Made by a program: the position numbers and the translations under genes. Positions 1 to 64,000 of a stretch of 64,000 nucleotides of DNA are shown here, piece after piece. The DNA is from Oscillospiraceae bacterium (GTDB lineage: Bacteria > Bacillota > Clostridia > UMGS1810): positions 276 to 64,275 of the forward strand of contig SVJU01000008.1 of the NCBI GenBank assembly GCA_015068825.1, read 5' to 3'. The notes below the pieces were generated by a model. The model was given only the letters and a program-made list of their open reading frames with translations, was not told the origin of the DNA and ran no database searches. The first letter of the stretch is position 1, and the number at the start of each line of letters is the position of its first letter.

Positions 1-2
1 TA

Positions 3-1931
3 GAAGTTAATGGTGAACTTATTTCACCTGTTGCAATGCGTTCGTTCAGACCCCAGCCATATAACATATCTCAGTTTTCAAGAATGGGAGTTCGCCTTTT
101 CCAAATGATTGTATCAGGAAAGAAAAATGCACTTGGCGATATGTATTCATTATACGGCGGAGTGTGGACAGGTGAAAATGAATATGATTTTACAGGCTTT
201 GACAAGCAGATGGAAATGTTTATAAAATTTGCGCCGGATGGATATTTTCTTGTTATGATACAGCTCGATACGCCCGACTGGTATGTTGAAAAAAACAAAA
301 AAGCTTACGACAGCTTTAAAAATTTAGGTATAGCTGCTGTTGATGAAAAGTGGAAAAAAGAAGCCGCTGATTACCTTAAATCTTTTATAACCTATGCAGA
401 AGAAAAATATGGCGACAGAATATTTGGTTATAGTTATTCGTGCGGGCTTTGCACTGAATGGTTTATGAATGATAAAGGACTTGCTACTGAGGAAAAAGAA
501 AAAGCATATAAAAAATATCTTAATGATGAAAATGCCAGAATCCCCGTATTTGGCGGCGATGAATATTTGGATGAGTGTGATTTAAGAACTCCTTGTTCCA
601 ATGAGAAAAAATATATGGATTTTTGTTGTAAACTAAGTGCTGAGCTTGTTTGCTATTTTGCAAAACAAGCGCAAAGTATTTTAAATCACAAAAAACTTGT
701 TGGTGTTTTTTATGGTTATATAGATCAGGGAACATCAATAAAGCAAAATCTTTGGTTTACAAATTTTTATGAAACGGTATGGAAATCAAGTGATATTGAT
801 ATGCTTTTTTCGCCTGCTTCATATAATGACAACAGATTTTTTGAAGGTGTTCCTCTGTTTCAGTATGCAATAGATTCGTTGCCGTTTAATAATAAGCTTT
901 ATATTCACGAAATTGACCACAGAACAGAATTGGCAATGTATCCTTTAAGCACAGGTAATTTTATGTGGGATTGCTATGAAACATACGAAGAATCAGTTGC
1001 GGTGTTAAGAAGAGAATTTTGCAATTTGCTTGTTAAAAATTCAGGCTTTTGGTGGTTTGATTTTTATGGCGGATACTTTTCAACACCACAGTATGAAAAA
1101 GAGTTAAAAAACCAGCTTGAAATATATAAACTTTTAAATAGCACACCATTTGAGCAAGTGGCAGATGTTGCAGTTTTTGTTGATGCACAGTCTATGAATT
1201 ATATGAAAGAGAGGGTAAATCTTGTTCCTAAGTGTGTGCGAGCAAATCTTACCGAGCTTGTTAAAGCGGGAGCAATGATAAAAACATACAATATAAACGA
1301 TATAACAAAAATTAATGCTAATGAATTTAAGCTTTTTGTATTTTTAAATTCGCTTAAAATTTGTGATGAAATACATAGTTTTATAAAAAATAACCTTTCA
1401 GATAAATATAAATTTTTTGTGTATGCCCCAAATATTATGGGAGCTGAAATGGACTCATCCCGCGTTGAAAATATAACCGGAATTAAGATAAAAGAATTTA
1501 CAAAAAAAGAAAAGCATACGGCAATATATGATGGTGTTGAATTTGGATTTTATGAAGCTGTAAGCCCGTTGTTTTATGTTGATGATGCCAGTTCGGATGA
1601 TATTGCTCTGTATGAAAATGGTGCTGTTTGCTTTGCACAAAAAGATAAAACTTTTTATTGTGCAACGGGGAATATACCATATACGCTTTGGCAATATGCC
1701 GAAAAAAAGAGTGGTGCTCATATATGGGCAAATAATGGTTGTTATGTTGCAGCAACTGATAAATTTGTTGCACATCAGAATACCAAATCAACAAAATGTG
1801 AAATTACTCTACCTTTTGAGTGTGAGCTTGAAGAACTTTTTGATGGTGGCTTGTATAAAACGGAAAACAAAAAATTATGTTACAAAGCAAAAATCGGCGA
1901 AACTAAATTGTTTAAAATTAAAGCTATTTGA
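3..1931 (+). CDS. GH42-like (clan GH-A) glycoside hydrolase with C-terminal trimerisation-type domain; 5'-partial
   Basis: Frame is open from nt 3 (EVNGELISPVAM...), so the true start probably lies upstream of the window. Candidate catalytic segments GLCTEWF and HEIDHRT, then FWWFDFYGG and ADVAVFVD; similar to 30468..32624. Confidence 0.6.
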   Translation, partial: EVNGELISPVAMRSFRPQPYNISQFSRMGVRLFQMIVSGKKNALGDMYSLYGGVWTGENEYDFTGFDKQMEMFIKFAPDGYFLVMIQLDTPDWYVEKNKKAYDSFKNLGIAAVDEKWKKEAADYLKSFITYAEEKYGDRIFGYSYSCGLCTEWFMNDKGLATEEKEKAYKKYLNDENARIPVFGGDEYLDECDLRTPCSNEKKYMDFCCKLSAELVCYFAKQAQSILNHKKLVGVFYGYIDQGTSIKQNLWFTNFYETVWKSSDIDMLFSPASYNDNRFFEGVPLFQYAIDSLPFNNKLYIHEIDHRTELAMYPLSTGNFMWDCYETYEESVAVLRREFCNLLVKNSGFWWFDFYGGYFSTPQYEKELKNQLEIYKLLNSTPFEQVADVAVFVDAQSMNYMKERVNLVPKCVRANLTELVKAGAMIKTYNINDITKINANEFKLFVFLNSLKICDEIHSFIKNNLSDKYKFFVYAPNIMGAEMDSSRVENITGIKIKEFTKKEKHTAIYDGVEFGFYEAVSPLFYVDDASSDDIALYENGAVCFAQKDKTFYCATGNIPYTLWQYAEKKSGAHIWANNGCYVAATDKFVAHQNTKSTKCEITLPFECELEELFDGGLYKTENKKLCYKAKIGETKLFKIKAI

Positions 1932-2049
1932 TTGAAATTTTGCCCAAATGTTCTAAAAATTCAAACTTACATTCGTACATTAAACAAGGTATAATGTTAT
2001 TATGAAAGATATAATTGCCATATTAGCCTTTTGTAAGGAGGTGGCTTAA

Positions 2050-3423
2050 CTGATACACATTAAAAAACTGATTACATTTTTAATTTGTTTTATACTTATT
2101 TTGGTTTTTTCATCCTGTAACGACATAAAAAACAAAAATGTAACCGAAATTACAATATGGAGCTCGTCAACAAGCTCAAAGGTTGAATACGAAAATCTTG
2201 TTGATAACTTCAATCAGACGATTGGAAAAGAAAAAAACATTTATATCAATTACATAACAATTGATTCTCTTCTTATAAAAGAAAGGTTGAGCGCAGCCTT
2301 TGAAGAAGGAAATTCTCCCGATATGTTTTTGGGGTTTTCAAAAGAATTTGCTGAAAAAGGATATATAGTTCCAATTAAAGAGCTTGAAGGCGGAAATGAG
2401 TTTTTAAAAGATTTTGGAAGTGTTCCTATGAGGAGTGAAAACTCATTAAACGAAGATGTGTATTGCCTGCCGATATCGGTTACCACACAAGGTCTTTTAT
2501 ATAATAAAGAAATGTTTAAAAAAGCAAACCTTGTAGATGAAAACGGCAATCCTACCCCGCCCGAAACACTTGAAGAATTAAGAGAGTATGCAAAAATACT
2601 TACCAATCCAGATAAGGATGAATACGGAATAGTTCTTCCGCTTGCGTGGGGTAGCTGGTATGGAAGCGATATCCGCTCGCTTATGATGAGCTCGTGCGGA
2701 TTTCAGGAGTTTAATCCTGTTACAGGCAAATACGATTATTCAGGCGCAGTTCCTATAATGGAAACATTTTTGGGCATAAAAGAAGATAAAACTTATGTTC
2801 CCGGTGCAGAAAAAATAGATAACGATACCGCAAGAGCATTGTTTGCATCAGGCGGTGTGGGAATGAAATTTGGTTTCAGCTTTGATGTGGGTGTTTTAAA
2901 TGACCAGTATCCTGCAAATATTGACTGGGGTGTTGCACCGTTTCCTGTGGCGGATAGAAATAATAAGTATAAGCAGAGAATGTCGTACGGATATTCGTTT
3001 TGCGTAACAAAAAAAGCAAAAGATACTGTTGATAATAAAAAGCTTATTGAAGTTTTGAATTATTTTACAAGTGATGAAACATTAGAAAAATTTTACTTAA
3101 GCGGTACAAATGTTCCTTATAAATTGTCAATAGTTGACAATGTAAAAATTGACGAAAGCAAAATAAAAAAAGGCTGGAAGGATTTTTACGACCTTGTAAA
3201 AATAAGCGCAATATATCCCGAAATACCCGTTAATAATCTGGCATCATCCCAAAGAATTGACAATTGCTTTGTAGAAAATGTGTGGACAGGAAAGATGACG
3301 CCTTATGAATGTGCAAAATTAAGTGCAGACGAAATTAATGCATCGGTTTTTGAATATTATCAAAAATTACCCGATGAAGAATTTAATAAGTTTTTAATTC
3401 CCGATTGGGATATAAAAAGATAA
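2050..3423 (+). CDS. Sugar ABC transporter substrate-binding lipoprotein (CUT1 type), probable CTG start
   Basis: AAGGAGGT at 2035-2042, 7 nt before CTG 2050, with an in-frame TAA just upstream. This start gives MIHIKKLITFLICFILILVFSS-C (lipobox). SBP motifs ITIWS, GLLYNKEMFKKA, WGVAPFP. Confidence 0.85.
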   Translation: MIHIKKLITFLICFILILVFSSCNDIKNKNVTEITIWSSSTSSKVEYENLVDNFNQTIGKEKNIYINYITIDSLLIKERLSAAFEEGNSPDMFLGFSKEFAEKGYIVPIKELEGGNEFLKDFGSVPMRSENSLNEDVYCLPISVTTQGLLYNKEMFKKANLVDENGNPTPPETLEELREYAKILTNPDKDEYGIVLPLAWGSWYGSDIRSLMMSSCGFQEFNPVTGKYDYSGAVPIMETFLGIKEDKTYVPGAEKIDNDTARALFASGGVGMKFGFSFDVGVLNDQYPANIDWGVAPFPVADRNNKYKQRMSYGYSFCVTKKAKDTVDNKKLIEVLNYFTSDETLEKFYLSGTNVPYKLSIVDNVKIDESKIKKGWKDFYDLVKISAIYPEIPVNNLASSQRIDNCFVENVWTGKMTPYECAKLSADEINASVFEYYQKLPDEEFNKFLIPDWDIKR

Positions 3424-3448
3424 ATTTATAAAAATGGAGGAAATTTTT

Positions 3449-5335
3449 ATGAAAAGATGTTTAAAAATTATGTTGGCTGTTATGTTGGTAATGACAATGA
3501 TCATTCCTACTTTAGCAGTAAATGCAGCTACGGTTACTACAAATAAAGGTTATGTTTTGGTTGAAGAGGATTTTGAAAGCTTTGGTGCTACTGAACAAAT
3601 GAATTATTCAACTATGACAACAGAAACAGAATATCCAATTGGTGGAGAAAACACAAAATGGGTTTTGCAAACAAATTCAGGAAAAATATTTAACTATACA
3701 AATGCCTTTATCACTAATAGCGGTACTGAGACATCACCAAATATGGCGCTTTCTCTAAGTTCCGGTGGTCTTGTGTTTGAGAGTGATATTACCAGGCGTT
3801 CTGCAGTGTATTATAATGGAGACTATAGCAAAGTTGGAAACAACTTTAAAATTTCTTTTAATTTTAAAAAGAGTACAATAAAGTTAGGCACAGCAGTTAA
3901 ATTTATGCTTTCAGATGATATAAAAAGCTACTATGCATTAAATTTTGAAGGTAAAGCTGACAGACCTGTATGGAATCTATACAAGGTTACAAATAATGGT
4001 ACACCGGAGGTTTTGGTAAGCTCTCCTGAAACTATATCTATCACGAGTGGTACTAATTTTAATGCTGTTAATAACGGTAGTGTTACAATTGTTTATGACA
4101 ACGGAAAAATTTCGTGGGAAATAGATGCTAATAGATACAGTTTAGGTGCATACAAGCACACAGGAACATATACAGATGCAACACCTTTCTCTGCTAAACC
4201 TTCTGAATGTAAATTTGGTTTTTCCACAGATACTGGCAATTCTGCAACAACACTTGCATCATTTGACAACATCAAATTCTCATACTCGGTTTCTAATATT
4301 TCAGAAGATTTTTCAGGTGAAGGTATTACAAAAGATACAGCATTTGCAAATGAATCAGGTGTTCAAAGTGTAAGAACAAATATTACAGGCACAGATTTAT
4401 ATGTTACAACAAGAAGAGTTTCAAATGTAGGCAGACTTATTGCAAAGGTAGACAGTACAGAAAATAAATTAAATATATCGTATACAAATGCTTCTATGTT
4501 TAACATAAACCAAGTAAACAAGCTTGATTTTGTTGAATATAGGGGAAGTGACTTTGAAGGTGTAGGAGAAAACTATACAATTTCTTTTGATTATACATCA
4601 GGACAGAGTGCGAACGCAGGTTACTTTATTTTCGGACTTGAAAATAATGGTGAAGAAGATTTTGAATATAATGATTATTATGTTCTTGCGTTTAGTGGAA
4701 AAGGCGAGGTTGCAAATCATATAAATAATAATGAATACACAATTCCTGGCTGGGAAATAAGAAAAATGACAGGTGGAGATACCTGGTCTGATACAATAGT
4801 TTCTTCAGATTATACAATTACTCATGACCCGAATGCAGAAGGAGCTTCTGTTGATAATACCATAAAAGGTACTTCAATAAAAGAGGCAAGTGTAATTTTA
4901 ACAGTTAATAATGGAGTTGCTACTGTTACTGTTGACCATGCAAAAGATGACGGAACCCCAGATGTAAAAACCTTTAATATTACACCTAAAGGAAACCGTT
5001 TTGGTTTTTCTCACGGTGGTACTTTCGCAGGAAGTGAAAGTGCATCCCCTCACTCTATTGACTTTGATAACATTGTTCTAACAGCAAACAAAAAAGCTGT
5101 TGAGCCAATTGACGGCAAGGTTTATGTTTATGGAGGAAAATTTGCACAAAAAGCTGGTATGCTTTTATTTGAAGTTCCAAACGGAAACAATGTATCTTAC
5201 CATACTGCTCCTATAACATTAACAACACACGAGCAGGCAACTGCAAATATCCCAGAAGGTGCAAGCAAAGTGTTCTTCTGGAACAATTTTGAAAATATTT
5301 ATCCCCTTAACCCAAGCGTTGAAATTACACAATAG
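3449..5335 (+). CDS. Secreted protein with two lectin-like beta-sandwich regions and a C-terminal KVFFW-x7-PL motif
   Basis: GGAGG before ATG 3449; signal peptide (..LAVNA-A); Thr/Ser/Asn/Gly-rich regions ending FDNIKF and FDNIVL; no SLH or LPXTG. Confidence 0.6.
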   Translation: MKRCLKIMLAVMLVMTMIIPTLAVNAATVTTNKGYVLVEEDFESFGATEQMNYSTMTTETEYPIGGENTKWVLQTNSGKIFNYTNAFITNSGTETSPNMALSLSSGGLVFESDITRRSAVYYNGDYSKVGNNFKISFNFKKSTIKLGTAVKFMLSDDIKSYYALNFEGKADRPVWNLYKVTNNGTPEVLVSSPETISITSGTNFNAVNNGSVTIVYDNGKISWEIDANRYSLGAYKHTGTYTDATPFSAKPSECKFGFSTDTGNSATTLASFDNIKFSYSVSNISEDFSGEGITKDTAFANESGVQSVRTNITGTDLYVTTRRVSNVGRLIAKVDSTENKLNISYTNASMFNINQVNKLDFVEYRGSDFEGVGENYTISFDYTSGQSANAGYFIFGLENNGEEDFEYNDYYVLAFSGKGEVANHINNNEYTIPGWEIRKMTGGDTWSDTIVSSDYTITHDPNAEGASVDNTIKGTSIKEASVILTVNNGVATVTVDHAKDDGTPDVKTFNITPKGNRFGFSHGGTFAGSESASPHSIDFDNIVLTANKKAVEPIDGKVYVYGGKFAQKAGMLLFEVPNGNNVSYHTAPITLTTHEQATANIPEGASKVFFWNNFENIYPLNPSVEITQ

Positions 5336-5358
5336 TATTTAATTTTTGGAGGAATTCG

Positions 5359-7587
5359 ATGATTTACAAAAGTGCAATCAAAAAGTTAATATGCACTGTG
5401 CTTATATTTGGCATTTCGGTGAATATGAATGTCTTTGCATCAGAAAAAGTTCAACTTGAAGAGCTTCAGGCGGCAATTAATGCAATGGACCTTAAAAAAG
5501 CAGAAGAGCTTATTATGACAGATAACTCTGACATAATTGAAAATACTGTTGATGTTGATGTTACTGTAGATGAAAACAACATTTTAACAGAAACTTCAAC
5601 ACTTTTGGTTGGTGCTTCAGATGGTGGAAGATACGACTGGCTTTTCAATGAAGATATGAAAACTTTAAATGATGATTATCTTGCGATAATTGATGATGTT
5701 TATGATATTCCTATATTTCGTTGTGGTTTGCCGGGAAATGCAACAGAAAGACTTAAATTTCCTGAAGACAGAACTGCCGATACATATCTTGAAGATATTA
5801 ATCTTGAAATGTATCGCCCTGATGTAAACTATTCGTCTGCACCTCACGGCACAGGATCAGGAACAGAAGGTAAAGGTGCAGCCGCATTTTTGCAGGCACT
5901 TAAAGTAAATCCCGATTGTAAGTTTTTTGTTATTGTAGATATAGAATGTTCTCGTCCTGAAGATACTGCCAATGTGGTAAGATTTTGTCGTGATCCGAAT
6001 GGTAGTAGTGAATGGGCAAAATTAAGAGCAAGCTGGGGTATTGAAAATCCAATCAATCTTATTGGTATTGAAATGGGTAATGAAAAATACTTTTTCTCAA
6101 CTCCCACACCCGAGCTTGCAAAAAGCGCAACCGACTGGTATATTGAAACATTTAAAAAACATTATGAAGCAGTTAAAGCAGTAGACCCAAATATAGAGTT
6201 ATTGCCTACAATCAACTCAAACTCAACAAGAGGCGGATTCTATGAGTGGAATAGACCTGTTTTAGCAGCACTTTATGAATATGTAAATATAATTTCCTTC
6301 CATTTATATTACAGCGGTTATGAGCTTGCTTATACTTATCAGTGGATTCAGGATACTTTAGACCTTATTGAAGAGGTTTCGGGAGGTAAAAAAATTAAAT
6401 TTGCCTTTACAGAGCATGGCACATGGGAAACAAGAACATATACAAAAAGGCAGGGACTGCAGGGAATTTTACCCACAGCGCAGTTCTATAACCGAATGAT
6501 TAAAAAAGATTACATGCATAGTACAAATGCTTTTTGTTACACTCATACAGGCTGGGCTTTTGTACGAAAACAGGACGACGGAACTTTGCAGCCAACAGGT
6601 ATGAACTATATGCACGCTGTATATGAAAAAAACCTTGGTGACAGAGTTTATGATACTTTGGTAGAGAGTGATTCTCCACTTACAGATGAAATGAGCACAG
6701 CACAAAGATTTACTGTTCTTGCAACTGCCAAAGGCGATAATCAGCTTAAAATATTTATCTGTAACAGAGAACCATATACAGATTTTAATGTAAACTTTAA
6801 GTTTAACAATAATTATACATTGGTTGAAGAAACAGTGTTTACTGCACCAAATATTTATTCTTTGGTTTACAGTGAAAACACAAAGGATGTGTTTACTACA
6901 ACAGTAACACCAAAAAATGAGCCCAATTTTTCATCATATAAAATGCCGTCTAAAAGCTTAGTAGTTCTGACCTTGGAAACAAAATCAAAGCTTCCAAGGT
7001 TGGGCGAGGCGGCAGATAGTGAAGAAGTTACCTACGACGGTGAGAAAAAGTTTATTGACCTTGAAGGTTATTGGGCAGAAAACGAAATTTACAATCTTAG
7101 CGATGCAGGTATTGTAAATGGTGTATCAGCTGATGCTTTCAGCCCTGATACAAAAGTTACAAGAGGCGATTTTGCTCTTTTACTTTACCGCACAATTAAA
7201 AAAGACAAAAAGGTAAGCAATTTTGAAATTTTGGATGTTGGCTTTGATTCTCCTTATTATGAAGCGGTAAATTATCTTGTAAATATGGGTGTTATCCGTC
7301 TTGATAACAATAAATTCAACTTAAATGCACCAATATCGGTTATTGATGCGGCAAGTATGATTTACCGTGCTGATAAAACAGCCGATAAAAAAGCAATTGA
7401 TATGTCGCAAAGATATGATGCATCTGATTTGACCGACTGGCAAAAGGATGTACTTAATTATCAGATAAATGGCGGTGTATTAAGATATTTTTACGAAACA
7501 AAGGTTTTAGAGCCATCTAAACTTCTTACAAGAGGAGAAGCGGCAAGTATTATATTCCGTGTTTTCAACAACATAGAAAAGTATTAA
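5359..7587 (+). CDS. Secreted GH51/GH79-like glycoside hydrolase with C-terminal SLH domains
   Basis: Signal peptide; IEMGNEKY (acid/base) and FAFTEHG (nucleophile); arabinofuranosidase-C-like beta domain; SLH FIDLEGYWAE..GIVNG..FSPDTKVTRGDF plus two degenerate repeats. Confidence 0.75.
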   Translation: MIYKSAIKKLICTVLIFGISVNMNVFASEKVQLEELQAAINAMDLKKAEELIMTDNSDIIENTVDVDVTVDENNILTETSTLLVGASDGGRYDWLFNEDMKTLNDDYLAIIDDVYDIPIFRCGLPGNATERLKFPEDRTADTYLEDINLEMYRPDVNYSSAPHGTGSGTEGKGAAAFLQALKVNPDCKFFVIVDIECSRPEDTANVVRFCRDPNGSSEWAKLRASWGIENPINLIGIEMGNEKYFFSTPTPELAKSATDWYIETFKKHYEAVKAVDPNIELLPTINSNSTRGGFYEWNRPVLAALYEYVNIISFHLYYSGYELAYTYQWIQDTLDLIEEVSGGKKIKFAFTEHGTWETRTYTKRQGLQGILPTAQFYNRMIKKDYMHSTNAFCYTHTGWAFVRKQDDGTLQPTGMNYMHAVYEKNLGDRVYDTLVESDSPLTDEMSTAQRFTVLATAKGDNQLKIFICNREPYTDFNVNFKFNNNYTLVEETVFTAPNIYSLVYSENTKDVFTTTVTPKNEPNFSSYKMPSKSLVVLTLETKSKLPRLGEAADSEEVTYDGEKKFIDLEGYWAENEIYNLSDAGIVNGVSADAFSPDTKVTRGDFALLLYRTIKKDKKVSNFEILDVGFDSPYYEAVNYLVNMGVIRLDNNKFNLNAPISVIDAASMIYRADKTADKKAIDMSQRYDASDLTDWQKDVLNYQINGGVLRYFYETKVLEPSKLLTRGEAASIIFRVFNNIEKY

Positions 7588-7606
7588 TGAAAGGTTATTT
7601 GAGTTT

Positions 7607-10549
7607 ATGAAAAAATTTCTTTTACTATTATTATGTTGCATCTTAATAATAAACAGTTCATTTATAGCATTTGCCGACGATCTTGAAGATGAAGAGAAAG
7701 AGCTGTTTGTTGACGGTACCGAAATTAATGCGATTACCGACTATTCTACATACGGTGCGGCTGATGTTACAGAAATGTCAAGTGTAAACTATCTTGACAA
7801 AAACCGTTTTACAGATATAAAAGATGGTGAGCTTTTAAAAAGAGTATCTCTTTTAAGTGCTTTGGGTATTGTCAGCGGTACAGGTGAAGGTAAGTTTTCA
7901 CCGGAGGCGCCTTTTACCCGTATTCAGTTTGTGCTTACAGCACTCAGAATGATTAAATATGATGCTTCAATGTATAACGGTGATGGAGTAGAATTTTACG
8001 ATATAAATAAAGATTATGAATATCTGCCCGAAATTGAAGCGGCAGTAAAGCTTGGCATTATTGCAGGGTTTTCGGATAAAACCTTAAAGCCCGATGCACC
8101 TATAAGCTATCAGGATGCACTTACTGTAATGCTGAGAATTATGGGTTACACCACAAATGCACATTCAAAAGGCGGTTATCCTGACGGATTTATAAAGGTT
8201 GGTGCAGAGCTTGACCTTGATGATGATATTGTTATTAAAGATGATGGTATCTTTACAAGAGCAAATGCTGCCACTCTTTTATACAACTGCCTTCATGCCG
8301 ATTGTTTATGGTCGCCTATAATGGGAAATAAATCTTCTCAGATTGGCGAAATGGGCACAATGCTTGAAGCATATTTTGATATTTATCAATCTTACGGTAT
8401 AATAGAATCAACATACCTTGCAAATATCGGCGATAACGAAAAAGCAACAGATAATACTGTTATTATCGGCGGTGTAAAATATTTTTGCGAAAAACATTCT
8501 TATGCAGATTACATAGGAAAATGTGTTGATGTTTATTACGAAGAAAAAAACAATATTAAAACTATAAAGCATCTTGAAATTTATAACGACGAAAAAGAAA
8601 TTATTATAAAATCTGATGATATTGCAGATTTTGATGATTATACATATCAGTATTACGATGGCAGTAAATTAAAAACTGCAAAAATTGATGTAGGACATAC
8701 TCTTATTTATAACAATAAGAGAAAAATCTCTTACAACAAAGATATCTTTATGCCGAAAAACGGTTATGTAAGACTTTTAAGAACCTGCGATTTTACAGGA
8801 ACAGGTTATAATGTTGTGTTTGTAAATGAATACTTTAACTTCTATGTGGATTCTTTATCTGCAAACGGAAGTATTTTGAAATTTACACCTAATGGCGAAA
8901 CAAGCGGTATGGTTATTGATATGGCAAATGAAGATTTGCTTATGGAAATTTATGACAAAAACGGCAGAATGTCGTCTGATTTGTCTGTTACCGATACTTA
9001 CGATAACGACGGTAATCTTGTTAAAAAATATCTTGTTCCGCCAATTCCCGCAAAATCTGTTATCAGTGTTTTTGCTGATGAAATGGATGATGCTATTGGA
9101 AATCATAAAATTCTGAGCAAAAATGCAACTTACTTAAAAGTGTATATCAATGATGCAAAGATAGAAGGCACAATTGATGAACAGGATTTTGCTTCAAATA
9201 AGCTTGTTATAGGTGATAAAGAATTTGAATTTTCTACCGATAACTTCCTTTTTGAAGATAATGCAATCAAAATTGGCACAGAGGGTACTTTCCTTTTTGA
9301 TTTCAATGGTAAAATAGCGGCTTATATTGAAAAAGGTAAAGACGAATTTATATATGGTTATCTTGTAAATGCTATTGACGGAAGAGATTTTAATGCAGAT
9401 TATAAGTTTAAAATTCTAAAGCCAAACGGACAGATAGAAATGTTTAACTGCGTTGATATAAAAGCATTAAAGCTTAACGGCAAAAAGCTTAAAGATACAA
9501 CTGAGCTTGGAGAAAAATTAAATAAATCTGCAAAGCTTATTGATAAAACCTTTACTATTTCGCAGATTATTAAATATAAGCTTAACGAAGAAAATAAAAT
9601 AAAAGAATTGCAGACTGTTACTGCATCAACAGGAATTGCGACAGGATACGAGGCTGACCATTTAAACAGACATGCACCAAGAGCATCGTATACATCTCCG
9701 CAGTATTTTGGCGGTGCGCTTTTCAGTGCAGACGGTGACATTGTTGTAGAAGGCAGAAAGCTTGCCAGATACTCAAAAAGCGGATTTTATTTTATAGTTC
9801 CCGATGCTGAAACATTTGAAGATAAAGATTACGGGGTTAAAGCGGATACATATTATTTTTCTTCTTCAACAAAAATGGATTTATACAATTGTAACGAAAA
9901 TTTAAGTGCAGATGTAGCTGTAATATACGCAAAAACGGAACTTACACAAAACGACCCGCCGTTTATTGTTGTTAAAAACAAAAAACAGGTTGTTGATGAA
10001 GACGGTATGGGTGTTGTAGCGGTTTCGGGTGTTGACGGATACAGAGAAGCTGAATTTGTTGAAAAAACAGAAGGTGTATTTTCCAATGCCAAAGAAGGCG
10101 ATGTTTATTTCTGTAAAGGTTCATTCAATCAGATAGAAGAAGCAGAAATGATTTATTCGTTATATGATGTTGCAAATCATAACTATGACAGCACCGAGTA
10201 TATAATGAAAACCTTAACAGCCGATAGCGAAACTTTGTATGCCACACCTATGGAGGTTTATGATTACAGTGCTGCCACACGAAGCTTTGTGCTTCAGATG
10301 GGCCCTGATGGTGACGGTGACGGAAAAAGAGATATGCAAAGAGTTTGTTACTGGTCAAATATTTCTACAACCTTTAGATATGGTTGTGTAACATGTAATA
10401 TTTACGACAGGGAAATTGAGCTTAAAACCGGTAATGCAGGCGATATAAGACCTGCAAGAAAGTTCAGTCATAAAGACAGCACAAAAATACTTATTGTAGA
10501 AAGCAGCAACCTTCGTTTCTTTGTTTTGGTCAACGATTACAGAAATTAA
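7607..10549 (+). CDS. S-layer-like surface protein with N-terminal SLH domains
   Basis: Signal peptide; SLH repeats LGIVSG..FSPEAPFTR and LGIIAGFSD..LKPDAPIS; long beta-rich body similar to 41942..43615. Confidence 0.75.
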   Translation: MKKFLLLLLCCILIINSSFIAFADDLEDEEKELFVDGTEINAITDYSTYGAADVTEMSSVNYLDKNRFTDIKDGELLKRVSLLSALGIVSGTGEGKFSPEAPFTRIQFVLTALRMIKYDASMYNGDGVEFYDINKDYEYLPEIEAAVKLGIIAGFSDKTLKPDAPISYQDALTVMLRIMGYTTNAHSKGGYPDGFIKVGAELDLDDDIVIKDDGIFTRANAATLLYNCLHADCLWSPIMGNKSSQIGEMGTMLEAYFDIYQSYGIIESTYLANIGDNEKATDNTVIIGGVKYFCEKHSYADYIGKCVDVYYEEKNNIKTIKHLEIYNDEKEIIIKSDDIADFDDYTYQYYDGSKLKTAKIDVGHTLIYNNKRKISYNKDIFMPKNGYVRLLRTCDFTGTGYNVVFVNEYFNFYVDSLSANGSILKFTPNGETSGMVIDMANEDLLMEIYDKNGRMSSDLSVTDTYDNDGNLVKKYLVPPIPAKSVISVFADEMDDAIGNHKILSKNATYLKVYINDAKIEGTIDEQDFASNKLVIGDKEFEFSTDNFLFEDNAIKIGTEGTFLFDFNGKIAAYIEKGKDEFIYGYLVNAIDGRDFNADYKFKILKPNGQIEMFNCVDIKALKLNGKKLKDTTELGEKLNKSAKLIDKTFTISQIIKYKLNEENKIKELQTVTASTGIATGYEADHLNRHAPRASYTSPQYFGGALFSADGDIVVEGRKLARYSKSGFYFIVPDAETFEDKDYGVKADTYYFSSSTKMDLYNCNENLSADVAVIYAKTELTQNDPPFIVVKNKKQVVDEDGMGVVAVSGVDGYREAEFVEKTEGVFSNAKEGDVYFCKGSFNQIEEAEMIYSLYDVANHNYDSTEYIMKTLTADSETLYATPMEVYDYSAATRSFVLQMGPDGDGDGKRDMQRVCYWSNISTTFRYGCVTCNIYDREIELKTGNAGDIRPARKFSHKDSTKILIVESSNLRFFVLVNDYRN

Positions 10550-10564
10550 TTCGGGAGAAATTTT

Positions 10565-12190
10565 ATGATAAAAAAATTTTTGGCTGTTGTAATATGCTTT
10601 TTAATGATTATAAATTCGGGTTTTGTATATGCATCAGATTACAATGCAATGAAAAATGCATTTTCTTTATACAGATGGTCTGATTTAGATAGACTTGTAA
10701 GAGAGGATAGCAGCTTTTTTGATCTTTTATGGGATGAATGTACTATTAAAATTGATGAAACTGCAAAAGTAAGAGACATTGATAAAAATTTGCTTGGTGT
10801 TCACATATTAACAGACACTTTTTATGATTATAAAAAAGGTGCTATTAAAGAAAGCTATCAGGATGTGGCTAACAAGATGTATGATGTTCCAATTTTCAGA
10901 ATGGGTAGTCTGGGAAATGCGGTTAATGCATTAAAAATGCCGGAAGATAGGGAAGTTTCTTATATTCTTGATGATATCGGATACGAGGAATATGAACCGG
11001 GTATAGATTATTCAAAATCTGGTGTAAACCTTTCAAATTCTCCACAGGTTCCCGAAAAAATTCTTGCTGCACTTATGAATAATCCGGATGCCAAATTTAT
11101 ATTTACGATTGATATAAAAAGAACTTACCCATCAGAAACAGTAGATTTTTTACATTTTTGTACTGATGAAAACGGCACAAGCAAATGGGCAAAATTAAGA
11201 GAGAGTTGGGGAATTGAAAATCCTATAGATGTCATTGGGCTTGAAATGGGTAATGAGCTGTATTTTATGGACGAAGAATATTGGACAGACGAAGAACATA
11301 TGCAATTGGCTATTGAGTGGTATATTAGCACATGTATAAGTCATGCTGAAGCTATTGAATATGAATTCCCGGATATAAAGATTATACCGAGTATTGACGG
11401 TACACCGACAAGAAGTGGTTTTGAAACATGGAACGTACCTGTTATAACTTCTCTAGCTCCTTACATTGATTATATTGCGGTTCATAAATATTATACGATA
11501 TCAGCGAGTATTTTTAAAGTTAATCCTTCGTTTGATAGGATAAAAGAAATTATTAAAAGCACCGGCAGAGATATTAAAATTGCTCTTACCGAACATTCAA
11601 CATGGGATGCTGACGGTGAAAATAGATTACCTATGAAAAGACAAAGTTTAGGTGCACTTTTAGATGTTATGAAATTTATGTGTGCACTTTTACCGCAAGA
11701 AGAATTTTATTGTGCTAACTATCATAATTTTATCGATGAAACCGGTTGGGGAATGATTCGAGCAGGAAACGGAACAAATGGTGTTCCTGTTATTAGTGCA
11801 ATAGGTAAGGGTTTTACAATGCTAAATGAAAATTACGGCGATTCTGTTTTGCTTCATACAGTAGAAAACGGAAGTGCTTATACTGATATGAACAGCGTTA
11901 ATAACAATCTTGCCTGTGTTGTTATGGGTAAAGAAGACGGCACAATTAAAGTAATGCTTGTTAATGACAGTAATACAAGAGAATTTGGAATAAATTTTGA
12001 ACTTGAAAACGAGTATAAGCTTACAAAAGTGAGCAAGATAACTGCACCAAATGAATATTCGTATATTTACGGCAGTGAGGCTTCGGATTTGTTTGAAATC
12101 CAAAACACAAATTTTTCGGATAATAATACTTTTACAAGCTATATAGTGCCTTCTTGCAGTTTTGTAATTCTTACTTTAGAGGCAAAATAA
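10565..12190 (+). CDS. Secreted GH51/GH79-like glycoside hydrolase, paralog of 5359..7587 without SLH
   Basis: WAKLRESWGIENPIDVIGLEMGNELYF and IALTEH align with the 5359 protein; the ORF ends right after the C-terminal beta domain. Confidence 0.75.
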   Translation: MIKKFLAVVICFLMIINSGFVYASDYNAMKNAFSLYRWSDLDRLVREDSSFFDLLWDECTIKIDETAKVRDIDKNLLGVHILTDTFYDYKKGAIKESYQDVANKMYDVPIFRMGSLGNAVNALKMPEDREVSYILDDIGYEEYEPGIDYSKSGVNLSNSPQVPEKILAALMNNPDAKFIFTIDIKRTYPSETVDFLHFCTDENGTSKWAKLRESWGIENPIDVIGLEMGNELYFMDEEYWTDEEHMQLAIEWYISTCISHAEAIEYEFPDIKIIPSIDGTPTRSGFETWNVPVITSLAPYIDYIAVHKYYTISASIFKVNPSFDRIKEIIKSTGRDIKIALTEHSTWDADGENRLPMKRQSLGALLDVMKFMCALLPQEEFYCANYHNFIDETGWGMIRAGNGTNGVPVISAIGKGFTMLNENYGDSVLLHTVENGSAYTDMNSVNNNLACVVMGKEDGTIKVMLVNDSNTREFGINFELENEYKLTKVSKITAPNEYSYIYGSEASDLFEIQNTNFSDNNTFTSYIVPSCSFVILTLEAK

Positions 12191-12218
12191 TTTTATGATG
12201 AAAAATGGGGTAAACACT

Positions 12219-14981
12219 ATGAAAAAAGCAATTGTTTTTTTATTAATATTAACTTTAATTCCTATATATGCTTTTGCTGATGGAGAAGTTTTTCTTGAAG
12301 ATGTTGAAAGCTATTCAGATACTATAACTCCAATTACAATTACAATTGATGACAACACATCAAAACAGCTTGGTGAAACTGACTGGTGGATGATTAAAGG
12401 TACATCGGGTAATCCGCTTAATGCCGGAAAATCAAACGGTGTTATTGTTTATCCAACCTTATCGGTTGTTGAAGAAGATGGTAATAAAGCTTTTAATTTG
12501 ACAGGTGGTTCAGGCGATTATTCATCTTATATAGAAAGAAGACAGGCTGCCCGATATATGGGTAATGGCCTTGCAAATATAAATAATAATTATAAGCTTG
12601 AATATGACTTTGAAAAATCTCAAACAAAATCAACTATTTGTTTTCAGTTTATGATACACAACGGCGGAAAAAACTATTATATTGTTAATATTGCCGGCGA
12701 AAAAACAGGCGGAGCTCCTGTATGGACAGTTGCAAAGATTGTTGATAATGCTGTAGTGGGTGATGTAGTTGTAAAATCACCTGAATCATATTCATCACCA
12801 ACATCTTCTCCCGGTGCAGTGACAACAACCAAAGGACATGTTTCCATTATATCGGATGGTAATGGTGTTATAACTGTTACTCTTACAGGAAAAAGATATG
12901 GCGAAAGCACTCCGTATTCAAGTACACTTACACTTGCTGATTCTGAACCATTTGATATTGATGCAAAAGATACCACAATTGGATTTTTTGTAGGTACTAC
13001 ACAAACAAATTCGCAAATTGATAATATAGCAATTTATGATGTTGAAGAATTTGTAGATTATGAGCCGGGTACGATTTTGTATAAAAATGTATCAGATAAA
13101 GCAAATATAAATGAATTTGAAGAAGCGGTTGTAAGAAGAATTTCAAGTGCATCGCTTGCTAATAAAAAAGTTGAAGTGGTTTTTGAAGATGAAAGCACAT
13201 CTAAAACTTATGAAGCCTCATTTGATGCAAAAGGAAAATGGGTTAATCTTGTTGATTCATCTATGTTTACAAAGGTAACTCTACCTGAAGGTAATGATTA
13301 TTCTGATCTTGCAATTTATGCAATAGCAGAAGAAAACCCTTCTAAGAATCAGCCTATAAAAAGCGAGGCTGTGCATTATTTCCCCAAATTAAGAGGAGAA
13401 ATGGGAAATGATAAATTCACATGGGAATCTTCTGATGAAAATGTTGCAACTGTAGATAAAGGTGTGGTAAAAGGTATAAGAGCAGGCAGTGCAACTATTA
13501 CTGCTACATATAAAGGTGCATCATTAAGCTATGATGTTGTAGTAAAAGGCGAATATGACTATGCACTTGAAGAAGATAAGCTTGATGAATATTTTGCATC
13601 AAAGAAACCTGTTTTTGACGAAATAAACAATGCTTTAAACGAAGATGATGCTTCAAAATTAAAAGCGGTTTTAACAAATACAGGTGAAATAAAAATTGAA
13701 TCTGTTCCCGATATTAATGTAGATATATTATCAGAAACAGAAGATGCCGAAATTGAAAAACTTGTTAATAATCTTATTAGTTACGATGGTTTCAGTTTTG
13801 CTTCTTTAGAAGATTTCAAAACCTTTGAAGATGCCGTTGAGCTTGAACTTGATGTAATTAAATTTGAAAACATTAACGATACACTTATAATAGATGAGTT
13901 GCTTTTAAATAATAACGAATTATTAAAGCTTGATACAGAAAATGAATTTTTTGAAAGATTTAACGAAAAGTGTGTTGTAAATCTTTTGAATAAGGAATAT
14001 GATAATTATGATAACTTGAAAAAATATTTTGCTGATAATATTGTTTTATCAAGTTATAAAGAAATGATTTCGTATTCTGATGTAGAAGATCTTTGTAATA
14101 AAAACCAGAGTATTATAGGATACGATACTACTCATTATGAAGAAGTAAAATGCAGCGATATGTTTACTCAGCTTATTTATTTAAAATCAACAATAGATGA
14201 TGTTTCAGATATAAAGGACTTTATTGATACATATACAAAACCTGTACAGCAACCTTCATACTCGTCTGGCTCGTCAGGTGGCTCAAAAGGCGGCGGTGGC
14301 GGTGGTTCAATTAAGTTTACTCCGAAATATGAAGCCGATACCGAATATGTTAAAGAAGCTGAAAAAGAAACAGCTTCGGAAGTTTCAAAAGAAAAAGAAA
14401 CTATTTACAAGGATTTGGAAAAAGGAACCTGGTACGAAGATTATATTCTTAAACTTGCCGGCAAAAACATTATGAACGGCAACAATGGTTATATAAAACC
14501 TTTGGACAATATCACAAGAGCTGAATTTGTTAAAATGCTTGTTTTGGCAACGGGTACTGTTCTTGGCGAAGAAGATGCCTGTCAGTTTGATGATGTTAGT
14601 GAAAACGACTGGTTTTATGATTATGTAGCTTCTGGCTATGTTAATTCAATTGTTGTAGGAAACGGAAATATGTTTTATCCAAATTCTAATATATCAAGAG
14701 AAGAAATTGCAGTTTTGGTTGACAGGGCAATAAATAATCTTGGTATAGATGTAAAATCAGATTCAATGAATAAAATGTTTGCAGATGAAGAAAACATTTC
14801 TGAATGGGCGTATGCATCTGTTATAAGATGTTCGTCTTACGGAATTATAAACGGATATTCAGATAGTACTTTTGTTCCTGCAGGTTTTGCAACAAGAGCA
14901 GAAAGTGCAAAAATGCTTTCTTGTCTTATTGAAATAATTGATGAAGCGGCGCAAGCAGCATCGGAAACTCAACAAGGTTAG
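12219..14981 (+). CDS. Surface protein: lectin-like domain, Ig-like (Big_2) domain, helical region, Ser/Gly linker, 3 SLH domains
   Basis: Signal peptide; N-domain aligns with the 3449 protein; WESSDENVATVDKGVVKG..GSATITATY (Big_2); SSGSSGGSKGGGGGGS linker; SLH ITRAEF, ISREEIA, ATRAESA. Confidence 0.75.
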   Translation: MKKAIVFLLILTLIPIYAFADGEVFLEDVESYSDTITPITITIDDNTSKQLGETDWWMIKGTSGNPLNAGKSNGVIVYPTLSVVEEDGNKAFNLTGGSGDYSSYIERRQAARYMGNGLANINNNYKLEYDFEKSQTKSTICFQFMIHNGGKNYYIVNIAGEKTGGAPVWTVAKIVDNAVVGDVVVKSPESYSSPTSSPGAVTTTKGHVSIISDGNGVITVTLTGKRYGESTPYSSTLTLADSEPFDIDAKDTTIGFFVGTTQTNSQIDNIAIYDVEEFVDYEPGTILYKNVSDKANINEFEEAVVRRISSASLANKKVEVVFEDESTSKTYEASFDAKGKWVNLVDSSMFTKVTLPEGNDYSDLAIYAIAEENPSKNQPIKSEAVHYFPKLRGEMGNDKFTWESSDENVATVDKGVVKGIRAGSATITATYKGASLSYDVVVKGEYDYALEEDKLDEYFASKKPVFDEINNALNEDDASKLKAVLTNTGEIKIESVPDINVDILSETEDAEIEKLVNNLISYDGFSFASLEDFKTFEDAVELELDVIKFENINDTLIIDELLLNNNELLKLDTENEFFERFNEKCVVNLLNKEYDNYDNLKKYFADNIVLSSYKEMISYSDVEDLCNKNQSIIGYDTTHYEEVKCSDMFTQLIYLKSTIDDVSDIKDFIDTYTKPVQQPSYSSGSSGGSKGGGGGGSIKFTPKYEADTEYVKEAEKETASEVSKEKETIYKDLEKGTWYEDYILKLAGKNIMNGNNGYIKPLDNITRAEFVKMLVLATGTVLGEEDACQFDDVSENDWFYDYVASGYVNSIVVGNGNMFYPNSNISREEIAVLVDRAINNLGIDVKSDSMNKMFADEENISEWAYASVIRCSSYGIINGYSDSTFVPAGFATRAESAKMLSCLIEIIDEAAQAASETQQG

Positions 14982-14994
14982 GGGGAAAACAATT

Positions 14995-15918
14995 ATGAAG
15001 CTTCGTTCCAAACAGATGAGCGAATTAAAAAAAGAAGAAAGAACCTGTTATTTAATGATTATGCTTCCTTTAATTGGTTTTTTCGTATTCAGTATTTATC
15101 CGATTTTCTGGACATTCAGATGGGCTTTTTATTCATATAACGGAATACCATCAGAAACGCTTTTTATTGGGCTGGATAACTTTAAAAAGATGTTTACCAC
15201 AGACCTTGACTACTGGAAGGCATGGGGAAATACACTTTATTATGCAGTTTTAAAAGTACCGTTTGAAATGTGCTTATCGTTATTTATTGCGGTATTACTT
15301 CAGCAAAATATAAAATTAAAAGGCCTTTTCCGTGCTACATATTATCTTCCATGTGTAATAAGTATTGCAATTGTAGGTCTTATGTTTACAAATATGTTCA
15401 GTATAAACGGATTTATTAATTCAATCCTTTTAAAGCTTAATATTATTGATAAGAATTTAGATTGGTTCGGTAACAGACATACAGCAACCTTTATGCTTGC
15501 GGCGGGTGGTATATGGAGCGGATTTGGTATTAATGTTTTATACTTTTTGTCAGCACTTTCAAACATTTCGCCTGAGCTTTACGAAGCTGCTGATGTTGAC
15601 GGTGCAAAAGCATGGACAAAGTTTATCAAAATCACATTACCGCTTATTGCCCCTGTTGCAGTAACAATAGTGCTTTTGGCACTTATTGCCGCACTTGGAT
15701 CAAATGAATATGTAATTTCATTTACAAATGGTGCTCCCGGTGGACAAACCCGTACGGTAATGTCGTATCTTACAACAAAGTTTGTACCCGGATTTACCAC
15801 CAATTCTGAACCTCCTATCGGATACGGATGTTCATTGTCACTTGTTACAACAATGTTGTTTGCATCACTTAGTATTGTATACAATAAAGTAAACAACAAA
15901 GTTAATAGTATTTTTTAG
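14995..15918 (+). CDS. Carbohydrate ABC transporter permease
   Basis: EAA loop ELYEAADVDGA, FIGLDNF, about 6 TM segments. Confidence 0.92.
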   Translation: MKLRSKQMSELKKEERTCYLMIMLPLIGFFVFSIYPIFWTFRWAFYSYNGIPSETLFIGLDNFKKMFTTDLDYWKAWGNTLYYAVLKVPFEMCLSLFIAVLLQQNIKLKGLFRATYYLPCVISIAIVGLMFTNMFSINGFINSILLKLNIIDKNLDWFGNRHTATFMLAAGGIWSGFGINVLYFLSALSNISPELYEAADVDGAKAWTKFIKITLPLIAPVAVTIVLLALIAALGSNEYVISFTNGAPGGQTRTVMSYLTTKFVPGFTTNSEPPIGYGCSLSLVTTMLFASLSIVYNKVNNKVNSIF

Positions 15919-15930
15919 GAGAAGAAAAAT

Positions 15931-16779
15931 ATGAAAGCTATAAAAATTAAAAGATTTTTTATTTATGTTATACTCTTTCTGATATTGTTTGTAACACTTG
16001 TTCCGCTTTTATATACATTTTGTGCATCATTTAAAAGCAATATGGAAATGCTCACAAATCCTGCATCAATGATTCCTGAAAATCCAACTCTGGACAACTA
16101 TATAAAAGTGTGGCAAAGTGAGGATTTCAACTTTTTCAGAATGTATATTAACAGTATTATGTATACACTTGTAAGTGTGTTTACAGCGGTGTTTATTTCT
16201 TCAATGGCAGGTTATGCTTTTGCCGTTGGACGATTTCGATTTAAAAAACTTATATTTACAGCATTTTCGTCACTTCTTTTTATAAAGCTTGGAAGTGTGT
16301 CAATTTATGCAACATTTGATGTTTTAAATCTTTTGCATATAAAACGAAGCTTGTATTCGCTTATGCTTATACACTTGTTTTCGGTACCTGTTGTAAATAT
16401 ATATCTTGTAAGGTCGTTTGTGTTCAGCCTTCCCGGCGGAATTATTGAAGCTGCAAAAATTGATGGTTGCACATTCTTTACAACATTTTTAAGGGTAATC
16501 CTTCCACTTTTAAAGCCGGTACTTGCAACAATTGCAATTCTTTCGTTTAAAAATTCATGGAATGATTATTTAATGCCTACAATATTTACTTTGACAAGAC
16601 CTGAACAAAGAACGGTTATAGTTGGACTTCTGGCACTTAAAAACAGTGATGGTGCAGCTACTAACTGGAATCTTATGCTGGCAGGTTCGGTAGTTTCAAT
16701 GCTGCCGGTTATTATTGCATATATTTGTGCAAATAAATATTTTGTTAACGGTATTGCTGCAGGTGCAGTAAAAGGATAA
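15931..16779 (+). CDS. Carbohydrate ABC transporter permease
   Basis: IIEAAKIDGC EAA loop, SWNDYLMP, LMLAGS. Confidence 0.92.
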   Translation: MKAIKIKRFFIYVILFLILFVTLVPLLYTFCASFKSNMEMLTNPASMIPENPTLDNYIKVWQSEDFNFFRMYINSIMYTLVSVFTAVFISSMAGYAFAVGRFRFKKLIFTAFSSLLFIKLGSVSIYATFDVLNLLHIKRSLYSLMLIHLFSVPVVNIYLVRSFVFSLPGGIIEAAKIDGCTFFTTFLRVILPLLKPVLATIAILSFKNSWNDYLMPTIFTLTRPEQRTVIVGLLALKNSDGAATNWNLMLAGSVVSMLPVIIAYICANKYFVNGIAAGAVKG

Positions 16780-16804
16780 TAAATAACAAAAAAGGAGAAA
16801 AATT

Positions 16805-18196
16805 ATGAAAAATTGGGTGAAAAGAATTTTTGGTATGATGGTTGTAGTTGCACTTTGTGTTTCGCTGTTTGCAGGATGCGGACAGGAAGCTAATGTTGCA
16901 GGTGATGCACAAAGAATTACAATCTGGACAACTGCATCTTCAAGTAAAGCAGTTTATGATGAGCTTATTAAAGAGTACAACGAAGGTCAGGGTAAAAAAG
17001 ACGGAGTTTATCTTGATTATCAGGTAAAACCCGGTGATTCTTTAAAAACAAACCTTGAGCTTGCACTTCAGACAGGTGATGCTCCTGATATGTTTGAAGG
17101 TGGTTCAATTAAAAAAATGATTGAACAGAATCAGGTTTGTGCAATAAGCGATTTACCCGGCGGTGAAGAGTTTTTAAAATACTATCGTGAAAACGATATG
17201 CTTGCTAATGAAGCAACCGATTTTAACGGTAAAACTTATGTAGTGCCAAGAAGTGCTACTGTAAGAGCATTAATATACAATAAAGATATGTTTAAAGCTG
17301 CTGGTATAGTAGATGAAAATGGTGAAGCTAAACCTCCCAAAACCTATGCTGAAATGATTGAATATGCTAAAAAGCTTACAGATCCAGCTAAAAATCAGTA
17401 CGGATATATTCTTCCTTTAAAATGGACAGGCTGGTTTGGTTCTGATGTAAGAAATGTTGCTCAGGCATCTATCGGACACATTGGCTATGTTATGCAGGAA
17501 GATAAGTTTGATTATAAAGGTATGGCTCCGATTTTGGAAACATACACAACAATGTTTAAAGACGGAAGCTGTATGCCAGGTTGTGAAAGTATTGACAACG
17601 ACCAGGCAAGAGCATACTTTGCAGCAGGAAACATTGGTATGAAAATGGCATTCTCATTTGATGTTGGTGTATTAAACGACCAGTTCCCTGCAACTTGCGA
17701 CTGGGGTGTTGCACCTGTTCCTGTGCTTGATGAAAACAATACTTATTATCAGCCTTTAGGTTATTCATATTCTTATAACATCAATGCTGAATCTGCTAAA
17801 AAATACGGCGACAAAATTATGAAAGCTATGGAGTTTTTCTGCAGTAACGAATTTTTGGCTGATTGTTACAGACTTGGTGTAACTATTCCTGTAAAACCCG
17901 AAGTTATTGCAAGTGTAAAATTTGATGATAAAGTAAAAACAGGCTGGATGGAGTTTGCAAATCTTGTTGCTGATTCAAGATATACAGGTCTTAGCCCGAG
18001 TCTTGATTCATCTAACCTTAAAGACCTACACACAAGATTTGTTGAAGAAGTATTCAACGGTGACAAGAGTGCTCTTCAGATGCTTACAGAATACGATAAT
18101 GATGTAACTAAAGCAACAGATGATTATTACAAAGCACATCCTGATGAAGACAGAAGTATATTTGTTGATAAAACAAGAGATATAAAAATAAAATAA
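16805..18196 (+). CDS. Sugar ABC transporter substrate-binding lipoprotein
   Basis: Lipobox LFAG-C; ALIYNKDMFKAAG; close paralog of 2050..3423. Confidence 0.92.
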   Translation: MKNWVKRIFGMMVVVALCVSLFAGCGQEANVAGDAQRITIWTTASSSKAVYDELIKEYNEGQGKKDGVYLDYQVKPGDSLKTNLELALQTGDAPDMFEGGSIKKMIEQNQVCAISDLPGGEEFLKYYRENDMLANEATDFNGKTYVVPRSATVRALIYNKDMFKAAGIVDENGEAKPPKTYAEMIEYAKKLTDPAKNQYGYILPLKWTGWFGSDVRNVAQASIGHIGYVMQEDKFDYKGMAPILETYTTMFKDGSCMPGCESIDNDQARAYFAAGNIGMKMAFSFDVGVLNDQFPATCDWGVAPVPVLDENNTYYQPLGYSYSYNINAESAKKYGDKIMKAMEFFCSNEFLADCYRLGVTIPVKPEVIASVKFDDKVKTGWMEFANLVADSRYTGLSPSLDSSNLKDLHTRFVEEVFNGDKSALQMLTEYDNDVTKATDDYYKAHPDEDRSIFVDKTRDIKIK

Positions 18197-18209
18197 TATT
18201 TCAGGCATT

Positions 18210-18239
18210 TCTCCGCCCTTTAGAATAAAAGGGCGGAGA
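18210..18239 (+). terminator. GC-rich stem-loop after the SBP gene (terminator or mRNA stabiliser)
   Basis: TCTCCGCCCTTT-agaata-AAAGGGCGGAGA, a 12-bp perfect stem with no long U-tract. Confidence 0.65.
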
Positions 18240-18268
18240 TTAAACAATTTTGAAGGGGGATTTTACAG

Positions 18269-19747
18269 GTGTTATTAACCGCATTTGTAGCATTGTTTAT
18301 AATACTTACTTATATTGCAATCAACTTTAAAAGTAAGCTTACTTATGTTGTCGGCTTATATATTTTCAGTATTATATCAATGATGATTGTTGTTGTTCTT
18401 TACACAACAAAAATATCCACATACAAATTCCCTTTAGAACTTGATTACTCAATATATTTGTTTTTAACCAAAAATTTTAAGCTGACAAACGCAATGGTTG
18501 CGCGTCTTTTAAATTTCAGCTTTGCTTTGTTTTTTATATCAAGCGTTTCGTATGTTAAGGTAATTGGCAAATTAAAAATGTATATAGCACTTATATTTGT
18601 TATGCCGATTGTTTGTTTTTATATAGTAAACGATCCTTATATTACCAAAAAGGTGTTCTTTCTTGCAAACAGCTTTAATAATGAAACAGCAGCACTTTAT
18701 ACAAATGTTCAATTGGTGATAAAAAGGTTTAATACATTTATTTTTGTAGCTTATGCAATATTCCCGGTTTACTATATTGTAAAAAGCTATATCTCCCTTA
18801 AACTAACAAGAGAAAAACGCGATTTATTGATTTCGGTATTTATTATATCACTTATTTTTATATGTGTTTATGCCATATTTGTTTTAGGCCCATATAAATT
18901 TATTATGATGAACAATGTGAATTTTATGAAAATTCCCGTTCATATTCCGCCGGATATAAGTTATGTTTCGGTGCCGATGCTGATTTTGTTTATACTCATA
19001 GTTGTATTGGTGATTATTTTGTTTTGTAAACCATTTGATAATTTTTCGTTCATCAATAAGCTTGAGCTTGCAAATGGTAGTAAATGGCTTGATAAAAACG
19101 TAAATATGATACTTCATATTTATAAAAACGCATTCTGGGGAATTAACCAGTATTTAAAATTTGCACAAGATAACATAGAAGATGTTGAAAAGGCAAAAAA
19201 TAATATTGCAAAAGGACGTGCAATAGCCGAAGAGCATATTGAAATGCTTATTAATATGCAGTCAAAGCTTGATAATTTCAGAAGTAAGGTGAGTTGCTTT
19301 AATATTGATGACTGTATAACAAATGCCCTTGCAAAAACAGGGCTTCCAACCGAAAAAGTTGGTGTGGTTTTTGAAAACTACAATAAAAATATAGAGATTT
19401 TCGGTGATTTTGAACATTTAAGCGAAGCATTTGTAAATTTGTTTTTAAATTCTGTTCAGGCCATTGAAAAATCAAAAAAAGAAGAATCGTATGTAACAAT
19501 TTCAGCACATACCGACCAAAGCTATATACTTATAAGTGTTCAGGATAACGGATGCGGTATTGAAGATGAAGATATTAAAGAGGTTTTTAAACCGTTCTTT
19601 TCTAAAAAGCTTCGTAATAACAGTGGCGGTATAGGTCTTTATTATGTTGATAATGTTATAAAAAATCATTACGGTGAAATAAGTGTAAAGTCAAAGGTAA
19701 ATGAATATACAAGATTTGACATTGTTTTGCCCGCTACAAAAAAATAA
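18269..19747 (+). CDS. Membrane sensor histidine kinase
   Basis: Multi-TM N-terminus; H-box-like LHIYKN; N-box NLFLNSVQAI; G1 QDNGCGI; F-box FKPFFS; G2 GGIGL. Confidence 0.9.
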   Translation: MLLTAFVALFIILTYIAINFKSKLTYVVGLYIFSIISMMIVVVLYTTKISTYKFPLELDYSIYLFLTKNFKLTNAMVARLLNFSFALFFISSVSYVKVIGKLKMYIALIFVMPIVCFYIVNDPYITKKVFFLANSFNNETAALYTNVQLVIKRFNTFIFVAYAIFPVYYIVKSYISLKLTREKRDLLISVFIISLIFICVYAIFVLGPYKFIMMNNVNFMKIPVHIPPDISYVSVPMLILFILIVVLVIILFCKPFDNFSFINKLELANGSKWLDKNVNMILHIYKNAFWGINQYLKFAQDNIEDVEKAKNNIAKGRAIAEEHIEMLINMQSKLDNFRSKVSCFNIDDCITNALAKTGLPTEKVGVVFENYNKNIEIFGDFEHLSEAFVNLFLNSVQAIEKSKKEESYVTISAHTDQSYILISVQDNGCGIEDEDIKEVFKPFFSKKLRNNSGGIGLYYVDNVIKNHYGEISVKSKVNEYTRFDIVLPATKK

Positions 19748-19763
19748 TATTGGAGGGATTGCT

Positions 19764-20441
19764 TTGAAAAAAATAAGAGTTTGTATTTGTGATGATGCAG
19801 AGTACGTATGCGATATTATATCAGAGCATCTCAAAAGTGCGCAGGATATTGAAGTTATCGGCTTTGCTCACGATTCAATTGAAGTTGTTGAGCTTATGGA
19901 AAAAAAGCCCGATATACTTTTACTTGATATACAAATGGAAAGCGATATGGCAGGAATTGACTGTATCCCAAAAATTTTAGAAAAATCGCCTGATACAAAA
20001 ATTATTATGCTTACAAGCTTTGATAATGAGGATTATGTGTATTCTGCAATGATAAACGGCGCAGTTGATTATATTATCAAAGACGATATGGTAGAAAGAA
20101 TTGTGCCAAAAATAAGAAGTATTTACAATAACGAGGCCGACCTTGACAACGAAACAGTTAATAAATTTGTTAATAAAGCAAGAGAAATTGCAAACAAGCA
20201 TGTAAGCTCGCTTTATCTTGTAAATACACTTATAAAGCTTTCAAATAATGAATATGAGATTTTAAAATCCATTTACGAAGGCGAATCATACGGAGATATT
20301 GCAAAAAAGCGTTATATAGAAGAAATTACTGTGCGTTCAACGGTATCAAGAATACTTAAAAAGTTTGATATGAAAAATATGAAAGATGTTATAAATGCAC
20401 TTAAAGAAACCCAGGTTTTTGAATTAATGGACAGATTTTAA
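19764..20441 (+). CDS. NarL/LuxR-family response regulator
   Basis: GGAGG before TTG 19764; ICDD, LLLDIQM, MLTSF, YIIK receiver motifs; C-terminal LuxR-type HTH. Confidence 0.9.
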   Translation: MKKIRVCICDDAEYVCDIISEHLKSAQDIEVIGFAHDSIEVVELMEKKPDILLLDIQMESDMAGIDCIPKILEKSPDTKIIMLTSFDNEDYVYSAMINGAVDYIIKDDMVERIVPKIRSIYNNEADLDNETVNKFVNKAREIANKHVSSLYLVNTLIKLSNNEYEILKSIYEGESYGDIAKKRYIEEITVRSTVSRILKKFDMKNMKDVINALKETQVFELMDRF

Positions 20442-20470
20442 AAATACAATCAAGAAATGAGGAGTTTTAA

Positions 20471-21742
20471 ATGAAGGGTAATAAAGTAAAAATAGGTATC
20501 GTGGGTTTTGGCGAATTTTCGTTAAGTCATGTTGAAATATTTAAAAATCACCCTGATGTTGAATGTGTTGTTGGTGCGGAAATAAATCCCGAAAGACGAA
20601 AATTTGTTGAAGATAAGTTTAAAATAAAGATGTACGAAAGCTTTGATGAAATGCTTGATAAAGAACAAAGTCTTAACAGTGTGGCAGTTTTTTCTCAGCG
20701 TCATCAGCACGGACCTATGATTATTAAGGCTTTAAAAGCCGGAAAAAATGTTTTTACTGCCGTTCCTATGGGTTGCACCGAAGAAGAAATTTTCGAAATT
20801 TTAGACCTTGTAAAGAAAACAGGGCTTACCTTTGCAATGGGTGAAACCTGTTATTATTTTCCGTGTGCTGTGTGGAGCAGAAAACAAAGAAAAAAAGGTG
20901 CATTCGGTACTGTTACTTATGGCGAAGCTCAGTATTATCATGATATAACCGAAATGTTTGCTTCGTTTGCTTCGGTGGGCGACGGATATAAAAGAATTGC
21001 AGGTATTCCGCCAATGTTTTACGGAACACATTCAGCATCTATGCTTATTTCTGCAATGGGTGATATTCCTACTGAAGTTGCGTGCTTTGGCTATGTTGAC
21101 AAAGTGGGCGATGATATTTACGGAAAAGGCAAAAACGACTGGGATAATCCGTTTTCTAATGAAACTGCAATAGTGCGTTTTAAAAACGGTGCACTTGGCA
21201 GACTTAATGAATTCAGACGAATTGGTGGTGTAAAACCATCAAGTTTTATAACAGGTATTTACGGTACAAAAGCATCTTATGAATGTAGCGGAAATCAACA
21301 TCTTTTATCAATAGGCGGTGTTTTTGGACAAACACCTGATTCTATAAATGTAAGTGATGAAATTAATACTCTCACTTTTACTGAAAATAAAAATAATATG
21401 GATTTGAAAGACGGAAGATTGCACTATAAATATCATTGTGGATTTTCGCCTGTTCACGATGCACAAAGGCTTCCTGAAATTTTCAGAAAAATGGCAGAAG
21501 AGTCAAGAAAAAGAGACGACCTTTCGGTAATAGGCCATAACGGCTCGCACTTTTTCTGTGTAGACGATTTTGTAAAAGCAGTTGTAGAAGATAAAATTCC
21601 GCCGATAAATGCTTGGAATTCGGCTATTTACACATTAACAGGAATTAAAGCACACGAAAGCAGTATGCAAGGCGGAAAAATTGTAGCAATTCCTGATGTT
21701 GGCAAGTTGCCGTCTGATAAGGAGATTATTGATGAAGATTAG
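20471..21742 (+). CDS. Gfo/Idh/MocA-family oxidoreductase
   Basis: KIGIVGFGEFS Rossmann motif; ALKAGKNVFTAVP, where the usual EKP is replaced by AVP. Confidence 0.85.
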   Translation: MKGNKVKIGIVGFGEFSLSHVEIFKNHPDVECVVGAEINPERRKFVEDKFKIKMYESFDEMLDKEQSLNSVAVFSQRHQHGPMIIKALKAGKNVFTAVPMGCTEEEIFEILDLVKKTGLTFAMGETCYYFPCAVWSRKQRKKGAFGTVTYGEAQYYHDITEMFASFASVGDGYKRIAGIPPMFYGTHSASMLISAMGDIPTEVACFGYVDKVGDDIYGKGKNDWDNPFSNETAIVRFKNGALGRLNEFRRIGGVKPSSFITGIYGTKASYECSGNQHLLSIGGVFGQTPDSINVSDEINTLTFTENKNNMDLKDGRLHYKYHCGFSPVHDAQRLPEIFRKMAEESRKRDDLSVIGHNGSHFFCVDDFVKAVVEDKIPPINAWNSAIYTLTGIKAHESSMQGGKIVAIPDVGKLPSDKEIIDED

Positions 21743-22481
21743 TGTTTGCATTGATATGATGTTTTCGTACTGCGATTTTTACGACCGCTTTGAAAAAGTT
21801 AAAAAATGCGGTATTGATACAGTTGAATTCTGGAAATGGTCAAATAAGGATATTGATAAAATCAAACAAAACAATATGAATGTTTCAATATTTAATATTG
21901 ATTCAGCCGATGAAAAGCTTTCGTATGATTTATCAAGAGGCATTTTAAACGATGGCCGTGTTGACGATTTTTTAAAAGCGCTTTCTGAAAGTATTCCTGT
22001 GTATAAAAAGCTTGATGCAAAGGCTATGATAGTTTTAATCGGCGAAAATAAGGAATATAACGAAGAAAATGTTTTAAAATGTCTATTAGCGGCAAAAGAA
22101 ATTGTTGAAAAAGAAAATGTAACATTAATTATTGAACCACTTAACAATATTGACAGAGTGGGCTATTCAATGCCGTATGCAACACCTGTTTTTAATCTTT
22201 TAAAAAAGGTAAACAGTAAAAACATTAAAATGCTTTATGATATTTATCATCAGAATATGATGGGCGATTTTAATATTGAAGAAATTAAACAAAATATTGA
22301 TTACATAGGACATTTTCATGTTGCAGATGTACCCGGAAGACATGAGGTGGGTACAGGCAAGGTTGATTATATAAACATTATAAAAACAATAAACACATTA
22401 AATTATAACGGATACATTGGTCTTGAATACCGTGCAACAAAGCCCGATGAAGAAACTTTTGGTTTTTTGCAGAATTTATAA
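21732..22481 (+). CDS. Hydroxypyruvate isomerase-like TIM-barrel protein (AP_endonuc_2 family)
   Basis: VEFW, IIEPLN, LYDIYHQ, HFHVADVPGRHEVGTG, GYIGLEY. Confidence 0.85.
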   Translation: MKISVCIDMMFSYCDFYDRFEKVKKCGIDTVEFWKWSNKDIDKIKQNNMNVSIFNIDSADEKLSYDLSRGILNDGRVDDFLKALSESIPVYKKLDAKAMIVLIGENKEYNEENVLKCLLAAKEIVEKENVTLIIEPLNNIDRVGYSMPYATPVFNLLKKVNSKNIKMLYDIYHQNMMGDFNIEEIKQNIDYIGHFHVADVPGRHEVGTGKVDYINIIKTINTLNYNGYIGLEYRATKPDEETFGFLQNL

Positions 22482-22523
22482 ATTAAAACCAACTATCTGA
22501 ATATATGAAGGAGATTTATAAAT

Positions 22524-24737
22524 ATGCTTTCATACGCCGACAGATTAAAAATAATGCGTGATACAAAAATAAGACATACATTGGAAAAAAGGGACCAGAA
22601 TGGCTATACCGACCTTGACGATTTTGGAACTGTTCCCATAACACCCGATTACGAGGTTGAGCCGTATTATAACAGTGAGAACGGAAGTTTTTACGGATAC
22701 GACGGTATGAGCGAAAATTTTGTAAGAGTAATCAATGCACATCCTGCGTATGTTGACCCAATGGAAATGCTTTGCGCAAGATGGCGTGATATGCTTGTAA
22801 ATTACCGCGGCGACCTTCATTATATGCCCGATTGGTTAAAAAATAAGCCAAAAACAATAGCGCTTATGAAAAGCGTTACAAACCAGTGGAGTAAACGCTG
22901 GGACGAACAACGCTTTCCGTATGATGATTTAAAACCATTGCAGAAAAAATATAACATACAAACAGGAATAGACGGTGATGCGCATTTAGCATGTGATTAC
23001 CGTATTGGTTTTGAGCTTGGATTTGGCGGTCTTTTAGAAAAAATAAAAAAATACCGCGACATAAACAAAGATAAAAAAGACTTTTACGATGCTGAAGAAA
23101 AGGTGCTTCTGGCAATAATTGATTTTGTGCAAAAGCACATTGACGAAATAGAAAGGCTGTTAAAAGAAGAAAAAAGACCTGAAATAGTAAAAAGTCTTGA
23201 AGAAATGCTGATGGTTAATAAAAACATAAAATACGGCGCACCAAAAACATTTTACGAGGTGTGTCAGTGGACTGCGTATTTTAACTGTGCATCAAGAATT
23301 TATACCCGTGACGGTGCAGGCTTTCAGCTTGATACACTTTTGTATCCTTACTACGAAAACGATATAAAAAACGGAATACTTGATGATGAAAAAGCAAAAT
23401 TTTTAATTGCAAATCTTCTTTTAATAGATCCGCATTATTATCAGATTTCGGGTGTTGACGAAAACGATAACGATATGACAAACAAGCTTACATATCTTAT
23501 TTTAGATGCGGCTGACAGTATAAATATTTCTTGCAATTTAACGGTAAGAGTACATAAAAACTGCGATAAAAATCTTCTTAAAAAAGCAATATATTATCTT
23601 TTGAAAAACAAAAACGGCTGGCCGAGATTTTGTAATGATGATGCTCTTTCAGAAGGGTATATGAAAAACGGTGTTGACAAAAAAACCGCACGCGAAAGAA
23701 TTGCGGTTGGATGCAACTGGATGTGCGTTCCAGGTAAGGAATTTCCTATGAACGACACTGTTAAAATCAATATTGCAAAGGTTTTTGAAGTTGCACTTAA
23801 TGAAATGAAAAACGACCAGAATAAGTCGGTTGAAAAGCTTTATGAAATTTACAAAAAGCATCTTAAAGAGGCAATAAGAGTAACTGCAGACGGAATAAAT
23901 CTTCATATAGAGCATCAGTGGGAGGTAACCCCCGAGCTTGTTATGAACCTTATGATGGAAGATACCATTGAAAAGGGCGAAGATATTTCAAGGTGTGCAA
24001 AGCTTTATACAGTTGGCGTTGACGGAATAGGCCTTGCTGTTGTTGCAGATTCTTTTGGTGCGCTTGAAACAAGGGTTGAAAAAGAAAATGTTCTTACATG
24101 GGACGAAGTATATGTGGCTCTCGAAAACAATTTTGAAGATGAAAGAGTGCGTTTAATACTAAATTCTACCCCAAAATACTGCCACGGAAATACTGTTTCG
24201 GATGCGTGGGCAAAAAAGCTTACAGAAAGCTGGGTAGAAGGAATAAAATCACATAAAATGCCGCAGGGCAGAACTCTTGTTCCGGGGTGGTTCAGCTGGG
24301 CAAGAACCATTGAATACGGAAAGGCAGTAGGTGCAACGCCAAATGGCAGAAGAAAGCAGGAACCTGTTTCACATGGGGCAAACCCAAATCCGCATTTCAG
24401 AAGTGACGGAGCTGTGACTGCACAATCAAACGGTATTGCATCAGTTCAGTGCGGATACGGCAATACTGCACCGCTTCAAATTGAATTTGACCCTGATATC
24501 AATATCGAAAACGGTGGCGTAGATATAATAGAGAATTTTATTCTTGGCCATTTTGAGCAGGGCGGAACATTGATAAATATTAATATTTTAGATAAAGAAA
24601 AACTTATAGAAGCAAACAAAAATCCTGATTTGCATCCTGATTTGGTTGTAAGAGTTACAGGCTTTACTGCGTATTTTGCAAGCTTGTCGCCCCAGTTTCG
24701 GCAGCTTGTTGTAGACAGATTTTTAACCGGAATATAA
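22524..24737 (+). CDS. Glycyl radical enzyme (PFL/GRE superfamily), substrate unknown
   Basis: Gly loop LVVRVTGFTAYF (Gly713); Cys loop AVGCNWMC (Cys397); LLYPYY; GATPNGRR..PVSHG. Confidence 0.88.
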   Translation: MLSYADRLKIMRDTKIRHTLEKRDQNGYTDLDDFGTVPITPDYEVEPYYNSENGSFYGYDGMSENFVRVINAHPAYVDPMEMLCARWRDMLVNYRGDLHYMPDWLKNKPKTIALMKSVTNQWSKRWDEQRFPYDDLKPLQKKYNIQTGIDGDAHLACDYRIGFELGFGGLLEKIKKYRDINKDKKDFYDAEEKVLLAIIDFVQKHIDEIERLLKEEKRPEIVKSLEEMLMVNKNIKYGAPKTFYEVCQWTAYFNCASRIYTRDGAGFQLDTLLYPYYENDIKNGILDDEKAKFLIANLLLIDPHYYQISGVDENDNDMTNKLTYLILDAADSINISCNLTVRVHKNCDKNLLKKAIYYLLKNKNGWPRFCNDDALSEGYMKNGVDKKTARERIAVGCNWMCVPGKEFPMNDTVKINIAKVFEVALNEMKNDQNKSVEKLYEIYKKHLKEAIRVTADGINLHIEHQWEVTPELVMNLMMEDTIEKGEDISRCAKLYTVGVDGIGLAVVADSFGALETRVEKENVLTWDEVYVALENNFEDERVRLILNSTPKYCHGNTVSDAWAKKLTESWVEGIKSHKMPQGRTLVPGWFSWARTIEYGKAVGATPNGRRKQEPVSHGANPNPHFRSDGAVTAQSNGIASVQCGYGNTAPLQIEFDPDINIENGGVDIIENFILGHFEQGGTLININILDKEKLIEANKNPDLHPDLVVRVTGFTAYFASLSPQFRQLVVDRFLTGI

Positions 24738-24753
24738 AAAGGAGAAGTTTTAA

Positions 24754-25833
24754 ATGTTTAAAGTTTGCATTATAAGCTGTGGAATGATTGCCAATAGCGC
24801 GCATATCCCTGCATATAAAATGTTTTCGGATGATTACAAAATAGTTGCGGTTTGCGATACAAACGAAAATGCCGCAAAAGAAACCGCACAAAGACACGGT
24901 ATACTAAATTACTATACAGATGCTAAAAAAATGCTTGATGAACAAAAGCCTGATTTAGTTTCGGTTTGTGTTCCGAATGCTTTTCATAAAGAATACACCA
25001 TTATGGCGTTAAACAGTGGAGCAAATGTGCTTTGCGAAAAGCCGCTGGCGGTAACATATAAAGATGCAGTTGAAATGTTTGATATTGCAAAAAAGAATAA
25101 TAAAATTCTTATGGCTTGTCAGAGTATGCGTTTTACTCCCGACAGAATTGCTGCTAAAAAATACATTGAAAAAATGGGCGCTGATGATATATACTACGGC
25201 GAATTTTCAAGAATAAGAAGACGCGGAATACCTTTCTGGGGAGCATTTCACATAAAAAAAGTAAGCTGTGGCGGAGCCTTTTTGGATATAGGAGTACATA
25301 TGCTCGACGAGCTTGTATACCTTATGGGCAATAAAAAGGTAAAATCTGTGCGTGCAGTAACAGGAAAGAATCATAAGCACGAAATAGGCTCACTTGAAAA
25401 AAGCGGTGCACTTACAGGTAAAGTTGATATAGCAAGAAAGTTTAATCCTGATGAAATGGATGTAGAAGATTTTTCAGCAGGTATTATAACCTTTGAAAAC
25501 GGCGCAGTTGTTAATTTTAAAGTTGCGTGGGCGGCAAATTTGCCAGAGGAAACAAGTATTAAATTTTCTGCAACAAGATGGGGAATGGAGCTTCCTTGTG
25601 CAAAGGTGTATCAGGGGGCGGATAACGAAGAAAATCTTGAAGTTGAAAAATGCCCTTATGACAGTGTTTTCCCAGGGCATATATACATTTTAGATAATTT
25701 AAGAAAAGCATTAAAGGGTGAGGAAGAATTAATTGTAAAGAGCGAAGAAACAATTAATGTTTCTGCAATAATTGATTTGTTCTATAAATCAGCCCAGCTT
25801 AAAAGAGAAGTGTTTATGGAGGAAATTTTGTAA
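24754..25833 (+). CDS. Gfo/Idh/MocA-family oxidoreductase
   Basis: CIISCGMIA, VLCEKP, GGAFLDIGVH. Confidence 0.9.
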   Translation: MFKVCIISCGMIANSAHIPAYKMFSDDYKIVAVCDTNENAAKETAQRHGILNYYTDAKKMLDEQKPDLVSVCVPNAFHKEYTIMALNSGANVLCEKPLAVTYKDAVEMFDIAKKNNKILMACQSMRFTPDRIAAKKYIEKMGADDIYYGEFSRIRRRGIPFWGAFHIKKVSCGGAFLDIGVHMLDELVYLMGNKKVKSVRAVTGKNHKHEIGSLEKSGALTGKVDIARKFNPDEMDVEDFSAGIITFENGAVVNFKVAWAANLPEETSIKFSATRWGMELPCAKVYQGADNEENLEVEKCPYDSVFPGHIYILDNLRKALKGEEELIVKSEETINVSAIIDLFYKSAQLKREVFMEEIL

Positions 25834-26933
25834 TGATAAAAGCTGTAATAATAGGTTTTTCACATATGCATGTTAACGAGGTTGCACTATATCTGAGCGA
25901 ACAGAAGGATTTTGAGCTTATAGGTGCAGCAGAAGTAAAATCCAATCTGGAGGACATTGATCCATTAAGATATACACCAAAGTGGAATCTTGAAAATGTA
26001 AGAGAAAACTACTGTAATGTAATTTATACAGATTACAAAAAAATGCTTGATGAGTTAAAACCCGATATGGCATTTATACTTTCAGAAAATTGTCAGAAGC
26101 CCGAAATTGTTAATGAATGTGCAAAACGAAAAATAAATGTCTGCATTGAAAAACCAATAGCGGTGAGCTTAAAAGAGGCAAAAAAAATTAAAAAGTCTGT
26201 TGAAAAATATAAAATAAATGCAGTTGTGAACTGGCCGGTTGTGTGGCGTGAATATGTTCACAGAATGAAAAATGCTTTGGATTTAAAACTTGTTGGAGAA
26301 CCGGTAAAATTAAGATATATTAATGGTCATACAGGGCCTTTGGGAAAAGGTGCAAAGCACAGGGGAGTTAGCGAAAACGCACAGGAAATGACAGATTTTG
26401 AGCGTTCAAAAACCTGGTGGCACTCTCTTTCGCACGGCGGCGGAGTATTTTTGGATATAAGCTGTTACGGATGTCTTTTTTCAAAGTGGTTTTTGGGTGA
26501 TGGCGAAAAAAGTGTTTTATCGCATGGTGCAAATTTAAATACACCTTTTGGCGATACCGAAGATAACTTTGCATCAATTATTAAATATGACGATAAAATG
26601 TCGGTTATAGAAGGCACATGGACTACTCCAAGGGCGGTTATTCCGTCAGGACCTATGGTGGTTTGCACCGAAGGGGTAATAATGTGCACAGGCGGTGCCG
26701 AAAATGAGCCTGATGTAAAGGCGTTTGATATATACGGTAACGAAGTTGAAATTCCAAAAACAGAGTTTGACGAAAAATATAAAAATATGCCATATCATTA
26801 TGCAAATCACATTAATACAGGCGAAGATATACACAATATGCTTACACTTGATATAAATATAGAGATAATGGCTATTATGGACGCTTTAATCAAAAGCTCA
26901 AAAACAAAAAAAGAAGAAAAAATCAAGGGGTAA
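25833..26933 (+). CDS. Gfo/Idh/MocA-family oxidoreductase
   Basis: VCIEKP, GGGVFLDISCY; start overlaps the upstream stop (TAATG). Confidence 0.85.
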   Translation: MIKAVIIGFSHMHVNEVALYLSEQKDFELIGAAEVKSNLEDIDPLRYTPKWNLENVRENYCNVIYTDYKKMLDELKPDMAFILSENCQKPEIVNECAKRKINVCIEKPIAVSLKEAKKIKKSVEKYKINAVVNWPVVWREYVHRMKNALDLKLVGEPVKLRYINGHTGPLGKGAKHRGVSENAQEMTDFERSKTWWHSLSHGGGVFLDISCYGCLFSKWFLGDGEKSVLSHGANLNTPFGDTEDNFASIIKYDDKMSVIEGTWTTPRAVIPSGPMVVCTEGVIMCTGGAENEPDVKAFDIYGNEVEIPKTEFDEKYKNMPYHYANHINTGEDIHNMLTLDINIEIMAIMDALIKSSKTKKEEKIKG

Positions 26934-26939
26934 TGTGTA

Positions 26940-28007
26940 ATGACAGAGAAAATTCCTGAATATATTGACCAGGTTGCTGATGAAGCAATATCAAGAATAA
27001 AAAACTGCAGAATAGATGATAATGCAGTTTCGTTCGCCTTTTTTTCAGATACTCATAATTGCAACACTTATGTTGAAAGAAGCTTATATGCAATCAATAA
27101 AATAAATAAAACAATTCCGATAAAATTTATATGTATCGGCGGAGATTACCTGTGCAATAACTTGCGCACAACACATGATGAAGCATTAAGTCAGTTAAAT
27201 GATTTATCTGAAATTATAAAAAATTATTCATCACATATTCCCACAATGGTTATAAAGGGAAATCACGATGATAATCCGTTTGGAAAAAAAGAAAATGAGA
27301 TAAGCCATAATGAAATTTACGATACAATTATGTCGCACCACAAAGATTTTTTTGTAAGTGATAGCAAAAACGATAAAGCTATGTATGGATATTACGATAT
27401 GCCCGATGAAAAAATCCGTGCAATATATTTAGATGTTTTTGAATTAAAATACACAAAAAATGAAGAAGGACTTTCTTTTCACGAAAGAACAAGTTATGCA
27501 ATATCAAATGACCAGTTGAATTTTATAGCAAACAAAGCATTAAAGCTTCCTCAAAACGACTGGCTGGTTGTGCTTTTTTCACACGCATCGCCCATTATAC
27601 CACCGTTTAAGGAAAGTGAGCATATTTTTGGCGGCGACGCACTTATTGAAATTTTAAAAGCGTTTAAGAATGGCGAAAAATACAGTACAAAAGCTAAAAA
27701 AGGCGATATGTTTTATGATGTGGAATGTGATTTTACAAGTCAGAAAAAAGGTGAAATTGCAGGCTATTTTTGCGGACATCATCATACCGACTTTACATGG
27801 AATGTATGTGGTATTCCTTTTGCGTGTGTTATTCAGGCGGCAAGCGATAACTTTTCAAGACACATCTGCAAAGACGGATACCGTCATTTAAAAGTCAGAG
27901 GGTCCGGTGAAGAAAGTGCATTTGATATAATTTCAATTAATCCATCGTTAAGAAAGGTATCCTGTATACGCTGTGGTGCAGGTTATGATTATAGCTTTTT
28001 TTATTAA
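26940..28007 (+). CDS. Calcineurin-like metallophosphoesterase
   Basis: SDTH, GGD, GNHDDN, FSH and GHHH metal-binding motifs in order. Confidence 0.85.
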   Translation: MTEKIPEYIDQVADEAISRIKNCRIDDNAVSFAFFSDTHNCNTYVERSLYAINKINKTIPIKFICIGGDYLCNNLRTTHDEALSQLNDLSEIIKNYSSHIPTMVIKGNHDDNPFGKKENEISHNEIYDTIMSHHKDFFVSDSKNDKAMYGYYDMPDEKIRAIYLDVFELKYTKNEEGLSFHERTSYAISNDQLNFIANKALKLPQNDWLVVLFSHASPIIPPFKESEHIFGGDALIEILKAFKNGEKYSTKAKKGDMFYDVECDFTSQKKGEIAGYFCGHHHTDFTWNVCGIPFACVIQAASDNFSRHICKDGYRHLKVRGSGEESAFDIISINPSLRKVSCIRCGAGYDYSFFY

Positions 28008-28041
28008 TAATTTTTTATTCAGGGGGGATTTATTATCCCTC

Positions 28042-28070
28042 TTGACATCTTTTAGAAGCAAAAATATACT
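28042..28070 (+). promoter_or_regulatory. Sigma-A promoter for the beta-PGM/GH65 unit
   Basis: TTGACA-N17-TATACT. Confidence 0.75.
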
Positions 28071-28088
28071 TAAAAGAAAGGCGTTATT

Positions 28089-28310
28089 ATGAAATACAAA
28101 GCAATAATTTTTGACCTTGACGGAGTTGTTGTAACTACAGATGAATAAAATCCATTAGATTGCCTTGTTATAGAAGATGCCAAAGCAGGTGTTATTGCCG
28201 CGCATAAAGCGGGTATGGATGTTTTGGCGGTAGGCGATGCACAAAGCGAAAAGGATACAAATTATTCATATAATTCTCTTAAAGAAGCAATAGAAATTTT
28301 AGCAGACTAA
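28089..28310 (+). pseudogene. pgmB: Beta-phosphoglucomutase-like HAD gene with a large internal deletion
   Basis: MKYKAIIFDLDGVVVTTDE*(TAA 28146), then in the same frame NPLDCLVIEDAKAGVIAAHKAGMDVLAVG..LAD*. HAD motifs I and IV are adjacent; the cap and motifs II/III are missing. Lies directly upstream of GH65. Confidence 0.8.
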
Positions 28311-28325
28311 AAGGAGTTTTTATTT

Positions 28326-30440
28326 ATGGATTTTAAAATAAAATTTAATCAGTACAACAAAGATGATTCTATGATGTATGGCAATATGCTTCTTACAGGT
28401 AACGGATATTTTGGTATAAGAGGCACATTTGAAGAGTACACAAAAGAAATGTATGGTGCAATAAATATGTCGGGCATATATGACCGTTCAGAGCCTGATG
28501 CGTGGCGTGAATCTGTAAATGCGCCAAACTGTATCTATGTAAAGCTTGAGGCTGATAAAGAAACATATTCACTTCCTGATACATTACCTTCTAATCATTA
28601 TCACGAGCTTGATTTTAAGTATGGGATTTTTACAAGAAAAACAGTATGGAAAACAAATAAAGGCACAATAACTTTAGAAAGTGAACGCTTTGCATCAATG
28701 CACGATAAGCATCTTGTGTGTGTTAAATATACAGTTTTTTCTGATTATGACTGCAAAATAAAGCTTACCTCGGGCATAAATACAGATATCTGGAATATAA
28801 ACGGAAATCATTTTGCAAAGGTTGAAAAAACAAGTGATAATGGTTATATAAACTGTATTTGCACAACAATTGAAAAAAATATTGAGCTTTCTTTGCAGGA
28901 GTATGATGCGATAAATACAAACTGTAAAAAAAGCATTATAAATGACGAAAACGGAATATTCAATGTTTTTGAAATTAATGCAAAAAAAGATGAAAAATAT
29001 GTTCTGGAAAAAATAACAAAAATATCTTCATCAGTTGATAAAAAAGCATCAGTAACTGATTTAAAAAAGACAAATTATGAAAATCTTAAAAAACTTCATA
29101 TATCAGAGTGGGACAAAATATGGGATATTTCGTTTGTTGAAATAAAAGGCGATAAAGAAGCCGAAAAAGCGCTTAATTTTTGTATATACGAATTAAACGC
29201 AATAGCTCCAAGGCATACAGATGCAGGCTCAATTCCTGCAAGAGGCCTTTCTGCACAGGTTTATAAAGGCGCAATTTTCTGGGATACAGAAATGTTTATG
29301 TTTGATTATTTTCTGCATACAGATGTATCGGTTGCAAGAACACTTATAAACTACCGCATTAAAACTATGGGCGGGGCTATGATAAAGGCAAAGGAATATG
29401 GCTATGAAGGTGCATTTTATGCGTGGGAAAGTCAGGAAGACGGCATAGATGCGTGCTCTGAATTTAACATAATCGACCCTGTAAGCGGACGACCTTTAAA
29501 AACACATTTCCGTGATAAACAAATACATATTTCTGCCGATATAATATATGCACTTAAAAGATATGTTGAATATACAAAGGATTATTCTATACTGGATGAA
29601 GGCGGAAAAGAAATGGTAATTCAGTGTGCACTGTTTTATCGTTCTGCAATTGTTAAAAGGCTAAACAGCAATTTTTATGAATTACATAACTGCATTGGTC
29701 CTGATGAATACCACGAATGTATAAACAACAACGCATACACAAACAAAATGGCAAAAATGGTGTTTGATTATGCGTACGAGCTTACAAAAAATGATGATAC
29801 TGAGCATGCACTTATGTTTAAAGACTGTGCTGATAAGCTTTATATTCCATCACCAAGAAAAGAAGATGATGTTATAGAGCAGTTTGACGGATATTTTAAA
29901 ATGGAGAATTGCTCGGTAGAAGATTTGAAAAAAAGAGAATATACAAAAGGTGAATACTGGGGCGGTGCGTATGGAATTGCCACACAAACACAAATACTTA
30001 AGCAGGCAGATGTTGCAACAATGCTTTGTATGTTTAAAGATGAATATTCAAATAAAATACTTAAAGCAAATTTTGATTATTATGAAAAACGTACACAGCA
30101 CGGTTCATCGCTCTCGGCATGTATGTATTCGCTTTTAGGATGCTATCTTGGAAATGCAGAAAGTGCATATCCTCTGTTTATGACTTCTGCCTTAGCCGAC
30201 CTTAAAGAAGAGCGAAGTCAATGGTCGGGAAAAGTGTTTATAGGAGGAACACATCCTGCATCGGCAGGCGGTGCGTGGATGTGTGCAATACTCGGATTTG
30301 CAGGTCTTGGCATTAAAGATGGCAAAATAACACTTAACCCATGTCTTCCGGAAAGCTTTGAAGAAATGAATTTTAAAATTGTGTATAATGGAAAAAAACA
30401 TAATATAAAAGTTACCAGAACCAAATGTTTTGTGGACTGA
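28326..30440 (+). CDS. GH65 alpha-glucoside phosphorylase-family protein
   Basis: GNGYFGIRG, PARGLSAQVYKGAIFWDTEMF, GPDEYH, KQADV, HGSSLS. Confidence 0.9.
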   Translation: MDFKIKFNQYNKDDSMMYGNMLLTGNGYFGIRGTFEEYTKEMYGAINMSGIYDRSEPDAWRESVNAPNCIYVKLEADKETYSLPDTLPSNHYHELDFKYGIFTRKTVWKTNKGTITLESERFASMHDKHLVCVKYTVFSDYDCKIKLTSGINTDIWNINGNHFAKVEKTSDNGYINCICTTIEKNIELSLQEYDAINTNCKKSIINDENGIFNVFEINAKKDEKYVLEKITKISSSVDKKASVTDLKKTNYENLKKLHISEWDKIWDISFVEIKGDKEAEKALNFCIYELNAIAPRHTDAGSIPARGLSAQVYKGAIFWDTEMFMFDYFLHTDVSVARTLINYRIKTMGGAMIKAKEYGYEGAFYAWESQEDGIDACSEFNIIDPVSGRPLKTHFRDKQIHISADIIYALKRYVEYTKDYSILDEGGKEMVIQCALFYRSAIVKRLNSNFYELHNCIGPDEYHECINNNAYTNKMAKMVFDYAYELTKNDDTEHALMFKDCADKLYIPSPRKEDDVIEQFDGYFKMENCSVEDLKKREYTKGEYWGGAYGIATQTQILKQADVATMLCMFKDEYSNKILKANFDYYEKRTQHGSSLSACMYSLLGCYLGNAESAYPLFMTSALADLKEERSQWSGKVFIGGTHPASAGGAWMCAILGFAGLGIKDGKITLNPCLPESFEEMNFKIVYNGKKHNIKVTRTKCFVD

Positions 30441-30467
30441 TATTGTATACATAAAGGGGATATAAAA

Positions 30468-32624
30468 ATGAGCAATAATGATTATTTAAGAAATGAACCT
30501 TTTTTCTGGTCAAGACTTGGATTTGGATACGACCCTCCAAGATATGACAAAAACAACAATCAGATTATTTTTTCGCGCAACTATGAAAAATACCGAAAAA
30601 CACATAAAGATTTTGAGGATATAAATATAAAATATCATACAACCATATTAAATTCGGGCTGGGTTGATGATAACACCTATGATTATCGTCTTACCGATGA
30701 AACTCTTGATGAAATATTCAAGGATAATCCCAATATTTTTTATATGCCAAGAGTTAAGCTTAATGCACCTCCGGGATGGTGTAAAAATCACCCTGAAGAT
30801 GTTTTTGTATATGAAAAGTATCAGAATCTTTCTTTAAAAGAAATTTCGGATATCTGCACAACCTTAGAGCAGGATTATTTTGGTTTTGATTGCCCCAACG
30901 GTTATTCTGTAAATGGCGGTGATGGCTCGTTTGTTGATGACAGACCCAATGTCGGCGGAAAAATAGCACTTCAGAGTTTTTCATCTCCACAGTGGATTTT
31001 GGATGCTTCAAAAGCATTATCAAATCTTATTGACCATATAAATAATTCGCCTTACAAAGATAGGATTATAGGATATCATATAGCATACGGTCAGTGCGGC
31101 GAAACTTGCCTTTGGGGAGGCTGGAGGCCTCAAAGCCAGAATTTGAGAGGCGATTTTGGCTATACAAACACAAAAGAGTTTATAAAATACGGCTTGAAAA
31201 AATACAAAACAGAAGAAAATTTACTTAAAAAATGGAATTATAATTCAATGGATGAAATTAAAGTTCCGTCATTAAAACTTCGTGATGCAAAAAAAGATTG
31301 TTTAAGAGATGTTTTTTATGATGAGAGCAATAATCTTATCTGCCTTGATTATAACGAATTTATGTCTGAGGCAAATGCTTTTGCGTGCGAAGAATTTTGC
31401 CGTGTGGTAAAAGAAAAATCCGATAATAAACTTGCAGCGGGAATATTTTATGCGTATATGTATATGCTACAGTCGGCGTATATGGGACATCTTGCAATCG
31501 ACAAGGTTATGGATTCGCCATACATTGATTTTGTTGCATCGCCAAAAGCATATTTCAGAACACTTGCAGGTGAGCCCGGCGGTGAGCAGGGACCAAGCTA
31601 TTCTATAAACAAAAAGAAGGTATGGCTTGACGAAATAGACAACTGGACACATCTTGACAGGCGTGAAGGCAAGGCAGAAAATCTTTTTGAAACAAGAACT
31701 CTCATTCTTCGTGAAGGTGTAAAAAACTTATCGTATAATCAGGGCTTCTGGTGGATGGATCTTGGTGAAGGCTGGTATGATATGCCCGAAATAATGGGTT
31801 ATATAAAAGAAATGTATGACGCACAAAATATAATCTATAAAAAAGAGCATAAAAGCATTTCTGAAATACTTATTGTTGTAGATGAAAAATCGTTAAAATC
31901 AATGTCGGTAAGCTATGGCTTGTGTGGTGGACTTTTATACAATCTTCAAAGTGAGATAAAGCTTTGCGGAGCACCCGTTGACACATTAAGATTAAGTGAT
32001 TTATATAATACAGATATTTCGCAGTATAAACTGATTGTTTTTGCAAACGCATTTTCTATTGATGAAAAATTAAGAGAAATTTTAAAGAAAAACGCAAAAG
32101 GAAAAACATATATCTGGAATTATGCGGCAGGAGTGCTTTCGCCAGAGTTTTCTTACGATAATGTATTTGATGTTACAGGCTTTAATATAAACGAATTTAA
32201 GCATTTGTTTGTTGGTGAAGAATTTGGATATAAAATAGAAAAGTATAATTTCGGACCTGTTAAAAGGATTGATATAGATTTTCCTTTGTTTGAAATATTA
32301 CCAAAAGAAAATATAACACCTGTTTCGTACTATCCTGACAAAAAAATAATGTGTGCTATGACTAAAAAAGATGGCGGCGTATCGTATTTGTGCGCATACC
32401 CTTCTATGATGGCATCAGATTTTAGGAAAATAGCTCAGGATGCGGGTTGTAAAATGTATGCACCACTTAACACAACCGTTTATGCGGATAACAGAATTAT
32501 TGGCGTTTTCCCAAAAGACGATGTTTGCTTTAAACTTGATTTCGGAAAGTTTACTTCAAACGGATTAAATTCGGTAAATGTTGATATAAAGGCAAAAGGC
32601 GCAGAGTATTTTGTATTTGATTAA
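30468..32624 (+). CDS. GH42-like (clan GH-A) cytoplasmic glycoside hydrolase
   Basis: YGQCGET, WLDEIDNWTH, FWWMDLG..WY; parallels 3..1931; no signal peptide. Confidence 0.6.
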   Translation: MSNNDYLRNEPFFWSRLGFGYDPPRYDKNNNQIIFSRNYEKYRKTHKDFEDINIKYHTTILNSGWVDDNTYDYRLTDETLDEIFKDNPNIFYMPRVKLNAPPGWCKNHPEDVFVYEKYQNLSLKEISDICTTLEQDYFGFDCPNGYSVNGGDGSFVDDRPNVGGKIALQSFSSPQWILDASKALSNLIDHINNSPYKDRIIGYHIAYGQCGETCLWGGWRPQSQNLRGDFGYTNTKEFIKYGLKKYKTEENLLKKWNYNSMDEIKVPSLKLRDAKKDCLRDVFYDESNNLICLDYNEFMSEANAFACEEFCRVVKEKSDNKLAAGIFYAYMYMLQSAYMGHLAIDKVMDSPYIDFVASPKAYFRTLAGEPGGEQGPSYSINKKKVWLDEIDNWTHLDRREGKAENLFETRTLILREGVKNLSYNQGFWWMDLGEGWYDMPEIMGYIKEMYDAQNIIYKKEHKSISEILIVVDEKSLKSMSVSYGLCGGLLYNLQSEIKLCGAPVDTLRLSDLYNTDISQYKLIVFANAFSIDEKLREILKKNAKGKTYIWNYAAGVLSPEFSYDNVFDVTGFNINEFKHLFVGEEFGYKIEKYNFGPVKRIDIDFPLFEILPKENITPVSYYPDKKIMCAMTKKDGGVSYLCAYPSMMASDFRKIAQDAGCKMYAPLNTTVYADNRIIGVFPKDDVCFKLDFGKFTSNGLNSVNVDIKAKGAEYFVFD

Positions 32625-32628
32625 TAAT

Positions 32629-32660
32629 AAAAACCCTCGACCTTATTCTTAAGGGTTTTT
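32629..32660. terminator. Bidirectional intrinsic terminator between convergent genes
   Basis: AAAAACCCT...AGGGTTTTT. Confidence 0.65.
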
Positions 32661-32669
32661 GATTTTGAA

Positions 32670-33836
32670 TTATAAAACAAGTCCGTTATCTTTTAAGTGA
32701 TTTAAAAGCTCGTTGTAGTCAAGTGTCATAAGACCAACTCTTTCGTCTGCTGCACCGTAAGCTAAAATTAATTTATCATCTTTTTTAACCATACCTGTAA
32801 CAAATATGCATGGAATGTGGAATTTACCGGGTTTTTCCCATTCTTCGCTGACTGTGATAAGTCTTTCGTCTTTGTGATAAATAAGCTCTGGAAAATCGTT
32901 TTCTCTGTCTTTAAACACCATAAAGTTCTGAGTATATCCAACTTTGTCGTCCTGCTTTCCGTGATAGCAAAGAAGCCAGTGCTTATCGTCAATTCTTATA
33001 GGGGGAGCACTTGCACCGATTCTGTTTGCTTCCCACTCAAATGTAGGCTCTGCGATAAGAACTTTTTTATTGTCCTCTTTTACAAAATCGTAAAATGTTT
33101 CTGCCGCCGAGAATACCATTGAAGGCTTTTTAGCATCAAGATAAGGATTTCTAAAAGGTTCAACAGGCCTTTCTATCATAACATATTGCATTTTTCCGTC
33201 AATAAGCTGTTTTTCAGGAAGGAAAACAATATCTCTGTTTTCGCCAAAATCGGGATTTGAAAGATGAGTAAGATAATAAAATGCGTTGTCGTAATCCCTT
33301 TTGACAAGCTTTTCTAAATTAACCTCGTAAAGAACAGTTACTGTGGGGTTATCCTTTGCAGATTTTCCAAACGGGTTATCCTCATTACTTGTCCAATCAG
33401 GAACCATTCTTGTCATATTGTTGTTCCACCATAAGTTTCCAAGCGGGAAAAGACGGCACGCAACTGTAAGATAGCATTTATCCTCAATCATAAAAAGTCG
33501 TGGGTCTTCAATACTTCCGTTTGCACAGTTGGGAACTTTTTTGCCGTATTTGTTGGTAACAAAAACCTTGTCTATGTCAAGCTCGCATTTTGGGAAAAGC
33601 GCAGGGCGTGATGTGTCAAAATCCCATGTTTCTCCGCCATCGTTACTTATACCAAATCCAACTGCAATAGGATATATTGCTTCAGGGTCGTCCCAAGCCT
33701 TTCCTTCGCTTCCTTTGGTACGGAAAAGCATAATCATCTTATCTTTATATTCAATAATTGCAGGGTTTAAAACTGCCATATCCATCCAGGGTGCTTCTTT
33801 TTTTGTAGTAAGTACCTGTACTCTTTTGATATTCAT
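32670..33836 (-). CDS. GH130-like five-bladed propeller glycosidase/phosphorylase
   Basis: LNPAI, IEDPRL, NRDIVFLP, IGASAPPI, LLCYHG, YGAAD. AAAGGTGG precedes ATG 33836; the track's GTG 33848 overlaps this RBS. Confidence 0.75.
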   Translation of the reverse strand: MNIKRVQVLTTKKEAPWMDMAVLNPAIIEYKDKMIMLFRTKGSEGKAWDDPEAIYPIAVGFGISNDGGETWDFDTSRPALFPKCELDIDKVFVTNKYGKKVPNCANGSIEDPRLFMIEDKCYLTVACRLFPLGNLWWNNNMTRMVPDWTSNEDNPFGKSAKDNPTVTVLYEVNLEKLVKRDYDNAFYYLTHLSNPDFGENRDIVFLPEKQLIDGKMQYVMIERPVEPFRNPYLDAKKPSMVFSAAETFYDFVKEDNKKVLIAEPTFEWEANRIGASAPPIRIDDKHWLLCYHGKQDDKVGYTQNFMVFKDRENDFPELIYHKDERLITVSEEWEKPGKFHIPCIFVTGMVKKDDKLILAYGAADERVGLMTLDYNELLNHLKDNGLVL

Positions 33837-33925
33837 AATTTTTGCCACCTTTCGTAAAAATATTAAGATAAGTTTATAATATCATTAAAAATTTTTGGAC
33901 GCAATGCCAAATATTAACATTTTAA

Positions 33926-34240
33926 AAACAAAACTCACATAAATTGTGTGATATAAGCGTAGATTTAACAGGCGCAGATTATGTAAAGGTTCGTATGCGC
34001 CTTACAGATTCTACATCATGCAGTGCAAGTGTAATGTTTAAAACTGCCGACGACAACGAATGGGGAAGCGGCAAGTATATTTCGTTTGGCGTTTACAACG
34101 AAGGATATTACGATTATTATGTATATATGAAAGCAAACAGCCGTTGGAAGGGCACACTTAAAAACATAAGAATCGACCCAATGGAATCAACAGGTAAATT
34201 TGAAATAGACTCTATACAAATATTAAAGAAATCAAGCTGA
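33926..34240 (+). pseudogene. C-terminal CBM-like fragment of a 5'-truncated gene
   Basis: YVKVRMR..WKGTLKNIRIDP..FEIDSI beta-sandwich end; in-frame TAA at 33923; no RBS and no signal peptide. Confidence 0.55.
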
Positions 34241-34245
34241 TAAAC

Positions 34246-34279
34246 AAAAAAATCACTGCCCATACGGCAGTGATTTTTT
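34246..34279. terminator. Bidirectional intrinsic terminator
   Basis: AAAAAAATCACTGCC-cata-CGGCAGTGATTTTTT. Confidence 0.8.
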
Positions 34280-35090
34280 ATAGTCTGTTTTTATAGTCTG
34301 TTGGCGATATTCCCATAACTTTTTTAAACACTCTTGAAAAGTAATTTGCATCGCAAAACCCCGTTCTTATCGAAATTTCAGATATTGTGCTGTCGGTGTT
34401 TTTTAATAAAAATACAGCTTTTTCAATGCGGTATTCGTTAATGTAATTTGCAACGGTTTTGCCGGTTGCTTTTTTAAAAAATCTGCAAAAATAGCTTTCT
34501 GAAACATAACAAAGCTTAGAAAGCATAAGGGTTGATAATTCCTTGTCGTAATTGTTTGAGATATATTCAAAAACCGTATCAAGTCTTTTTAAATTTGAGG
34601 AATGAGCATATAATTCTTTTTCAGTAATGCGTGCATAGGTGTAGTTTCTTAAAAGATGCGTCATAACAGAATAAACATAACTTTTAACCATCATATCGCT
34701 GCCTTCTTTGTTGGAAGAATGCTCGCTATTTATGCTAAACATCATCTTTTCAATAAACGGGTCATACGATATATGATTTTTTATAAGGATGTTGCTAAAA
34801 TTTATATCACTGAAAAATTCAGGATAAATAAGCATGCAGAAATATTTAATTTTTCCTTGTGATATAAATGAGTGCACTTCTGCACTGTTTATAGTTACAA
34901 AATCGCCTTTTTGCACAGTAAATGTTTTTCCGTTACAGGTAAAAGTGCAACCTCCTTCAATAAAATATAAAAGCTCAATATGCTCGTGCCAGTGCGGAGT
35001 AAGGCGGTTTTGTTTTAAAGTGCCAAGAAAACGCACCTGAAAATTGTTTTTAAGAGGAGGAACTTTTTCGTAAAGGGAAATGTTTTTCAA
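34278..35090 (-). CDS. AraC-family transcriptional regulator (cupin + HTH)
   Basis: HWHEHIELLY cupin; YFCRFFKKATG..RIEKA..GFCDANYFSRVFKK; GAGGTG RBS before TTG. Confidence 0.92.
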   Translation of the reverse strand: MKNISLYEKVPPLKNNFQVRFLGTLKQNRLTPHWHEHIELLYFIEGGCTFTCNGKTFTVQKGDFVTINSAEVHSFISQGKIKYFCMLIYPEFFSDINFSNILIKNHISYDPFIEKMMFSINSEHSSNKEGSDMMVKSYVYSVMTHLLRNYTYARITEKELYAHSSNLKRLDTVFEYISNNYDKELSTLMLSKLCYVSESYFCRFFKKATGKTVANYINEYRIEKAVFLLKNTDSTISEISIRTGFCDANYFSRVFKKVMGISPTDYKNRL

Positions 35091-35137
35091 AAAATCACCT
35101 CAGGTCAAAATAATGCTAATATAAGTCATAACAATTC

Positions 35138-35167
35138 TTGTTAATTTATTAAATACTATGATATACT
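35138..35167 (+). promoter_or_regulatory. Probable extended -10 promoter
   Basis: TTGTTA-N18-TATACT with TGn upstream of -10. Confidence 0.45.
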
Positions 35168-35209
35168 GAATTTATTAAAATGTCAAATAAAATCGGGAGG
35201 GAAAGTAAA

Positions 35210-36025
35210 ATGGATTTAGGTGTAATGGTAAAACTTAAAGATAGAAATATCGATGAGCGTTTTAAACAGGTAAAGGATTACGGGTTCAAATACTGTCAGC
35301 TTTGCGGATGGGATACATCTCTTTTTACAGATGAAATTGCCACTATGGTTTTAGATGCGTGCAAAAAATATGATATAACAATTTCTACATTCTGGTGCGG
35401 ATGGTGCGGTCCTACTGTATGGGATTTATATGAAGGACCTGTAACACTTGGACTTGTTCCGTTAGATTACAGATACGAAAGAATGAAAGATTTAATGGCT
35501 GGTTCTGATTTTGCTAAAAAAATCGGTGTTGAAAATGTTGCAACTCATGTTGGATTTTTGCCCGAAACACCAAACTGCGTAGAATATCACTCACTTGTTT
35601 GTGCAATAAGAGTGGTTGCACAGCATTGCAAAGACAACGGTCAGTATTTTATGTTTGAAACAGGTCAGGAAACACCTGTAACTCTTTTAAGAACAATAGA
35701 AGATATCGGTCTTGACAATCTTGGAATTAATTTAGACCCTGCAAATCTTATTCTTTACGGAAAAGCAAATCCTGTTGATGCGCTTGATGTTTTTGGTAAA
35801 TATGTTCGTGATATTCATGCAAAAGACGGTTGCTATCCTACAGACGGAAAAAATCTTGGTCAGGAAAAGAAGATTGGCGAAGGCAAGGTTGATTTTGAAA
35901 GATTTGTAAAAAGATTAAAAGAAATAGGCTATGACAAAACACTTATAATCGAAAGAGAAATAAGCGGTGAACAACAGATTAAAGATATTAAAGACACAAA
36001 AGTTTATTTGGAGGGAATAATATGA
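35210..36025 (+). CDS. Sugar-phosphate isomerase/epimerase, xylose-isomerase-like TIM barrel
   Basis: FETGQE, NLDPANL, DIHAKD, LIIERE metal ligands; GGGAGG before ATG 35210. Confidence 0.88.
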   Translation: MDLGVMVKLKDRNIDERFKQVKDYGFKYCQLCGWDTSLFTDEIATMVLDACKKYDITISTFWCGWCGPTVWDLYEGPVTLGLVPLDYRYERMKDLMAGSDFAKKIGVENVATHVGFLPETPNCVEYHSLVCAIRVVAQHCKDNGQYFMFETGQETPVTLLRTIEDIGLDNLGINLDPANLILYGKANPVDALDVFGKYVRDIHAKDGCYPTDGKNLGQEKKIGEGKVDFERFVKRLKEIGYDKTLIIEREISGEQQIKDIKDTKVYLEGII

Positions 36026-36996
36026 TAAAAGTTGGATTAGTTGGAATAGGCGGAATGGGAAAAGTGCATTTTAATGCGTATAAAAATATCCCTGATGCAA
36101 AAGTTGTGTGTGTTGCAGATGTAAGATGCGATATGGCAAAAGAAAAGGTAGAAGATGACAACATAAAAATATATTCAAGTATGGAAGAAATGCTTGAAAA
36201 TGAAGATGTTGATATGGTTGATATCTGCACACCAAGCTATATGCACGCACAAATGAGCATAAAAGCACTTGAAATGGGTGTTCATGTATTGTGTGAAAAG
36301 CCAATGAGCATTTCATCCAAAGATACATCTCTTATGAAAGAAGCAGCTGAAAAATCAGGTAAATTTTTGATGATTGCCCATGTTTTAAGATTTATGCATC
36401 CTTATAAATATTTAAAAAGCATTATAGATTCAGGTGAACTTGGAAAAGTAGTACATATTGATATGAGAAGATCATCTTCTATTCCTAAATGGAGCTGGGA
36501 AGACTGGATGAGAGATATATCAAAAAGCGGCGGTACACCAATTGATTTATCAATACACGATATAGACTTTGTTCAGTATGTATTTGGTATGCCTAAAAAT
36601 GTATCGGGAACTTACCGTAAATTAAAAGGCAACAGTGACTGTATTACATCTCACCTTGTATACGATGATTTTGATATTAATATATCTGCAGGCTGGTATA
36701 ATTGCACTCTTCCTTTCAAAGATGAGTATTTTGCAGTTTTCGAAAACGGACACATAAACTATGTTGGTGATGGAAAAGTGTTTAAAAACGGTGAGGAAGT
36801 TAAATTTGCCACACAGGATACCGAATCGGAAAAAACTGATATAAACATTAAAGCAGGAAGCGGCTATGAAGACGAAATAAGATATTTTACAGATTGCATT
36901 AAAAAGAATGTAAAACCTGATATGGTAAGTGTTGAAAGCTCAAAACAAAGTGTTGAGCTTGTAGAAAAAATTCTTGAAAATTCACATATTATATAA
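36022..36996 (+). CDS. Gfo/Idh/MocA-family oxidoreductase
   Basis: GLVGIGGMG, HVLCEKP, DLSIHDID. Confidence 0.92.
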   Translation: MIKVGLVGIGGMGKVHFNAYKNIPDAKVVCVADVRCDMAKEKVEDDNIKIYSSMEEMLENEDVDMVDICTPSYMHAQMSIKALEMGVHVLCEKPMSISSKDTSLMKEAAEKSGKFLMIAHVLRFMHPYKYLKSIIDSGELGKVVHIDMRRSSSIPKWSWEDWMRDISKSGGTPIDLSIHDIDFVQYVFGMPKNVSGTYRKLKGNSDCITSHLVYDDFDINISAGWYNCTLPFKDEYFAVFENGHINYVGDGKVFKNGEEVKFATQDTESEKTDINIKAGSGYEDEIRYFTDCIKKNVKPDMVSVESSKQSVELVEKILENSHII

Positions 36997-37011
36997 AACA
37001 GAACAATATGC

Positions 37012-37044
37012 AAAATGGCTCAAACCTTTGGTTTGGGCCATTTT
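37012..37044 (+). terminator. Intrinsic terminator
   Basis: AAAATGGCTCAAAC-cttt-GGTTTGGGCCATTTTT. Confidence 0.75.
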
Positions 37045-37066
37045 TATATGTATTCTGAGTAAAACA

Positions 37067-37169
37067 AAAAACTGATTATTCATATTAAAAACAGTTTGTA
37101 TTAATGTTAAAAACTGAATGTTTTAGTAAAAATATGATGTTGACTGTTAAAAACAGGCAGTTTTATAAT
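37067..37169 (+). promoter_or_regulatory. Promoter with four AAAAAC[AT]G direct repeats
   Basis: TTGACT(37140)-N18-TATAAT(37164); repeats at 37067, 37087, 37109 and 37149. Confidence 0.55.
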
Positions 37170-37202
37170 TAAATCATAACAATAAAAAAGGAGACGGTAT
37201 GA

Positions 37203-38939
37203 ATGAAACGAATCAGACTTGCGGCATTGATAATTTTAAGTCTTGTGCTTGTTTGTGCAACAGCTTATGCTGAATGTGAGGCAAATCTTGACAGTGTAAG
37301 GTTATTGGGGCGATATGTAGCTTTAAATGACAAAATAGAATTTAACTGGCCTATGTCGGGAATTGAATTTGAGTTTGATGGAAAAGAAGCGTATGTCTAT
37401 GTTGCAAGATGCTCAAGAACTTTGTATATAAATGCATCTGTTGATGAAAGTGATGTGTGCGAAAGAATAGAGGTTTCTAAAGAAGGTTGGGTTAAGGTTG
37501 CAGATAATCTTAACGAAGGAGTACACACAGTAAAGGTAACTCGTTCGAGTGAAGGGTATGAGGGACTTTTATCTTTTTCACATGTTAAGTCTGACGGAAC
37601 TTATATAAAACCCACTTTGCCAAAAGTAAGAAAAATGGAATTTATAGGCGACTCATACACGGTTGGATATGGTAATCTTGAATACGGAAAAGATACCAAT
37701 AAAAAAACATCTTATAATACCGACACATGGCGCTCGTATGCAGGATATACATCAAGGCTTTTTGATGCTGATGCAAACATTGTTGCTGCATCGGGCAAGG
37801 GCGTTTGTATGAATGTTATAGGTACAAGCGATACATCCATTGTGTCAAACTCAAATATGTCGCAGCAGTACATATACGCAAATCCTAATGTTTCGGGTGC
37901 AACATTAAAAGAATGGAATTTTGATGAATATATTCCTCAGGTAGTTGTTGTATTTCTTGGTACAAATGATTATGGCGGTACAAATCCAAGAGGTAATAAT
38001 CCACAGTATTTTTACGAACAATACAAAAACTTTTTAAAAACTATCAGCTCAAAATATCCTGACGCTCACATTTTTTGTTGTTCAAAACCGCAGGGTTCAT
38101 ATGGTGATTATGTAGAAAAAGCAGTTTTGGATATGCAAAACGAAAAATATCATTTTGTAACTCTTACTTCGTTTAAAGCATCAGGTGTTCATGCTCATCC
38201 GTATTATACCGAAGCGGAAGAAATGGCAAATGAGCTTTATGAAAAAATAAACGAAGTTGCAAAAAATGTTGATATATGGCAAGAGGGAAGTACACTTAAA
38301 GAAAAATCATTCCTTAATATAAATGATAAAAAATTATATGTAGGCGGAATGATTGATGCTAACGAAGATGGCGACAGTGTTACACTGCTTATTATAGATA
38401 AAGATGCACCAGAGGATAATATTTCGCTTGAAAATGATGTTTTGCACATAGATGAAGCAGTTGTAGAAGAAAATGGAAAATACGAATTTTTAATTCCGTT
38501 TGAATTTAATGCAGGTGACTGCAAAATTATGATAAATAAAAACGGAAAAAATATAAATCAGACAATAAAAGAAATAAATTCCGTATATGATGCAGTTGGA
38601 GTAAAGCTTGATATTACAAGTAACCTTACATTGTCACATGGTGATAATGTAACCGACATCGCAAATACACCGACAAAAGTTAAGGCAAAATTTGAAATAG
38701 ATAACTATTTTGAAAATTTAAGCGGAAAATATACAGCGGTTATAACATTTTATGATGCAGACGGAAAGCTTTTAAATACACATTTTGATAAAGAAAAAGA
38801 ATTTAATATGGACAAAGCCGAAGAAACCTTATGGTATGATATTCCATCTGATGCAAAATATGCAAAAGCATTTTTATGGACAACATTATATGAATCTATG
38901 CCTCTTTGCGATTTTGAAAGCATAAGCTTTGTAAAATAA
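37203..38939 (+). CDS. Secreted CE2-like SGNH acetylesterase with Ig-like domain and C-terminal KAFLW-x7-PL motif
   Basis: N-terminal GRY..WPMSGIEF domain; FIGDSYTVGYG, SGKG, LGTND, HP SGNH blocks. Confidence 0.8.
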   Translation: MKRIRLAALIILSLVLVCATAYAECEANLDSVRLLGRYVALNDKIEFNWPMSGIEFEFDGKEAYVYVARCSRTLYINASVDESDVCERIEVSKEGWVKVADNLNEGVHTVKVTRSSEGYEGLLSFSHVKSDGTYIKPTLPKVRKMEFIGDSYTVGYGNLEYGKDTNKKTSYNTDTWRSYAGYTSRLFDADANIVAASGKGVCMNVIGTSDTSIVSNSNMSQQYIYANPNVSGATLKEWNFDEYIPQVVVVFLGTNDYGGTNPRGNNPQYFYEQYKNFLKTISSKYPDAHIFCCSKPQGSYGDYVEKAVLDMQNEKYHFVTLTSFKASGVHAHPYYTEAEEMANELYEKINEVAKNVDIWQEGSTLKEKSFLNINDKKLYVGGMIDANEDGDSVTLLIIDKDAPEDNISLENDVLHIDEAVVEENGKYEFLIPFEFNAGDCKIMINKNGKNINQTIKEINSVYDAVGVKLDITSNLTLSHGDNVTDIANTPTKVKAKFEIDNYFENLSGKYTAVITFYDADGKLLNTHFDKEKEFNMDKAEETLWYDIPSDAKYAKAFLWTTLYESMPLCDFESISFVK

Positions 38940-39031
38940 TTGTTTATGCTTAAATACTAAAATCAGATAACAGTTGATAAAACAGATAGCTTCAATTTTA
39001 AATTTTAATTATCTTTTCAAAAAACAGAAAA

Positions 39032-39060
39032 TTTACCTGTTACAACAAAAAAAGTATAAT
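39032..39060 (+). promoter_or_regulatory. Probable sigma-A promoter of the second ABC operon
   Basis: TTTACC-N17-TATAAT. Confidence 0.5.
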
Positions 39061-39096
39061 AAAAATATGAAAAATAAAAAGAAAGAGGGTTATTTT

Positions 39097-40488
39097 ATGA
39101 AGAAAATAATATTAATGGGTTTATCATTGGTTATGGTTATGGCACTTTTGATAACAGGGTGCAATAATAACACAAGCTCAATAAATTCGGATGATGAAAA
39201 TGTTTCGGTAACAATAAGTTTCTGGCCAAACAGCGAAACAGATGCCGAAAGACATGCTTTATATGATACATATCTTGAAAAAATGAAAGAGCTTTATCCT
39301 AACATTACAATTATTCCTGATGAAGAAGGCTATGGAATTGATAACTTTATGGTTCTTGCAGCAACAAATCAGCTTCCAAATGTTTATCGTAAGCCTTATA
39401 CAGAACCACAGCAGATTATAAATGCAGGTTATGCGCGTGATATAAGTGATATCGTAAAAAAATATAATTACGATACAGGTGTTAACCCTGATATTATGAA
39501 AATTTGTATGAAAGACGGAAAATACTATGGTGTTCCGTATTCAGGTTATATGATTGGTATGACATACAATGCTAATGTATTTAAAAAAGCAGGACTTGTT
39601 AATGCTGACGGAAGTTTAATGATTCCTACAACTTATGATGAACTTGTTGAAACTGCAAAAATTATAAAAGAAAAAACAGGTATCCCGGGATATGCTATTC
39701 AGACAACCAACAAAGAAGGCGGCTGGATGTTTATGAACATTGCCTGGTCGTACGGAGTAGAGTTTATGAAACAGGATGAGAACGGAAAATGGATTGCAAC
39801 ATTTGATACTCCCGAAGCTGTGGCTGCCCTTGAGTACATAAAAGATTTAAAATGGAAGCATGATGTATTCTCTGCAAATGTGCTTATAGATACAAACGAG
39901 CTTCAAAAACTAATTGCTACCGACAGAGTTGGTATGGCGATGTTTGGTGAAGGCACACCAAAAAGTATTGTAACAAAATATAAAACAGATAAAGATGTAA
40001 TTGGTTACGGACCTGTTATGAAAGGACCTAAAGCTCAGGTTTCGCAAGTTGGCGGAGATGTTTATATGTTCTCAACCAATACAGAAGATAATCAGGTTGA
40101 TGCGGCATTTAAATGGTTTGAATTTTTAGGACTTACTCCTAATGTTGGAAAAGACTATGAGAAAAATCTTGAAGAAACAATACTTGCAGATGTTGAAACA
40201 GATAAACTTATAGTACCACCTGTATTAAAAATCTGGGTAAATAAAGAACGTACTTCAATAGACGATAAACTTTATGCAAAATACTCTAATGTTAATCCAA
40301 AATTGTGGACAAATGCTTATCCGGAAGGCGTTAAAGTTCAGCAGGAAGAACCAATGTGCGCACAAAATCTATATGCGCTTTTATCAACAGCAATGCAAAA
40401 TGTTTTAACAAATCCTGATGCAGACTGTGCTCAGATTATTCACGAAACAAACGAAACCTTCCAGAAGGATTTTCTTGACAAACAATAA
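39097..40488 (+). CDS. Sugar ABC transporter substrate-binding lipoprotein
   Basis: GAGGG before ATG 39097; lipobox LITG-C; KDGKYYGVP, YNANVFKKAG. Confidence 0.9.
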   Translation: MKKIILMGLSLVMVMALLITGCNNNTSSINSDDENVSVTISFWPNSETDAERHALYDTYLEKMKELYPNITIIPDEEGYGIDNFMVLAATNQLPNVYRKPYTEPQQIINAGYARDISDIVKKYNYDTGVNPDIMKICMKDGKYYGVPYSGYMIGMTYNANVFKKAGLVNADGSLMIPTTYDELVETAKIIKEKTGIPGYAIQTTNKEGGWMFMNIAWSYGVEFMKQDENGKWIATFDTPEAVAALEYIKDLKWKHDVFSANVLIDTNELQKLIATDRVGMAMFGEGTPKSIVTKYKTDKDVIGYGPVMKGPKAQVSQVGGDVYMFSTNTEDNQVDAAFKWFEFLGLTPNVGKDYEKNLEETILADVETDKLIVPPVLKIWVNKERTSIDDKLYAKYSNVNPKLWTNAYPEGVKVQQEEPMCAQNLYALLSTAMQNVLTNPDADCAQIIHETNETFQKDFLDKQ

Positions 40489-40517
40489 TTTATTCCATAA
40501 ATGAAAGAAGAATTTTT

Positions 40518-41435
40518 ATGACACATACAAAGGTTATACAAAAAAATAACAGAGCTTTTTCAAAAGCACTCTATACCATCAGAAAAGATGCTGTTGCGTG
40601 GCTTTTAATTGCTCCTGCTCTTATAGGATTTATAGTTTTTAACTGGCAACCTTTTATATCGAGTGGATTTCTTGCTTTTTTCAAAACAAAAGGTTTTGAA
40701 ATTTTAGAATTTGTCGGATTTGAAAATTTTAAAGATGTTCTTAGTGATTCGTCACTTGCAAAAGCAATGTGGAACTCCTGTAAGTATACTTTCTGGTCGC
40801 TTGTTATAGGTCTTCCTGTTCCGATTTTTATAGCGATTATACTAAACGAGATTGTTCATTTTAAAGGCTTTTTCAGATTTTCTGTTTATTTTCCGGCAAT
40901 AATACCCGGAATGGTAACTGCAATCATGTGGAAAATTTTACTTGAACCCGGTACCGACGGATTTTTGAATGTTATTTTAAGTTATCTTAATCTTCCTAAT
41001 TGCCAATGGCTTCAGGATTCAAGAATTACAATACTTATTATTACAATAGTTACCACATGGAGCGGTTTTGGTCCTACAACAATTTTATACCTTGCAGACT
41101 TACAGTCGGTAGATTTAGCACTTTATGAGGCTGCGGCAATAGATGGAGCGGGATTTTTCAAAAAGCTTAAGCATATAACTTTGCCTCATTTAAGCTCACT
41201 TGTAAGAGTTACTGCAATAATGCAGATTTTAGGTGTGTTCCAGAGCTTTGAAAGACCGCTCGCAATGACAGGTGGCGGACCTAACGAGGCATCTACTACC
41301 GTTATGATGCTTACATATAACTATATGTTTGGTGAGGGTGCAATAGATAAGGCGAATGCACTTAGTGTTATGGTATGTCTTATTCTGATTGCAGGCAGTA
41401 TAGTGTATTTTAAAATGACAAAATCAAAAGAATGA
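40518..41435 (+). CDS. Carbohydrate ABC transporter permease
   Basis: FVGFENF, LYEAAAIDGA, MTGGGP. Confidence 0.92.
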   Translation: MTHTKVIQKNNRAFSKALYTIRKDAVAWLLIAPALIGFIVFNWQPFISSGFLAFFKTKGFEILEFVGFENFKDVLSDSSLAKAMWNSCKYTFWSLVIGLPVPIFIAIILNEIVHFKGFFRFSVYFPAIIPGMVTAIMWKILLEPGTDGFLNVILSYLNLPNCQWLQDSRITILIITIVTTWSGFGPTTILYLADLQSVDLALYEAAAIDGAGFFKKLKHITLPHLSSLVRVTAIMQILGVFQSFERPLAMTGGGPNEASTTVMMLTYNYMFGEGAIDKANALSVMVCLILIAGSIVYFKMTKSKE

Positions 41436-41456
41436 TGACAAGGAGGGGTTTTTAAA

Positions 41457-41975
41457 ATGCATTACAAAAACAAAATGGGCCTTATAAGCTCAATAGACAT
41501 AAAAAAAGGTAATCTTGTAAATAGTCTTTCAAAAAATAAAGCATATACTGTTCAAACACTTCTTGATGCTATTGACAAAGCAGGTACAATTATTTCAACT
41601 TCAGGCGGCTCGTCAGGCGGTGGCGGAGGAGGCTCAAAATCGTCGGGCTCAGGCTTTACTCTTAATGGTGTAACAACAATTCTTCCTGAAAATGAAAAGT
41701 TTAATGACATTAACTTATCTTTGTGGGCAAAGGATGCCATTATAAGCCTTAGCGATAAAAATATTCTTTCAGGTTATGAAGACGGAAGCTTTAAACCAAC
41801 AAATTTAATTAAAAGGGAAGAATTTGTAAAGGTTATTGTAAGTGCATTTAATGTGACTGGTGAAGACAAAGAAATTGAATTTTTTGATGTAGAAAAAGAT
41901 AAATGGTATTATCCATACATTAAATCAGCATTTAATTCAGGGATTCGTTATTTGAAAGAAAGCTTTATTACATAA
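41457..41975 (+). pseudogene. Chimeric remnant: probable N-terminus of the second permease fused to a Ser/Gly-linker + truncated SLH fragment
   Basis: Strong RBS (AGGAGG); first ~18 aa then an abrupt switch to a helical end, SGGSSGGGGGGS, SLH1 (WAKDAI..GYEDGSFKP..IKREEF) and SLH2 cut at SAFNSGI. No signal peptide. Confidence 0.65.
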
Positions 41976-43615
41976 ACCAAAAGAATAAAGAGGCTTATGT
42001 TAAAATATCTCCCGAAGCGGCAGTTATGCTTAACGGATGCGCAAAAGCAGACTACAACGAAAAAACATTTTTGATAAAAGACGGAAATATTACACTTTAC
42101 GACAACAATTCGGACAAAGTTTACGATGTTGTGCATATTAATGATTACAAAATTTATTATTCAGATTATGTATCAAAAAACGCACAAAAAATTTACAACA
42201 TATATACAAATGATGAAGATACAAAATTACTCGACCTTGAAGACAGAGAATGGGTAAATACTATCGTATACAAAAACGGTGAAGTGTGTGATAAGTCAGT
42301 TATTAAAAAGGGCGATGTTCTTTCTGTTTTAAAAGGCGGCAGCAAGGATAACGGAATAATAAAAATATATGTTTCGGATAAAAAGGAAACTGGCGTTATA
42401 AGTGAGTATAACAAAGAAGATAATGAAATTACATTAAATGAAATGACATATAAATTATCGGCAGGATATTTAGATGCAATTTTGGATAAGGATGTAAAAG
42501 CATGGAGCATAAAGCTTGGCACACCTGTTAACATATACATCGATTGCTTTGGAAAAGTTGCGTATATTGAGCCTTTGAAAAACGAATTTGTTTATGGCTA
42601 TGCTCTTTATACCCATTATGAAAGAGAAAGCGAAATAAGGCTTCTTGATGAGTTTTCAACCTGGCAAAGTTATGTTTTTGCTGATAAGGTTAATTTTAAT
42701 AACTTAAGTACTAAAAACGGCAAAGAAATGTATGATGAGCTTGGCGGTGAAAACTTTACCCCTCAGCTTGTAAAGTATAAACTTGATAAAGATAATAAAA
42801 TAAAAGAAATTTATCTGGCAAGCGAAGTATCCACTGGTGCTTATGACGAGTTTATTGTATCTAATGTTGAAGAAAAAGTTTTCCAATATGCAAATATGTC
42901 ATTTGGAAGTGAGGCTTATCTTGAAGATGGTGCTGTAATATGGAATCTTGCAAAGGAAATTCCCAAAGATGAAGATGATATTACAATATCAGGCACATCT
43001 GAGCTTTATTCAGACAGAAGTTACAAATATATTCAGTACAATAAAGATGAATACGGATTTTCAAAATATTTTGTAATTTATGATACCGATTCTAATATTG
43101 AATTTAAAGCAAAACGCTCGGGTGTATTTGTGGTTGATAAGGTTTTAAGAGTTGTTGATGGTAATGGTGAAAACAAAAATGCTATAAGAGGTATGATGTT
43201 TGATTATAACAATATAACTGTTAGTTTTTCAGATGATACCGATTTAGATGGAATAAAAGAAGGCGATACAGTAAGCTTTTTAACAAATTCGTACGGCGAA
43301 ATTTCAAAGCTTAATGTTATTCACAGAATAAAAGATTCGGATGTATCACTTCTTCCTGCAACCATTCACACATCAGTTACCTATGTTGGCGGAATACTTG
43401 AAAAATGCGATATAGCAAACGGAAAATACAAAATAAACTGTGGTGGAAAAATGCAGGTTTTAAAAATAGATGCTTCAACACCTTCGATTGTATGTGAAAA
43501 GTTTAAAAATGATGTAAAACTATCAAAAGAGCTTATTACATCAGCCGATATAGGAAATTATGTTCTTGTAAGAGTTCAGAACTCACGCGTTACAAATGTT
43601 GTTATTTATAAATAA
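41942..43615 (+). pseudogene. 5'-truncated S-layer-like protein, paralog of 7607..10549
   Basis: Frame open from ~41936 with no RBS or signal peptide; YGYAL and KYKLDKDNKIKEI match YGYLV and KYKLNEENKIKEL of the 7607 protein; SLH N-terminus absent. Confidence 0.7.
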
Positions 43616-43648
43616 TATAAAAAATTTAAAATTTAGGAGTGTGTAAAA

Positions 43649-46381
43649 ATGTTAAAAAAACTATTGGCTCTAATTTGTGTAATGGCAGTTCTTTTTACCT
43701 CATTTACTTTTACAACAGTAAGTGCGGCAGAAGAGTTTGCTCCGGTTGGACTTATGCTTCAACCTGATGTAAGAAATGATGGAAGTTATATGACGATTTC
43801 TTGGAGAAATCCTACAAGTAATACTCTTTCGGCTGTTAAGCTTTATGATGTTACTTCAGGTACTGCTACACTTGTGGATAATATCACAAAAGACGGTGCG
43901 GTAACAACTTTTAGCGATTCAATTTCAAATCAGTACCTTATAGGAAATACCACAACGCGTCTTGATAAAAATTTTGTGTGGTATAGATTAGCTTCTCTTA
44001 CACCGGGCACTTACAAAAAGTACAGACTTGATTTTGAATTTAGTGATGTTTCAAACAACAAATCATACTATCTTGCAGCAGCACCTGTTGCTCAAACAAC
44101 TAATGGTGCATCAAAAACAATTTCAAATAAGATATCAACATATGATTCTATGGCATCTACTACAAATTTCCCATACTTACCAATGGGTTTAGAAACAATA
44201 ACTGAAGAAGGTGGCAATGTTGCATTAAAAGTAAGATTTAATGTAACAGGCTGGTATAGTAATTCAACTTATGGTCAGCTTTTATACAATTTTACACCCA
44301 CAGTTGGCAAAACCTACAAAGTAGGCTTTGATTATAAAGGTACGCCAAGCGATAACAACAGAGTTGGTGTATATGTTCGTGATACTTCAACAGATACTGA
44401 TATAGATAATCTTCCCGATACTGAAACTACTAAAGTAGAAGGTATTGTTATTAAGAATGTTTCTGAATGGAAAACTCATACATATGAAGGAATTTTTACC
44501 CCTACAACAACAAATGTAAAATTTAAATTTAAATTTTTAAATCCCGTAGAAGAAATTATACTTGACAATTTCTTTGTTAAAGAATGTGACGCAGAAGGAA
44601 ACATTTTAGAAGGTGCAACAAACCTTGTATCAAATGGCGATTTATCAAATCTTACCAATGCTTTATCAAGTGCAAAAAATTTATCAGGCAAAGCAGGAAA
44701 TGAAAAAGCAACAATAGAATGGGAAAACGATTCTAGCGCAAGATATTACAAAATCTATAAAGACGGTGCTTTTTACGGTATAGCTTATCCTGAAAGTGAT
44801 GGCACAACAAGCGTTGAATTTGATAACCTTATAAACGATGAAACTTACACATTTGGCGTAAGTGCATATAATCAGGCATTTGCAGAAGGCGAAATTAAAA
44901 CTGTTGATGTAACACCTAAAGAGCCTGCACCTAAAAATCCTATGATTTCAAACCTTTCGGTTAATACATATACATTTGGCGGAACAGGCGGTGCTCTTAC
45001 AGTATCATTCAAAAATCCTGAGGTAGAAGATATTACTTCTATTGAGCTTTACGATGTAAATGGCGATAGTGAAACTAAAATATCAGACACTGCATTTTCA
45101 TTAGATGCAGGTGCTGTAAACGCTTATGTAATTAAAAACCTTACAAATAGTACATTATATAACTATAAATTAAGAGTTACAACCACATCAGATGGTCTTA
45201 AAGAATATGACATTGCCGCAAAACCTGGTGCAGGTGCGTATGCAATGAATTTTAACACAGATTCATCAAATCATTACTGGAATAAAACCTTTGGAAGAAA
45301 AGATAGTAATACTCCATATCCGCCTGTAGATTTCAGAATTGTTCAGAATCCTTTATCTGAAACCAAGGATTATGTATTAAATGTTGTGTCTAATATAAAA
45401 TCTTATGTAGACGGAAATTACGCAAATTTAACTTACAACTTTACAGACCAGATGGCATCAGGTACAACCTACAGATTAAAATTCGACTATATGACATTAG
45501 CGGGCGGTTCAAGACCAAGTGTTTATGTTAACAATTCAGAAATAGGAAAAATCAATCTTGCATCAGATGGCTGGCAGAAAGCAAGCTTTGATTTTACAAA
45601 TAAAAATGCTTCAACCAATGTAATTAAATTCGGGTTTGTAAATCCATTGGAAAGCTTATATATTGATAATTTAGCGATAGTTCCTGTTACAGATGGCGTT
45701 GAAGGTACAAACATTCTTACAAAAGGCGACTTTGATGTTGTAGAGGAAGAAACAAATGAATATTCTGTAATTGATGTAACTGCAGAAGCCTTTGATAAAG
45801 GAGCAACAATTAATTATACTGTTTCGGAAGTAGGTAAATTTATAAAAATTTATGAAGTAACAGAGTTTGGAAAAAATCTTATTTCTATTCAGCAGCCAAC
45901 AAGAAATGGAACAATAACACTTAACAACTTAAAGAATAACAAAACTTATAATCTTATTATGACTACTCAAAACTGGAAAGATGTTGAAGGTGATGGATAC
46001 GAATTTACAGTTACTCCAAAGCCTGAAGATTTGGTTATAGGAGAATTTAAGCTATTAAAAGATGCAGAAACTTCTGATACACAAAATCTAACAGGCGGTA
46101 CATATAAAGCAAATGTAAGTGTTAAAAACAACGGCATGGGAGATAACTTTACAGCACAGCTTATTGTTGCAGTATATAACGATAAAAAGCTTGTTTTGGC
46201 AAAAGCAAGTGAAAAAACAACTATTGCACAAACTGATTCAGAGCTTGCTGGTACTCCTTTAACAGTAGAGAATGTTTCTATTCCTTCTGTTGACGATGGA
46301 GATTATACAGTTAAGGTTATGCTTTGGAAGAGTCTTGATGATATGACACCTCTAAAACAGTTTAAACCATACGCAGAATAA
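43649..46381 (+). CDS. Secreted multidomain protein: two Fn3-like/CBM-like/Fn3-like units and C-terminal KVMLW-x7-PL motif
   Basis: Signal peptide (..VSA-AE); repeats ISWRNP..KLYDV and VSFKNP..ELYDV; YKVGFDY..IILDNF and YRLKFDY..LYIDNL CBM4/9-like ends; no catalytic motif recognised. Confidence 0.65.
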   Translation: MLKKLLALICVMAVLFTSFTFTTVSAAEEFAPVGLMLQPDVRNDGSYMTISWRNPTSNTLSAVKLYDVTSGTATLVDNITKDGAVTTFSDSISNQYLIGNTTTRLDKNFVWYRLASLTPGTYKKYRLDFEFSDVSNNKSYYLAAAPVAQTTNGASKTISNKISTYDSMASTTNFPYLPMGLETITEEGGNVALKVRFNVTGWYSNSTYGQLLYNFTPTVGKTYKVGFDYKGTPSDNNRVGVYVRDTSTDTDIDNLPDTETTKVEGIVIKNVSEWKTHTYEGIFTPTTTNVKFKFKFLNPVEEIILDNFFVKECDAEGNILEGATNLVSNGDLSNLTNALSSAKNLSGKAGNEKATIEWENDSSARYYKIYKDGAFYGIAYPESDGTTSVEFDNLINDETYTFGVSAYNQAFAEGEIKTVDVTPKEPAPKNPMISNLSVNTYTFGGTGGALTVSFKNPEVEDITSIELYDVNGDSETKISDTAFSLDAGAVNAYVIKNLTNSTLYNYKLRVTTTSDGLKEYDIAAKPGAGAYAMNFNTDSSNHYWNKTFGRKDSNTPYPPVDFRIVQNPLSETKDYVLNVVSNIKSYVDGNYANLTYNFTDQMASGTTYRLKFDYMTLAGGSRPSVYVNNSEIGKINLASDGWQKASFDFTNKNASTNVIKFGFVNPLESLYIDNLAIVPVTDGVEGTNILTKGDFDVVEEETNEYSVIDVTAEAFDKGATINYTVSEVGKFIKIYEVTEFGKNLISIQQPTRNGTITLNNLKNNKTYNLIMTTQNWKDVEGDGYEFTVTPKPEDLVIGEFKLLKDAETSDTQNLTGGTYKANVSVKNNGMGDNFTAQLIVAVYNDKKLVLAKASEKTTIAQTDSELAGTPLTVENVSIPSVDDGDYTVKVMLWKSLDDMTPLKQFKPYAE

Positions 46382-46397
46382 TTTATAGGAGAGAAAA

Positions 46398-47042
46398 ATG
46401 ATAAAACGAGTACTTGCAGTTTTTCTTACAATTTCATTATTTATATCTTGTTTACCTTGTATCAGTGTTTTTGCACTTAGCTTGGATAAGGACTATGAGC
46501 TTATAAACCTTAATGTCGAAAGTGTGGCAAAAGGTTCTGAGGGGAAAACTATAAGTATATCGTGGAAAAATCCTGATACACCGATAGACAGTATAAAAAT
46601 ATACGATATTACGGGCGAAGAAGAGATTTTAATTACCGATTCTGTTACAACAACGCCACTTTCGTATGTTTGTTATTATGTTGAAAATCTTATAAACCTT
46701 ACTGTTTATGATTTTAAGGTGTCGGTTTTGTTTGAAGATAATGTAAAAAGAGATTACTTTGTATCGGCTGCACCATCAGCCGGTACAAATGAATCTTTGC
46801 TTTCAGATGGTAAGTGGGGATTTAGTTATGCAAGATACGATGCACAAAGCTTTTACCCCGCAGTATTTTACAATGTTTTAAAAGATTCTTCTTTTGATGG
46901 TGGTGCGGCAATTAAAATTGTATCTAATATAGAAAATAAGAAAAACGGTAACTATTCAATTTTAAAATGCGCTTTTCCCAATCTTGAAGAAGGTAAAAAA
47001 TATAATGTAAAAATAAGATATCTGACCTTAATGAGAAATTAA
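46398..47042 (+). pseudogene. 5' fragment of a secreted Fn3-like/CBM-like protein
   Basis: Signal peptide; aligns with the second repeat of 43649..46381 but breaks mid-domain at KYNVKIRY. Confidence 0.6.
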
Positions 47043-47053
47043 GCACACTAAAA

Positions 47054-50000
47054 ATGCTTATAACCGAATGTAACAAAAAAGGTTTATCGGTTGATTATGA
47101 GATTGTAAACTGTGCTACAATAGAAAAATTTATTGATATAATGAAAGAAGATTTTTATGTTTATAATGAATTTGAAAGAGCAAATTCATATTATGAAAAG
47201 CTTATTTTGTTATATGAAGAAAGTTATAATAACATACAAAAATACCTTGATGGAACTTTGGAGCCTAAAAGTGTTGGTGAATATGTAAATAACGGCATAA
47301 ATATAGAGGGTAACAATGTTACATCAATGATGGAAAAAGATAATGTGTTAGAAAAAGAAAATATCTTTTTAAACGGATACGGACATTTTTCATACACGGT
47401 AAACGACTTTGATAAATTTAACAATTTTGGCGCAAATGCCGTTTCGTTAGGTGTTAAATTTTATGATGTTGTAACAAGAAAAAATCCTTGCGAAAACTGG
47501 AATATTTATCAAAGAGGAGTTATTGAAGACTATACGGTTGAAATGTCTTCAAAAGAAAAATTAAACGGGAATTATTCTCTGAAAATTACCCGAAGTGATG
47601 AGTGGGCTAACAATAAATCTTTTCATGTCAGACAAACGGTTAAAGTAAAGCCAAAAACCACTTATGTTTTTGGCTTGTGGGCAAAAGCGGAAAATGTAAA
47701 GGATTGTCATTTTAGCGGGCATGGACTTATAGATTCAAATTATGGGCTTTCGCAAAGAGAAAGACATGATTTGAGTGGAAGCTATGACTGGAAAAACTTT
47801 GAATTTACATATACAACAGGCGAAAATGAATATCTTTTTGAATTAATTATACCGTGTCTTAACAAAACGGACGCTCTTTATATAGATGATGTATATGTTA
47901 AAACACTTAATAGCGATGAAAATCTTATTTTAAATTCAGGATTTGAAAATGCTTATCAGAAAGATGAAGAGTTTTCGATATATGATGGTCATTTAGAAAA
48001 GCTTATCTGCGATTTAAATTATGCTTATGAAAACAGATTAGCGGTAAATCTTGGACTTGGTATTCATTTTATGCCCGAATATATTTTTGAGATTTATCCT
48101 GATTTAAAGGATGAAAACGGAACTTATCCAAGCTATATGGGATTTAACCCTACACATCCAAAAATAAAAGAAATGATAACCATATTTTTAAATGCGGTTA
48201 TTCCAAAAATAAAAGGCCATCCTGCAATTGTTGGCATTTGTGTAGCAAACGAGCCAAATTTTCAATGCTTTAATACATCGTATTATGAGCCGTTATGGCA
48301 ATATTATCTTGAAAATATGTACTCTGGTAGTATAGAGGACTTTAATAATAATTGTGATACTGATTATGAAGATTTTGGTGATATAAAATTCTCTCATGCA
48401 CAGGATTTTACACCATTAAAATATCATCTTTTAAGATATAACGATACTATAATGTATGAGTATTTAACTTATATCACACAAGGTGTAAAAAATCTTGCTC
48501 CAAATATAAATGTATTTGCAAAAAATCTTCCTGCGATAAGGGCACACGGTAAAAAATCTTTATCACATGGAATAGATATAGAAAAATTTGTGGGTGTTTT
48601 TGATGTAAATGGCTGTGATGCAATGCATTATATCGACCATTCAGAATATCCTATTTTAGCGAAAATGGAGTGGTATGATTTATTATCTTCTGTAGAAGAC
48701 TTACCTGTTTTTAATACAGAAGACCATCTTACAAGAGATAATTACAGTTTGAATAGCTGTGAAGATATTGTATTAACATCTTATGCTGATATGTGGCAGG
48801 GAGCTGTGCATGGAAGAAGAGCATCCATTGTGTGGATGTGGGACAGAGATAAAACAAAGCTTGAAGGAGTATATTTAAATTCAAATATGCTTGTCCGACC
48901 TGATATAGTTGCAAACAATGGCAAACTGTTTTTGGATATGCAGCGATTATCTAATGAATTATACGCACTAAACAATGCAAAAAAAGAAGTTGGAATACTA
49001 TATTCGTATAATTCTATGGTATATGAGCCTTCATATTTAAACAGTGTTTATCTTGCATATACAAATGCACTTTATTTAGGTCAAAGACCATTATTTGTTG
49101 CAGAAAGCCAGCTTGATAAACTATCTGATTTAAAAGTTCTTATAATACCCGAAGCGATATCGGTTTTTGATAAAACTTATGAAGAAATATTAAAGTTTAA
49201 ACAAAATGGCGGAAAGCTTATTATCATAGGCGAAAATTCTCTTAGCAAAAATGAATTTTTAAAAGAGAGAAACATTGAAGATATAAAACAAGATATTACT
49301 GTTATTCCAACATATGAAACACAAAATTCTGAGATTGCAAATATAGAAGGTTTAAATGAAAGTTTAAAACAGGCATTTGAAGAAGAAGGACTTTTAAACA
49401 TTAAAGTAATAAACTTGGAAGATGGCAGTATGGCAGATGATGTTGAATATACAATTGGTACACTTAATGGAAATACACTTATAAATTTGTGTAATTACTC
49501 TTATGAAGAAAAAGAGGTTTATATCACACATGATGGTGTGAATATGGAAAATATGGTTGAGCTTATAAGTGGCAAAAATATAGAAAATGTGATTAAGCTT
49601 GAGCCGTATAAACCAATTCTTATAAGATACGGTTACAATACGCCTTTTATAAATAAAGAGGCAGAAGATGAAGATATAAAAGAATACGAAAAGATAAAGC
49701 ATCTTCTTCCTAATCCTGTAATAGACGGAAAAGATGACATTATAAAATGCTATGACAAAGTGTGGCAAATAGCTTTTTCCAACATAAAAAAGCCCGAGAA
49801 GGGCAGCGGATTTATTACTAATTTTATTGATACTGCATTTAATGGTGCGCTTTTTATGTGGGATTCGTCTTTTATACTTATGTTTGCAAAATATGCAAGA
49901 AGAGCTTTTGATTTTCAAAAGACACTTGATAATTTTTATGCAAAACAGCATCTTGACGGTTTTATTTGCCGTGAAATAAGAGAAAGTGACGGTGGCGATT

Positions 50001-51079
50001 ATTTTGCCCGTCACGACCCAATAAGTACAGGTCCTGACATAATGGGCTGGTGCGAATGGGAGTATTATGTTGCAACAGGCGATGAAAAAAGGCTTAAAGA
50101 TGTGTTTGATCCTTTACTTGCATATCATAAATGGAATATGGAAAACCGCACCTGGCGTGACGGAAGCTACTGGTCATCGGGCTGGGGATGCGGTATGGAT
50201 AATACGCCTCGTCTTATGAAAGGTTACGATGTAAGCTTTTCGCATGGGCATCAGGTGTGGATTGATACTTGTTTTCAGGCGGTTTTAAGTGCAAAGGTGC
50301 TTATTAAAATGGCAAAAAAGCTTAACCGGTATGATGAGGTTAAGTTTCTTGAAGATGAGGTTTTAAATCTTGAAAAAATCATAAATAATGAGCTTTGGGA
50401 TGATGATACTGCCTTTTATTATGATAAATGGAAAAACGGAAAGCTTAATATGGTAATGAGTGTGGCATCGTACTGGGGACTTTTGTCTGAAAGTGTTCCT
50501 GATGAAAGAAAAGAAGGTTTTATTTCGCATCTGGAAAATGAAAACGAGTTTAAACGCACTCATATGGTGCCGTCATTGTCGGCATCAGATGCTAATTTTG
50601 TTCCGACAGGCGGGTATTGGTGCGGTTCTGTGTGGGCACCTACTACATATATGATTTTAAAAGGTCTTGAAAAGCAGAACAAATTAAATCTTGCTCACAA
50701 AATTGCTTTAAACCATGTTGAAAATGTTGTAAAATGCTTTTGTGATACAAATACTGTCTGGGAAAATTATTCTCCCGATGAATTTGGAAAAAATTCTTCT
50801 AAAAGAGGAGATTTTGTTGGCTGGACAGGTCTTGTGCCTATTGCTGTTTTGTTTGAATTTGTTATGGGAATAAAAAGCAATGTACCTGAAAATAAAATTG
50901 TATGGGATGTTAATTTAACCTGCCGTCACGGTATAAAAAACTATCCTTTCGGACCTGATAAGACAATTGATCTTATTTGTGAAGAGAGAAAAAGCGAAGA
51001 CGAAAAACCCGTAATTTATAAAAGCAATAACGATGTAGAAGTATACATAAACTGGAAGGGCGGAAATTTTAAAATTTAG
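47054..51079 (+). CDS. GH42-like hydrolase with CBM4/9-like insert, fused in frame to an MGH1/GH63-like (alpha/alpha)6 hydrolase; probably 5'-truncated
   Basis: VANEPNF, FNTEDH and WQGAVHG (GH42-like); QTVKVKPKTTYVFGLWAK (CBM); FMWDSSF, WGCGMDNTPR, YWCGSVWAP and WENY (GH63-like). No RBS; frame open from 47006. Confidence 0.65.
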   Translation: MLITECNKKGLSVDYEIVNCATIEKFIDIMKEDFYVYNEFERANSYYEKLILLYEESYNNIQKYLDGTLEPKSVGEYVNNGINIEGNNVTSMMEKDNVLEKENIFLNGYGHFSYTVNDFDKFNNFGANAVSLGVKFYDVVTRKNPCENWNIYQRGVIEDYTVEMSSKEKLNGNYSLKITRSDEWANNKSFHVRQTVKVKPKTTYVFGLWAKAENVKDCHFSGHGLIDSNYGLSQRERHDLSGSYDWKNFEFTYTTGENEYLFELIIPCLNKTDALYIDDVYVKTLNSDENLILNSGFENAYQKDEEFSIYDGHLEKLICDLNYAYENRLAVNLGLGIHFMPEYIFEIYPDLKDENGTYPSYMGFNPTHPKIKEMITIFLNAVIPKIKGHPAIVGICVANEPNFQCFNTSYYEPLWQYYLENMYSGSIEDFNNNCDTDYEDFGDIKFSHAQDFTPLKYHLLRYNDTIMYEYLTYITQGVKNLAPNINVFAKNLPAIRAHGKKSLSHGIDIEKFVGVFDVNGCDAMHYIDHSEYPILAKMEWYDLLSSVEDLPVFNTEDHLTRDNYSLNSCEDIVLTSYADMWQGAVHGRRASIVWMWDRDKTKLEGVYLNSNMLVRPDIVANNGKLFLDMQRLSNELYALNNAKKEVGILYSYNSMVYEPSYLNSVYLAYTNALYLGQRPLFVAESQLDKLSDLKVLIIPEAISVFDKTYEEILKFKQNGGKLIIIGENSLSKNEFLKERNIEDIKQDITVIPTYETQNSEIANIEGLNESLKQAFEEEGLLNIKVINLEDGSMADDVEYTIGTLNGNTLINLCNYSYEEKEVYITHDGVNMENMVELISGKNIENVIKLEPYKPILIRYGYNTPFINKEAEDEDIKEYEKIKHLLPNPVIDGKDDIIKCYDKVWQIAFSNIKKPEKGSGFITNFIDTAFNGALFMWDSSFILMFAKYARRAFDFQKTLDNFYAKQHLDGFICREIRESDGGDYFARHDPISTGPDIMGWCEWEYYVATGDEKRLKDVFDPLLAYHKWNMENRTWRDGSYWSSGWGCGMDNTPRLMKGYDVSFSHGHQVWIDTCFQAVLSAKVLIKMAKKLNRYDEVKFLEDEVLNLEKIINNELWDDDTAFYYDKWKNGKLNMVMSVASYWGLLSESVPDERKEGFISHLENENEFKRTHMVPSLSASDANFVPTGGYWCGSVWAPTTYMILKGLEKQNKLNLAHKIALNHVENVVKCFCDTNTVWENYSPDEFGKNSSKRGDFVGWTGLVPIAVLFEFVMGIKSNVPENKIVWDVNLTCRHGIKNYPFGPDKTIDLICEERKSEDEKPVIYKSNNDVEVYINWKGGNFKI

Positions 51080-51143
51080 TTTACTTTTTTAAAATTTTGT
51101 ATTAATATAAATGTAATAATGTTATTTTGAAAGGGAGAGTGCT

Positions 51144-53087
51144 TTGAAAATTAAATTCTATCGCAGCAGCAAGTTGTTTGTTAAATTTTTCATATCATAT
51201 TTAATTTTACTTTGCTTTTCATTGACTATATTTGGTGTGGTATATACAAAATTCGAAAAAGACAAAATAGATTATTTTTACAAATATAATATTTCTATGC
51301 TTGAACAGTCAAAGCATATTATAAATAATTACATTTCCGAGGTAGAGCTTCTGGTAGAAAATTTTGAGTCAAATTCAGTTATTCACTCTTTGTGCAACGG
51401 TACAAGGAGTTTAGATGATTTTAAGAATAACAACTACATAGACTTAACAAGAATACTTTACGAGGTTAAAGCGCGTACTGAGATTGTAGACAATGTATAT
51501 CTTTACATAACGGGCAAGGAAATGGTTTTGTCAAGTACGGGTGTTTTGAGCGCGAAACAGTTTTACAATACCAACGACCAGTATAAAAAAATGGAATATT
51601 CTGATTTTCTTGCAAATTACCTTAACGATTTCCACTATAAAAAATTCTGGGGAACAGGAATATCAGGAAAGCTTGGCCGTTCATACATAACTTATTCTCA
51701 AAGCCTTCCAAGAGAGAATTATCAGAATTCTGAATATAAGCTTTTTGTTCAGCTTAATCCTGAATGGTTTTCCAATGTATTAAACCCTGTTGCAGGAGCT
51801 AATGATGCGCTTATGATGATTGTTAATAAAAACGGGGAAATAATTTATAAAAATAACAAAGAAACAAAAATAAATACAAAAAGCTTAGTCGGACATCTTT
51901 TTAAAAGCAGTGATGTAATTGAGCTTACCGATACAAAAGAAATGATTACATATACTAAATCAAAGGAAGATAATGGCTGGATTTACATTGTTGCTGTTTC
52001 AAAAAAAGAATTTCTTAGCGAAATTACCCAGTTTAAATATCTTATTTTACTTTTGTCGGCAGGATACCTTATTTTTGGGGTGTTTTTATCACAGCTTCTT
52101 TTAAAGAAAAATTACCGTCCTATCAAGCTTATGATAGATAAGCTCAGCAAAAATGCCGATGCGAAAAATGATTACCTTGATGAAATGGATTTTATCCATT
52201 CAGTTGTTGATGAGCTTGCGGCAAGCAACAAAGATATGAAAAATGTTATTACAAAACAGAGCGAGCAGATGAAAAGCGATGCTTTGTGGGATATAATATC
52301 AAACAATGTATCTTCTGAAAATATTAATTCAATGATTAAAAAATTCGATTTTGTATTTTCGCATGATAATTATGCAGTTGTTGTTGTAAGTGCAGGCGAT
52401 ATTGAAAATTATTCAGACGATGAAAAAAGTGTTATTTACTATGCAATAAATAATATGGCAGATGAGCTTGTAAGTACACTTTATGTTTACGAAAAACTTA
52501 TCGATACATCAGGTAATATGGTGTTTATTGTAAATGTTGATGATGATAATGAGGATGCATTTATAGAAGATACAAAATTTGTATGCACACTTTTATCTGA
52601 TGTTATGACAAAAGAGTTTTCTATTGGGGTGGATATAAGTATAAGTTCATTAAGAAAGGGAATAGAAAGCTTATCAAATTCTTATAATGAAGCGATTGCC
52701 GCTTTGGCGGCAAACAGCGGAAAAATTACCGATTACAGAGATATTCAGAACAATCGCTCACTTAAAATGATTGCTGATATTGAAGAATATATTGATGCTC
52801 ATTATATGAACAACAATCTTAGCAATACGGTTATTGCAGATGAATTTAACATTACAGGACAGTATTTATCGGTTTTGTTTAAAAAATATAAAAAAGAGAA
52901 TTTGCAAAATTACATTGCCCGTGTAAGAGTTGAATATGCAAAAGAGCTTTTGAAAAATAATAAATATACCGTTTTTCAGATTGCAAATATGGTAGGATAT
53001 TCAAATGACATTGGTTTTATAAGGGTGTTTAAAAAATTAGAGGGTATAACACCGGGTAAATTCAGGCAGATGCATTCAAATAAATAA
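51144..53087 (+). CDS. Membrane-anchored sensor-AraC one-component regulator (YesS-like)
   Basis: Two TM helices flanking an extracytoplasmic Cache-like region; C-terminal AraC HTH (YLSVLFKK..IANMVGYSNDIGFIRVFKK); GGGAG before TTG. Confidence 0.85.
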   Translation: MKIKFYRSSKLFVKFFISYLILLCFSLTIFGVVYTKFEKDKIDYFYKYNISMLEQSKHIINNYISEVELLVENFESNSVIHSLCNGTRSLDDFKNNNYIDLTRILYEVKARTEIVDNVYLYITGKEMVLSSTGVLSAKQFYNTNDQYKKMEYSDFLANYLNDFHYKKFWGTGISGKLGRSYITYSQSLPRENYQNSEYKLFVQLNPEWFSNVLNPVAGANDALMMIVNKNGEIIYKNNKETKINTKSLVGHLFKSSDVIELTDTKEMITYTKSKEDNGWIYIVAVSKKEFLSEITQFKYLILLLSAGYLIFGVFLSQLLLKKNYRPIKLMIDKLSKNADAKNDYLDEMDFIHSVVDELAASNKDMKNVITKQSEQMKSDALWDIISNNVSSENINSMIKKFDFVFSHDNYAVVVVSAGDIENYSDDEKSVIYYAINNMADELVSTLYVYEKLIDTSGNMVFIVNVDDDNEDAFIEDTKFVCTLLSDVMTKEFSIGVDISISSLRKGIESLSNSYNEAIAALAANSGKITDYRDIQNNRSLKMIADIEEYIDAHYMNNNLSNTVIADEFNITGQYLSVLFKKYKKENLQNYIARVRVEYAKELLKNNKYTVFQIANMVGYSNDIGFIRVFKKLEGITPGKFRQMHSNK

Positions 53088-53092
53088 GAATT

Positions 53093-53127
53093 AAAGGGCT
53101 GTTGGATATTATTACAACAGCCTTTTT
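53093..53127 (+). terminator. Intrinsic terminator
   Basis: GGCTGTTG-N10-CAACAGCC-TTTTT. Confidence 0.75.
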
Positions 53128-53201
53128 GTTGTTGATGAATAATAAACAAAATAGTTTATAAAAGATACTATTGTTTTTTGTGGTATTTTGTATTATAAGT
53201 A

Positions 53202-53251
53202 TTGACATAAGAAAAAATATATATTATGATTTCATTGGCAATCTAAATGAA
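53202..53251 (+). promoter_or_regulatory. Sigma-A promoter with adjacent palindromic operator candidate
   Basis: TTGACA-N17-TATGAT followed by TTCATT-N9-AATGAA (53231-53251). Confidence 0.7.
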
Positions 53252-53356
53252 ACATTTGTTACAGACGCAAATAAAAAAATGAAGGATTTTTTGTTGAATA
53301 TCTCTTTTTCAAAGTATTAAAAATAAATACAAAATAACAAATTTCGGGTGATGAAT

Positions 53357-54916
53357 ATGAAAAATATTGATTATGACAAATTTTTAGACAAGGTTCACGG
53401 ATGCTGGTATGGAAAATGTCTTGGGGGAGCGGCTGGTGCACCTTTTGAAGGTATTAAAAAGCTGATTGATGTACCTGATTTTACAAAGGTTATCAACCCT
53501 GATTTGCCTAATGACGACCTTGATTTACAGCTTTTGTGGATTGATGTTCTTAAAACAAAGGGTTATGAAATAACATCATGCGATTTGGCGGATGCGTGGA
53601 TAGAAAAATGCTGGTATCCGTTTTCGGAATATGGTTATTTTATGAAAAACTATATGCGTGGAATAAAACCGCCATACACAGGAATTATAAACAACCGCTT
53701 TTTCAAAGAGGGAATGGGTTGTCCTATCCGTTCTGAAATATGGGGTGTTATTTGTGCGGGAAATCCGCATCTTGCAAAAGAATATGCTTATCTTGATGCC
53801 TGCCTTGATCATGCCGATAATTCAGTATATGCCGAGCAGTTTCTTGCTTGTGTGGAAGCAATGGCGTTTTACGAAAGCGATATACTCACACTTGTTAAAA
53901 AAGGTATGGAATTTATACCTTCAGATTCAAAATTATGTGATGTATTTACTTTTGTTATGGATAGTTATTCAAAAGGTGAATCGTGGATTAATTGCCGTCA
54001 GAAAATGCTTAATAAATTCGGGCATCCTGATTTTACAAATGTTAATCAAAACCTTGGTATAGTTTTAATTTCGCTTCTTTACGGTGAGTGCGATATGCAA
54101 AAAAGCATTGAAATTTCGTTAAAATGCGGATTTGATACCGACTGTACCTGTGCAACTGTTGGTGCAATTATAGGTATTATAAAAGGCTACAAAGCTCTGG
54201 GCAATCTTGGAAATCTTATAAACGATTATTTTGTTTGCGGAATTGATGTTGTAAGAGATACCGAAAGCATTTACGACCTTGCAAAAGAAACCTCTGCACT
54301 TGCTCTTAATATGCCAGAAACAGTTTCTTTAAAAGCTATATATCCTACAAAAGAGGGGCTTGAAGAAAGTTACAGGGCAATTTCGCCTGTAAAATGGAAT
54401 ATATACGGACCTTATTACGACCAGCTTGATTTGCCTATGGACCCAAACTATCCAAGTCCGCACGGCGAAGGATGTGTGCTTCCTGATATTGTGTGTATGG
54501 TAAATAATGAGGCGTTTTTGGAAAGAGAGTATGAAAAAGGCGAAAAAGCTTTTGAAATAGAGGCATACGAAGATTTTATAGAGCTTGATGATTACATAAC
54601 TATGGAAGGTCAGTATGCTTGTCTTGCCGAAACAAAGGTTGTATCACCCGAAGATAAAAAGGTATGGCTTATAGTTGGAAACAGTGATGGATTTTCAATA
54701 TCTGTAAATGGTGAAAAGGTTTTGGAAAAAGACGAAATAAGATTATGGACACCATATAATAATTTTTGTTTGGTTGACCTTAAAAAAGGCGAAAATGACA
54801 TTTCTGTAAAGCTTTTAAAACGAACAAAAAATTTTGATTTTTCAATGGGCTTTAGAATTTATGATAAAAATCACTGGCATAAAACAAAATGGTGTACTGA
54901 TTTAATTTATGTTTGA
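53357..54916 (+). CDS. ADP-ribosylglycohydrolase-family protein with C-terminal beta-sandwich
   Basis: GKCLGGAAGAPFEG, NDDLD, GCPIRSE, GFDTDCTCATVGAI. Confidence 0.85.
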   Translation: MKNIDYDKFLDKVHGCWYGKCLGGAAGAPFEGIKKLIDVPDFTKVINPDLPNDDLDLQLLWIDVLKTKGYEITSCDLADAWIEKCWYPFSEYGYFMKNYMRGIKPPYTGIINNRFFKEGMGCPIRSEIWGVICAGNPHLAKEYAYLDACLDHADNSVYAEQFLACVEAMAFYESDILTLVKKGMEFIPSDSKLCDVFTFVMDSYSKGESWINCRQKMLNKFGHPDFTNVNQNLGIVLISLLYGECDMQKSIEISLKCGFDTDCTCATVGAIIGIIKGYKALGNLGNLINDYFVCGIDVVRDTESIYDLAKETSALALNMPETVSLKAIYPTKEGLEESYRAISPVKWNIYGPYYDQLDLPMDPNYPSPHGEGCVLPDIVCMVNNEAFLEREYEKGEKAFEIEAYEDFIELDDYITMEGQYACLAETKVVSPEDKKVWLIVGNSDGFSISVNGEKVLEKDEIRLWTPYNNFCLVDLKKGENDISVKLLKRTKNFDFSMGFRIYDKNHWHKTKWCTDLIYV

Positions 54917-54931
54917 TAAATAAATAATAAC

Positions 54932-54964
54932 AAAAAGGCTTAAACAATTTGTTTAAGCCTTTTT
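54932..54964. terminator. Bidirectional intrinsic terminator
   Basis: AAAAAGGCTTAAAC-aattt-GTTTAAGCCTTTTT perfect stem between convergent genes. Confidence 0.85.
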
Positions 54965-55784
54965 AATTGCTGTTCTTTTCTATAAATGAAGGGCATTTTA
55001 AATTTTTTAAAATATGACTAAATCTTTTTTCTTTTGTTTTATAAAAACAAGAATTTTTAACAATATCCAAGGCAAATTTTTCGTTGGCACTTTTTATACT
55101 TTTTTCAATTTCAGTTTTTTTAATATTGCAGCTTTCCATAAATTCCATTGCAACGCATAAAGCTTTTAAAATTTTTATGTTGTCTAAAATATCAATATTT
55201 AAAAAATTGCTTAATTTTGTAATATCCACTTTTGATGAGGTTAAAATATGAGGGGCGAGATTTTTAAGATATTTGTTATTTTCAAAAAGTGCATCTGATA
55301 AATTTGACAAAATATTTTTAAATTCATCAGGATATATTGGCAAAAAACTGCTTTCTTCGCCATTTTTCATAAAAGAGTAAATATCTTTTTTTATAGCCTG
55401 AGAAAGTCGGTTTTTGTTATGTTTATAAAAACAGGTATAGGTTTTTAGTTTTTCTGATAAAAATAAAGAAAAATTTTCGTTTAAAGTATCTGTATCATCA
55501 AAAAATAGTATAAAAGTATTTTTACATGCCGAAAGTATTTTTACTGCATATAAAATATCCTCATAAAGCGAAGATTCTTTTATAATGAGAAGTACAAAAA
55601 AGTTTTGCGTTATATCCATAAAAAACTTTGATATTTTTTCTTCACTTATACTGGCTGGCAAAATACAGGTTTCAAAAGGTGTTTTTCTTATATAAAGTGT
55701 GTTTTTGTTTTTTAAGAGAGTATGTTTTATGTTTATTGCATCATCATAATGTGTGGCTCCAAGTATGATTTTTGTTATTTCCAT
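54963..55784 (-). CDS. Hypothetical protein
   Basis: 273-aa ORF with GAGGTG RBS, filling the gap; no motif recognised. Confidence 0.6.
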   Translation of the reverse strand: MEITKIILGATHYDDAINIKHTLLKNKNTLYIRKTPFETCILPASISEEKISKFFMDITQNFFVLLIIKESSLYEDILYAVKILSACKNTFILFFDDTDTLNENFSLFLSEKLKTYTCFYKHNKNRLSQAIKKDIYSFMKNGEESSFLPIYPDEFKNILSNLSDALFENNKYLKNLAPHILTSSKVDITKLSNFLNIDILDNIKILKALCVAMEFMESCNIKKTEIEKSIKSANEKFALDIVKNSCFYKTKEKRFSHILKNLKCPSFIEKNSN

Positions 55785-55849
55785 AATCTACACCTCATAA
55801 AATATGTAAATATATATATTTTTTGACATAAAAATATATGCTGCATCGC

Positions 55850-55878
55850 TTGACATTATGTGTGTTTAGCCATATAAT
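55850..55878 (+). promoter_or_regulatory. Consensus sigma-A promoter of the glycogen operon
   Basis: TTGACA-N17-TATAAT. Confidence 0.85.
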
Positions 55879-55951
55879 TAATTTATATAACTATATATAT
55901 TTGTAGAATAAAATTAAGTAAGTCAAGCATAGTTTTAAAAGGGGGATATTT

Positions 55952-58027
55952 GTGTTAAATAAAATCACCGACGAAAAATTACGACTTTTTTTACAAGGCA
56001 ACTGTGATTTTGCTTACGAATTTTTAGGATGTCATAAAGAAAAAATAAATGGTAAAAACGGATATGTGTTCAGAGTGTGGGCTCCCAATGCACAAAGCGT
56101 GCATTTGGTCGGTGAGTTTACAAGCTGGGCTGAAAATAAAATTGAAATGCAAAAAAATTATGCGGGTATCTGGGAATGTTTTACAACTTTGCCAGAAGAA
56201 TACCATTCGTATAAATATCTTATCCAGAAGCCTAACGGCGATACTGTTTATAAAAGTGACCCGTATGCTTACCATACAGAGTTAAGACCTGGCACTGCAA
56301 GCAAGGTTTATAATATTGAAGGCTATAAGTGGCAGGATGCTGTTTATTTAAAAAATACAAAAAAGAAAAACTTTTTATCCGAGCCTTTGAACATTTATGA
56401 GGTTCATTTAGGCTCATGGAAAAGAAAAGAAGATGGAAGCTTTTTAACCTTTAAAGAGCTTTCTGATGAGCTTATTGGCTATGTTAAAAAAATGGGATAT
56501 ACCCATATTGAACTTATGCCAATTTCGGAATATCCGTTTGACCCTTCGTGGGGATATCAGGTTACAGGCTATTATGCAGTAACTCCAAGATACGGTACTC
56601 CAAAGGATTTTATGGCATTTGTTGACAAGTGTCACAAAGAAGGAATTGGTGTAATTTTAGACTGGGTTGGCGCGCATTTTCCAAAAGATGAAAATGGTCT
56701 TTATGAATTTGACGGAACCTGTTGTTATGAATATCAGAGCTCACTTAAAAATGAACATCCCGACTGGAATACAAGAATTTTTGATTACGGCAAAGGCGAG
56801 GTTATGTCTTTTCTTATTTCAAATGCGGTGTTCTGGATTGAAAAATATCATATAGACGGCATAAGAGTTGATGCGGTTGCGTCAATGCTTTATCTTGATT
56901 ACGGAAGGCGCGACGGTGCTTGGGAAGCTAACAAATACGGAAGTAACATTAATCTTGAGGCGGTTGAGTTTTTAAAAAGGCTTAACGGTGCAATATTTAA
57001 TAAAAATAAATCAGCACTTACCATTGCAGAAGAATCAACCGCATTCCCTATGGTTACAAAACCCGGTTATGACGGCGGGTTGGGATTTAATTTTAAATGG
57101 AATATGGGCTGGATGAACGATACAATAAGATATATGTCGCTTGACCCGCTGTTTCGAAAAAACAATCACGATACCCTTACATTCTCTATGACATACGCTT
57201 TCAGCGAAAATTTTGTTCTTCCTTTATCGCACGATGAGGTGGTTCACGGCAAATGCTCAATGATTAACAAAATGCCGGGCGAATATGAAAATAAGTTTAA
57301 CAATTTAAGAGCATACTATGCTTATATGATGGCGCACCCTGGCAAAAAACTTATGTTTATGGGTAACGAATTTGCTCAGTTTATTGAATGGGATTTTGCA
57401 AAAGGTCTTGATTGGTTTATTTTAGAATATGACCATCACAAAAAGATGCAGGCATTTGTTAAGGATTTAAATAAGTTTTATCTTGATAATGCACCTTTGT
57501 GGCAAAACGATACAGACTGGCAGGGATTTTCATGGATTGCGTGCGATGACTATGAACAAAGCATTGTTTCCTTTAGACGAATTGACAAAAAAGGTAACGA
57601 AATTATTGCAGTTTGCAATTTCTGTCCTGTTGAAAGAAAGAAATATCGTATAGGTGTTCCTGAAAAAGGAAGCTATAAACCTGTATTTTCTACCGATTCA
57701 AAAAAATACGGCGGTTTTGGTACACGCTTAATAACAGTAAAGAGCGAAAATAAAGCTATGCACGGCTTTGAAAACAGTATATCGCTTACTATTGCACCTA
57801 TGAGTGTTACTTTTTATAAATCAGTAAAAGAAGAAAAGAAAAAAAAGCTTGTTGAAAAAACTAAAAAAGAAGATATTGAAAATGGTTTAAAGACGGAAGA
57901 AACAAAAAAAGAAAAAAATACAAAAGCCGTAAAAAGTAAAAATCCAATATCTTCAAAAGAAAAAATGGACATGAAAAATGACCAGAAAACACCACCACGA
58001 AAGAAGGCGAATATGAAAATAAAGTAG
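55952..58027 (+). CDS. glgB: 1,4-alpha-glucan branching enzyme (GH13)
   Basis: FRVWAPNA, IYEVHLGSW, WGYQ, DGIRVDAVASMLY, AEEST, LSHDEVVHGK. Confidence 0.97.
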   Translation: MLNKITDEKLRLFLQGNCDFAYEFLGCHKEKINGKNGYVFRVWAPNAQSVHLVGEFTSWAENKIEMQKNYAGIWECFTTLPEEYHSYKYLIQKPNGDTVYKSDPYAYHTELRPGTASKVYNIEGYKWQDAVYLKNTKKKNFLSEPLNIYEVHLGSWKRKEDGSFLTFKELSDELIGYVKKMGYTHIELMPISEYPFDPSWGYQVTGYYAVTPRYGTPKDFMAFVDKCHKEGIGVILDWVGAHFPKDENGLYEFDGTCCYEYQSSLKNEHPDWNTRIFDYGKGEVMSFLISNAVFWIEKYHIDGIRVDAVASMLYLDYGRRDGAWEANKYGSNINLEAVEFLKRLNGAIFNKNKSALTIAEESTAFPMVTKPGYDGGLGFNFKWNMGWMNDTIRYMSLDPLFRKNNHDTLTFSMTYAFSENFVLPLSHDEVVHGKCSMINKMPGEYENKFNNLRAYYAYMMAHPGKKLMFMGNEFAQFIEWDFAKGLDWFILEYDHHKKMQAFVKDLNKFYLDNAPLWQNDTDWQGFSWIACDDYEQSIVSFRRIDKKGNEIIAVCNFCPVERKKYRIGVPEKGSYKPVFSTDSKKYGGFGTRLITVKSENKAMHGFENSISLTIAPMSVTFYKSVKEEKKKKLVEKTKKEDIENGLKTEETKKEKNTKAVKSKNPISSKEKMDMKNDQKTPPRKKANMKIK

Positions 58028-58149
58028 GAATTCCTTATTTGTTGTGTTTGGTAGTAAGGAATACAAATCTTAAACTTCAAGGAAAATGCACCAAGGATAA
58101 ATGACAGAAAAAGAAAAATATTTTTATCTAATTTGCGTGAGGTGTTAAT

Positions 58150-59337
58150 ATGCTTAAAAGAAGAAAAGAATGTATTGCAATGCTGCTTGCAGGCGGACAA
58201 GGCAGCAGACTGAAAGTACTTACAGAGGAAACTGCAAAGCCTGCAGTTCCATTTGGAGGAAAGTACAGAATTATTGATTTTCCGCTTTCAAACTGTGTAA
58301 ATTCGGGTATTGATACAGTTGGTATTTTAACCCAGTATCAGCCCCTTGAATTAAACAATTATATTGGCAGCGGCAAACCCTGGGGACTTAACCGAAGCTT
58401 CGGAGGAGCACATATTCTTCCACCATATTCAAAAAGCGAAAAGTCAGAATGGTACAAGGGTACTGCAAATGCCATTTATCAGAATATTCCTTTTATAGAT
58501 TTATTTAATCCTGAATATGTGCTTATTTTATCCGGTGACCATATTTATAAAATGGATTATTCAAAAATGCTCGATTTTCATAAGGAAAATAAGGCGGACT
58601 GCTCTATTGCGGTTATTGATGTTCCAATTGAAGAAGCATCAAGATTTGGTATTATGACAACCGATGAAAATAACAAAATAGTTAAATTTGAAGAAAAACC
58701 AAAAAATCCTACAAGCACAAAAGCATCTATGGGTATTTATATTTTCAACTGGAAAATTCTTAAAGACTATCTTATTGACGATGAAGAAAACGAAAATTCT
58801 TCAAACGATTTTGGTAAAGATATAATTCCAAAGCTTTTATCAGACAAAAAAGAAATGTTTGCCTACTCTTTTGACGGATACTGGAAGGATGTTGGAACAA
58901 TTAAAAGTCTTTGGGAATCGAATATGGACCTTTTAGACCCAAACAGCGGTATTGCTATAAAAGATAAAAAACAAAAAATCTTTGCACGAAATTATGCTCA
59001 GCCACCAAGCTTTGTTGCTAAAAGTGCTGATATTGAAAATTCGTATGTTGCAGAAGGATGCCTTATTAAAGGTAAGGTTAAAAACAGCATAATATTTACA
59101 GGCTGTGTAATAGACGAAAATGTTTCTGTTTGTGACAGTGTTGTAATGCCAAATACTCACATTTTATCGGGTGCTGACATTAAGTACTCTATCATTGGTG
59201 AAAATGTTATTATAGGTCAGAATGCCCGTATCGGCGATTCACCTGAAAACTATGGTGATAACTGGGGTATAAGCGTTGTTGGTAAGGATAAGTCGATAGA
59301 AGTAAATCAGGTTGTTAAACCTGACGAAATTATATAA
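58150..59337 (+). CDS. glgC: Glucose-1-phosphate adenylyltransferase
   Basis: [40 protein letters not shown]. Confidence 0.97.
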
Positions 59338-59352
59338 AGGAGGGGTACGGAT

Positions 59353-60468
59353 ATGAAAATGACAGGAATTATTTTTTCTAACATTTATGACAACACACTT
59401 GGTGAGCTTACCAAAAAAAGAACAGTTGCATCAGTACCCTTTGGCGGAAGATACCGTCAGATAGACTTTGTTTTATCTAATATGGTAAATTCAAACATCA
59501 CAAAAGTCGGTGTTATTACAAAATATCATTATCAGTCGCTTATGGACCATTTGGGTTCGGCAGGTGCGTGGGATTTAGACAGAAAAAACGGAGGATTATA
59601 CATTATTCCGCCGTTTGCAAATATGAGTACCGAAATTTACAGAGGAAAGCTTGAAGCTTTATATGGAGCATTATCTTTCCTTAAAAAAGCGGGGAGCGAT
59701 TATGTAGTACTTTGCGACAGTGTTGTTATTTGCAACATTGATTTTGAAAAGGTTTTGGAATCTCACATTAAATCTGGTGCAGATGTTACCTGTGTTGCAA
59801 ACAAAGAAGCGGAAAATATGAAAGAAGAAAGCAAGCTTTTGTTAAAGATTGATGATAACGGTTTTGCAAAAGATATAACTATAAACTGCATACCCGAAGA
59901 TGACGACTATGCAGGCATGGGTATGTTTATTATGGAAAGAGAAAAGCTTGTTGAGGTTGTTGAAAAAAGCGTTGCTCACGGATTTTATCATTTTGAAAAG
60001 GATTATTTGCAATATGAGTTCAATCAGGGTAATCTTTCGGTAAATGTTTATAAATTTAATGATGTTGTTCTTAAAAACAGCAGTGTAGCATCTTATTTTA
60101 AAAACAATTTCAAGCTTTTGGATTATGATGTGAGAAAGAGTATTTTTAACCCAAGAGCACCAATTTATACAAAGGTGCGTGACGAAGCTCCCACTTATTA
60201 CGGCGAAGGCTCAAAAGCTGACGATTGCCTTATTGCAGATGGTTGCAAAATTATGGGAGAGGCAGAAAATTCGGTTATTTTCAGAGATGTTGTAATTGAA
60301 AAAGGGGCAAAAGTTAAAAACGCAATTATTATGCAGGGCTCAAAAATAGGTAAGGACAGCGTTATTGAAAATGTTATTATAGACAAAGATGTTGAGGTTG
60401 GCATGGGAAGAACTTTAATTGGTGCTTCTATTTCTCCTCTTATTATAAGTAAAGGCGAAAAAATTTAA
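59353..60468 (+). CDS. glgD: ADP-glucose pyrophosphorylase subunit GlgD
   Basis: VASVPFGGRYRQIDFVLSN without the GxGxRL motif; directly follows glgC. Confidence 0.93.
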   Translation: MKMTGIIFSNIYDNTLGELTKKRTVASVPFGGRYRQIDFVLSNMVNSNITKVGVITKYHYQSLMDHLGSAGAWDLDRKNGGLYIIPPFANMSTEIYRGKLEALYGALSFLKKAGSDYVVLCDSVVICNIDFEKVLESHIKSGADVTCVANKEAENMKEESKLLLKIDDNGFAKDITINCIPEDDDYAGMGMFIMEREKLVEVVEKSVAHGFYHFEKDYLQYEFNQGNLSVNVYKFNDVVLKNSSVASYFKNNFKLLDYDVRKSIFNPRAPIYTKVRDEAPTYYGEGSKADDCLIADGCKIMGEAENSVIFRDVVIEKGAKVKNAIIMQGSKIGKDSVIENVIIDKDVEVGMGRTLIGASISPLIISKGEKI

Positions 60469-60495
60469 AACTTTTACAAAGGCGGTGAGGCTGAT

Positions 60496-61929
60496 ATGAA
60501 GAAAATACAGCTCTTTGTTCTGATATATATTCTGATTTTGTTTTCATCTTGTGTTTATGCTAATGACTTAGGTTATGTTGTTGACACTGACATTACTGCG
60601 TTTATTGACTCATCGCCCATAAATTCTTATAATTATAAAAACAACACTTTTATTATTGCAGAGGATTTGTTAAATTACGGATTTGATGTTGTCTGGTCCG
60701 AAAGCGAAAGAAGCCTTACAATAAATCGTAAAAATAAAGTTTTTGCTCCTTTTGTTGATGAATTTATAAATTCTAAAAAGAATGCCGAAATTGGAAAAAG
60801 ACTTTTTGAAATTTATCATACCGATATAAAAACTTATCTTGATGGTGAGCTTATTTTGTCTTACAATGTTGGCGGAAGAACAATTATCGGTATAGATTAC
60901 CTTTACAAATACGGCATTTGCTCGTATGATGATGCAAAAAGGCAGTATTATGTTGATATTCTGGGTATGGAAATTGAAAACAAAGAGCAAAAGGTTAACA
61001 CCGATGATGTAAAAACTGTTACCGAGAAGGGCATTTTTGAAGAAGGTAAGCTTGTTTACGGAATAAGAAATACCGTAAGACATACTCGCTTTGGCGATAT
61101 TTATAAAACCGAAACGGGCGATTTTAAAAACAATAAAATTGTTACCTATACTGATGATTTTATGGCAGAGCATATTAAAACAACATCATACAAAAATGGC
61201 GATTTGGTTTCGTTTTGCATTAATGATGACAGCTTTAAATTTGGTATAAAGCTAAATTATAAAAACAATAAAGATAAAACAACTGACCGTTACATTATTG
61301 CGACGGGTGAAAAATATTTAACCATTTCAACCTTGGATAATGAATATTTAAACGATGGTTTTTATGAAAACGGCAAAAAAATAAACGGTATTCTTTATAA
61401 AAATGGTCAAAAGCTTTATGAAGGCGAGCTTTTGGTTGAAAGTGTAGGCTTTGACAATGGTTTTAAAGGCTTTTCGCAGTATTATGACAAGCTTGATGCT
61501 TTTATGATTTATGCAAATGGCTATACAGACCAAAACGGTGTTATATATTATTTTGATAAATTTGATTCTGTTTATTATGAAGGAAACGTTGTAAACGGTG
61601 TTGCACACGGCTACGGCAAAGTATATAACAAGAAAAACGGTTTTGAAAGTGTAAAAGAAGGAAGTTATATGGTGTATGATAATAATAAATCATATACAAA
61701 TGCTTATAAAAATACTGCCCTGATATATGAAGGCAATTTTAAAGATAATCTTTTATCAGGCAGAGGTGCACTATACCATAATGGCATAAAGATTTTTGAA
61801 GGTGAGTTTTTAAATAATTTAAAAAACGGTCACGGCAGATGCTTTGATGTGACAACTGATAAAAATGGTATGGATGCATTGGTAATTTATTATGATGGAA
61901 ACTTTGTAAATGATGTTTGGCAGGGATAA
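60496..61929 (+). CDS. Secreted protein with duplicated N-terminal domain and MORN-like repeats
   Basis: Signal peptide; repeats TDITAFIDS..SYN and TDIKTYLDG..SYN; YYEGNVVNGVAHGYG, YEGNFKDNLLSGRG, FEGEFLNNLKNGHG. Confidence 0.7.
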   Translation: MKKIQLFVLIYILILFSSCVYANDLGYVVDTDITAFIDSSPINSYNYKNNTFIIAEDLLNYGFDVVWSESERSLTINRKNKVFAPFVDEFINSKKNAEIGKRLFEIYHTDIKTYLDGELILSYNVGGRTIIGIDYLYKYGICSYDDAKRQYYVDILGMEIENKEQKVNTDDVKTVTEKGIFEEGKLVYGIRNTVRHTRFGDIYKTETGDFKNNKIVTYTDDFMAEHIKTTSYKNGDLVSFCINDDSFKFGIKLNYKNNKDKTTDRYIIATGEKYLTISTLDNEYLNDGFYENGKKINGILYKNGQKLYEGELLVESVGFDNGFKGFSQYYDKLDAFMIYANGYTDQNGVIYYFDKFDSVYYEGNVVNGVAHGYGKVYNKKNGFESVKEGSYMVYDNNKSYTNAYKNTALIYEGNFKDNLLSGRGALYHNGIKIFEGEFLNNLKNGHGRCFDVTTDKNGMDALVIYYDGNFVNDVWQG

Positions 61930-61979
61930 TCACACTGCATTTGAACATAAACAAAATCATTAAAAGGAGGAAAAAGGAT

Positions 61980-63407
61980 TTGAAGATTTTATATGCTGCA
62001 TCAGAAGCGGCTCCTTTTATAAAAACAGGCGGTCTTGGCGATGTTGCCGAGTCACTCCCCCTGCAGCTTCAAAAAGAAGAGGGTGTTGAGGTAAGAGTTG
62101 TAATTCCGTATTATAAATCTATAAAAGAAAATCCGAATTTTAATATTAAATTTGTAACAAGCTTTGCTGTTGATCTTGCATGGCGAAAGGTTCATGTGGG
62201 AGTTTTTAGTGCAAAGCATAAAAATGTTACCTATTATTTTATAGATAACGAATATTATTTTCTGCGTGATGGTTGCTATGGGTTTTATGATGACGGCGAA
62301 AGATATGCTTACTTTTCAAAGGCAATTCTTGAAATGCTTATGCATATTGACTTTGATGCTGATATTATTCATTTAAACGACTGGCAGACTGCGCTTATTC
62401 CCGCGTTTTTAAAAACTCATTATGCGCATATTGAAAAATATCAGAAAATAAGAACAGTTCTTACCATTCACAATATTGAGTATCAGGGTAAGGTTCCGAA
62501 TAATTTCTTATCGTATGTTCTTGGTATGGACGAGGGTATGAGAAATGTTTTATCTTATGGCGATTGTTTGAACTTTTTAAAAAGTGCAATTGTGCTTTGC
62601 GATAAAATTACAACAGTTTCCGAAACATATTCTCACGAAATAAGATATGCTTATTATGCCCATGGCCTTGAAAATATTTTAAGCGAAAATGCGTACAAAT
62701 TATGCGGTATTACAAACGGTATAAATACCGATTTATACAGTGCTACAAAAGATAAAAATATTTATTTTAACTTTAAGGCTGGAGAGGTTTTAAGAAAACG
62801 CGACAACAAAATGGAGCTTCAAAAAGAGCTTGGTCTTGAGGTTAATGGTGATATTCCTATGGTTGCAATGATTTCGCGTCTTGTATCACACAAAGGTTTA
62901 GACCTTGTTGAGAGAGTTGCAAACGAACTTATGGCACTTGGTATTCAGTTTGTTGTTATTGGCACAGGCGATGAAAAATACGAAAATCTATTCAAGCATT
63001 TAGCTTATGTATATCCAGGCAGAATGAGTGCAAATATAACATTTAATTTAGGCCTTGCAAGCAAGGTTTATGCAGGGGCGGATATATTTTTAATGCCGTC
63101 AAAAAGTGAGCCATGCGGACTTAGCCAGCTTATTGCAATGCGCTATGGCACAATTCCTGTTGTAAGAGAAACGGGCGGACTTTTTGATACTGTTCCGGCA
63201 CTTAATACCGAAACACTTGAGGGCAGAGGCTTTACCTTTAAGGTTTACAATGCACACGATATGCTCGATGCCGTAAGGCGCGCAGTGGAGTTTTATTATG
63301 ACAAGGTAAAATACACAAAAGTAGTTAAAAACATTATGAAATACGACAGCAGCTGGAAGGTTGCAGCGAAAAAGTATATCAATGTTTACAGTCAAATCAT
63401 ACAATAA
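61980..63407 (+). CDS. glgA: Glycogen synthase (GT5)
   Basis: KTGGLGDV, HLNDWQ, ITNGI, PSKSEPCGLSQL; GGAGG upstream of TTG 61980. Confidence 0.97.
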   Translation: MKILYAASEAAPFIKTGGLGDVAESLPLQLQKEEGVEVRVVIPYYKSIKENPNFNIKFVTSFAVDLAWRKVHVGVFSAKHKNVTYYFIDNEYYFLRDGCYGFYDDGERYAYFSKAILEMLMHIDFDADIIHLNDWQTALIPAFLKTHYAHIEKYQKIRTVLTIHNIEYQGKVPNNFLSYVLGMDEGMRNVLSYGDCLNFLKSAIVLCDKITTVSETYSHEIRYAYYAHGLENILSENAYKLCGITNGINTDLYSATKDKNIYFNFKAGEVLRKRDNKMELQKELGLEVNGDIPMVAMISRLVSHKGLDLVERVANELMALGIQFVVIGTGDEKYENLFKHLAYVYPGRMSANITFNLGLASKVYAGADIFLMPSKSEPCGLSQLIAMRYGTIPVVRETGGLFDTVPALNTETLEGRGFTFKVYNAHDMLDAVRRAVEFYYDKVKYTKVVKNIMKYDSSWKVAAKKYINVYSQIIQ

Positions 63408-63444
63408 TTTATGATATATTAATTTAGTTAGGAGAATTTTCAAA

Positions 63445-64000
63445 ATGGCGTACAAAAAAGATGATATCATTAAGCTTTTAGATTCTAAATGTCTTAATAT
63501 ATTTGGTTGCACAATAGACGATGCAACCGAAAAGCAGGCATATAAATCACTTTGCTATGTGGTTAAGGACCTTCTTGCAGAAAAAAGAAGTGCATTTGCT
63601 AAAAAGTTTAAAGAGGATGAAGGAAAACAGGTTTATTATATGTCTATGGAGTTTTTGGTTGGAACTTCATTAAGAAACAACCTTTATAACCTTGGACTTG
63701 AAAGCATTTTCAAAAATGCCTTAAAGCAAAAGAAAATAGACATAACTCACCTTTATGATATGGAGCCTGACGCTGGCCTTGGTAATGGTGGTCTTGGAAG
63801 ACTGGCATCTTGTTATATGGATTCTATGACAAGTGTTGGTATGATGGGAACAGGTTTTTCTATAAGATATGAGTTTGGTATTTTCAGACAGAAAATTGTT
63901 GACGGCTGGCAGATGGAATTTCCTGATAACTGGCTTGAAATGGGCGATGTGTGGCTTAACAGGCGAGAAGACGAAGCTTTTGAGGTTAAATTTGGCGGAC
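63445..64000 (+). CDS. glgP: Glycogen phosphorylase (GT35), 3'-partial
   Basis: Translated by hand from ATG 63445: YYMSMEFLVG..EPDAGLGNGGLGRLASCYMDS..IRYEFGIFRQKIVDGWQ; not in the ORF track. Confidence 0.96.
   Translation, partial: MAYKKDDIIKLLDSKCLNIFGCTIDDATEKQAYKSLCYVVKDLLAEKRSAFAKKFKEDEGKQVYYMSMEFLVGTSLRNNLYNLGLESIFKNALKQKKIDITHLYDMEPDAGLGNGGLGRLASCYMDSMTSVGMMGTGFSIRYEFGIFRQKIVDGWQMEFPDNWLEMGDVWLNRREDEAFEVKFGG

Follow-up and report, generated by a model that had tools for sequence, protein, structure and literature searches.

The retention of polysaccharides at the cell surface is far better understood for the Sus-type systems of Bacteroidota than for Gram-positive gut bacteria. In Clostridium thermocellum, cohesin-dockerin scaffolds of the cellulosome (SdbA/OlpB type) are anchored to the cell by SLH domains. 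The XynA1 xylan system of Paenibacillus sp. JDR-2 reportedly combines an SLH-anchored depolymerase with an adjacent ABC importer. In the polysaccharide utilisation loci of gut Firmicutes (gpPULs; Roseburia, Eubacterium rectale), a CUT1 ABC transporter, a regulator, and secreted CAZymes are encoded in one co-oriented cluster (PMC5320581).

We analysed a stretch of 64,000 nucleotides (the window) from the 2.0 Mb genome of an uncultured gut Clostridia bacterium. It carries two glycan loci, of which locus 1 is intact while locus 2 is riddled with deletions (Table 1). As in gpPULs, transporter, regulator, and secreted CAZymes are clustered and co-oriented. The loci differ from gpPULs in that they add a conserved non-catalytic pair of proteins which is anchored through SLH domains; moreover, many loci with this pair have no transporter within 10 kb. 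The two proteins, here called A-type and B-type, are uncharacterised and sit within glycan-harvesting gene clusters; their gene pair is the core common to both window loci. A literature search returned no description of the pair. Each of the components which the initial annotation had listed for the two loci was found in its place, including membrane sensor regulators in both.

Table 1. Features of the two glycan loci, in positions of the window. Genes are referred to in the text by their first position
Feature	Position	Strand	Basis
Locus 1			
Solute-binding lipoprotein 1 (SBP_bac_1)	2050-3423	+	Pfam
Secreted 633-aa protein, no anchor, two lectin-like domain copies, C-terminal W-x7-PL tail	3434-5335	+	Sequence comparison
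GH51-like (clan GH-A) protein, SLH domains at C-terminus	5359-7587	+	Pfam, PDB, NCBIfam
B-type protein	7607-10549	+	AF2 model, SLH matches
Secreted GH51-like (clan GH-A) protein without anchor	10565-12190	+	Sequence match, PF22848, NCBIfam
A-type protein	12195-14981	+	Pfam, AF2 model, Foldseek
Two CUT1-type ABC permeases	14938-15918 and 15931-16779	+	Pfam
Solute-binding lipoprotein 2	16805-18196	+	Pfam
Membrane histidine kinase (18269, 5 hydrophobic segments, 5-TM) and LuxR/GerE-type response regulator (19701)	18269-20441	+	Pfam, hydrophobicity
Locus 2			
CE2 acetyl esterase (AxeC2-like), secreted, W-x7-PL tail	37203-38939	+	Pfam, NCBIfam
SBP (38974) and permease 1 (40518, CUT1-type)	38974-41435	+	Pfam
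Chimeric remnant: permease 2 codons 1-17 in frame with A-type residues 311-457 (Ser/Gly linker and first SLH motifs)	41457-41975	+	Ortholog comparison
B-type remnant: residues 284-841 of the intact 841-aa ortholog; surviving ORF 42026-43615	41945-43615	+	Ortholog comparison
Secreted 910-aa protein with fn3, W-x7-PL tail	43649-46381	+	Pfam
Two pieces (46398, 47054) of one ancestral secreted 1443-aa gene; CBM4_9	46398-51079	+	Pfam, ortholog comparison
Membrane-bound AraC-type regulator, 2 hydrophobic segments (2-TM) flanking a loop of ~270 aa	51144-53087	+	Pfam, NCBIfam, hydrophobicity

Locus 1 (2050-20441) is an intact operon of the Gram-positive PUL type. Besides the A/B pair it encodes two solute-binding proteins (SBPs; 38% identical to each other) and two permeases, which count as a complete carbohydrate transporter. 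It also has a regulator (histidine kinase plus response regulator) and polysaccharide-active enzymes in the form of two GH51-like proteins, one of them with SLH domains. There is no ATPase gene in locus 1; CUT1 systems often use one ATPase that is shared in trans. The probable start of SBP 1 is a non-canonical codon near 2050 rather than position 2101, with the signal LIHIKKLITFLICFILILVFSSC, because the frame reads on upstream and is preceded by an AAGGAGG ribosome-binding site. When the locus was scanned for promoters and terminators, sites were no commoner than in shuffled sequence.

The two GH51-like proteins are 34% identical to each other and match GH51 arabinofuranosidases over ~135 aa (PDB 5o7z, E 1e-10; NCBIfam ArfA, far under its cut-off); PF22848 is on record for both. 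GNE and TEHG/TEHS motifs are readable in the sequences, by eye rather than by alignment to catalytic residues. These matches agree with the annotation of secreted clan GH-A hydrolases for locus 1. As in the XynA1 system, a wall-anchored enzyme (5359, GH51-like with SLH) is encoded together with an importer for the products. The A-type and B-type proteins, in contrast, lack a catalytic domain, and the XynA1 system has nothing that corresponds to them.

The A-type protein consists of a signal peptide, a beta-sandwich head resembling ConA and CBM66 (residues 88-282), a Big_2 domain (405-451), a helical domain (453-680), a disordered Ser/Gly linker (685-736), and three SLH domains (738-928). The limits of the helical, linker, and SLH parts were taken from an AF2 model of moderate confidence (mean pLDDT 67, ~70 in the head), the alignment behind which comprises 15 sequences. 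The initial annotation had described this gene as a helical protein with Ser/Gly linker and SLH domains, which the model bears out; the same linker and SLH arrangement is found in the remnant at 41457-41975. For the head, Foldseek returned CBM66 (4b1m/4azz) with probability 1.0 and a target-normalised TM-score of ~0.5, and galectins at ~0.6, so that a ConA-like lectin/CBM66-type fold is predicted. The lectin-like domains of the free 3434 product are homologs of this head (30% identity over 288 aa, with a second, internal copy); the 3434 product itself has no match in Pfam, PDB, or NCBIfam.

The B-type protein has a signal peptide, three SLH domains (about residues 67-232), and an all-beta body of ~750 aa (232-980; AF2 model with mean pLDDT 84). 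It thus has the signal peptide and three-SLH wall-binding module of SLH-type S-layer proteins such as Sap from B. anthracis (3pyw/6bt4/9g93) and SbsB from G. stearothermophilus (4aq1); against 3pyw, B reaches a target-normalised TM-score of 0.70 and A one of 0.83. The body belongs to no Pfam family, and when the protein was searched against PDB with Foldseek and profiles, only the SLH part matched, the body resembling no solved structure. The same searches revealed no similarity of the body to an S-layer assembly (crystallisation) domain. The designation "S-layer-like" in the initial annotation is therefore owed to the SLH domains alone and does not extend to the body. PDB matches to DDB1 (TM about 0.1, rmsd about 28 Å) do not represent a fold match; those to LEF-3, a ligase, and a polymerase from a viral library are equally weak and at most hint at small beta-barrel domains. 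Internal repeats gave a weak signal (best hhalign probability 69%).

The large, conserved body is always found amid CAZyme genes, and several loci have few recognisable depolymerases. Both observations would fit an unrecognised wall-anchored glycan-active enzyme. An alignment of 71 B-type sequences argues against this: N369, G521, P732, and G831 are invariant, but the only acidic residues conserved in at least 90% of the sequences are D132, in the SLH region, and D565, and there is no conserved glutamate. No GH or PL family matched the body in fold either, and we consider a catalytic role very unlikely.

Locus 2 (37203-53087), as judged from its intact relatives, is a second locus of the locus 1 kind which has been inactivated in this lineage by three deletions. 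Intact versions are present in two gut MAGs of the same genus (G001 and G002), and the exact junctions were read by comparison with these. Lost are permease 2, apart from codons 1-17, the 5' 310 codons of the A-type gene, and the first 283 codons of the B-type gene; ~184 codons are gone from the split 46398/47054 gene at about 47015-47021. The B-type remnant has neither signal peptide nor SLH domains. Its homology to the intact same-genus ortholog begins at base 41945, which fits the remnant start initially set at 41942, and the surviving ORF is homologous to residues 369-713 of the 7607 product (24% identity, E 4e-13). SBP and permease 1, which are 77% and 86% identical to their G001 orthologs, are the sole surviving transporter genes. 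An SBP and one or more CUT1 permeases had been annotated for each locus; locus 2 retains a single permease and has no complete transporter. Misassembly of the MAG as the source of the junctions was ruled out because the same truncated genes recur on contigs from two independent JGI samples.

The remaining content of locus 2 includes the AraC-type regulator and, as polysaccharide-active proteins, the CE2 esterase and a catalytic domain at the C-terminus of the 47054 product which is recognisable as GH63-like; the congener ortholog does not have this domain. The evidence for the annotated clan GH-A hydrolase is indirect here, a GH42 Pfam match being on record solely for the ortholog of the split gene in G001. 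The binding domains differ between the loci as initially described, being ConA/CBM66-like in locus 1, and fn3 and CBM4_9 in locus 2. The claim that each locus builds a capture complex fails for locus 2, which cannot do so with permease 2 and the 5' parts of A and B deleted. Such decay is a warning that the locus content of a MAG cannot be taken for function unless relatives are compared.

Twelve B-type ORFs are encoded in the 2.0 Mb genome. An A-type gene adjoins, or is fused to, seven of these (on C42, C39, C3, C6, C60, and in both window loci), while two B-type genes (C15; C3:25830) lack an A-type neighbour. Neighbours within this genome include GDSL esterases, CBM4_9, a GH39-like protein that has CBM9, a beta-helix protein, and a fucose isomerase. 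On contigs from outside this genome, it occurs in all six loci inspected, among CAZyme or esterase genes (GH3/GH38, GH88/GH2, GH141/GH4, GH28/GH42-like, GH51-like). These results support the A/B SLH pair as a genuine module that recurs across glycan loci. The module is anciently diverged (B bodies of paralogs are ~20% identical to one another), and many glycan loci of this bacterial family have their own copy.

Homologs of the 7607 protein were expected in ABC/CAZyme loci; the glycan context was confirmed, the ABC context much less so. An ABC transporter lies within 10 kb of 4 of the 12 B-type genes, compared to a background of 7% (p = 0.0075). Two of these four are the window's own loci, and once they are set aside the association is weak (2/10 vs 7%). 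Fusions of A and B were seen twice, as an ORF of 1844 aa on C60 and in an unrelated protein of 1453 aa (P0009). The former may itself be a decay product, since the same locus shows another deletion-type fusion. A mirror-tree test, which correlates A with B distances, was discarded as evidence because its significance came solely from one ortholog trio. At an E-value limit of 1e-30 the B-type family falls into 244 clusters (50% identity), with up to about 20 matches per genome; a scan of public genome contigs with the B-type protein gave no match. CBM32-like (F5/8-type-C) or CBM6 modules are present in five of the seven longer family members scanned (P0074, P0079, P0109, P0128, P0138).

The B-types might also be alternative subunits of an S-layer or envelope lattice, with A-types as accessory wall proteins. 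The position in glycan loci would then reflect co-regulated envelope remodelling rather than capture. In its overall layout, with a signal peptide, three SLH domains at the N-terminus, and a large beta body of several domains, the B-type protein resembles Sap, EA1, and SbsB, and the genome encodes 36 SLH proteins. However, the body is similar in neither sequence nor fold to an S-layer assembly domain. A set of 12 diverged paralogs in a single genome, each in a different catabolic locus, is atypical for S-layer proteins, and family relatives bear the carbohydrate-binding modules mentioned above. We thus regard a lattice function as unlikely.

The initial annotation also counted secreted proteins with a C-terminal W-x7-PL tail among the recurring parts of the architecture. 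The 3434, 37203, and 43649 products each have such a tail, and that of 43649 is kept in the G001 and G002 orthologs. The motif is rare: there are four convincing tails among the 1751 ORFs of the genome, and a control on 4812 internal 40-aa windows gave 9 matches. As it is common to three unanchored secreted proteins of the two window loci, the pair could be a docking scaffold in the style of cohesin and dockerin, to which such proteins bind, on A or B, through a C-terminal domain bearing the tail. The pair does share with SdbA/OlpB scaffolds that non-catalytic SLH-anchored proteins are encoded amid secreted glycan-active proteins, but Pfam detected no cohesin or dockerin domain in either window locus. 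Furthermore, only four tailed proteins face 12 B-type genes, the fourth tail is ~35 kb from the nearest pair, and the A/B loci L040, L041, L044, and L045 have no tail. The tails are no general partner of the pair, and we consider a docking scaffold very improbable.

Surface glycan capture by the A/B pair remains the reading which we find plausible and slightly favour. The surface layer of locus 1 comprises one wall-anchored and one free GH51-like enzyme, the free protein with two lectin-like domains, and the non-catalytic SLH pair. In the A-type protein, a helical domain and a flexible Ser/Gly tether carry the lectin/CBM-like head, while the B-type is a wall-proximal, all-beta, multi-domain protein. 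At the cell wall the pair, possibly in mutual contact, would bind its target glycan and keep it near the enzymes. Cleaved oligosaccharides would be handed over to the lipoprotein SBPs and taken up via the CUT1 permeases, and expression would be under the control of the membrane sensor encoded in the locus itself. The initial surface-capture interpretation as a whole is thus partly supported.

A more specific proposal is that the pair is a heterodimeric wall-anchored capture device, the Gram-positive counterpart of the surface glycan-binding proteins of Bacteroidota (SusD/E/F; levan utilisome 8a9y). Uncultured gut Clostridia would then have a widespread, as yet unnamed class of utilisation loci that is defined by the pair, each substrate having a diverged pair of its own. 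We put this forward tentatively, as a possibility that we rather doubt in its full extent. The proposed likeness lies in non-catalytic, locus-specific glycan capture at the surface. Homology is, in contrast, limited to the general ConA-like sandwich: the A-type head gives a weak whole-chain fold match to 8a9y chain E (target-normalised TM-score 0.22), that to CBM66 being clearer. Also, the anchor here is a wall polymer instead of the outer membrane, and there is no TonB-dependent transporter.

If the pair is a capture device, it would provide a marker for finding such loci and defined targets for binding and structural work. The pair represents two large protein families, neither of which has a Pfam or NCBIfam family beyond SLH. 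Glycan loci with these proteins occur in gut Clostridia that are abundant and uncultured, among them MAGs from Hadza hunter-gatherers.

The surface architecture that the initial annotation saw recurring in the glycan loci of the window (locus 1, 2050-20441; locus 2, 37203-53087) is real. It contains two SLH proteins: the A-type (reference, the 12195 product) with a lectin-like head, a helical domain and a Ser/Gly linker, and the B-type (reference, the 7607 product) with three N-terminal SLH domains and an all-beta body. Searched with a profile restricted to the B body, the window's genome yielded 12 ORFs. Seven of these adjoin an A-type gene, are separated from one by a single gene or form a fusion with it (both window loci and contigs C42, C39, C3, C6, and C60), two have no A-type neighbour (C15 and C3:25830), and three are contig-end cuts or fragments (C20, C26, and C8). 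In a small survey of relatives, the pair is present in all six loci inspected from other assemblies (L039-L041 and L043-L045 in the table). Gene neighbours of the B-type in this genome are glycan-related: GDSL esterases, CBM4_9 proteins, a GH39-like protein with CBM9, an SLH beta-helix protein, and a fucose isomerase.

The B-type family is large, with 244 clusters at 50% identity (E < 1e-30), and the query was matched in 33 of 41 related genomes, SLH-only matches included. Seven longer members were scanned: an F5/8-type-C (CBM32-like) module is present in four and a CBM6 in one, placed ahead of the SLH domains or at the C-terminus. Judged from match offsets, some 16 of the top 150 representatives have an N-terminal extension of this kind. 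Two independent A-to-B fusions (a 1844-aa ORF on C60; the 1453-aa P0009 from other samples) retain the A-then-B order. In the same C60 locus, the neighbouring permease gene (48355-52446, minus strand) is a 1363-aa ORF in which about 300 N-terminal residues of a CUT1 permease, sharing 51% identity with the 14938 product, run on into a long non-membrane protein that has a GNE motif; no second permease follows. This resembles a further deletion-type fusion and lies in the third of the genome's glycan loci to be considered here; as deletions would have acted there too, the A-to-B fusion on C60 needs caution.

Features of the two loci, the A-type reference protein and the outside loci
Feature	Position	Located in	Remarks
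SBP	2101 (called start)	locus 1	
Secreted protein	3434	locus 1	633 aa
Protein with SLH	5359	locus 1	742 aa
Protein with SLH	7607	locus 1	B-type, 980 aa
Secreted protein	10565	locus 1	541 aa
Big_2 and three SLH	12195	locus 1	A-type, 928 aa
Two permeases	14938, 15931	locus 1	
Second SBP	16805	locus 1	
Histidine kinase	18269	locus 1	
LuxR-type response regulator	19701	locus 1	
CE2 esterase	37203	locus 2	
SBP	38974	locus 2	
Single permease	40518	locus 2	
SLH ORF	41457	locus 2	172 aa
ORF	42026	locus 2	529 aa
fn3 protein	43649	locus 2	910 aa
fn3 ORF	46398	locus 2	214 aa
CBM4_9 and GH63-like domain	47054	locus 2	1341 aa
AraC-type regulator	51144	locus 2	two hydrophobic segments
Beta-sandwich	residues 88-282	12195 product	structure model
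Big_2	residues 405-451	12195 product	structure model
Helical domain	residues 453-680	12195 product	structure model, well predicted
Ser/Gly linker	residues 685-736	12195 product	structure model, disordered
Three SLH	residues 738-928	12195 product	structure model
A/B pair		L039	locus-1 ortholog
A/B pair		L040	GH51-like plus SLH
A/B pair		L041	permease, AraC, GH3, GH38
A/B pair		L043	locus 2 of G001
A/B pair		L044	esterase, beta-helix, GH88, GH2
A/B pair		L045	GH141, CBM4_9, GH4

In the AF2 model of the B-type (71 sequences, mean pLDDT 84), the signal peptide is followed by a disordered region and a helical module of three SLH domains that ends near residue 232; some 750 further residues form short beta strands. 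Foldseek against the PDB gave convincing matches to the SLH module alone (SpaA, Sap); matches to DDB1 were rejected (TM ~0.1). Likewise, the family profile matched SLH and nothing else among PDB sequences. "S-layer-like" thus describes a layout, not a demonstrated relationship, and the link to S-layers is the anchor only. That the body is a hidden hydrolase is argued against by the fact that no glutamate is conserved across the 71 sequences, in which N369, G521, P732, and G831 are invariant. The A-type model is weaker (15 sequences, mean pLDDT 67). It reproduces the order of helical domain, linker and SLH that had been described, and the term "lectin-like" holds for locus 1: the sandwich has fold-level matches to CBM66, galectins, and legume lectins, and is homologous to both domains of the free 3434 protein.

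Locus 1 is most likely a complete example of an A/B-pair utilisation locus. Its intergenic gaps of 4-75 nt, or small overlaps, fit a single operon; a consensus promoter and terminator scan was uninformative. The SBP called at 2101 appears truncated. Automatic calls begin at TTG 2101 and miss a lipoprotein signal, LIHIKKLITFLICFILILVFSSC, which is read in frame upstream and immediately follows an AAGGAGG ribosome-binding site. A start near 2050 is thus probable, in agreement with the initial annotation, at a non-canonical codon (apparently CTG or ATA, about 7 nt past AAGGAGG). The paralogous 5359 and 10565 products (34% identity) match GH51 arabinofuranosidases across the GNE-motif segment and have PF22848 on record, so that the proposed assignment to clan GH-A is reasonable here; for locus 2, the sole indication is the GH42 match on record for the ortholog from G001.

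Locus 2 does carry remnants of both proteins, as proposed. Residues 369-713 of the 7607 product have their homolog in the 529-aa ORF (E 4e-13), and the 172-aa ORF corresponds to the linker-SLH part of the 12195 product. In the same-genus gut MAGs G001 and G002, the orthologs of the 529-aa ORF sit within genes of 841 and 839 aa, respectively. There the locus reads GH28, SBP, permease 1, permease 2 (starting MQYKNKMGLISSIDIKK), a 672-aa cytoplasmic protein, a 555-aa A-type, the 841-aa B-type, an 885-aa tailed fn3 protein, a 1443-aa CBM4_9 protein with the GH42 match, and a 1384-aa CBM4_9 protein. Three junctions distinguish the window. Positions 41457-41507 correspond to permease 2 residues 1-17, joined in frame to A-type residues 311-457 (41511-41945); at 41945 the reading switches to B-type residue 284 in a different frame; and at ~47015-47021 the 1443-aa gene is without residues 208-391. 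The missing DNA amounts to ~3.8, 1.2, and 0.55 kb. An assembly artefact is ruled out because the truncated forms recur in two JGI samples, with the same locus 2 arrangement on one contig of 3300032167 and the same 529-aa gene on one of 3300018475. Judged from gene content, locus 2 of this lineage retains neither a functional transporter nor a functional SLH pair; it is a decayed locus, most likely of the A/B-pair utilisation kind. The 1443-aa orthologs have no counterpart of the GH63/MGH1-like domain at the C-terminus of the 47054 product (residues ~990-1260; window 49720-51079), and the 47054 gene is probably a chimera from further rearrangement.

Elsewhere in the genome, C6:2640-5597 includes a B-type gene shortened to 343 aa. 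Truncation by a mobile element is suggested by the gene for a large serine recombinase (Resolvase, Recombinase, Zn_ribbon_recom) ~330 nt downstream. At C8:28874-35420, a 199-aa fragment matching the B body, preceded by a 1297-aa SLH protein and a 629-aa ORF, probably represents one more decayed pair. A family of 631-718 aa without signal peptide lies in or beside these loci (window 36-1931 and 30468-32624; L043:6299-8317), with no match in Pfam, PDB, or NCBIfam. In G001 the family member, which shares 39% identity with the 36-1931 product, is encoded downstream of permease 2 and ahead of the A-type gene.

An ABC SBP or permease ORF lies within 10 kb of 4/12 B-type genes versus 7% of all genes (p = 0.0075), a figure to which the window loci that prompted the idea contribute two; the remaining 2/10 are not significant. 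The company that stays constant is that of secreted glycan-active genes; a transporter occurs in some loci only. W-x7-PL tails are present, as noted initially, on the 3434, 37203, and 43649 products and are rare (4 convincing among 1751 ORFs). They do not accompany the pair in general: four other pair-bearing loci lack them, and the fourth tailed protein of the genome lies ~35 kb away from the closest pair.

The window spans positions 276-64275 of contig C2 in an assembly of 2.0 Mb and 62 contigs (96% completeness, G+C ~33%). Closely related to this assembly are MAGs of uncultured Clostridia from human gut samples of the Hadza, along with a complete "Clostridiales bacterium" MAG. Contigs of the window also occur in two JGI metagenomes, and the plus strand carries nearly all window genes. 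With 36 SLH-domain ORFs among ~1750 genes, the SLH-anchored surface proteome is unusually large; about 10 of these have a Ser/Gly linker immediately before a C-terminal SLH triplet. ABC-type SBP and permease ORFs number only 7 and 16.

The A/B loci belong with Gram-positive PULs (PMC5320581), and SLH-anchored enzyme-plus-importer systems may serve as a working analogy. New relative to known systems are the paired A and B families: apart from SLH and Big_2, neither falls into a Pfam or NCBIfam family, solved structures match them only in the SLH module and the lectin-like head, and no description of the pair was found in the literature searched. Glycan capture survives as a likely theme of the putative complex proposed for each locus on its own S-layer-like protein. 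The proposal goes too far in that locus 2 cannot build such a complex here and the S-layer link is confined to the anchor. We consider the A/B pair most likely to be a wall-anchored, non-catalytic, putative glycan-binding device that serves many of the utilisation loci in this bacterial family.

Follow-up and report, generated by a model that had tools for sequence, protein, structure and literature searches.

A glycyl radical enzyme of an uncharacterised clade with tryptophan in place of the CXE glutamate, encoded among Gfo/Idh/MocA oxidoreductases

The gut Clostridium gene described here encodes an intact, oxygen-sensitive glycyl radical enzyme (GRE) of a large, uncharacterised clade, C-x-W, in which a tryptophan takes the place of the CXE glutamate. 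We regard as secure what was observed directly: the fold with its motifs, membership of the clade, the conserved gene order among orthologues, the purifying selection on the gene and the lack of a cognate activase. As to function, we favour radical C-O cleavage, by dehydration or ring opening, of a neutral sugar, an anhydro-sugar or a cyclitol, the chemistry and the substrate class both being inferred. For the whole statement, i.e., a functional C-x-W enzyme operating by the full mechanism proposed below, we estimate a probability of about 0.55.

GREs perform chemistry otherwise impossible for anaerobes, and each newly assigned class (CutC, HypD, IslA, YbiW/PflD) has revealed an important gut metabolic pathway. 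The C-x-W clade breaks the sole rule common to characterised GREs of the eliminase/isomerase type, the CXE glutamate. Its assignment would probably uncover a new anaerobic carbohydrate or cyclitol pathway together with new GRE acid-base catalysis, and the question is directly testable since cultured hosts exist (Qingrenia yutianensis, Neglectibacter timonensis and Hominenteromicrobium mulieris).

Fold and catalytic motifs

Within the window (the whole 64-kb stretch of DNA analysed), the GRE gene is an uninterrupted forward-strand frame at 22524-24737 with a product of 737 aa, an ATG start and a GGAG ribosome-binding site about 10 nt 5' of it. The gene and its key residues are located as follows.

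22524..24737, + strand: glycyl radical enzyme (GRE), C-x-W clade (Pfam, AlphaFold2, Foldseek, dN/dS)
22983..22985, + strand: His154 codon, aligned with His164 of glycerol dehydratase
23319-23354, + strand: GFQLDTLLYPYY motif (translation)
23703..23735, + strand: Cys loop AVGCNWMCVPG with Cys397, Asn398, Trp399 and Cys401 (translation; 1r8w alignment)
23754..23756, + strand: Asp411 codon (Cys+14), aligned with Asp447 of glycerol dehydratase
23934..23936, + strand: Glu471 codon, clade-specific invariant acid (clade alignment)
24648..24671, + strand: Gly loop VRVTGFTA with radical site Gly713 (translation; Pfam)

The Gly loop RVTGF with Gly713, the Cys loop GC397NWMC and GFQLDTLLYPYY translate exactly as a sequence-only reading of this DNA had given them. 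Both superfamily hallmarks, the PFL-like barrel and the C-terminal glycine radical domain, are recovered by Pfam (PF02901, 9.6e-93; PF01228, 2.8e-12), AlphaFold2 (pLDDT 90.9, pTM 0.91) and Foldseek (TM 0.83-0.84 versus GRE dehydratases, PflD and HplG); structure prediction, which that reading had proposed as a check on the active site, returned a confident GRE fold. All 120 homologues with 77% identity or more have GCNWMC, and all but one, with RVTGFAA, have RVTGFTA; such invariance argues that these motifs are not due to chance. The radical-site glycine itself is invariant across 97 representatives. In the alignment with the glycerol dehydratase 1r8w, Cys397, which is invariant in GRE representatives, falls opposite Cys433 and is predicted to be the thiyl site, and Trp399 falls opposite Glu435, thereby replacing the glutamate of CXE.

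Three further residues are candidates for acid-base roles. His154 is about 88-90% conserved in C-x-W as well as C-x-E GREs, whereas Asp411 occurs in 100% of the C-x-W clade versus 23% of other GREs. Glu471, which aligns opposite Leu519 of glycerol dehydratase, occurs in 100% of the clade versus 1% elsewhere and is absent in sister groups; the equivalent position is not known to belong to the active site in solved GREs. That Glu471 might be the relocated base is a hypothesis resting on alignment, and its distance to Cys397 is undetermined.

The best structural matches are the B12-independent glycerol dehydratase (1r8w) and 1,2-propanediol dehydratase (5i2g, 9rco). Glycerol dehydratase aligns over the full length (E 5e-50), and the equivalents of its His164 and Asp447 are kept as His154 and Asp411. 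In contrast to these dehydratases, the window enzyme has Trp399 for Glu435 and GFQLD for GRxDQ, is 50-100 residues shorter, belongs to a separate clade and lies outside any microcompartment or diol operon. A dehydrogenase for the carbonyl product normally comes next in the diol pathways, and the window GRE likewise has dehydrogenases at hand.

The CXE criterion of the GRE 1,2-eliminases and isomerases (GD, PD, HypD, CutC, IslA, HpsG, HplG, YbiW, PflD), whose CXE glutamate deprotonates the substrate or hydrogen-bonds to it, fails at position +2, which is Trp399; the formate-lyase criterion of adjacent cysteines (PflB/TdcE) fails as well, the sequence being C397-N-W-M-C401. NCBIfam scores stay far below cut-offs for PFL2-3 (277 versus 678), HypD (198 versus 1100), HpfG (200 versus 1000) and CutC (145 versus 1050). 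No curated family model or solved structure is close, the best structures sharing about 20-26% identity; clustering with a characterised GRE at high identity, which would have refuted the sequence-only reading, does not occur. The argument that the tryptophan speaks against eliminase activities also gains support: the Glu-to-Trp change marks a monophyletic clade, and all characterised GRE eliminases and isomerases keep the CXE glutamate (June-2026 GRE review).

The C-x-W clade and its gene neighbourhood

C-x-W was found in 26 of 97 PFL2-like cluster representatives. These 26 are monophyletic with support of 1.0, and tryptophan at Cys+2 occurs in all of them and in none of the 71 other GREs. 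As judged from this tree, the Glu-to-Trp substitution defines a monophyletic lineage of uncharacterised GREs, and the window enzyme has all of its membership features (a G-C-x-W loop, Asp at Cys+14, Glu471 in a P-E-L motif, and RVTG). GC[NHS]WM is present in 70 of 70 readable relatives from about seven phyla (Bacillota, Bacteroidota, Spirochaetota, Planctomycetota, Verrucomicrobiota, Lentisphaerota and Chlorobiota), and the clade is common among gut Clostridia of humans and herbivores. A full-text literature search found no published description of the clade, nor is the class among those listed in the June-2026 review.

Gene order was evaluable at 56 orthologous loci for activase and Gfo/Idh/MocA (GFO) counts, and 68 loci were compared for the other partner genes. 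In 52 of the 56 loci, the gene immediately upstream of the GRE encodes a radical-SAM activase, and 2 others have one no more than 1.3 kb away; in the wider family it is upstream in 57/70 loci, and one C-x-W representative is an activase-GRE fusion. The conserved linkage and the fusion indicate, by inference from gene organization, that the members of this family are true radical enzymes. The most conserved partner besides the activase is an orthologue of GFO3 (upstream in 47/56 loci), and 54 of the 56 have at least one Gfo/Idh/MocA gene no further than 8 kb from the GRE, so that the genome-neighbourhood check suggested earlier came out positive. Orthologues share a core of GFO3-activase-GRE, for the most part under an AraC regulator, and the arrangement met most often is AraC, four GFO genes, activase and GRE. 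The GFO genes are missing beside some close homologues (77-86% identity), which are instead accompanied by a sialidase-like propeller, a NanA-like aldolase and a geranylgeranyl-reductase-like flavoprotein; for distant clade members, the neighbours are ROK regulators and ABC transporters of the ribose or CUT1 type.

The operon in the window

The genes around the window GRE, and the signals that delimit them, are listed below.

14938-18196, + strand: CUT1-type ABC transporter (two permeases and a solute-binding protein), upstream of GFO1
18269-20441, + strand: histidine kinase and LuxR-type response regulator pair, upstream of GFO1
20471..21742, + strand: GFO1, a long (423 aa), atypical Gfo/Idh/MocA oxidoreductase (family search)
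21732..22481, + strand: Hyi/OtnI-like xylose-isomerase-fold TIM barrel (open frame from 21696; alignments with homologues begin at the ATG, 21732)
24754..25833, + strand: GFO2, a DgpA-like (glycoside 3-oxidoreductase-like) Gfo/Idh/MocA enzyme (PDB 7xr9 DgpA)
25833..26933, + strand: GFO3, a divergent Gfo/Idh/MocA enzyme (weak PDB and NCBIfam matches only)
26940..28007, + strand: calcineurin-like metallophosphoesterase, last gene of the operon (family search)
28019..28045, + strand: terminator-like hairpin with an 11-bp stem, closing the operon (consensus scan only)
28042-28070: promoter-like site 3' of the hairpin (consensus scan only)

The order, read as an operon from sequence alone, is GFO1-TIM-GRE-GFO2-GFO3-phosphoesterase, and GFO1 begins 29 nt after the end of the response regulator. 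GFO1 has an orthologue in 11/56 loci and a paralogue in a second cassette of this genome, on contig C29. GFO2 matches DgpA over its full length (E 3.5e-47) and has EKP and D-x3-H motifs. The TIM barrel reaches 154 bits against a cut-off of 353 for hydroxypyruvate isomerase and 132 bits for 2-oxo-tetronate isomerase (NCBIfam).

All neighbours named in the sequence-only reading, i.e., three Gfo/Idh/MocA genes (20471, 24754 and 25833), a Hyi-like isomerase and a phosphoesterase downstream of an ABC system and a two-component pair, are in place. As an indicator of function, this context stands in part. The link to sugar oxidoreductases is conserved in the 56 evaluable loci and in the 48%-identical C29 cassette; the phosphoesterase has no match in the 68 orthologous loci, and it was rejected as a conserved partner along with the ABC transporter and the two-component pair, which are absent from these loci too. 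No microcompartment, diol-pathway, PTS, kinase or aldolase genes lie beside the GRE in the window.

A proposed C-O cleavage and a C-C cleavage alternative

Because the GRE sits among sugar dehydrogenases, an undescribed step in the anaerobic breakdown of a sugar-like compound is probable. It would work within an operon of NAD-dependent oxidoreductases (GFO1-GFO3) and a keto-sugar isomerase-type TIM barrel. A radical-SAM activase, non-cognate and likely that encoded at C29:1256-2155, would install the radical on Gly713, from which it would be transferred to Cys397. Stacked on Trp399, the substrate, a neutral sugar-like compound with a six-membered ring, would lose a carbinol hydrogen to the Cys397 thiyl. 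The adjacent C-O bond, to a hydroxyl or to a ring or ether oxygen, would then be eliminated with His154 as the acid and a carboxylate other than that of CXE (Asp411, Glu406 or the clade-specific Glu471) as the base, and the keto-deoxy or ring-opened product would be reduced or converted by GFO3 and the other dehydrogenases. In favour of the sugar link, the nearest folds belong to diol dehydratases and to PflD and YbiW, isomerases that open sugar rings. Against the proposal, no substrate has been identified and the contexts of close homologues are heterogeneous; the usual base is absent and no substitute has been shown near Cys397; and the genome lacks a cognate activase. The specific mechanism, whose chemistry and residue roles are both inferred, remains tentative, with the odds somewhat against it.

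YbiW and PflD, the ring-opening isomerases of 1,5-anhydroglucitol-6-P and 1,5-anhydromannitol-6-P ("anhydroglycolysis"), offer a close parallel in chemistry. They share the PFL2-type GRE fold (8yjo, 8id0 and 8id7, TM 0.83-0.84), act on a six-membered sugar-derived ring, are encoded in carbohydrate operons and begin their thiyl chemistry at a carbinol carbon. Their substrates are, however, phosphorylated and their operons carry PTS and aldolase genes, whereas the window enzyme, at about 20% identity and with Trp for Glu, is partnered by NAD-dependent Gfo/Idh/MocA dehydrogenases and has no conserved kinase, PTS or phosphate-handling partner. YbiW and PflD also keep CXE, the glutamate of which hydrogen-bonds a substrate hydroxyl (June-2026 GRE review).

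Extended to the whole clade, the proposal would make C-x-W a new mechanistic class of GREs, with the tryptophan as a stacking platform, acid-base catalysis moved to Glu471 and/or Asp411, an obligate Gfo/Idh/MocA partner and, across about seven phyla, an anaerobic route not yet described that handles a common sugar-like compound; we put this at slightly under an even chance. If true, this route would serve the use of anhydro-sugars, cyclitols or keto-sugars by many anaerobes, including major gut lineages.

The second cysteine of the loop invites a different chemistry, that of a PFL-like C-C lyase, which we consider unlikely. Oxidation of a sugar or cyclitol by the GFO enzymes would yield a ketone or 1,2-diketone, to whose carbonyl the Cys397 thiyl would add; β-scission would then open the ring or split the chain, with Cys401 as a second relay cysteine. 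Both cysteines of GCNWMC are indeed kept in all 120 orthologues and are found again in the C29 paralogue as well as in several distant members; the GRE is always accompanied by several dehydrogenases, which could provide the carbonyl, and the acid-base glutamate that dehydratase chemistry requires is missing. Yet Cys401 is invariant only within the orthologous group; its position is Ser or Ala in most clade members while Trp399, Asp411 and Glu471 are invariant, which places Cys401 outside the core mechanism of the clade and led us to reject it as a clade-wide catalytic residue. PFL (PflB, TdcE) resembles the window enzyme in its GRE fold, Gly-loop logic and two cysteines in the Cys-loop region, but here the cysteines are at i and i+4 rather than adjacent, the alignment with PFL covers only the C-terminal third (E 4.5e-17), and the score for the PFL equivalog TIGR01255 is 75 bits, where 994 would be needed. 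The annotated loci showed neither a CoA-dependent nor an acyl-transfer partner. The genome has its own canonical PFL with PflA on contig C12.

Activation and selective constraint

The window is an exception to the synteny of the clade, its genes being rearranged relative to the canonical GFO1-TIM-GFO2-GFO3-activase-GRE and the activase gone; the phosphoesterase sits at the operon end where orthologous operons have the activase and the GRE. No radical-SAM activase occurs within the 64-kb window. tblastn with the orthologous activase found no orthologue in the genome (best match, 43% identity), and for remnants the whole-genome search matched only the activases of other GREs, with nothing in the window. 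The assembly is a 62-contig draft, about 96% complete.

The GRE may thus be a stranded remnant that can no longer be activated in this genome after rearrangement and loss of its cognate activase. The altered gene order and the absence of any activase orthologue above 43% identity fit such a history; genomes of the same genus retain GFO3-activase-GRE, and only 2 of the 56 other loci lack an activase. We nevertheless think it improbable. The frame is intact, every clade-invariant residue is kept, and the gene sits tightly within a compact operon. Its dN to orthologues does not exceed that between orthologues, and a dN/dS of 0.04-0.08 indicates strong purifying selection, although recent relaxation of constraint would be invisible since dS is saturated. 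The draft state of the assembly also weakens the case for loss, and the genome encodes four other GRE activases. One of them (C29:1256-2155) belongs to the paralogous cassette on contig C29, which comprises a GRE, a TIM barrel, a GFO, a long GFO and PMI-like cupins. The Gly-loop 7-mer of that paralogue, RVTGFTA, is identical to that of the window GRE, and documented GRE cross-activation involves identical or near-identical Gly-loop 7-mers (PMC13450708). Activation of the window GRE in trans by the C29 activase is therefore likely, if only inferred from the shared loop. In the absence of a cognate activase, failure of radical installation, the other outcome that would refute the sequence-only reading, is not excluded in this genome.

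Other chemistries and the search for a substrate

Reductive dehydroxylation of the ribonucleotide-reductase type would have water leave first, after which the Cys397/Cys401 pair would reduce the substrate radical with electrons from the neighbouring NAD- or FAD-dependent oxidoreductases. The pair is invariant in the orthologous group and the neighbours are all redox enzymes, including the geranylgeranyl-reductase-like flavoprotein, which adjoins the GRE in 18 loci. This chemistry is distinctly improbable, however, as the pair is not clade-wide, no thioredoxin-like or formate-linked partner was seen, and the 2026 review describes no PFL-like GRE with such a mechanism. Least credible of all is a known GRE activity behind a divergent Cys loop (glycerol/propanediol dehydratase or PflD/YbiW anhydrohexitol-phosphate isomerase), for, even though those enzymes are the closest folds (TM 0.83-0.84) and His154 and Asp411 match glycerol dehydratase residues, the class-defining glutamate is replaced by an invariant tryptophan, identity is about 20-26%, all equivalog scores are far under their cut-offs, the clade is separate and fully supported, and the microcompartment, diol-pathway, PTS, kinase and aldolase genes are absent beside the GRE.

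Returning to C-O cleavage, several substrates were considered, i.e., inositol (from an IolG/IolE-like pairing), C-glycosides (from the DgpA-like GFO2), 1,5-anhydro-sugars, unsaturated uronates and sialic-acid derivatives; none could be singled out because the gene contexts of close homologues differ. The full-length likeness of GFO2 to DgpA brings to mind the 3-keto-glycoside pathways (DgpA-type, levoglucosan Lgd and E. coli ycjQRS), although we know of no radical enzyme in any of them. Relatives of the TIM barrel include keto-sugar isomerases and epimerases, among them the 3-keto-glucoside 4-epimerase YcjR, but the nearest are Hyi/OtnI-type isomerases. Its PDB matches contain no chain of DgpB/DgpC, the C-C-cleaving TIM-barrel pair that joins DgpA in C-glycoside deglycosylation. 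A GH65 gene also adjoins in the window, as in the E. coli ycj cluster.

An uncharacterized glycyl radical enzyme

The open reading frame at 22524-24737 (plus strand) begins with an ATG, carries a GGAG ribosome-binding site 5' of it, and encodes without interruption the 737-aa glycyl radical enzyme under study (the query GRE). Direct translation agrees exactly with three motifs claimed in a sequence-only reading:

23319-23354, plus strand: motif GFQLDTLLYPYY
23703-23735, plus strand: Cys loop AVGCNWMCVPG (Cys397, Trp399, Cys401)
24648-24671, plus strand: Gly loop VRVTGFTA (Gly713)

The protein matches the Pfam families PFL-like (9.6e-93) and Gly_radical (2.8e-12), and no NCBIfam model reaches its cut-off, every score lying far under it (PFL2-3, 277 vs 678; HypD, 198 vs 1100; CutC, 145 vs 1050; PFL, 75 vs 994). 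Its closest solved relatives are A. fulgidus PFL2 (2f3o, 1.4e-53), glycerol dehydratase (1r8w, 5e-50), and PflD. With a confident AlphaFold2 model (34 homologues; pLDDT 90.9, pTM 0.91), Foldseek retrieved propanediol and glycerol dehydratases, PflD, HplG, HypD, and CutC nearly tied (TM 0.80-0.84, ~20% identity). The refuting outcome named in the sequence-only reading, clustering with a characterized GRE at high identity, did not occur. GRE fold, Gly loop, and Cys loop each satisfy the superfamily test, and the query GRE is a bona fide GRE outside every characterized family.

A tryptophan-bearing clade that spans phyla

In a HMMER alignment, Cys433, His164, and Asp447 of glycerol dehydratase correspond to Cys397, His154, and Asp411 of the query GRE, whereas the Glu435 position is occupied by Trp399. 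According to a June-2026 GRE review, all characterized C-O, C-N, and C-S eliminases and the three isomerases carry a CXE motif with a substrate-bound Glu; the review does not describe a class with Trp at this position (C-x-W) and notes entire GRE clades without experimental validation (PMC13450708). Literature searches found no paper on the C-x-W family.

HMMER, run exhaustively against 1.84 billion cluster representatives (50% identity), gave 92 near-full-length matches, which were aligned with the query GRE and the genome's five other GREs (n = 98). The 26 C-x-W sequences form a single clade (support 1.0; tree rooted on the genome's own PFL). Every clade member has Trp399 and none of the 71 other sequences does, so that the Trp-for-Glu replacement inferred from sequence alone proves to be a clade signature. 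Glu471 (100% vs 1% of other GREs) is absent from the sister groups GCNQ and GCGQ; Asp411 (100% vs 23%) and Glu406 (92% vs 20%) are also enriched, and His154 is kept in the clade and in other GREs alike. In the 120 homologues with 77% identity or more, GCNWMC, Glu406, Asp411, and Glu471 never vary, RVTGFTA changes once (to RVTGFAA), and 119 retain His154.

The clade profile, run on species-representative genomes, gave at least 599 pattern matches; 80 loci were listed and 70 had a readable GRE, all with GC[NHS]WM. Among the matches listed, carriers belong to Bacillota, Bacteroidota (including a B. thetaiotaomicron MAG and Alistipes), Spirochaetota, Planctomycetota, Verrucomicrobiota, Lentisphaerota, and Chlorobiota, with Neglectibacter timonensis and Hominenteromicrobium mulieris among the cultured ones. 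One cluster representative (P0131, 1052 aa; loop GCNWFC) is a natural fusion of GRE and activase, the radical-SAM enzyme that installs the glycyl radical.

Operon and conserved partners

The neighbors named in the sequence-only reading were all found, with a CUT1-type ABC transporter and a histidine kinase/LuxR response regulator pair upstream of GFO1:

20471-21742: GFO1, Gfo/Idh/MocA oxidoreductase, 5' of the TIM barrel
21696/21732-22481: Hyi-like TIM barrel, 5' of the query GRE
24754-25833: GFO2, Gfo/Idh/MocA oxidoreductase, 3' of the query GRE
25833-26933: GFO3, Gfo/Idh/MocA oxidoreductase, directly 3' of GFO2
26940-28007: calcineurin-like phosphoesterase
28019-28045: terminator-like hairpin, 3' of the phosphoesterase

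Tight spacing (47-nt overlap to 42-nt gap) and the terminator-like hairpin indicate one operon from GFO1 to the phosphoesterase. Since the response regulator ends just 29 nt before GFO1, the operon may run on from the regulator genes. As annotated, the TIM barrel (start 21696) overlaps GFO1 by 47 nt (21696-21742); alignments to homologues begin no earlier than the ATG at 21732, probably the true start (249 aa, 11-nt overlap). Its closest matches are hydroxypyruvate and 2-oxo-tetronate isomerases, with YcjR 3-keto-glucoside 4-epimerase weaker. GFO2 is DgpA-like across its full length (3.5e-47), and GFO3 has weak matches only.

The 68 orthologous loci (69-82% identity) all come from Clostridia gut MAGs or isolates (humans, ruminants, deer, rabbit, chicken), and 56 have sufficient upstream sequence for evaluation. 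An activase lies directly 5' of the GRE in 52/56 and within 1.3 kb, behind an inserted flavoprotein gene, in two more. The conservation expected of the sugar-oxidoreductase neighborhood holds: a Gfo/Idh/MocA gene occurs within 8 kb in 54/56 and a GFO3 orthologue directly 5' of the activase in 47/56, with GFO1 plus the TIM barrel in 11/56. The most frequent layout is AraC, then GFO-GFO-GFO-GFO3-activase-GRE; Qingrenia and others have AraC, then GFO1-TIM-GFO2-GFO3-activase-GRE. The C-x-W clade to which the query GRE belongs is uncharacterized, extends over several phyla, and has a dehydrogenase as its conserved partner.

A geranylgeranyl-reductase-like flavoprotein adjoins the GRE in 18/68 loci. 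Two loci share a second compact layout, short sialidase-like beta-propeller, activase, GRE, geranylgeranyl-reductase-like flavoprotein, and NanA-like aldolase, with no Gfo/Idh/MocA gene at either: L117 (86% identical, the closest database homologue), which adds a YhcH anomerase, and L118 (77%). This context hints at sialic-acid-like or keto-deoxy sugar acids.

Across phyla, among the matches listed, an activase lies upstream in 57/70 loci, with Gfo/Idh/MocA genes in 31/70, AraC regulators in 18/70, a 260-aa cupin directly downstream in 13/70, and a PMI-like cupin in 12/70. More distant members adjoin ribose-type or CUT1 ABC transporters, ROK regulators, or URO-D-like proteins. Kinase, PTS, and microcompartment genes are not among the conserved partners in the loci examined. 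Judging by gene content, the partners are predicted to transport and convert sugar-like compounds in free, unphosphorylated form.

URO-D-like genes (uroporphyrinogen decarboxylase/methyltransferase family) stand beside distant C-x-W GREs at L101 and L102 (GCFW subclade, P0156) and at the P0126 locus; those of L101 lie in a CUT1 sugar-transporter operon, and their pairing with the GRE is unexplained.

Loss of the activase and possible activation in trans

The draft genome (2.0 Mb, 62 contigs, ~96% complete) encodes six PFL-fold GREs, a canonical PFL among them, and only the query GRE lacks an adjacent activase. The operon (GFO1-TIM-GRE-GFO2-GFO3-phosphoesterase) is rearranged relative to the canonical order (GFO1-TIM-GFO2-GFO3-activase-GRE). 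Same-genus genomes keep GFO3-activase-GRE, with activases that share 77-100% identity with the Q. yutianensis enzyme; no cognate orthologue was found in the ~96% complete assembly.

The best match (43% identity; C29:1256-2155) opens a paralogous cassette on another contig (C29:1256-9265): activase, GRE, 258-aa cupin, PMI-like cupin, TIM barrel, GFO, and long GFO. The GRE of this cassette (loop GCHWMC) is 48% identical to the query GRE, and their Gly-loop 7-mers, RVTGFTA, are identical. Documented cross-activation cases involve identical or near-identical 7-mers (PMC13450708), which makes the C29 activase a plausible, indeed likely, but unproven trans-activator. Among the matches listed, 12-13 loci of other phyla also have the cupin and PMI-like pair downstream of a related GRE.

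Proposed mechanism

Trp stacks on pyranose rings. The best-supported model, whose substrate, chemistry, and residue roles are inferred, is radical C-O elimination on a six-membered sugar-like ring. The Cys397 thiyl radical would take a carbinol hydrogen from the ring, itself stacked on Trp399; the neighboring C-O bond would be eliminated with His154 as the acid and Asp411, Glu406, or clade-specific Glu471 as the base in place of the CXE glutamate; GFO3 and other dehydrogenases would process the carbonyl product. The model rests on four points: the fold resembles diol dehydratases, PflD, and YbiW; the protein retains His154 and Asp411; a dehydrogenase is its invariant partner; and Trp, by inference, has a stacking role. 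Glu471, which aligns with Leu519 of glycerol dehydratase and sits in a loop past a long helix (436-468) of the model, may be the replacement base but is only a candidate, with no distance to Cys397 available. The enzyme may still work like the eliminase/isomerase classes, although it lacks CXE and is not a member of them.

A rival is PFL-like C-C cleavage of a ketone made by the neighboring GFO enzymes; the protein is not a member of the formate lyases, their adjacent Cys-Cys pair being absent. A second rival, RNR-like reductive dehydroxylation, would proceed through Cys397 and Cys401, both kept in close homologues; in the clade as a whole, Ser or Ala usually stands at the position of the second Cys. 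The query GRE might also be a stranded copy, non-activatable in this genome, where its own activase is missing; its dN/dS against five orthologues is 0.04-0.08 (approximate because dS is saturated), and its dN does not exceed that between other orthologues. A known dehydratase or isomerase activity is very unlikely, the class test failing on the absent CXE.

Other GREs and modules

Three further PFL2-like GREs on other contigs (C35:108-2396, C45:18062-20227, C11:64-2115) have Trp-bearing Cys loops (GCWG, GCWE, ACWE) and adjacent activases, and fall outside the C-x-W clade.

A second small module (34278-36996), after which come a CE2 esterase and a further CUT1 ABC system, comprises an AraC regulator (minus strand) and two more genes:

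35180-36025: xylose-isomerase-like TIM barrel
36022-36996: Gfo/Idh/MocA oxidoreductase

Large proteins at 3434-14981 and 30468-32624 (633, 742, 980, 541, 928, and 718 aa), with S-layer-homology domains or Pfam-blank, flank sugar transporters and GH65 and GH130 genes and may be unrecognized cell-surface glycan-degrading enzymes.
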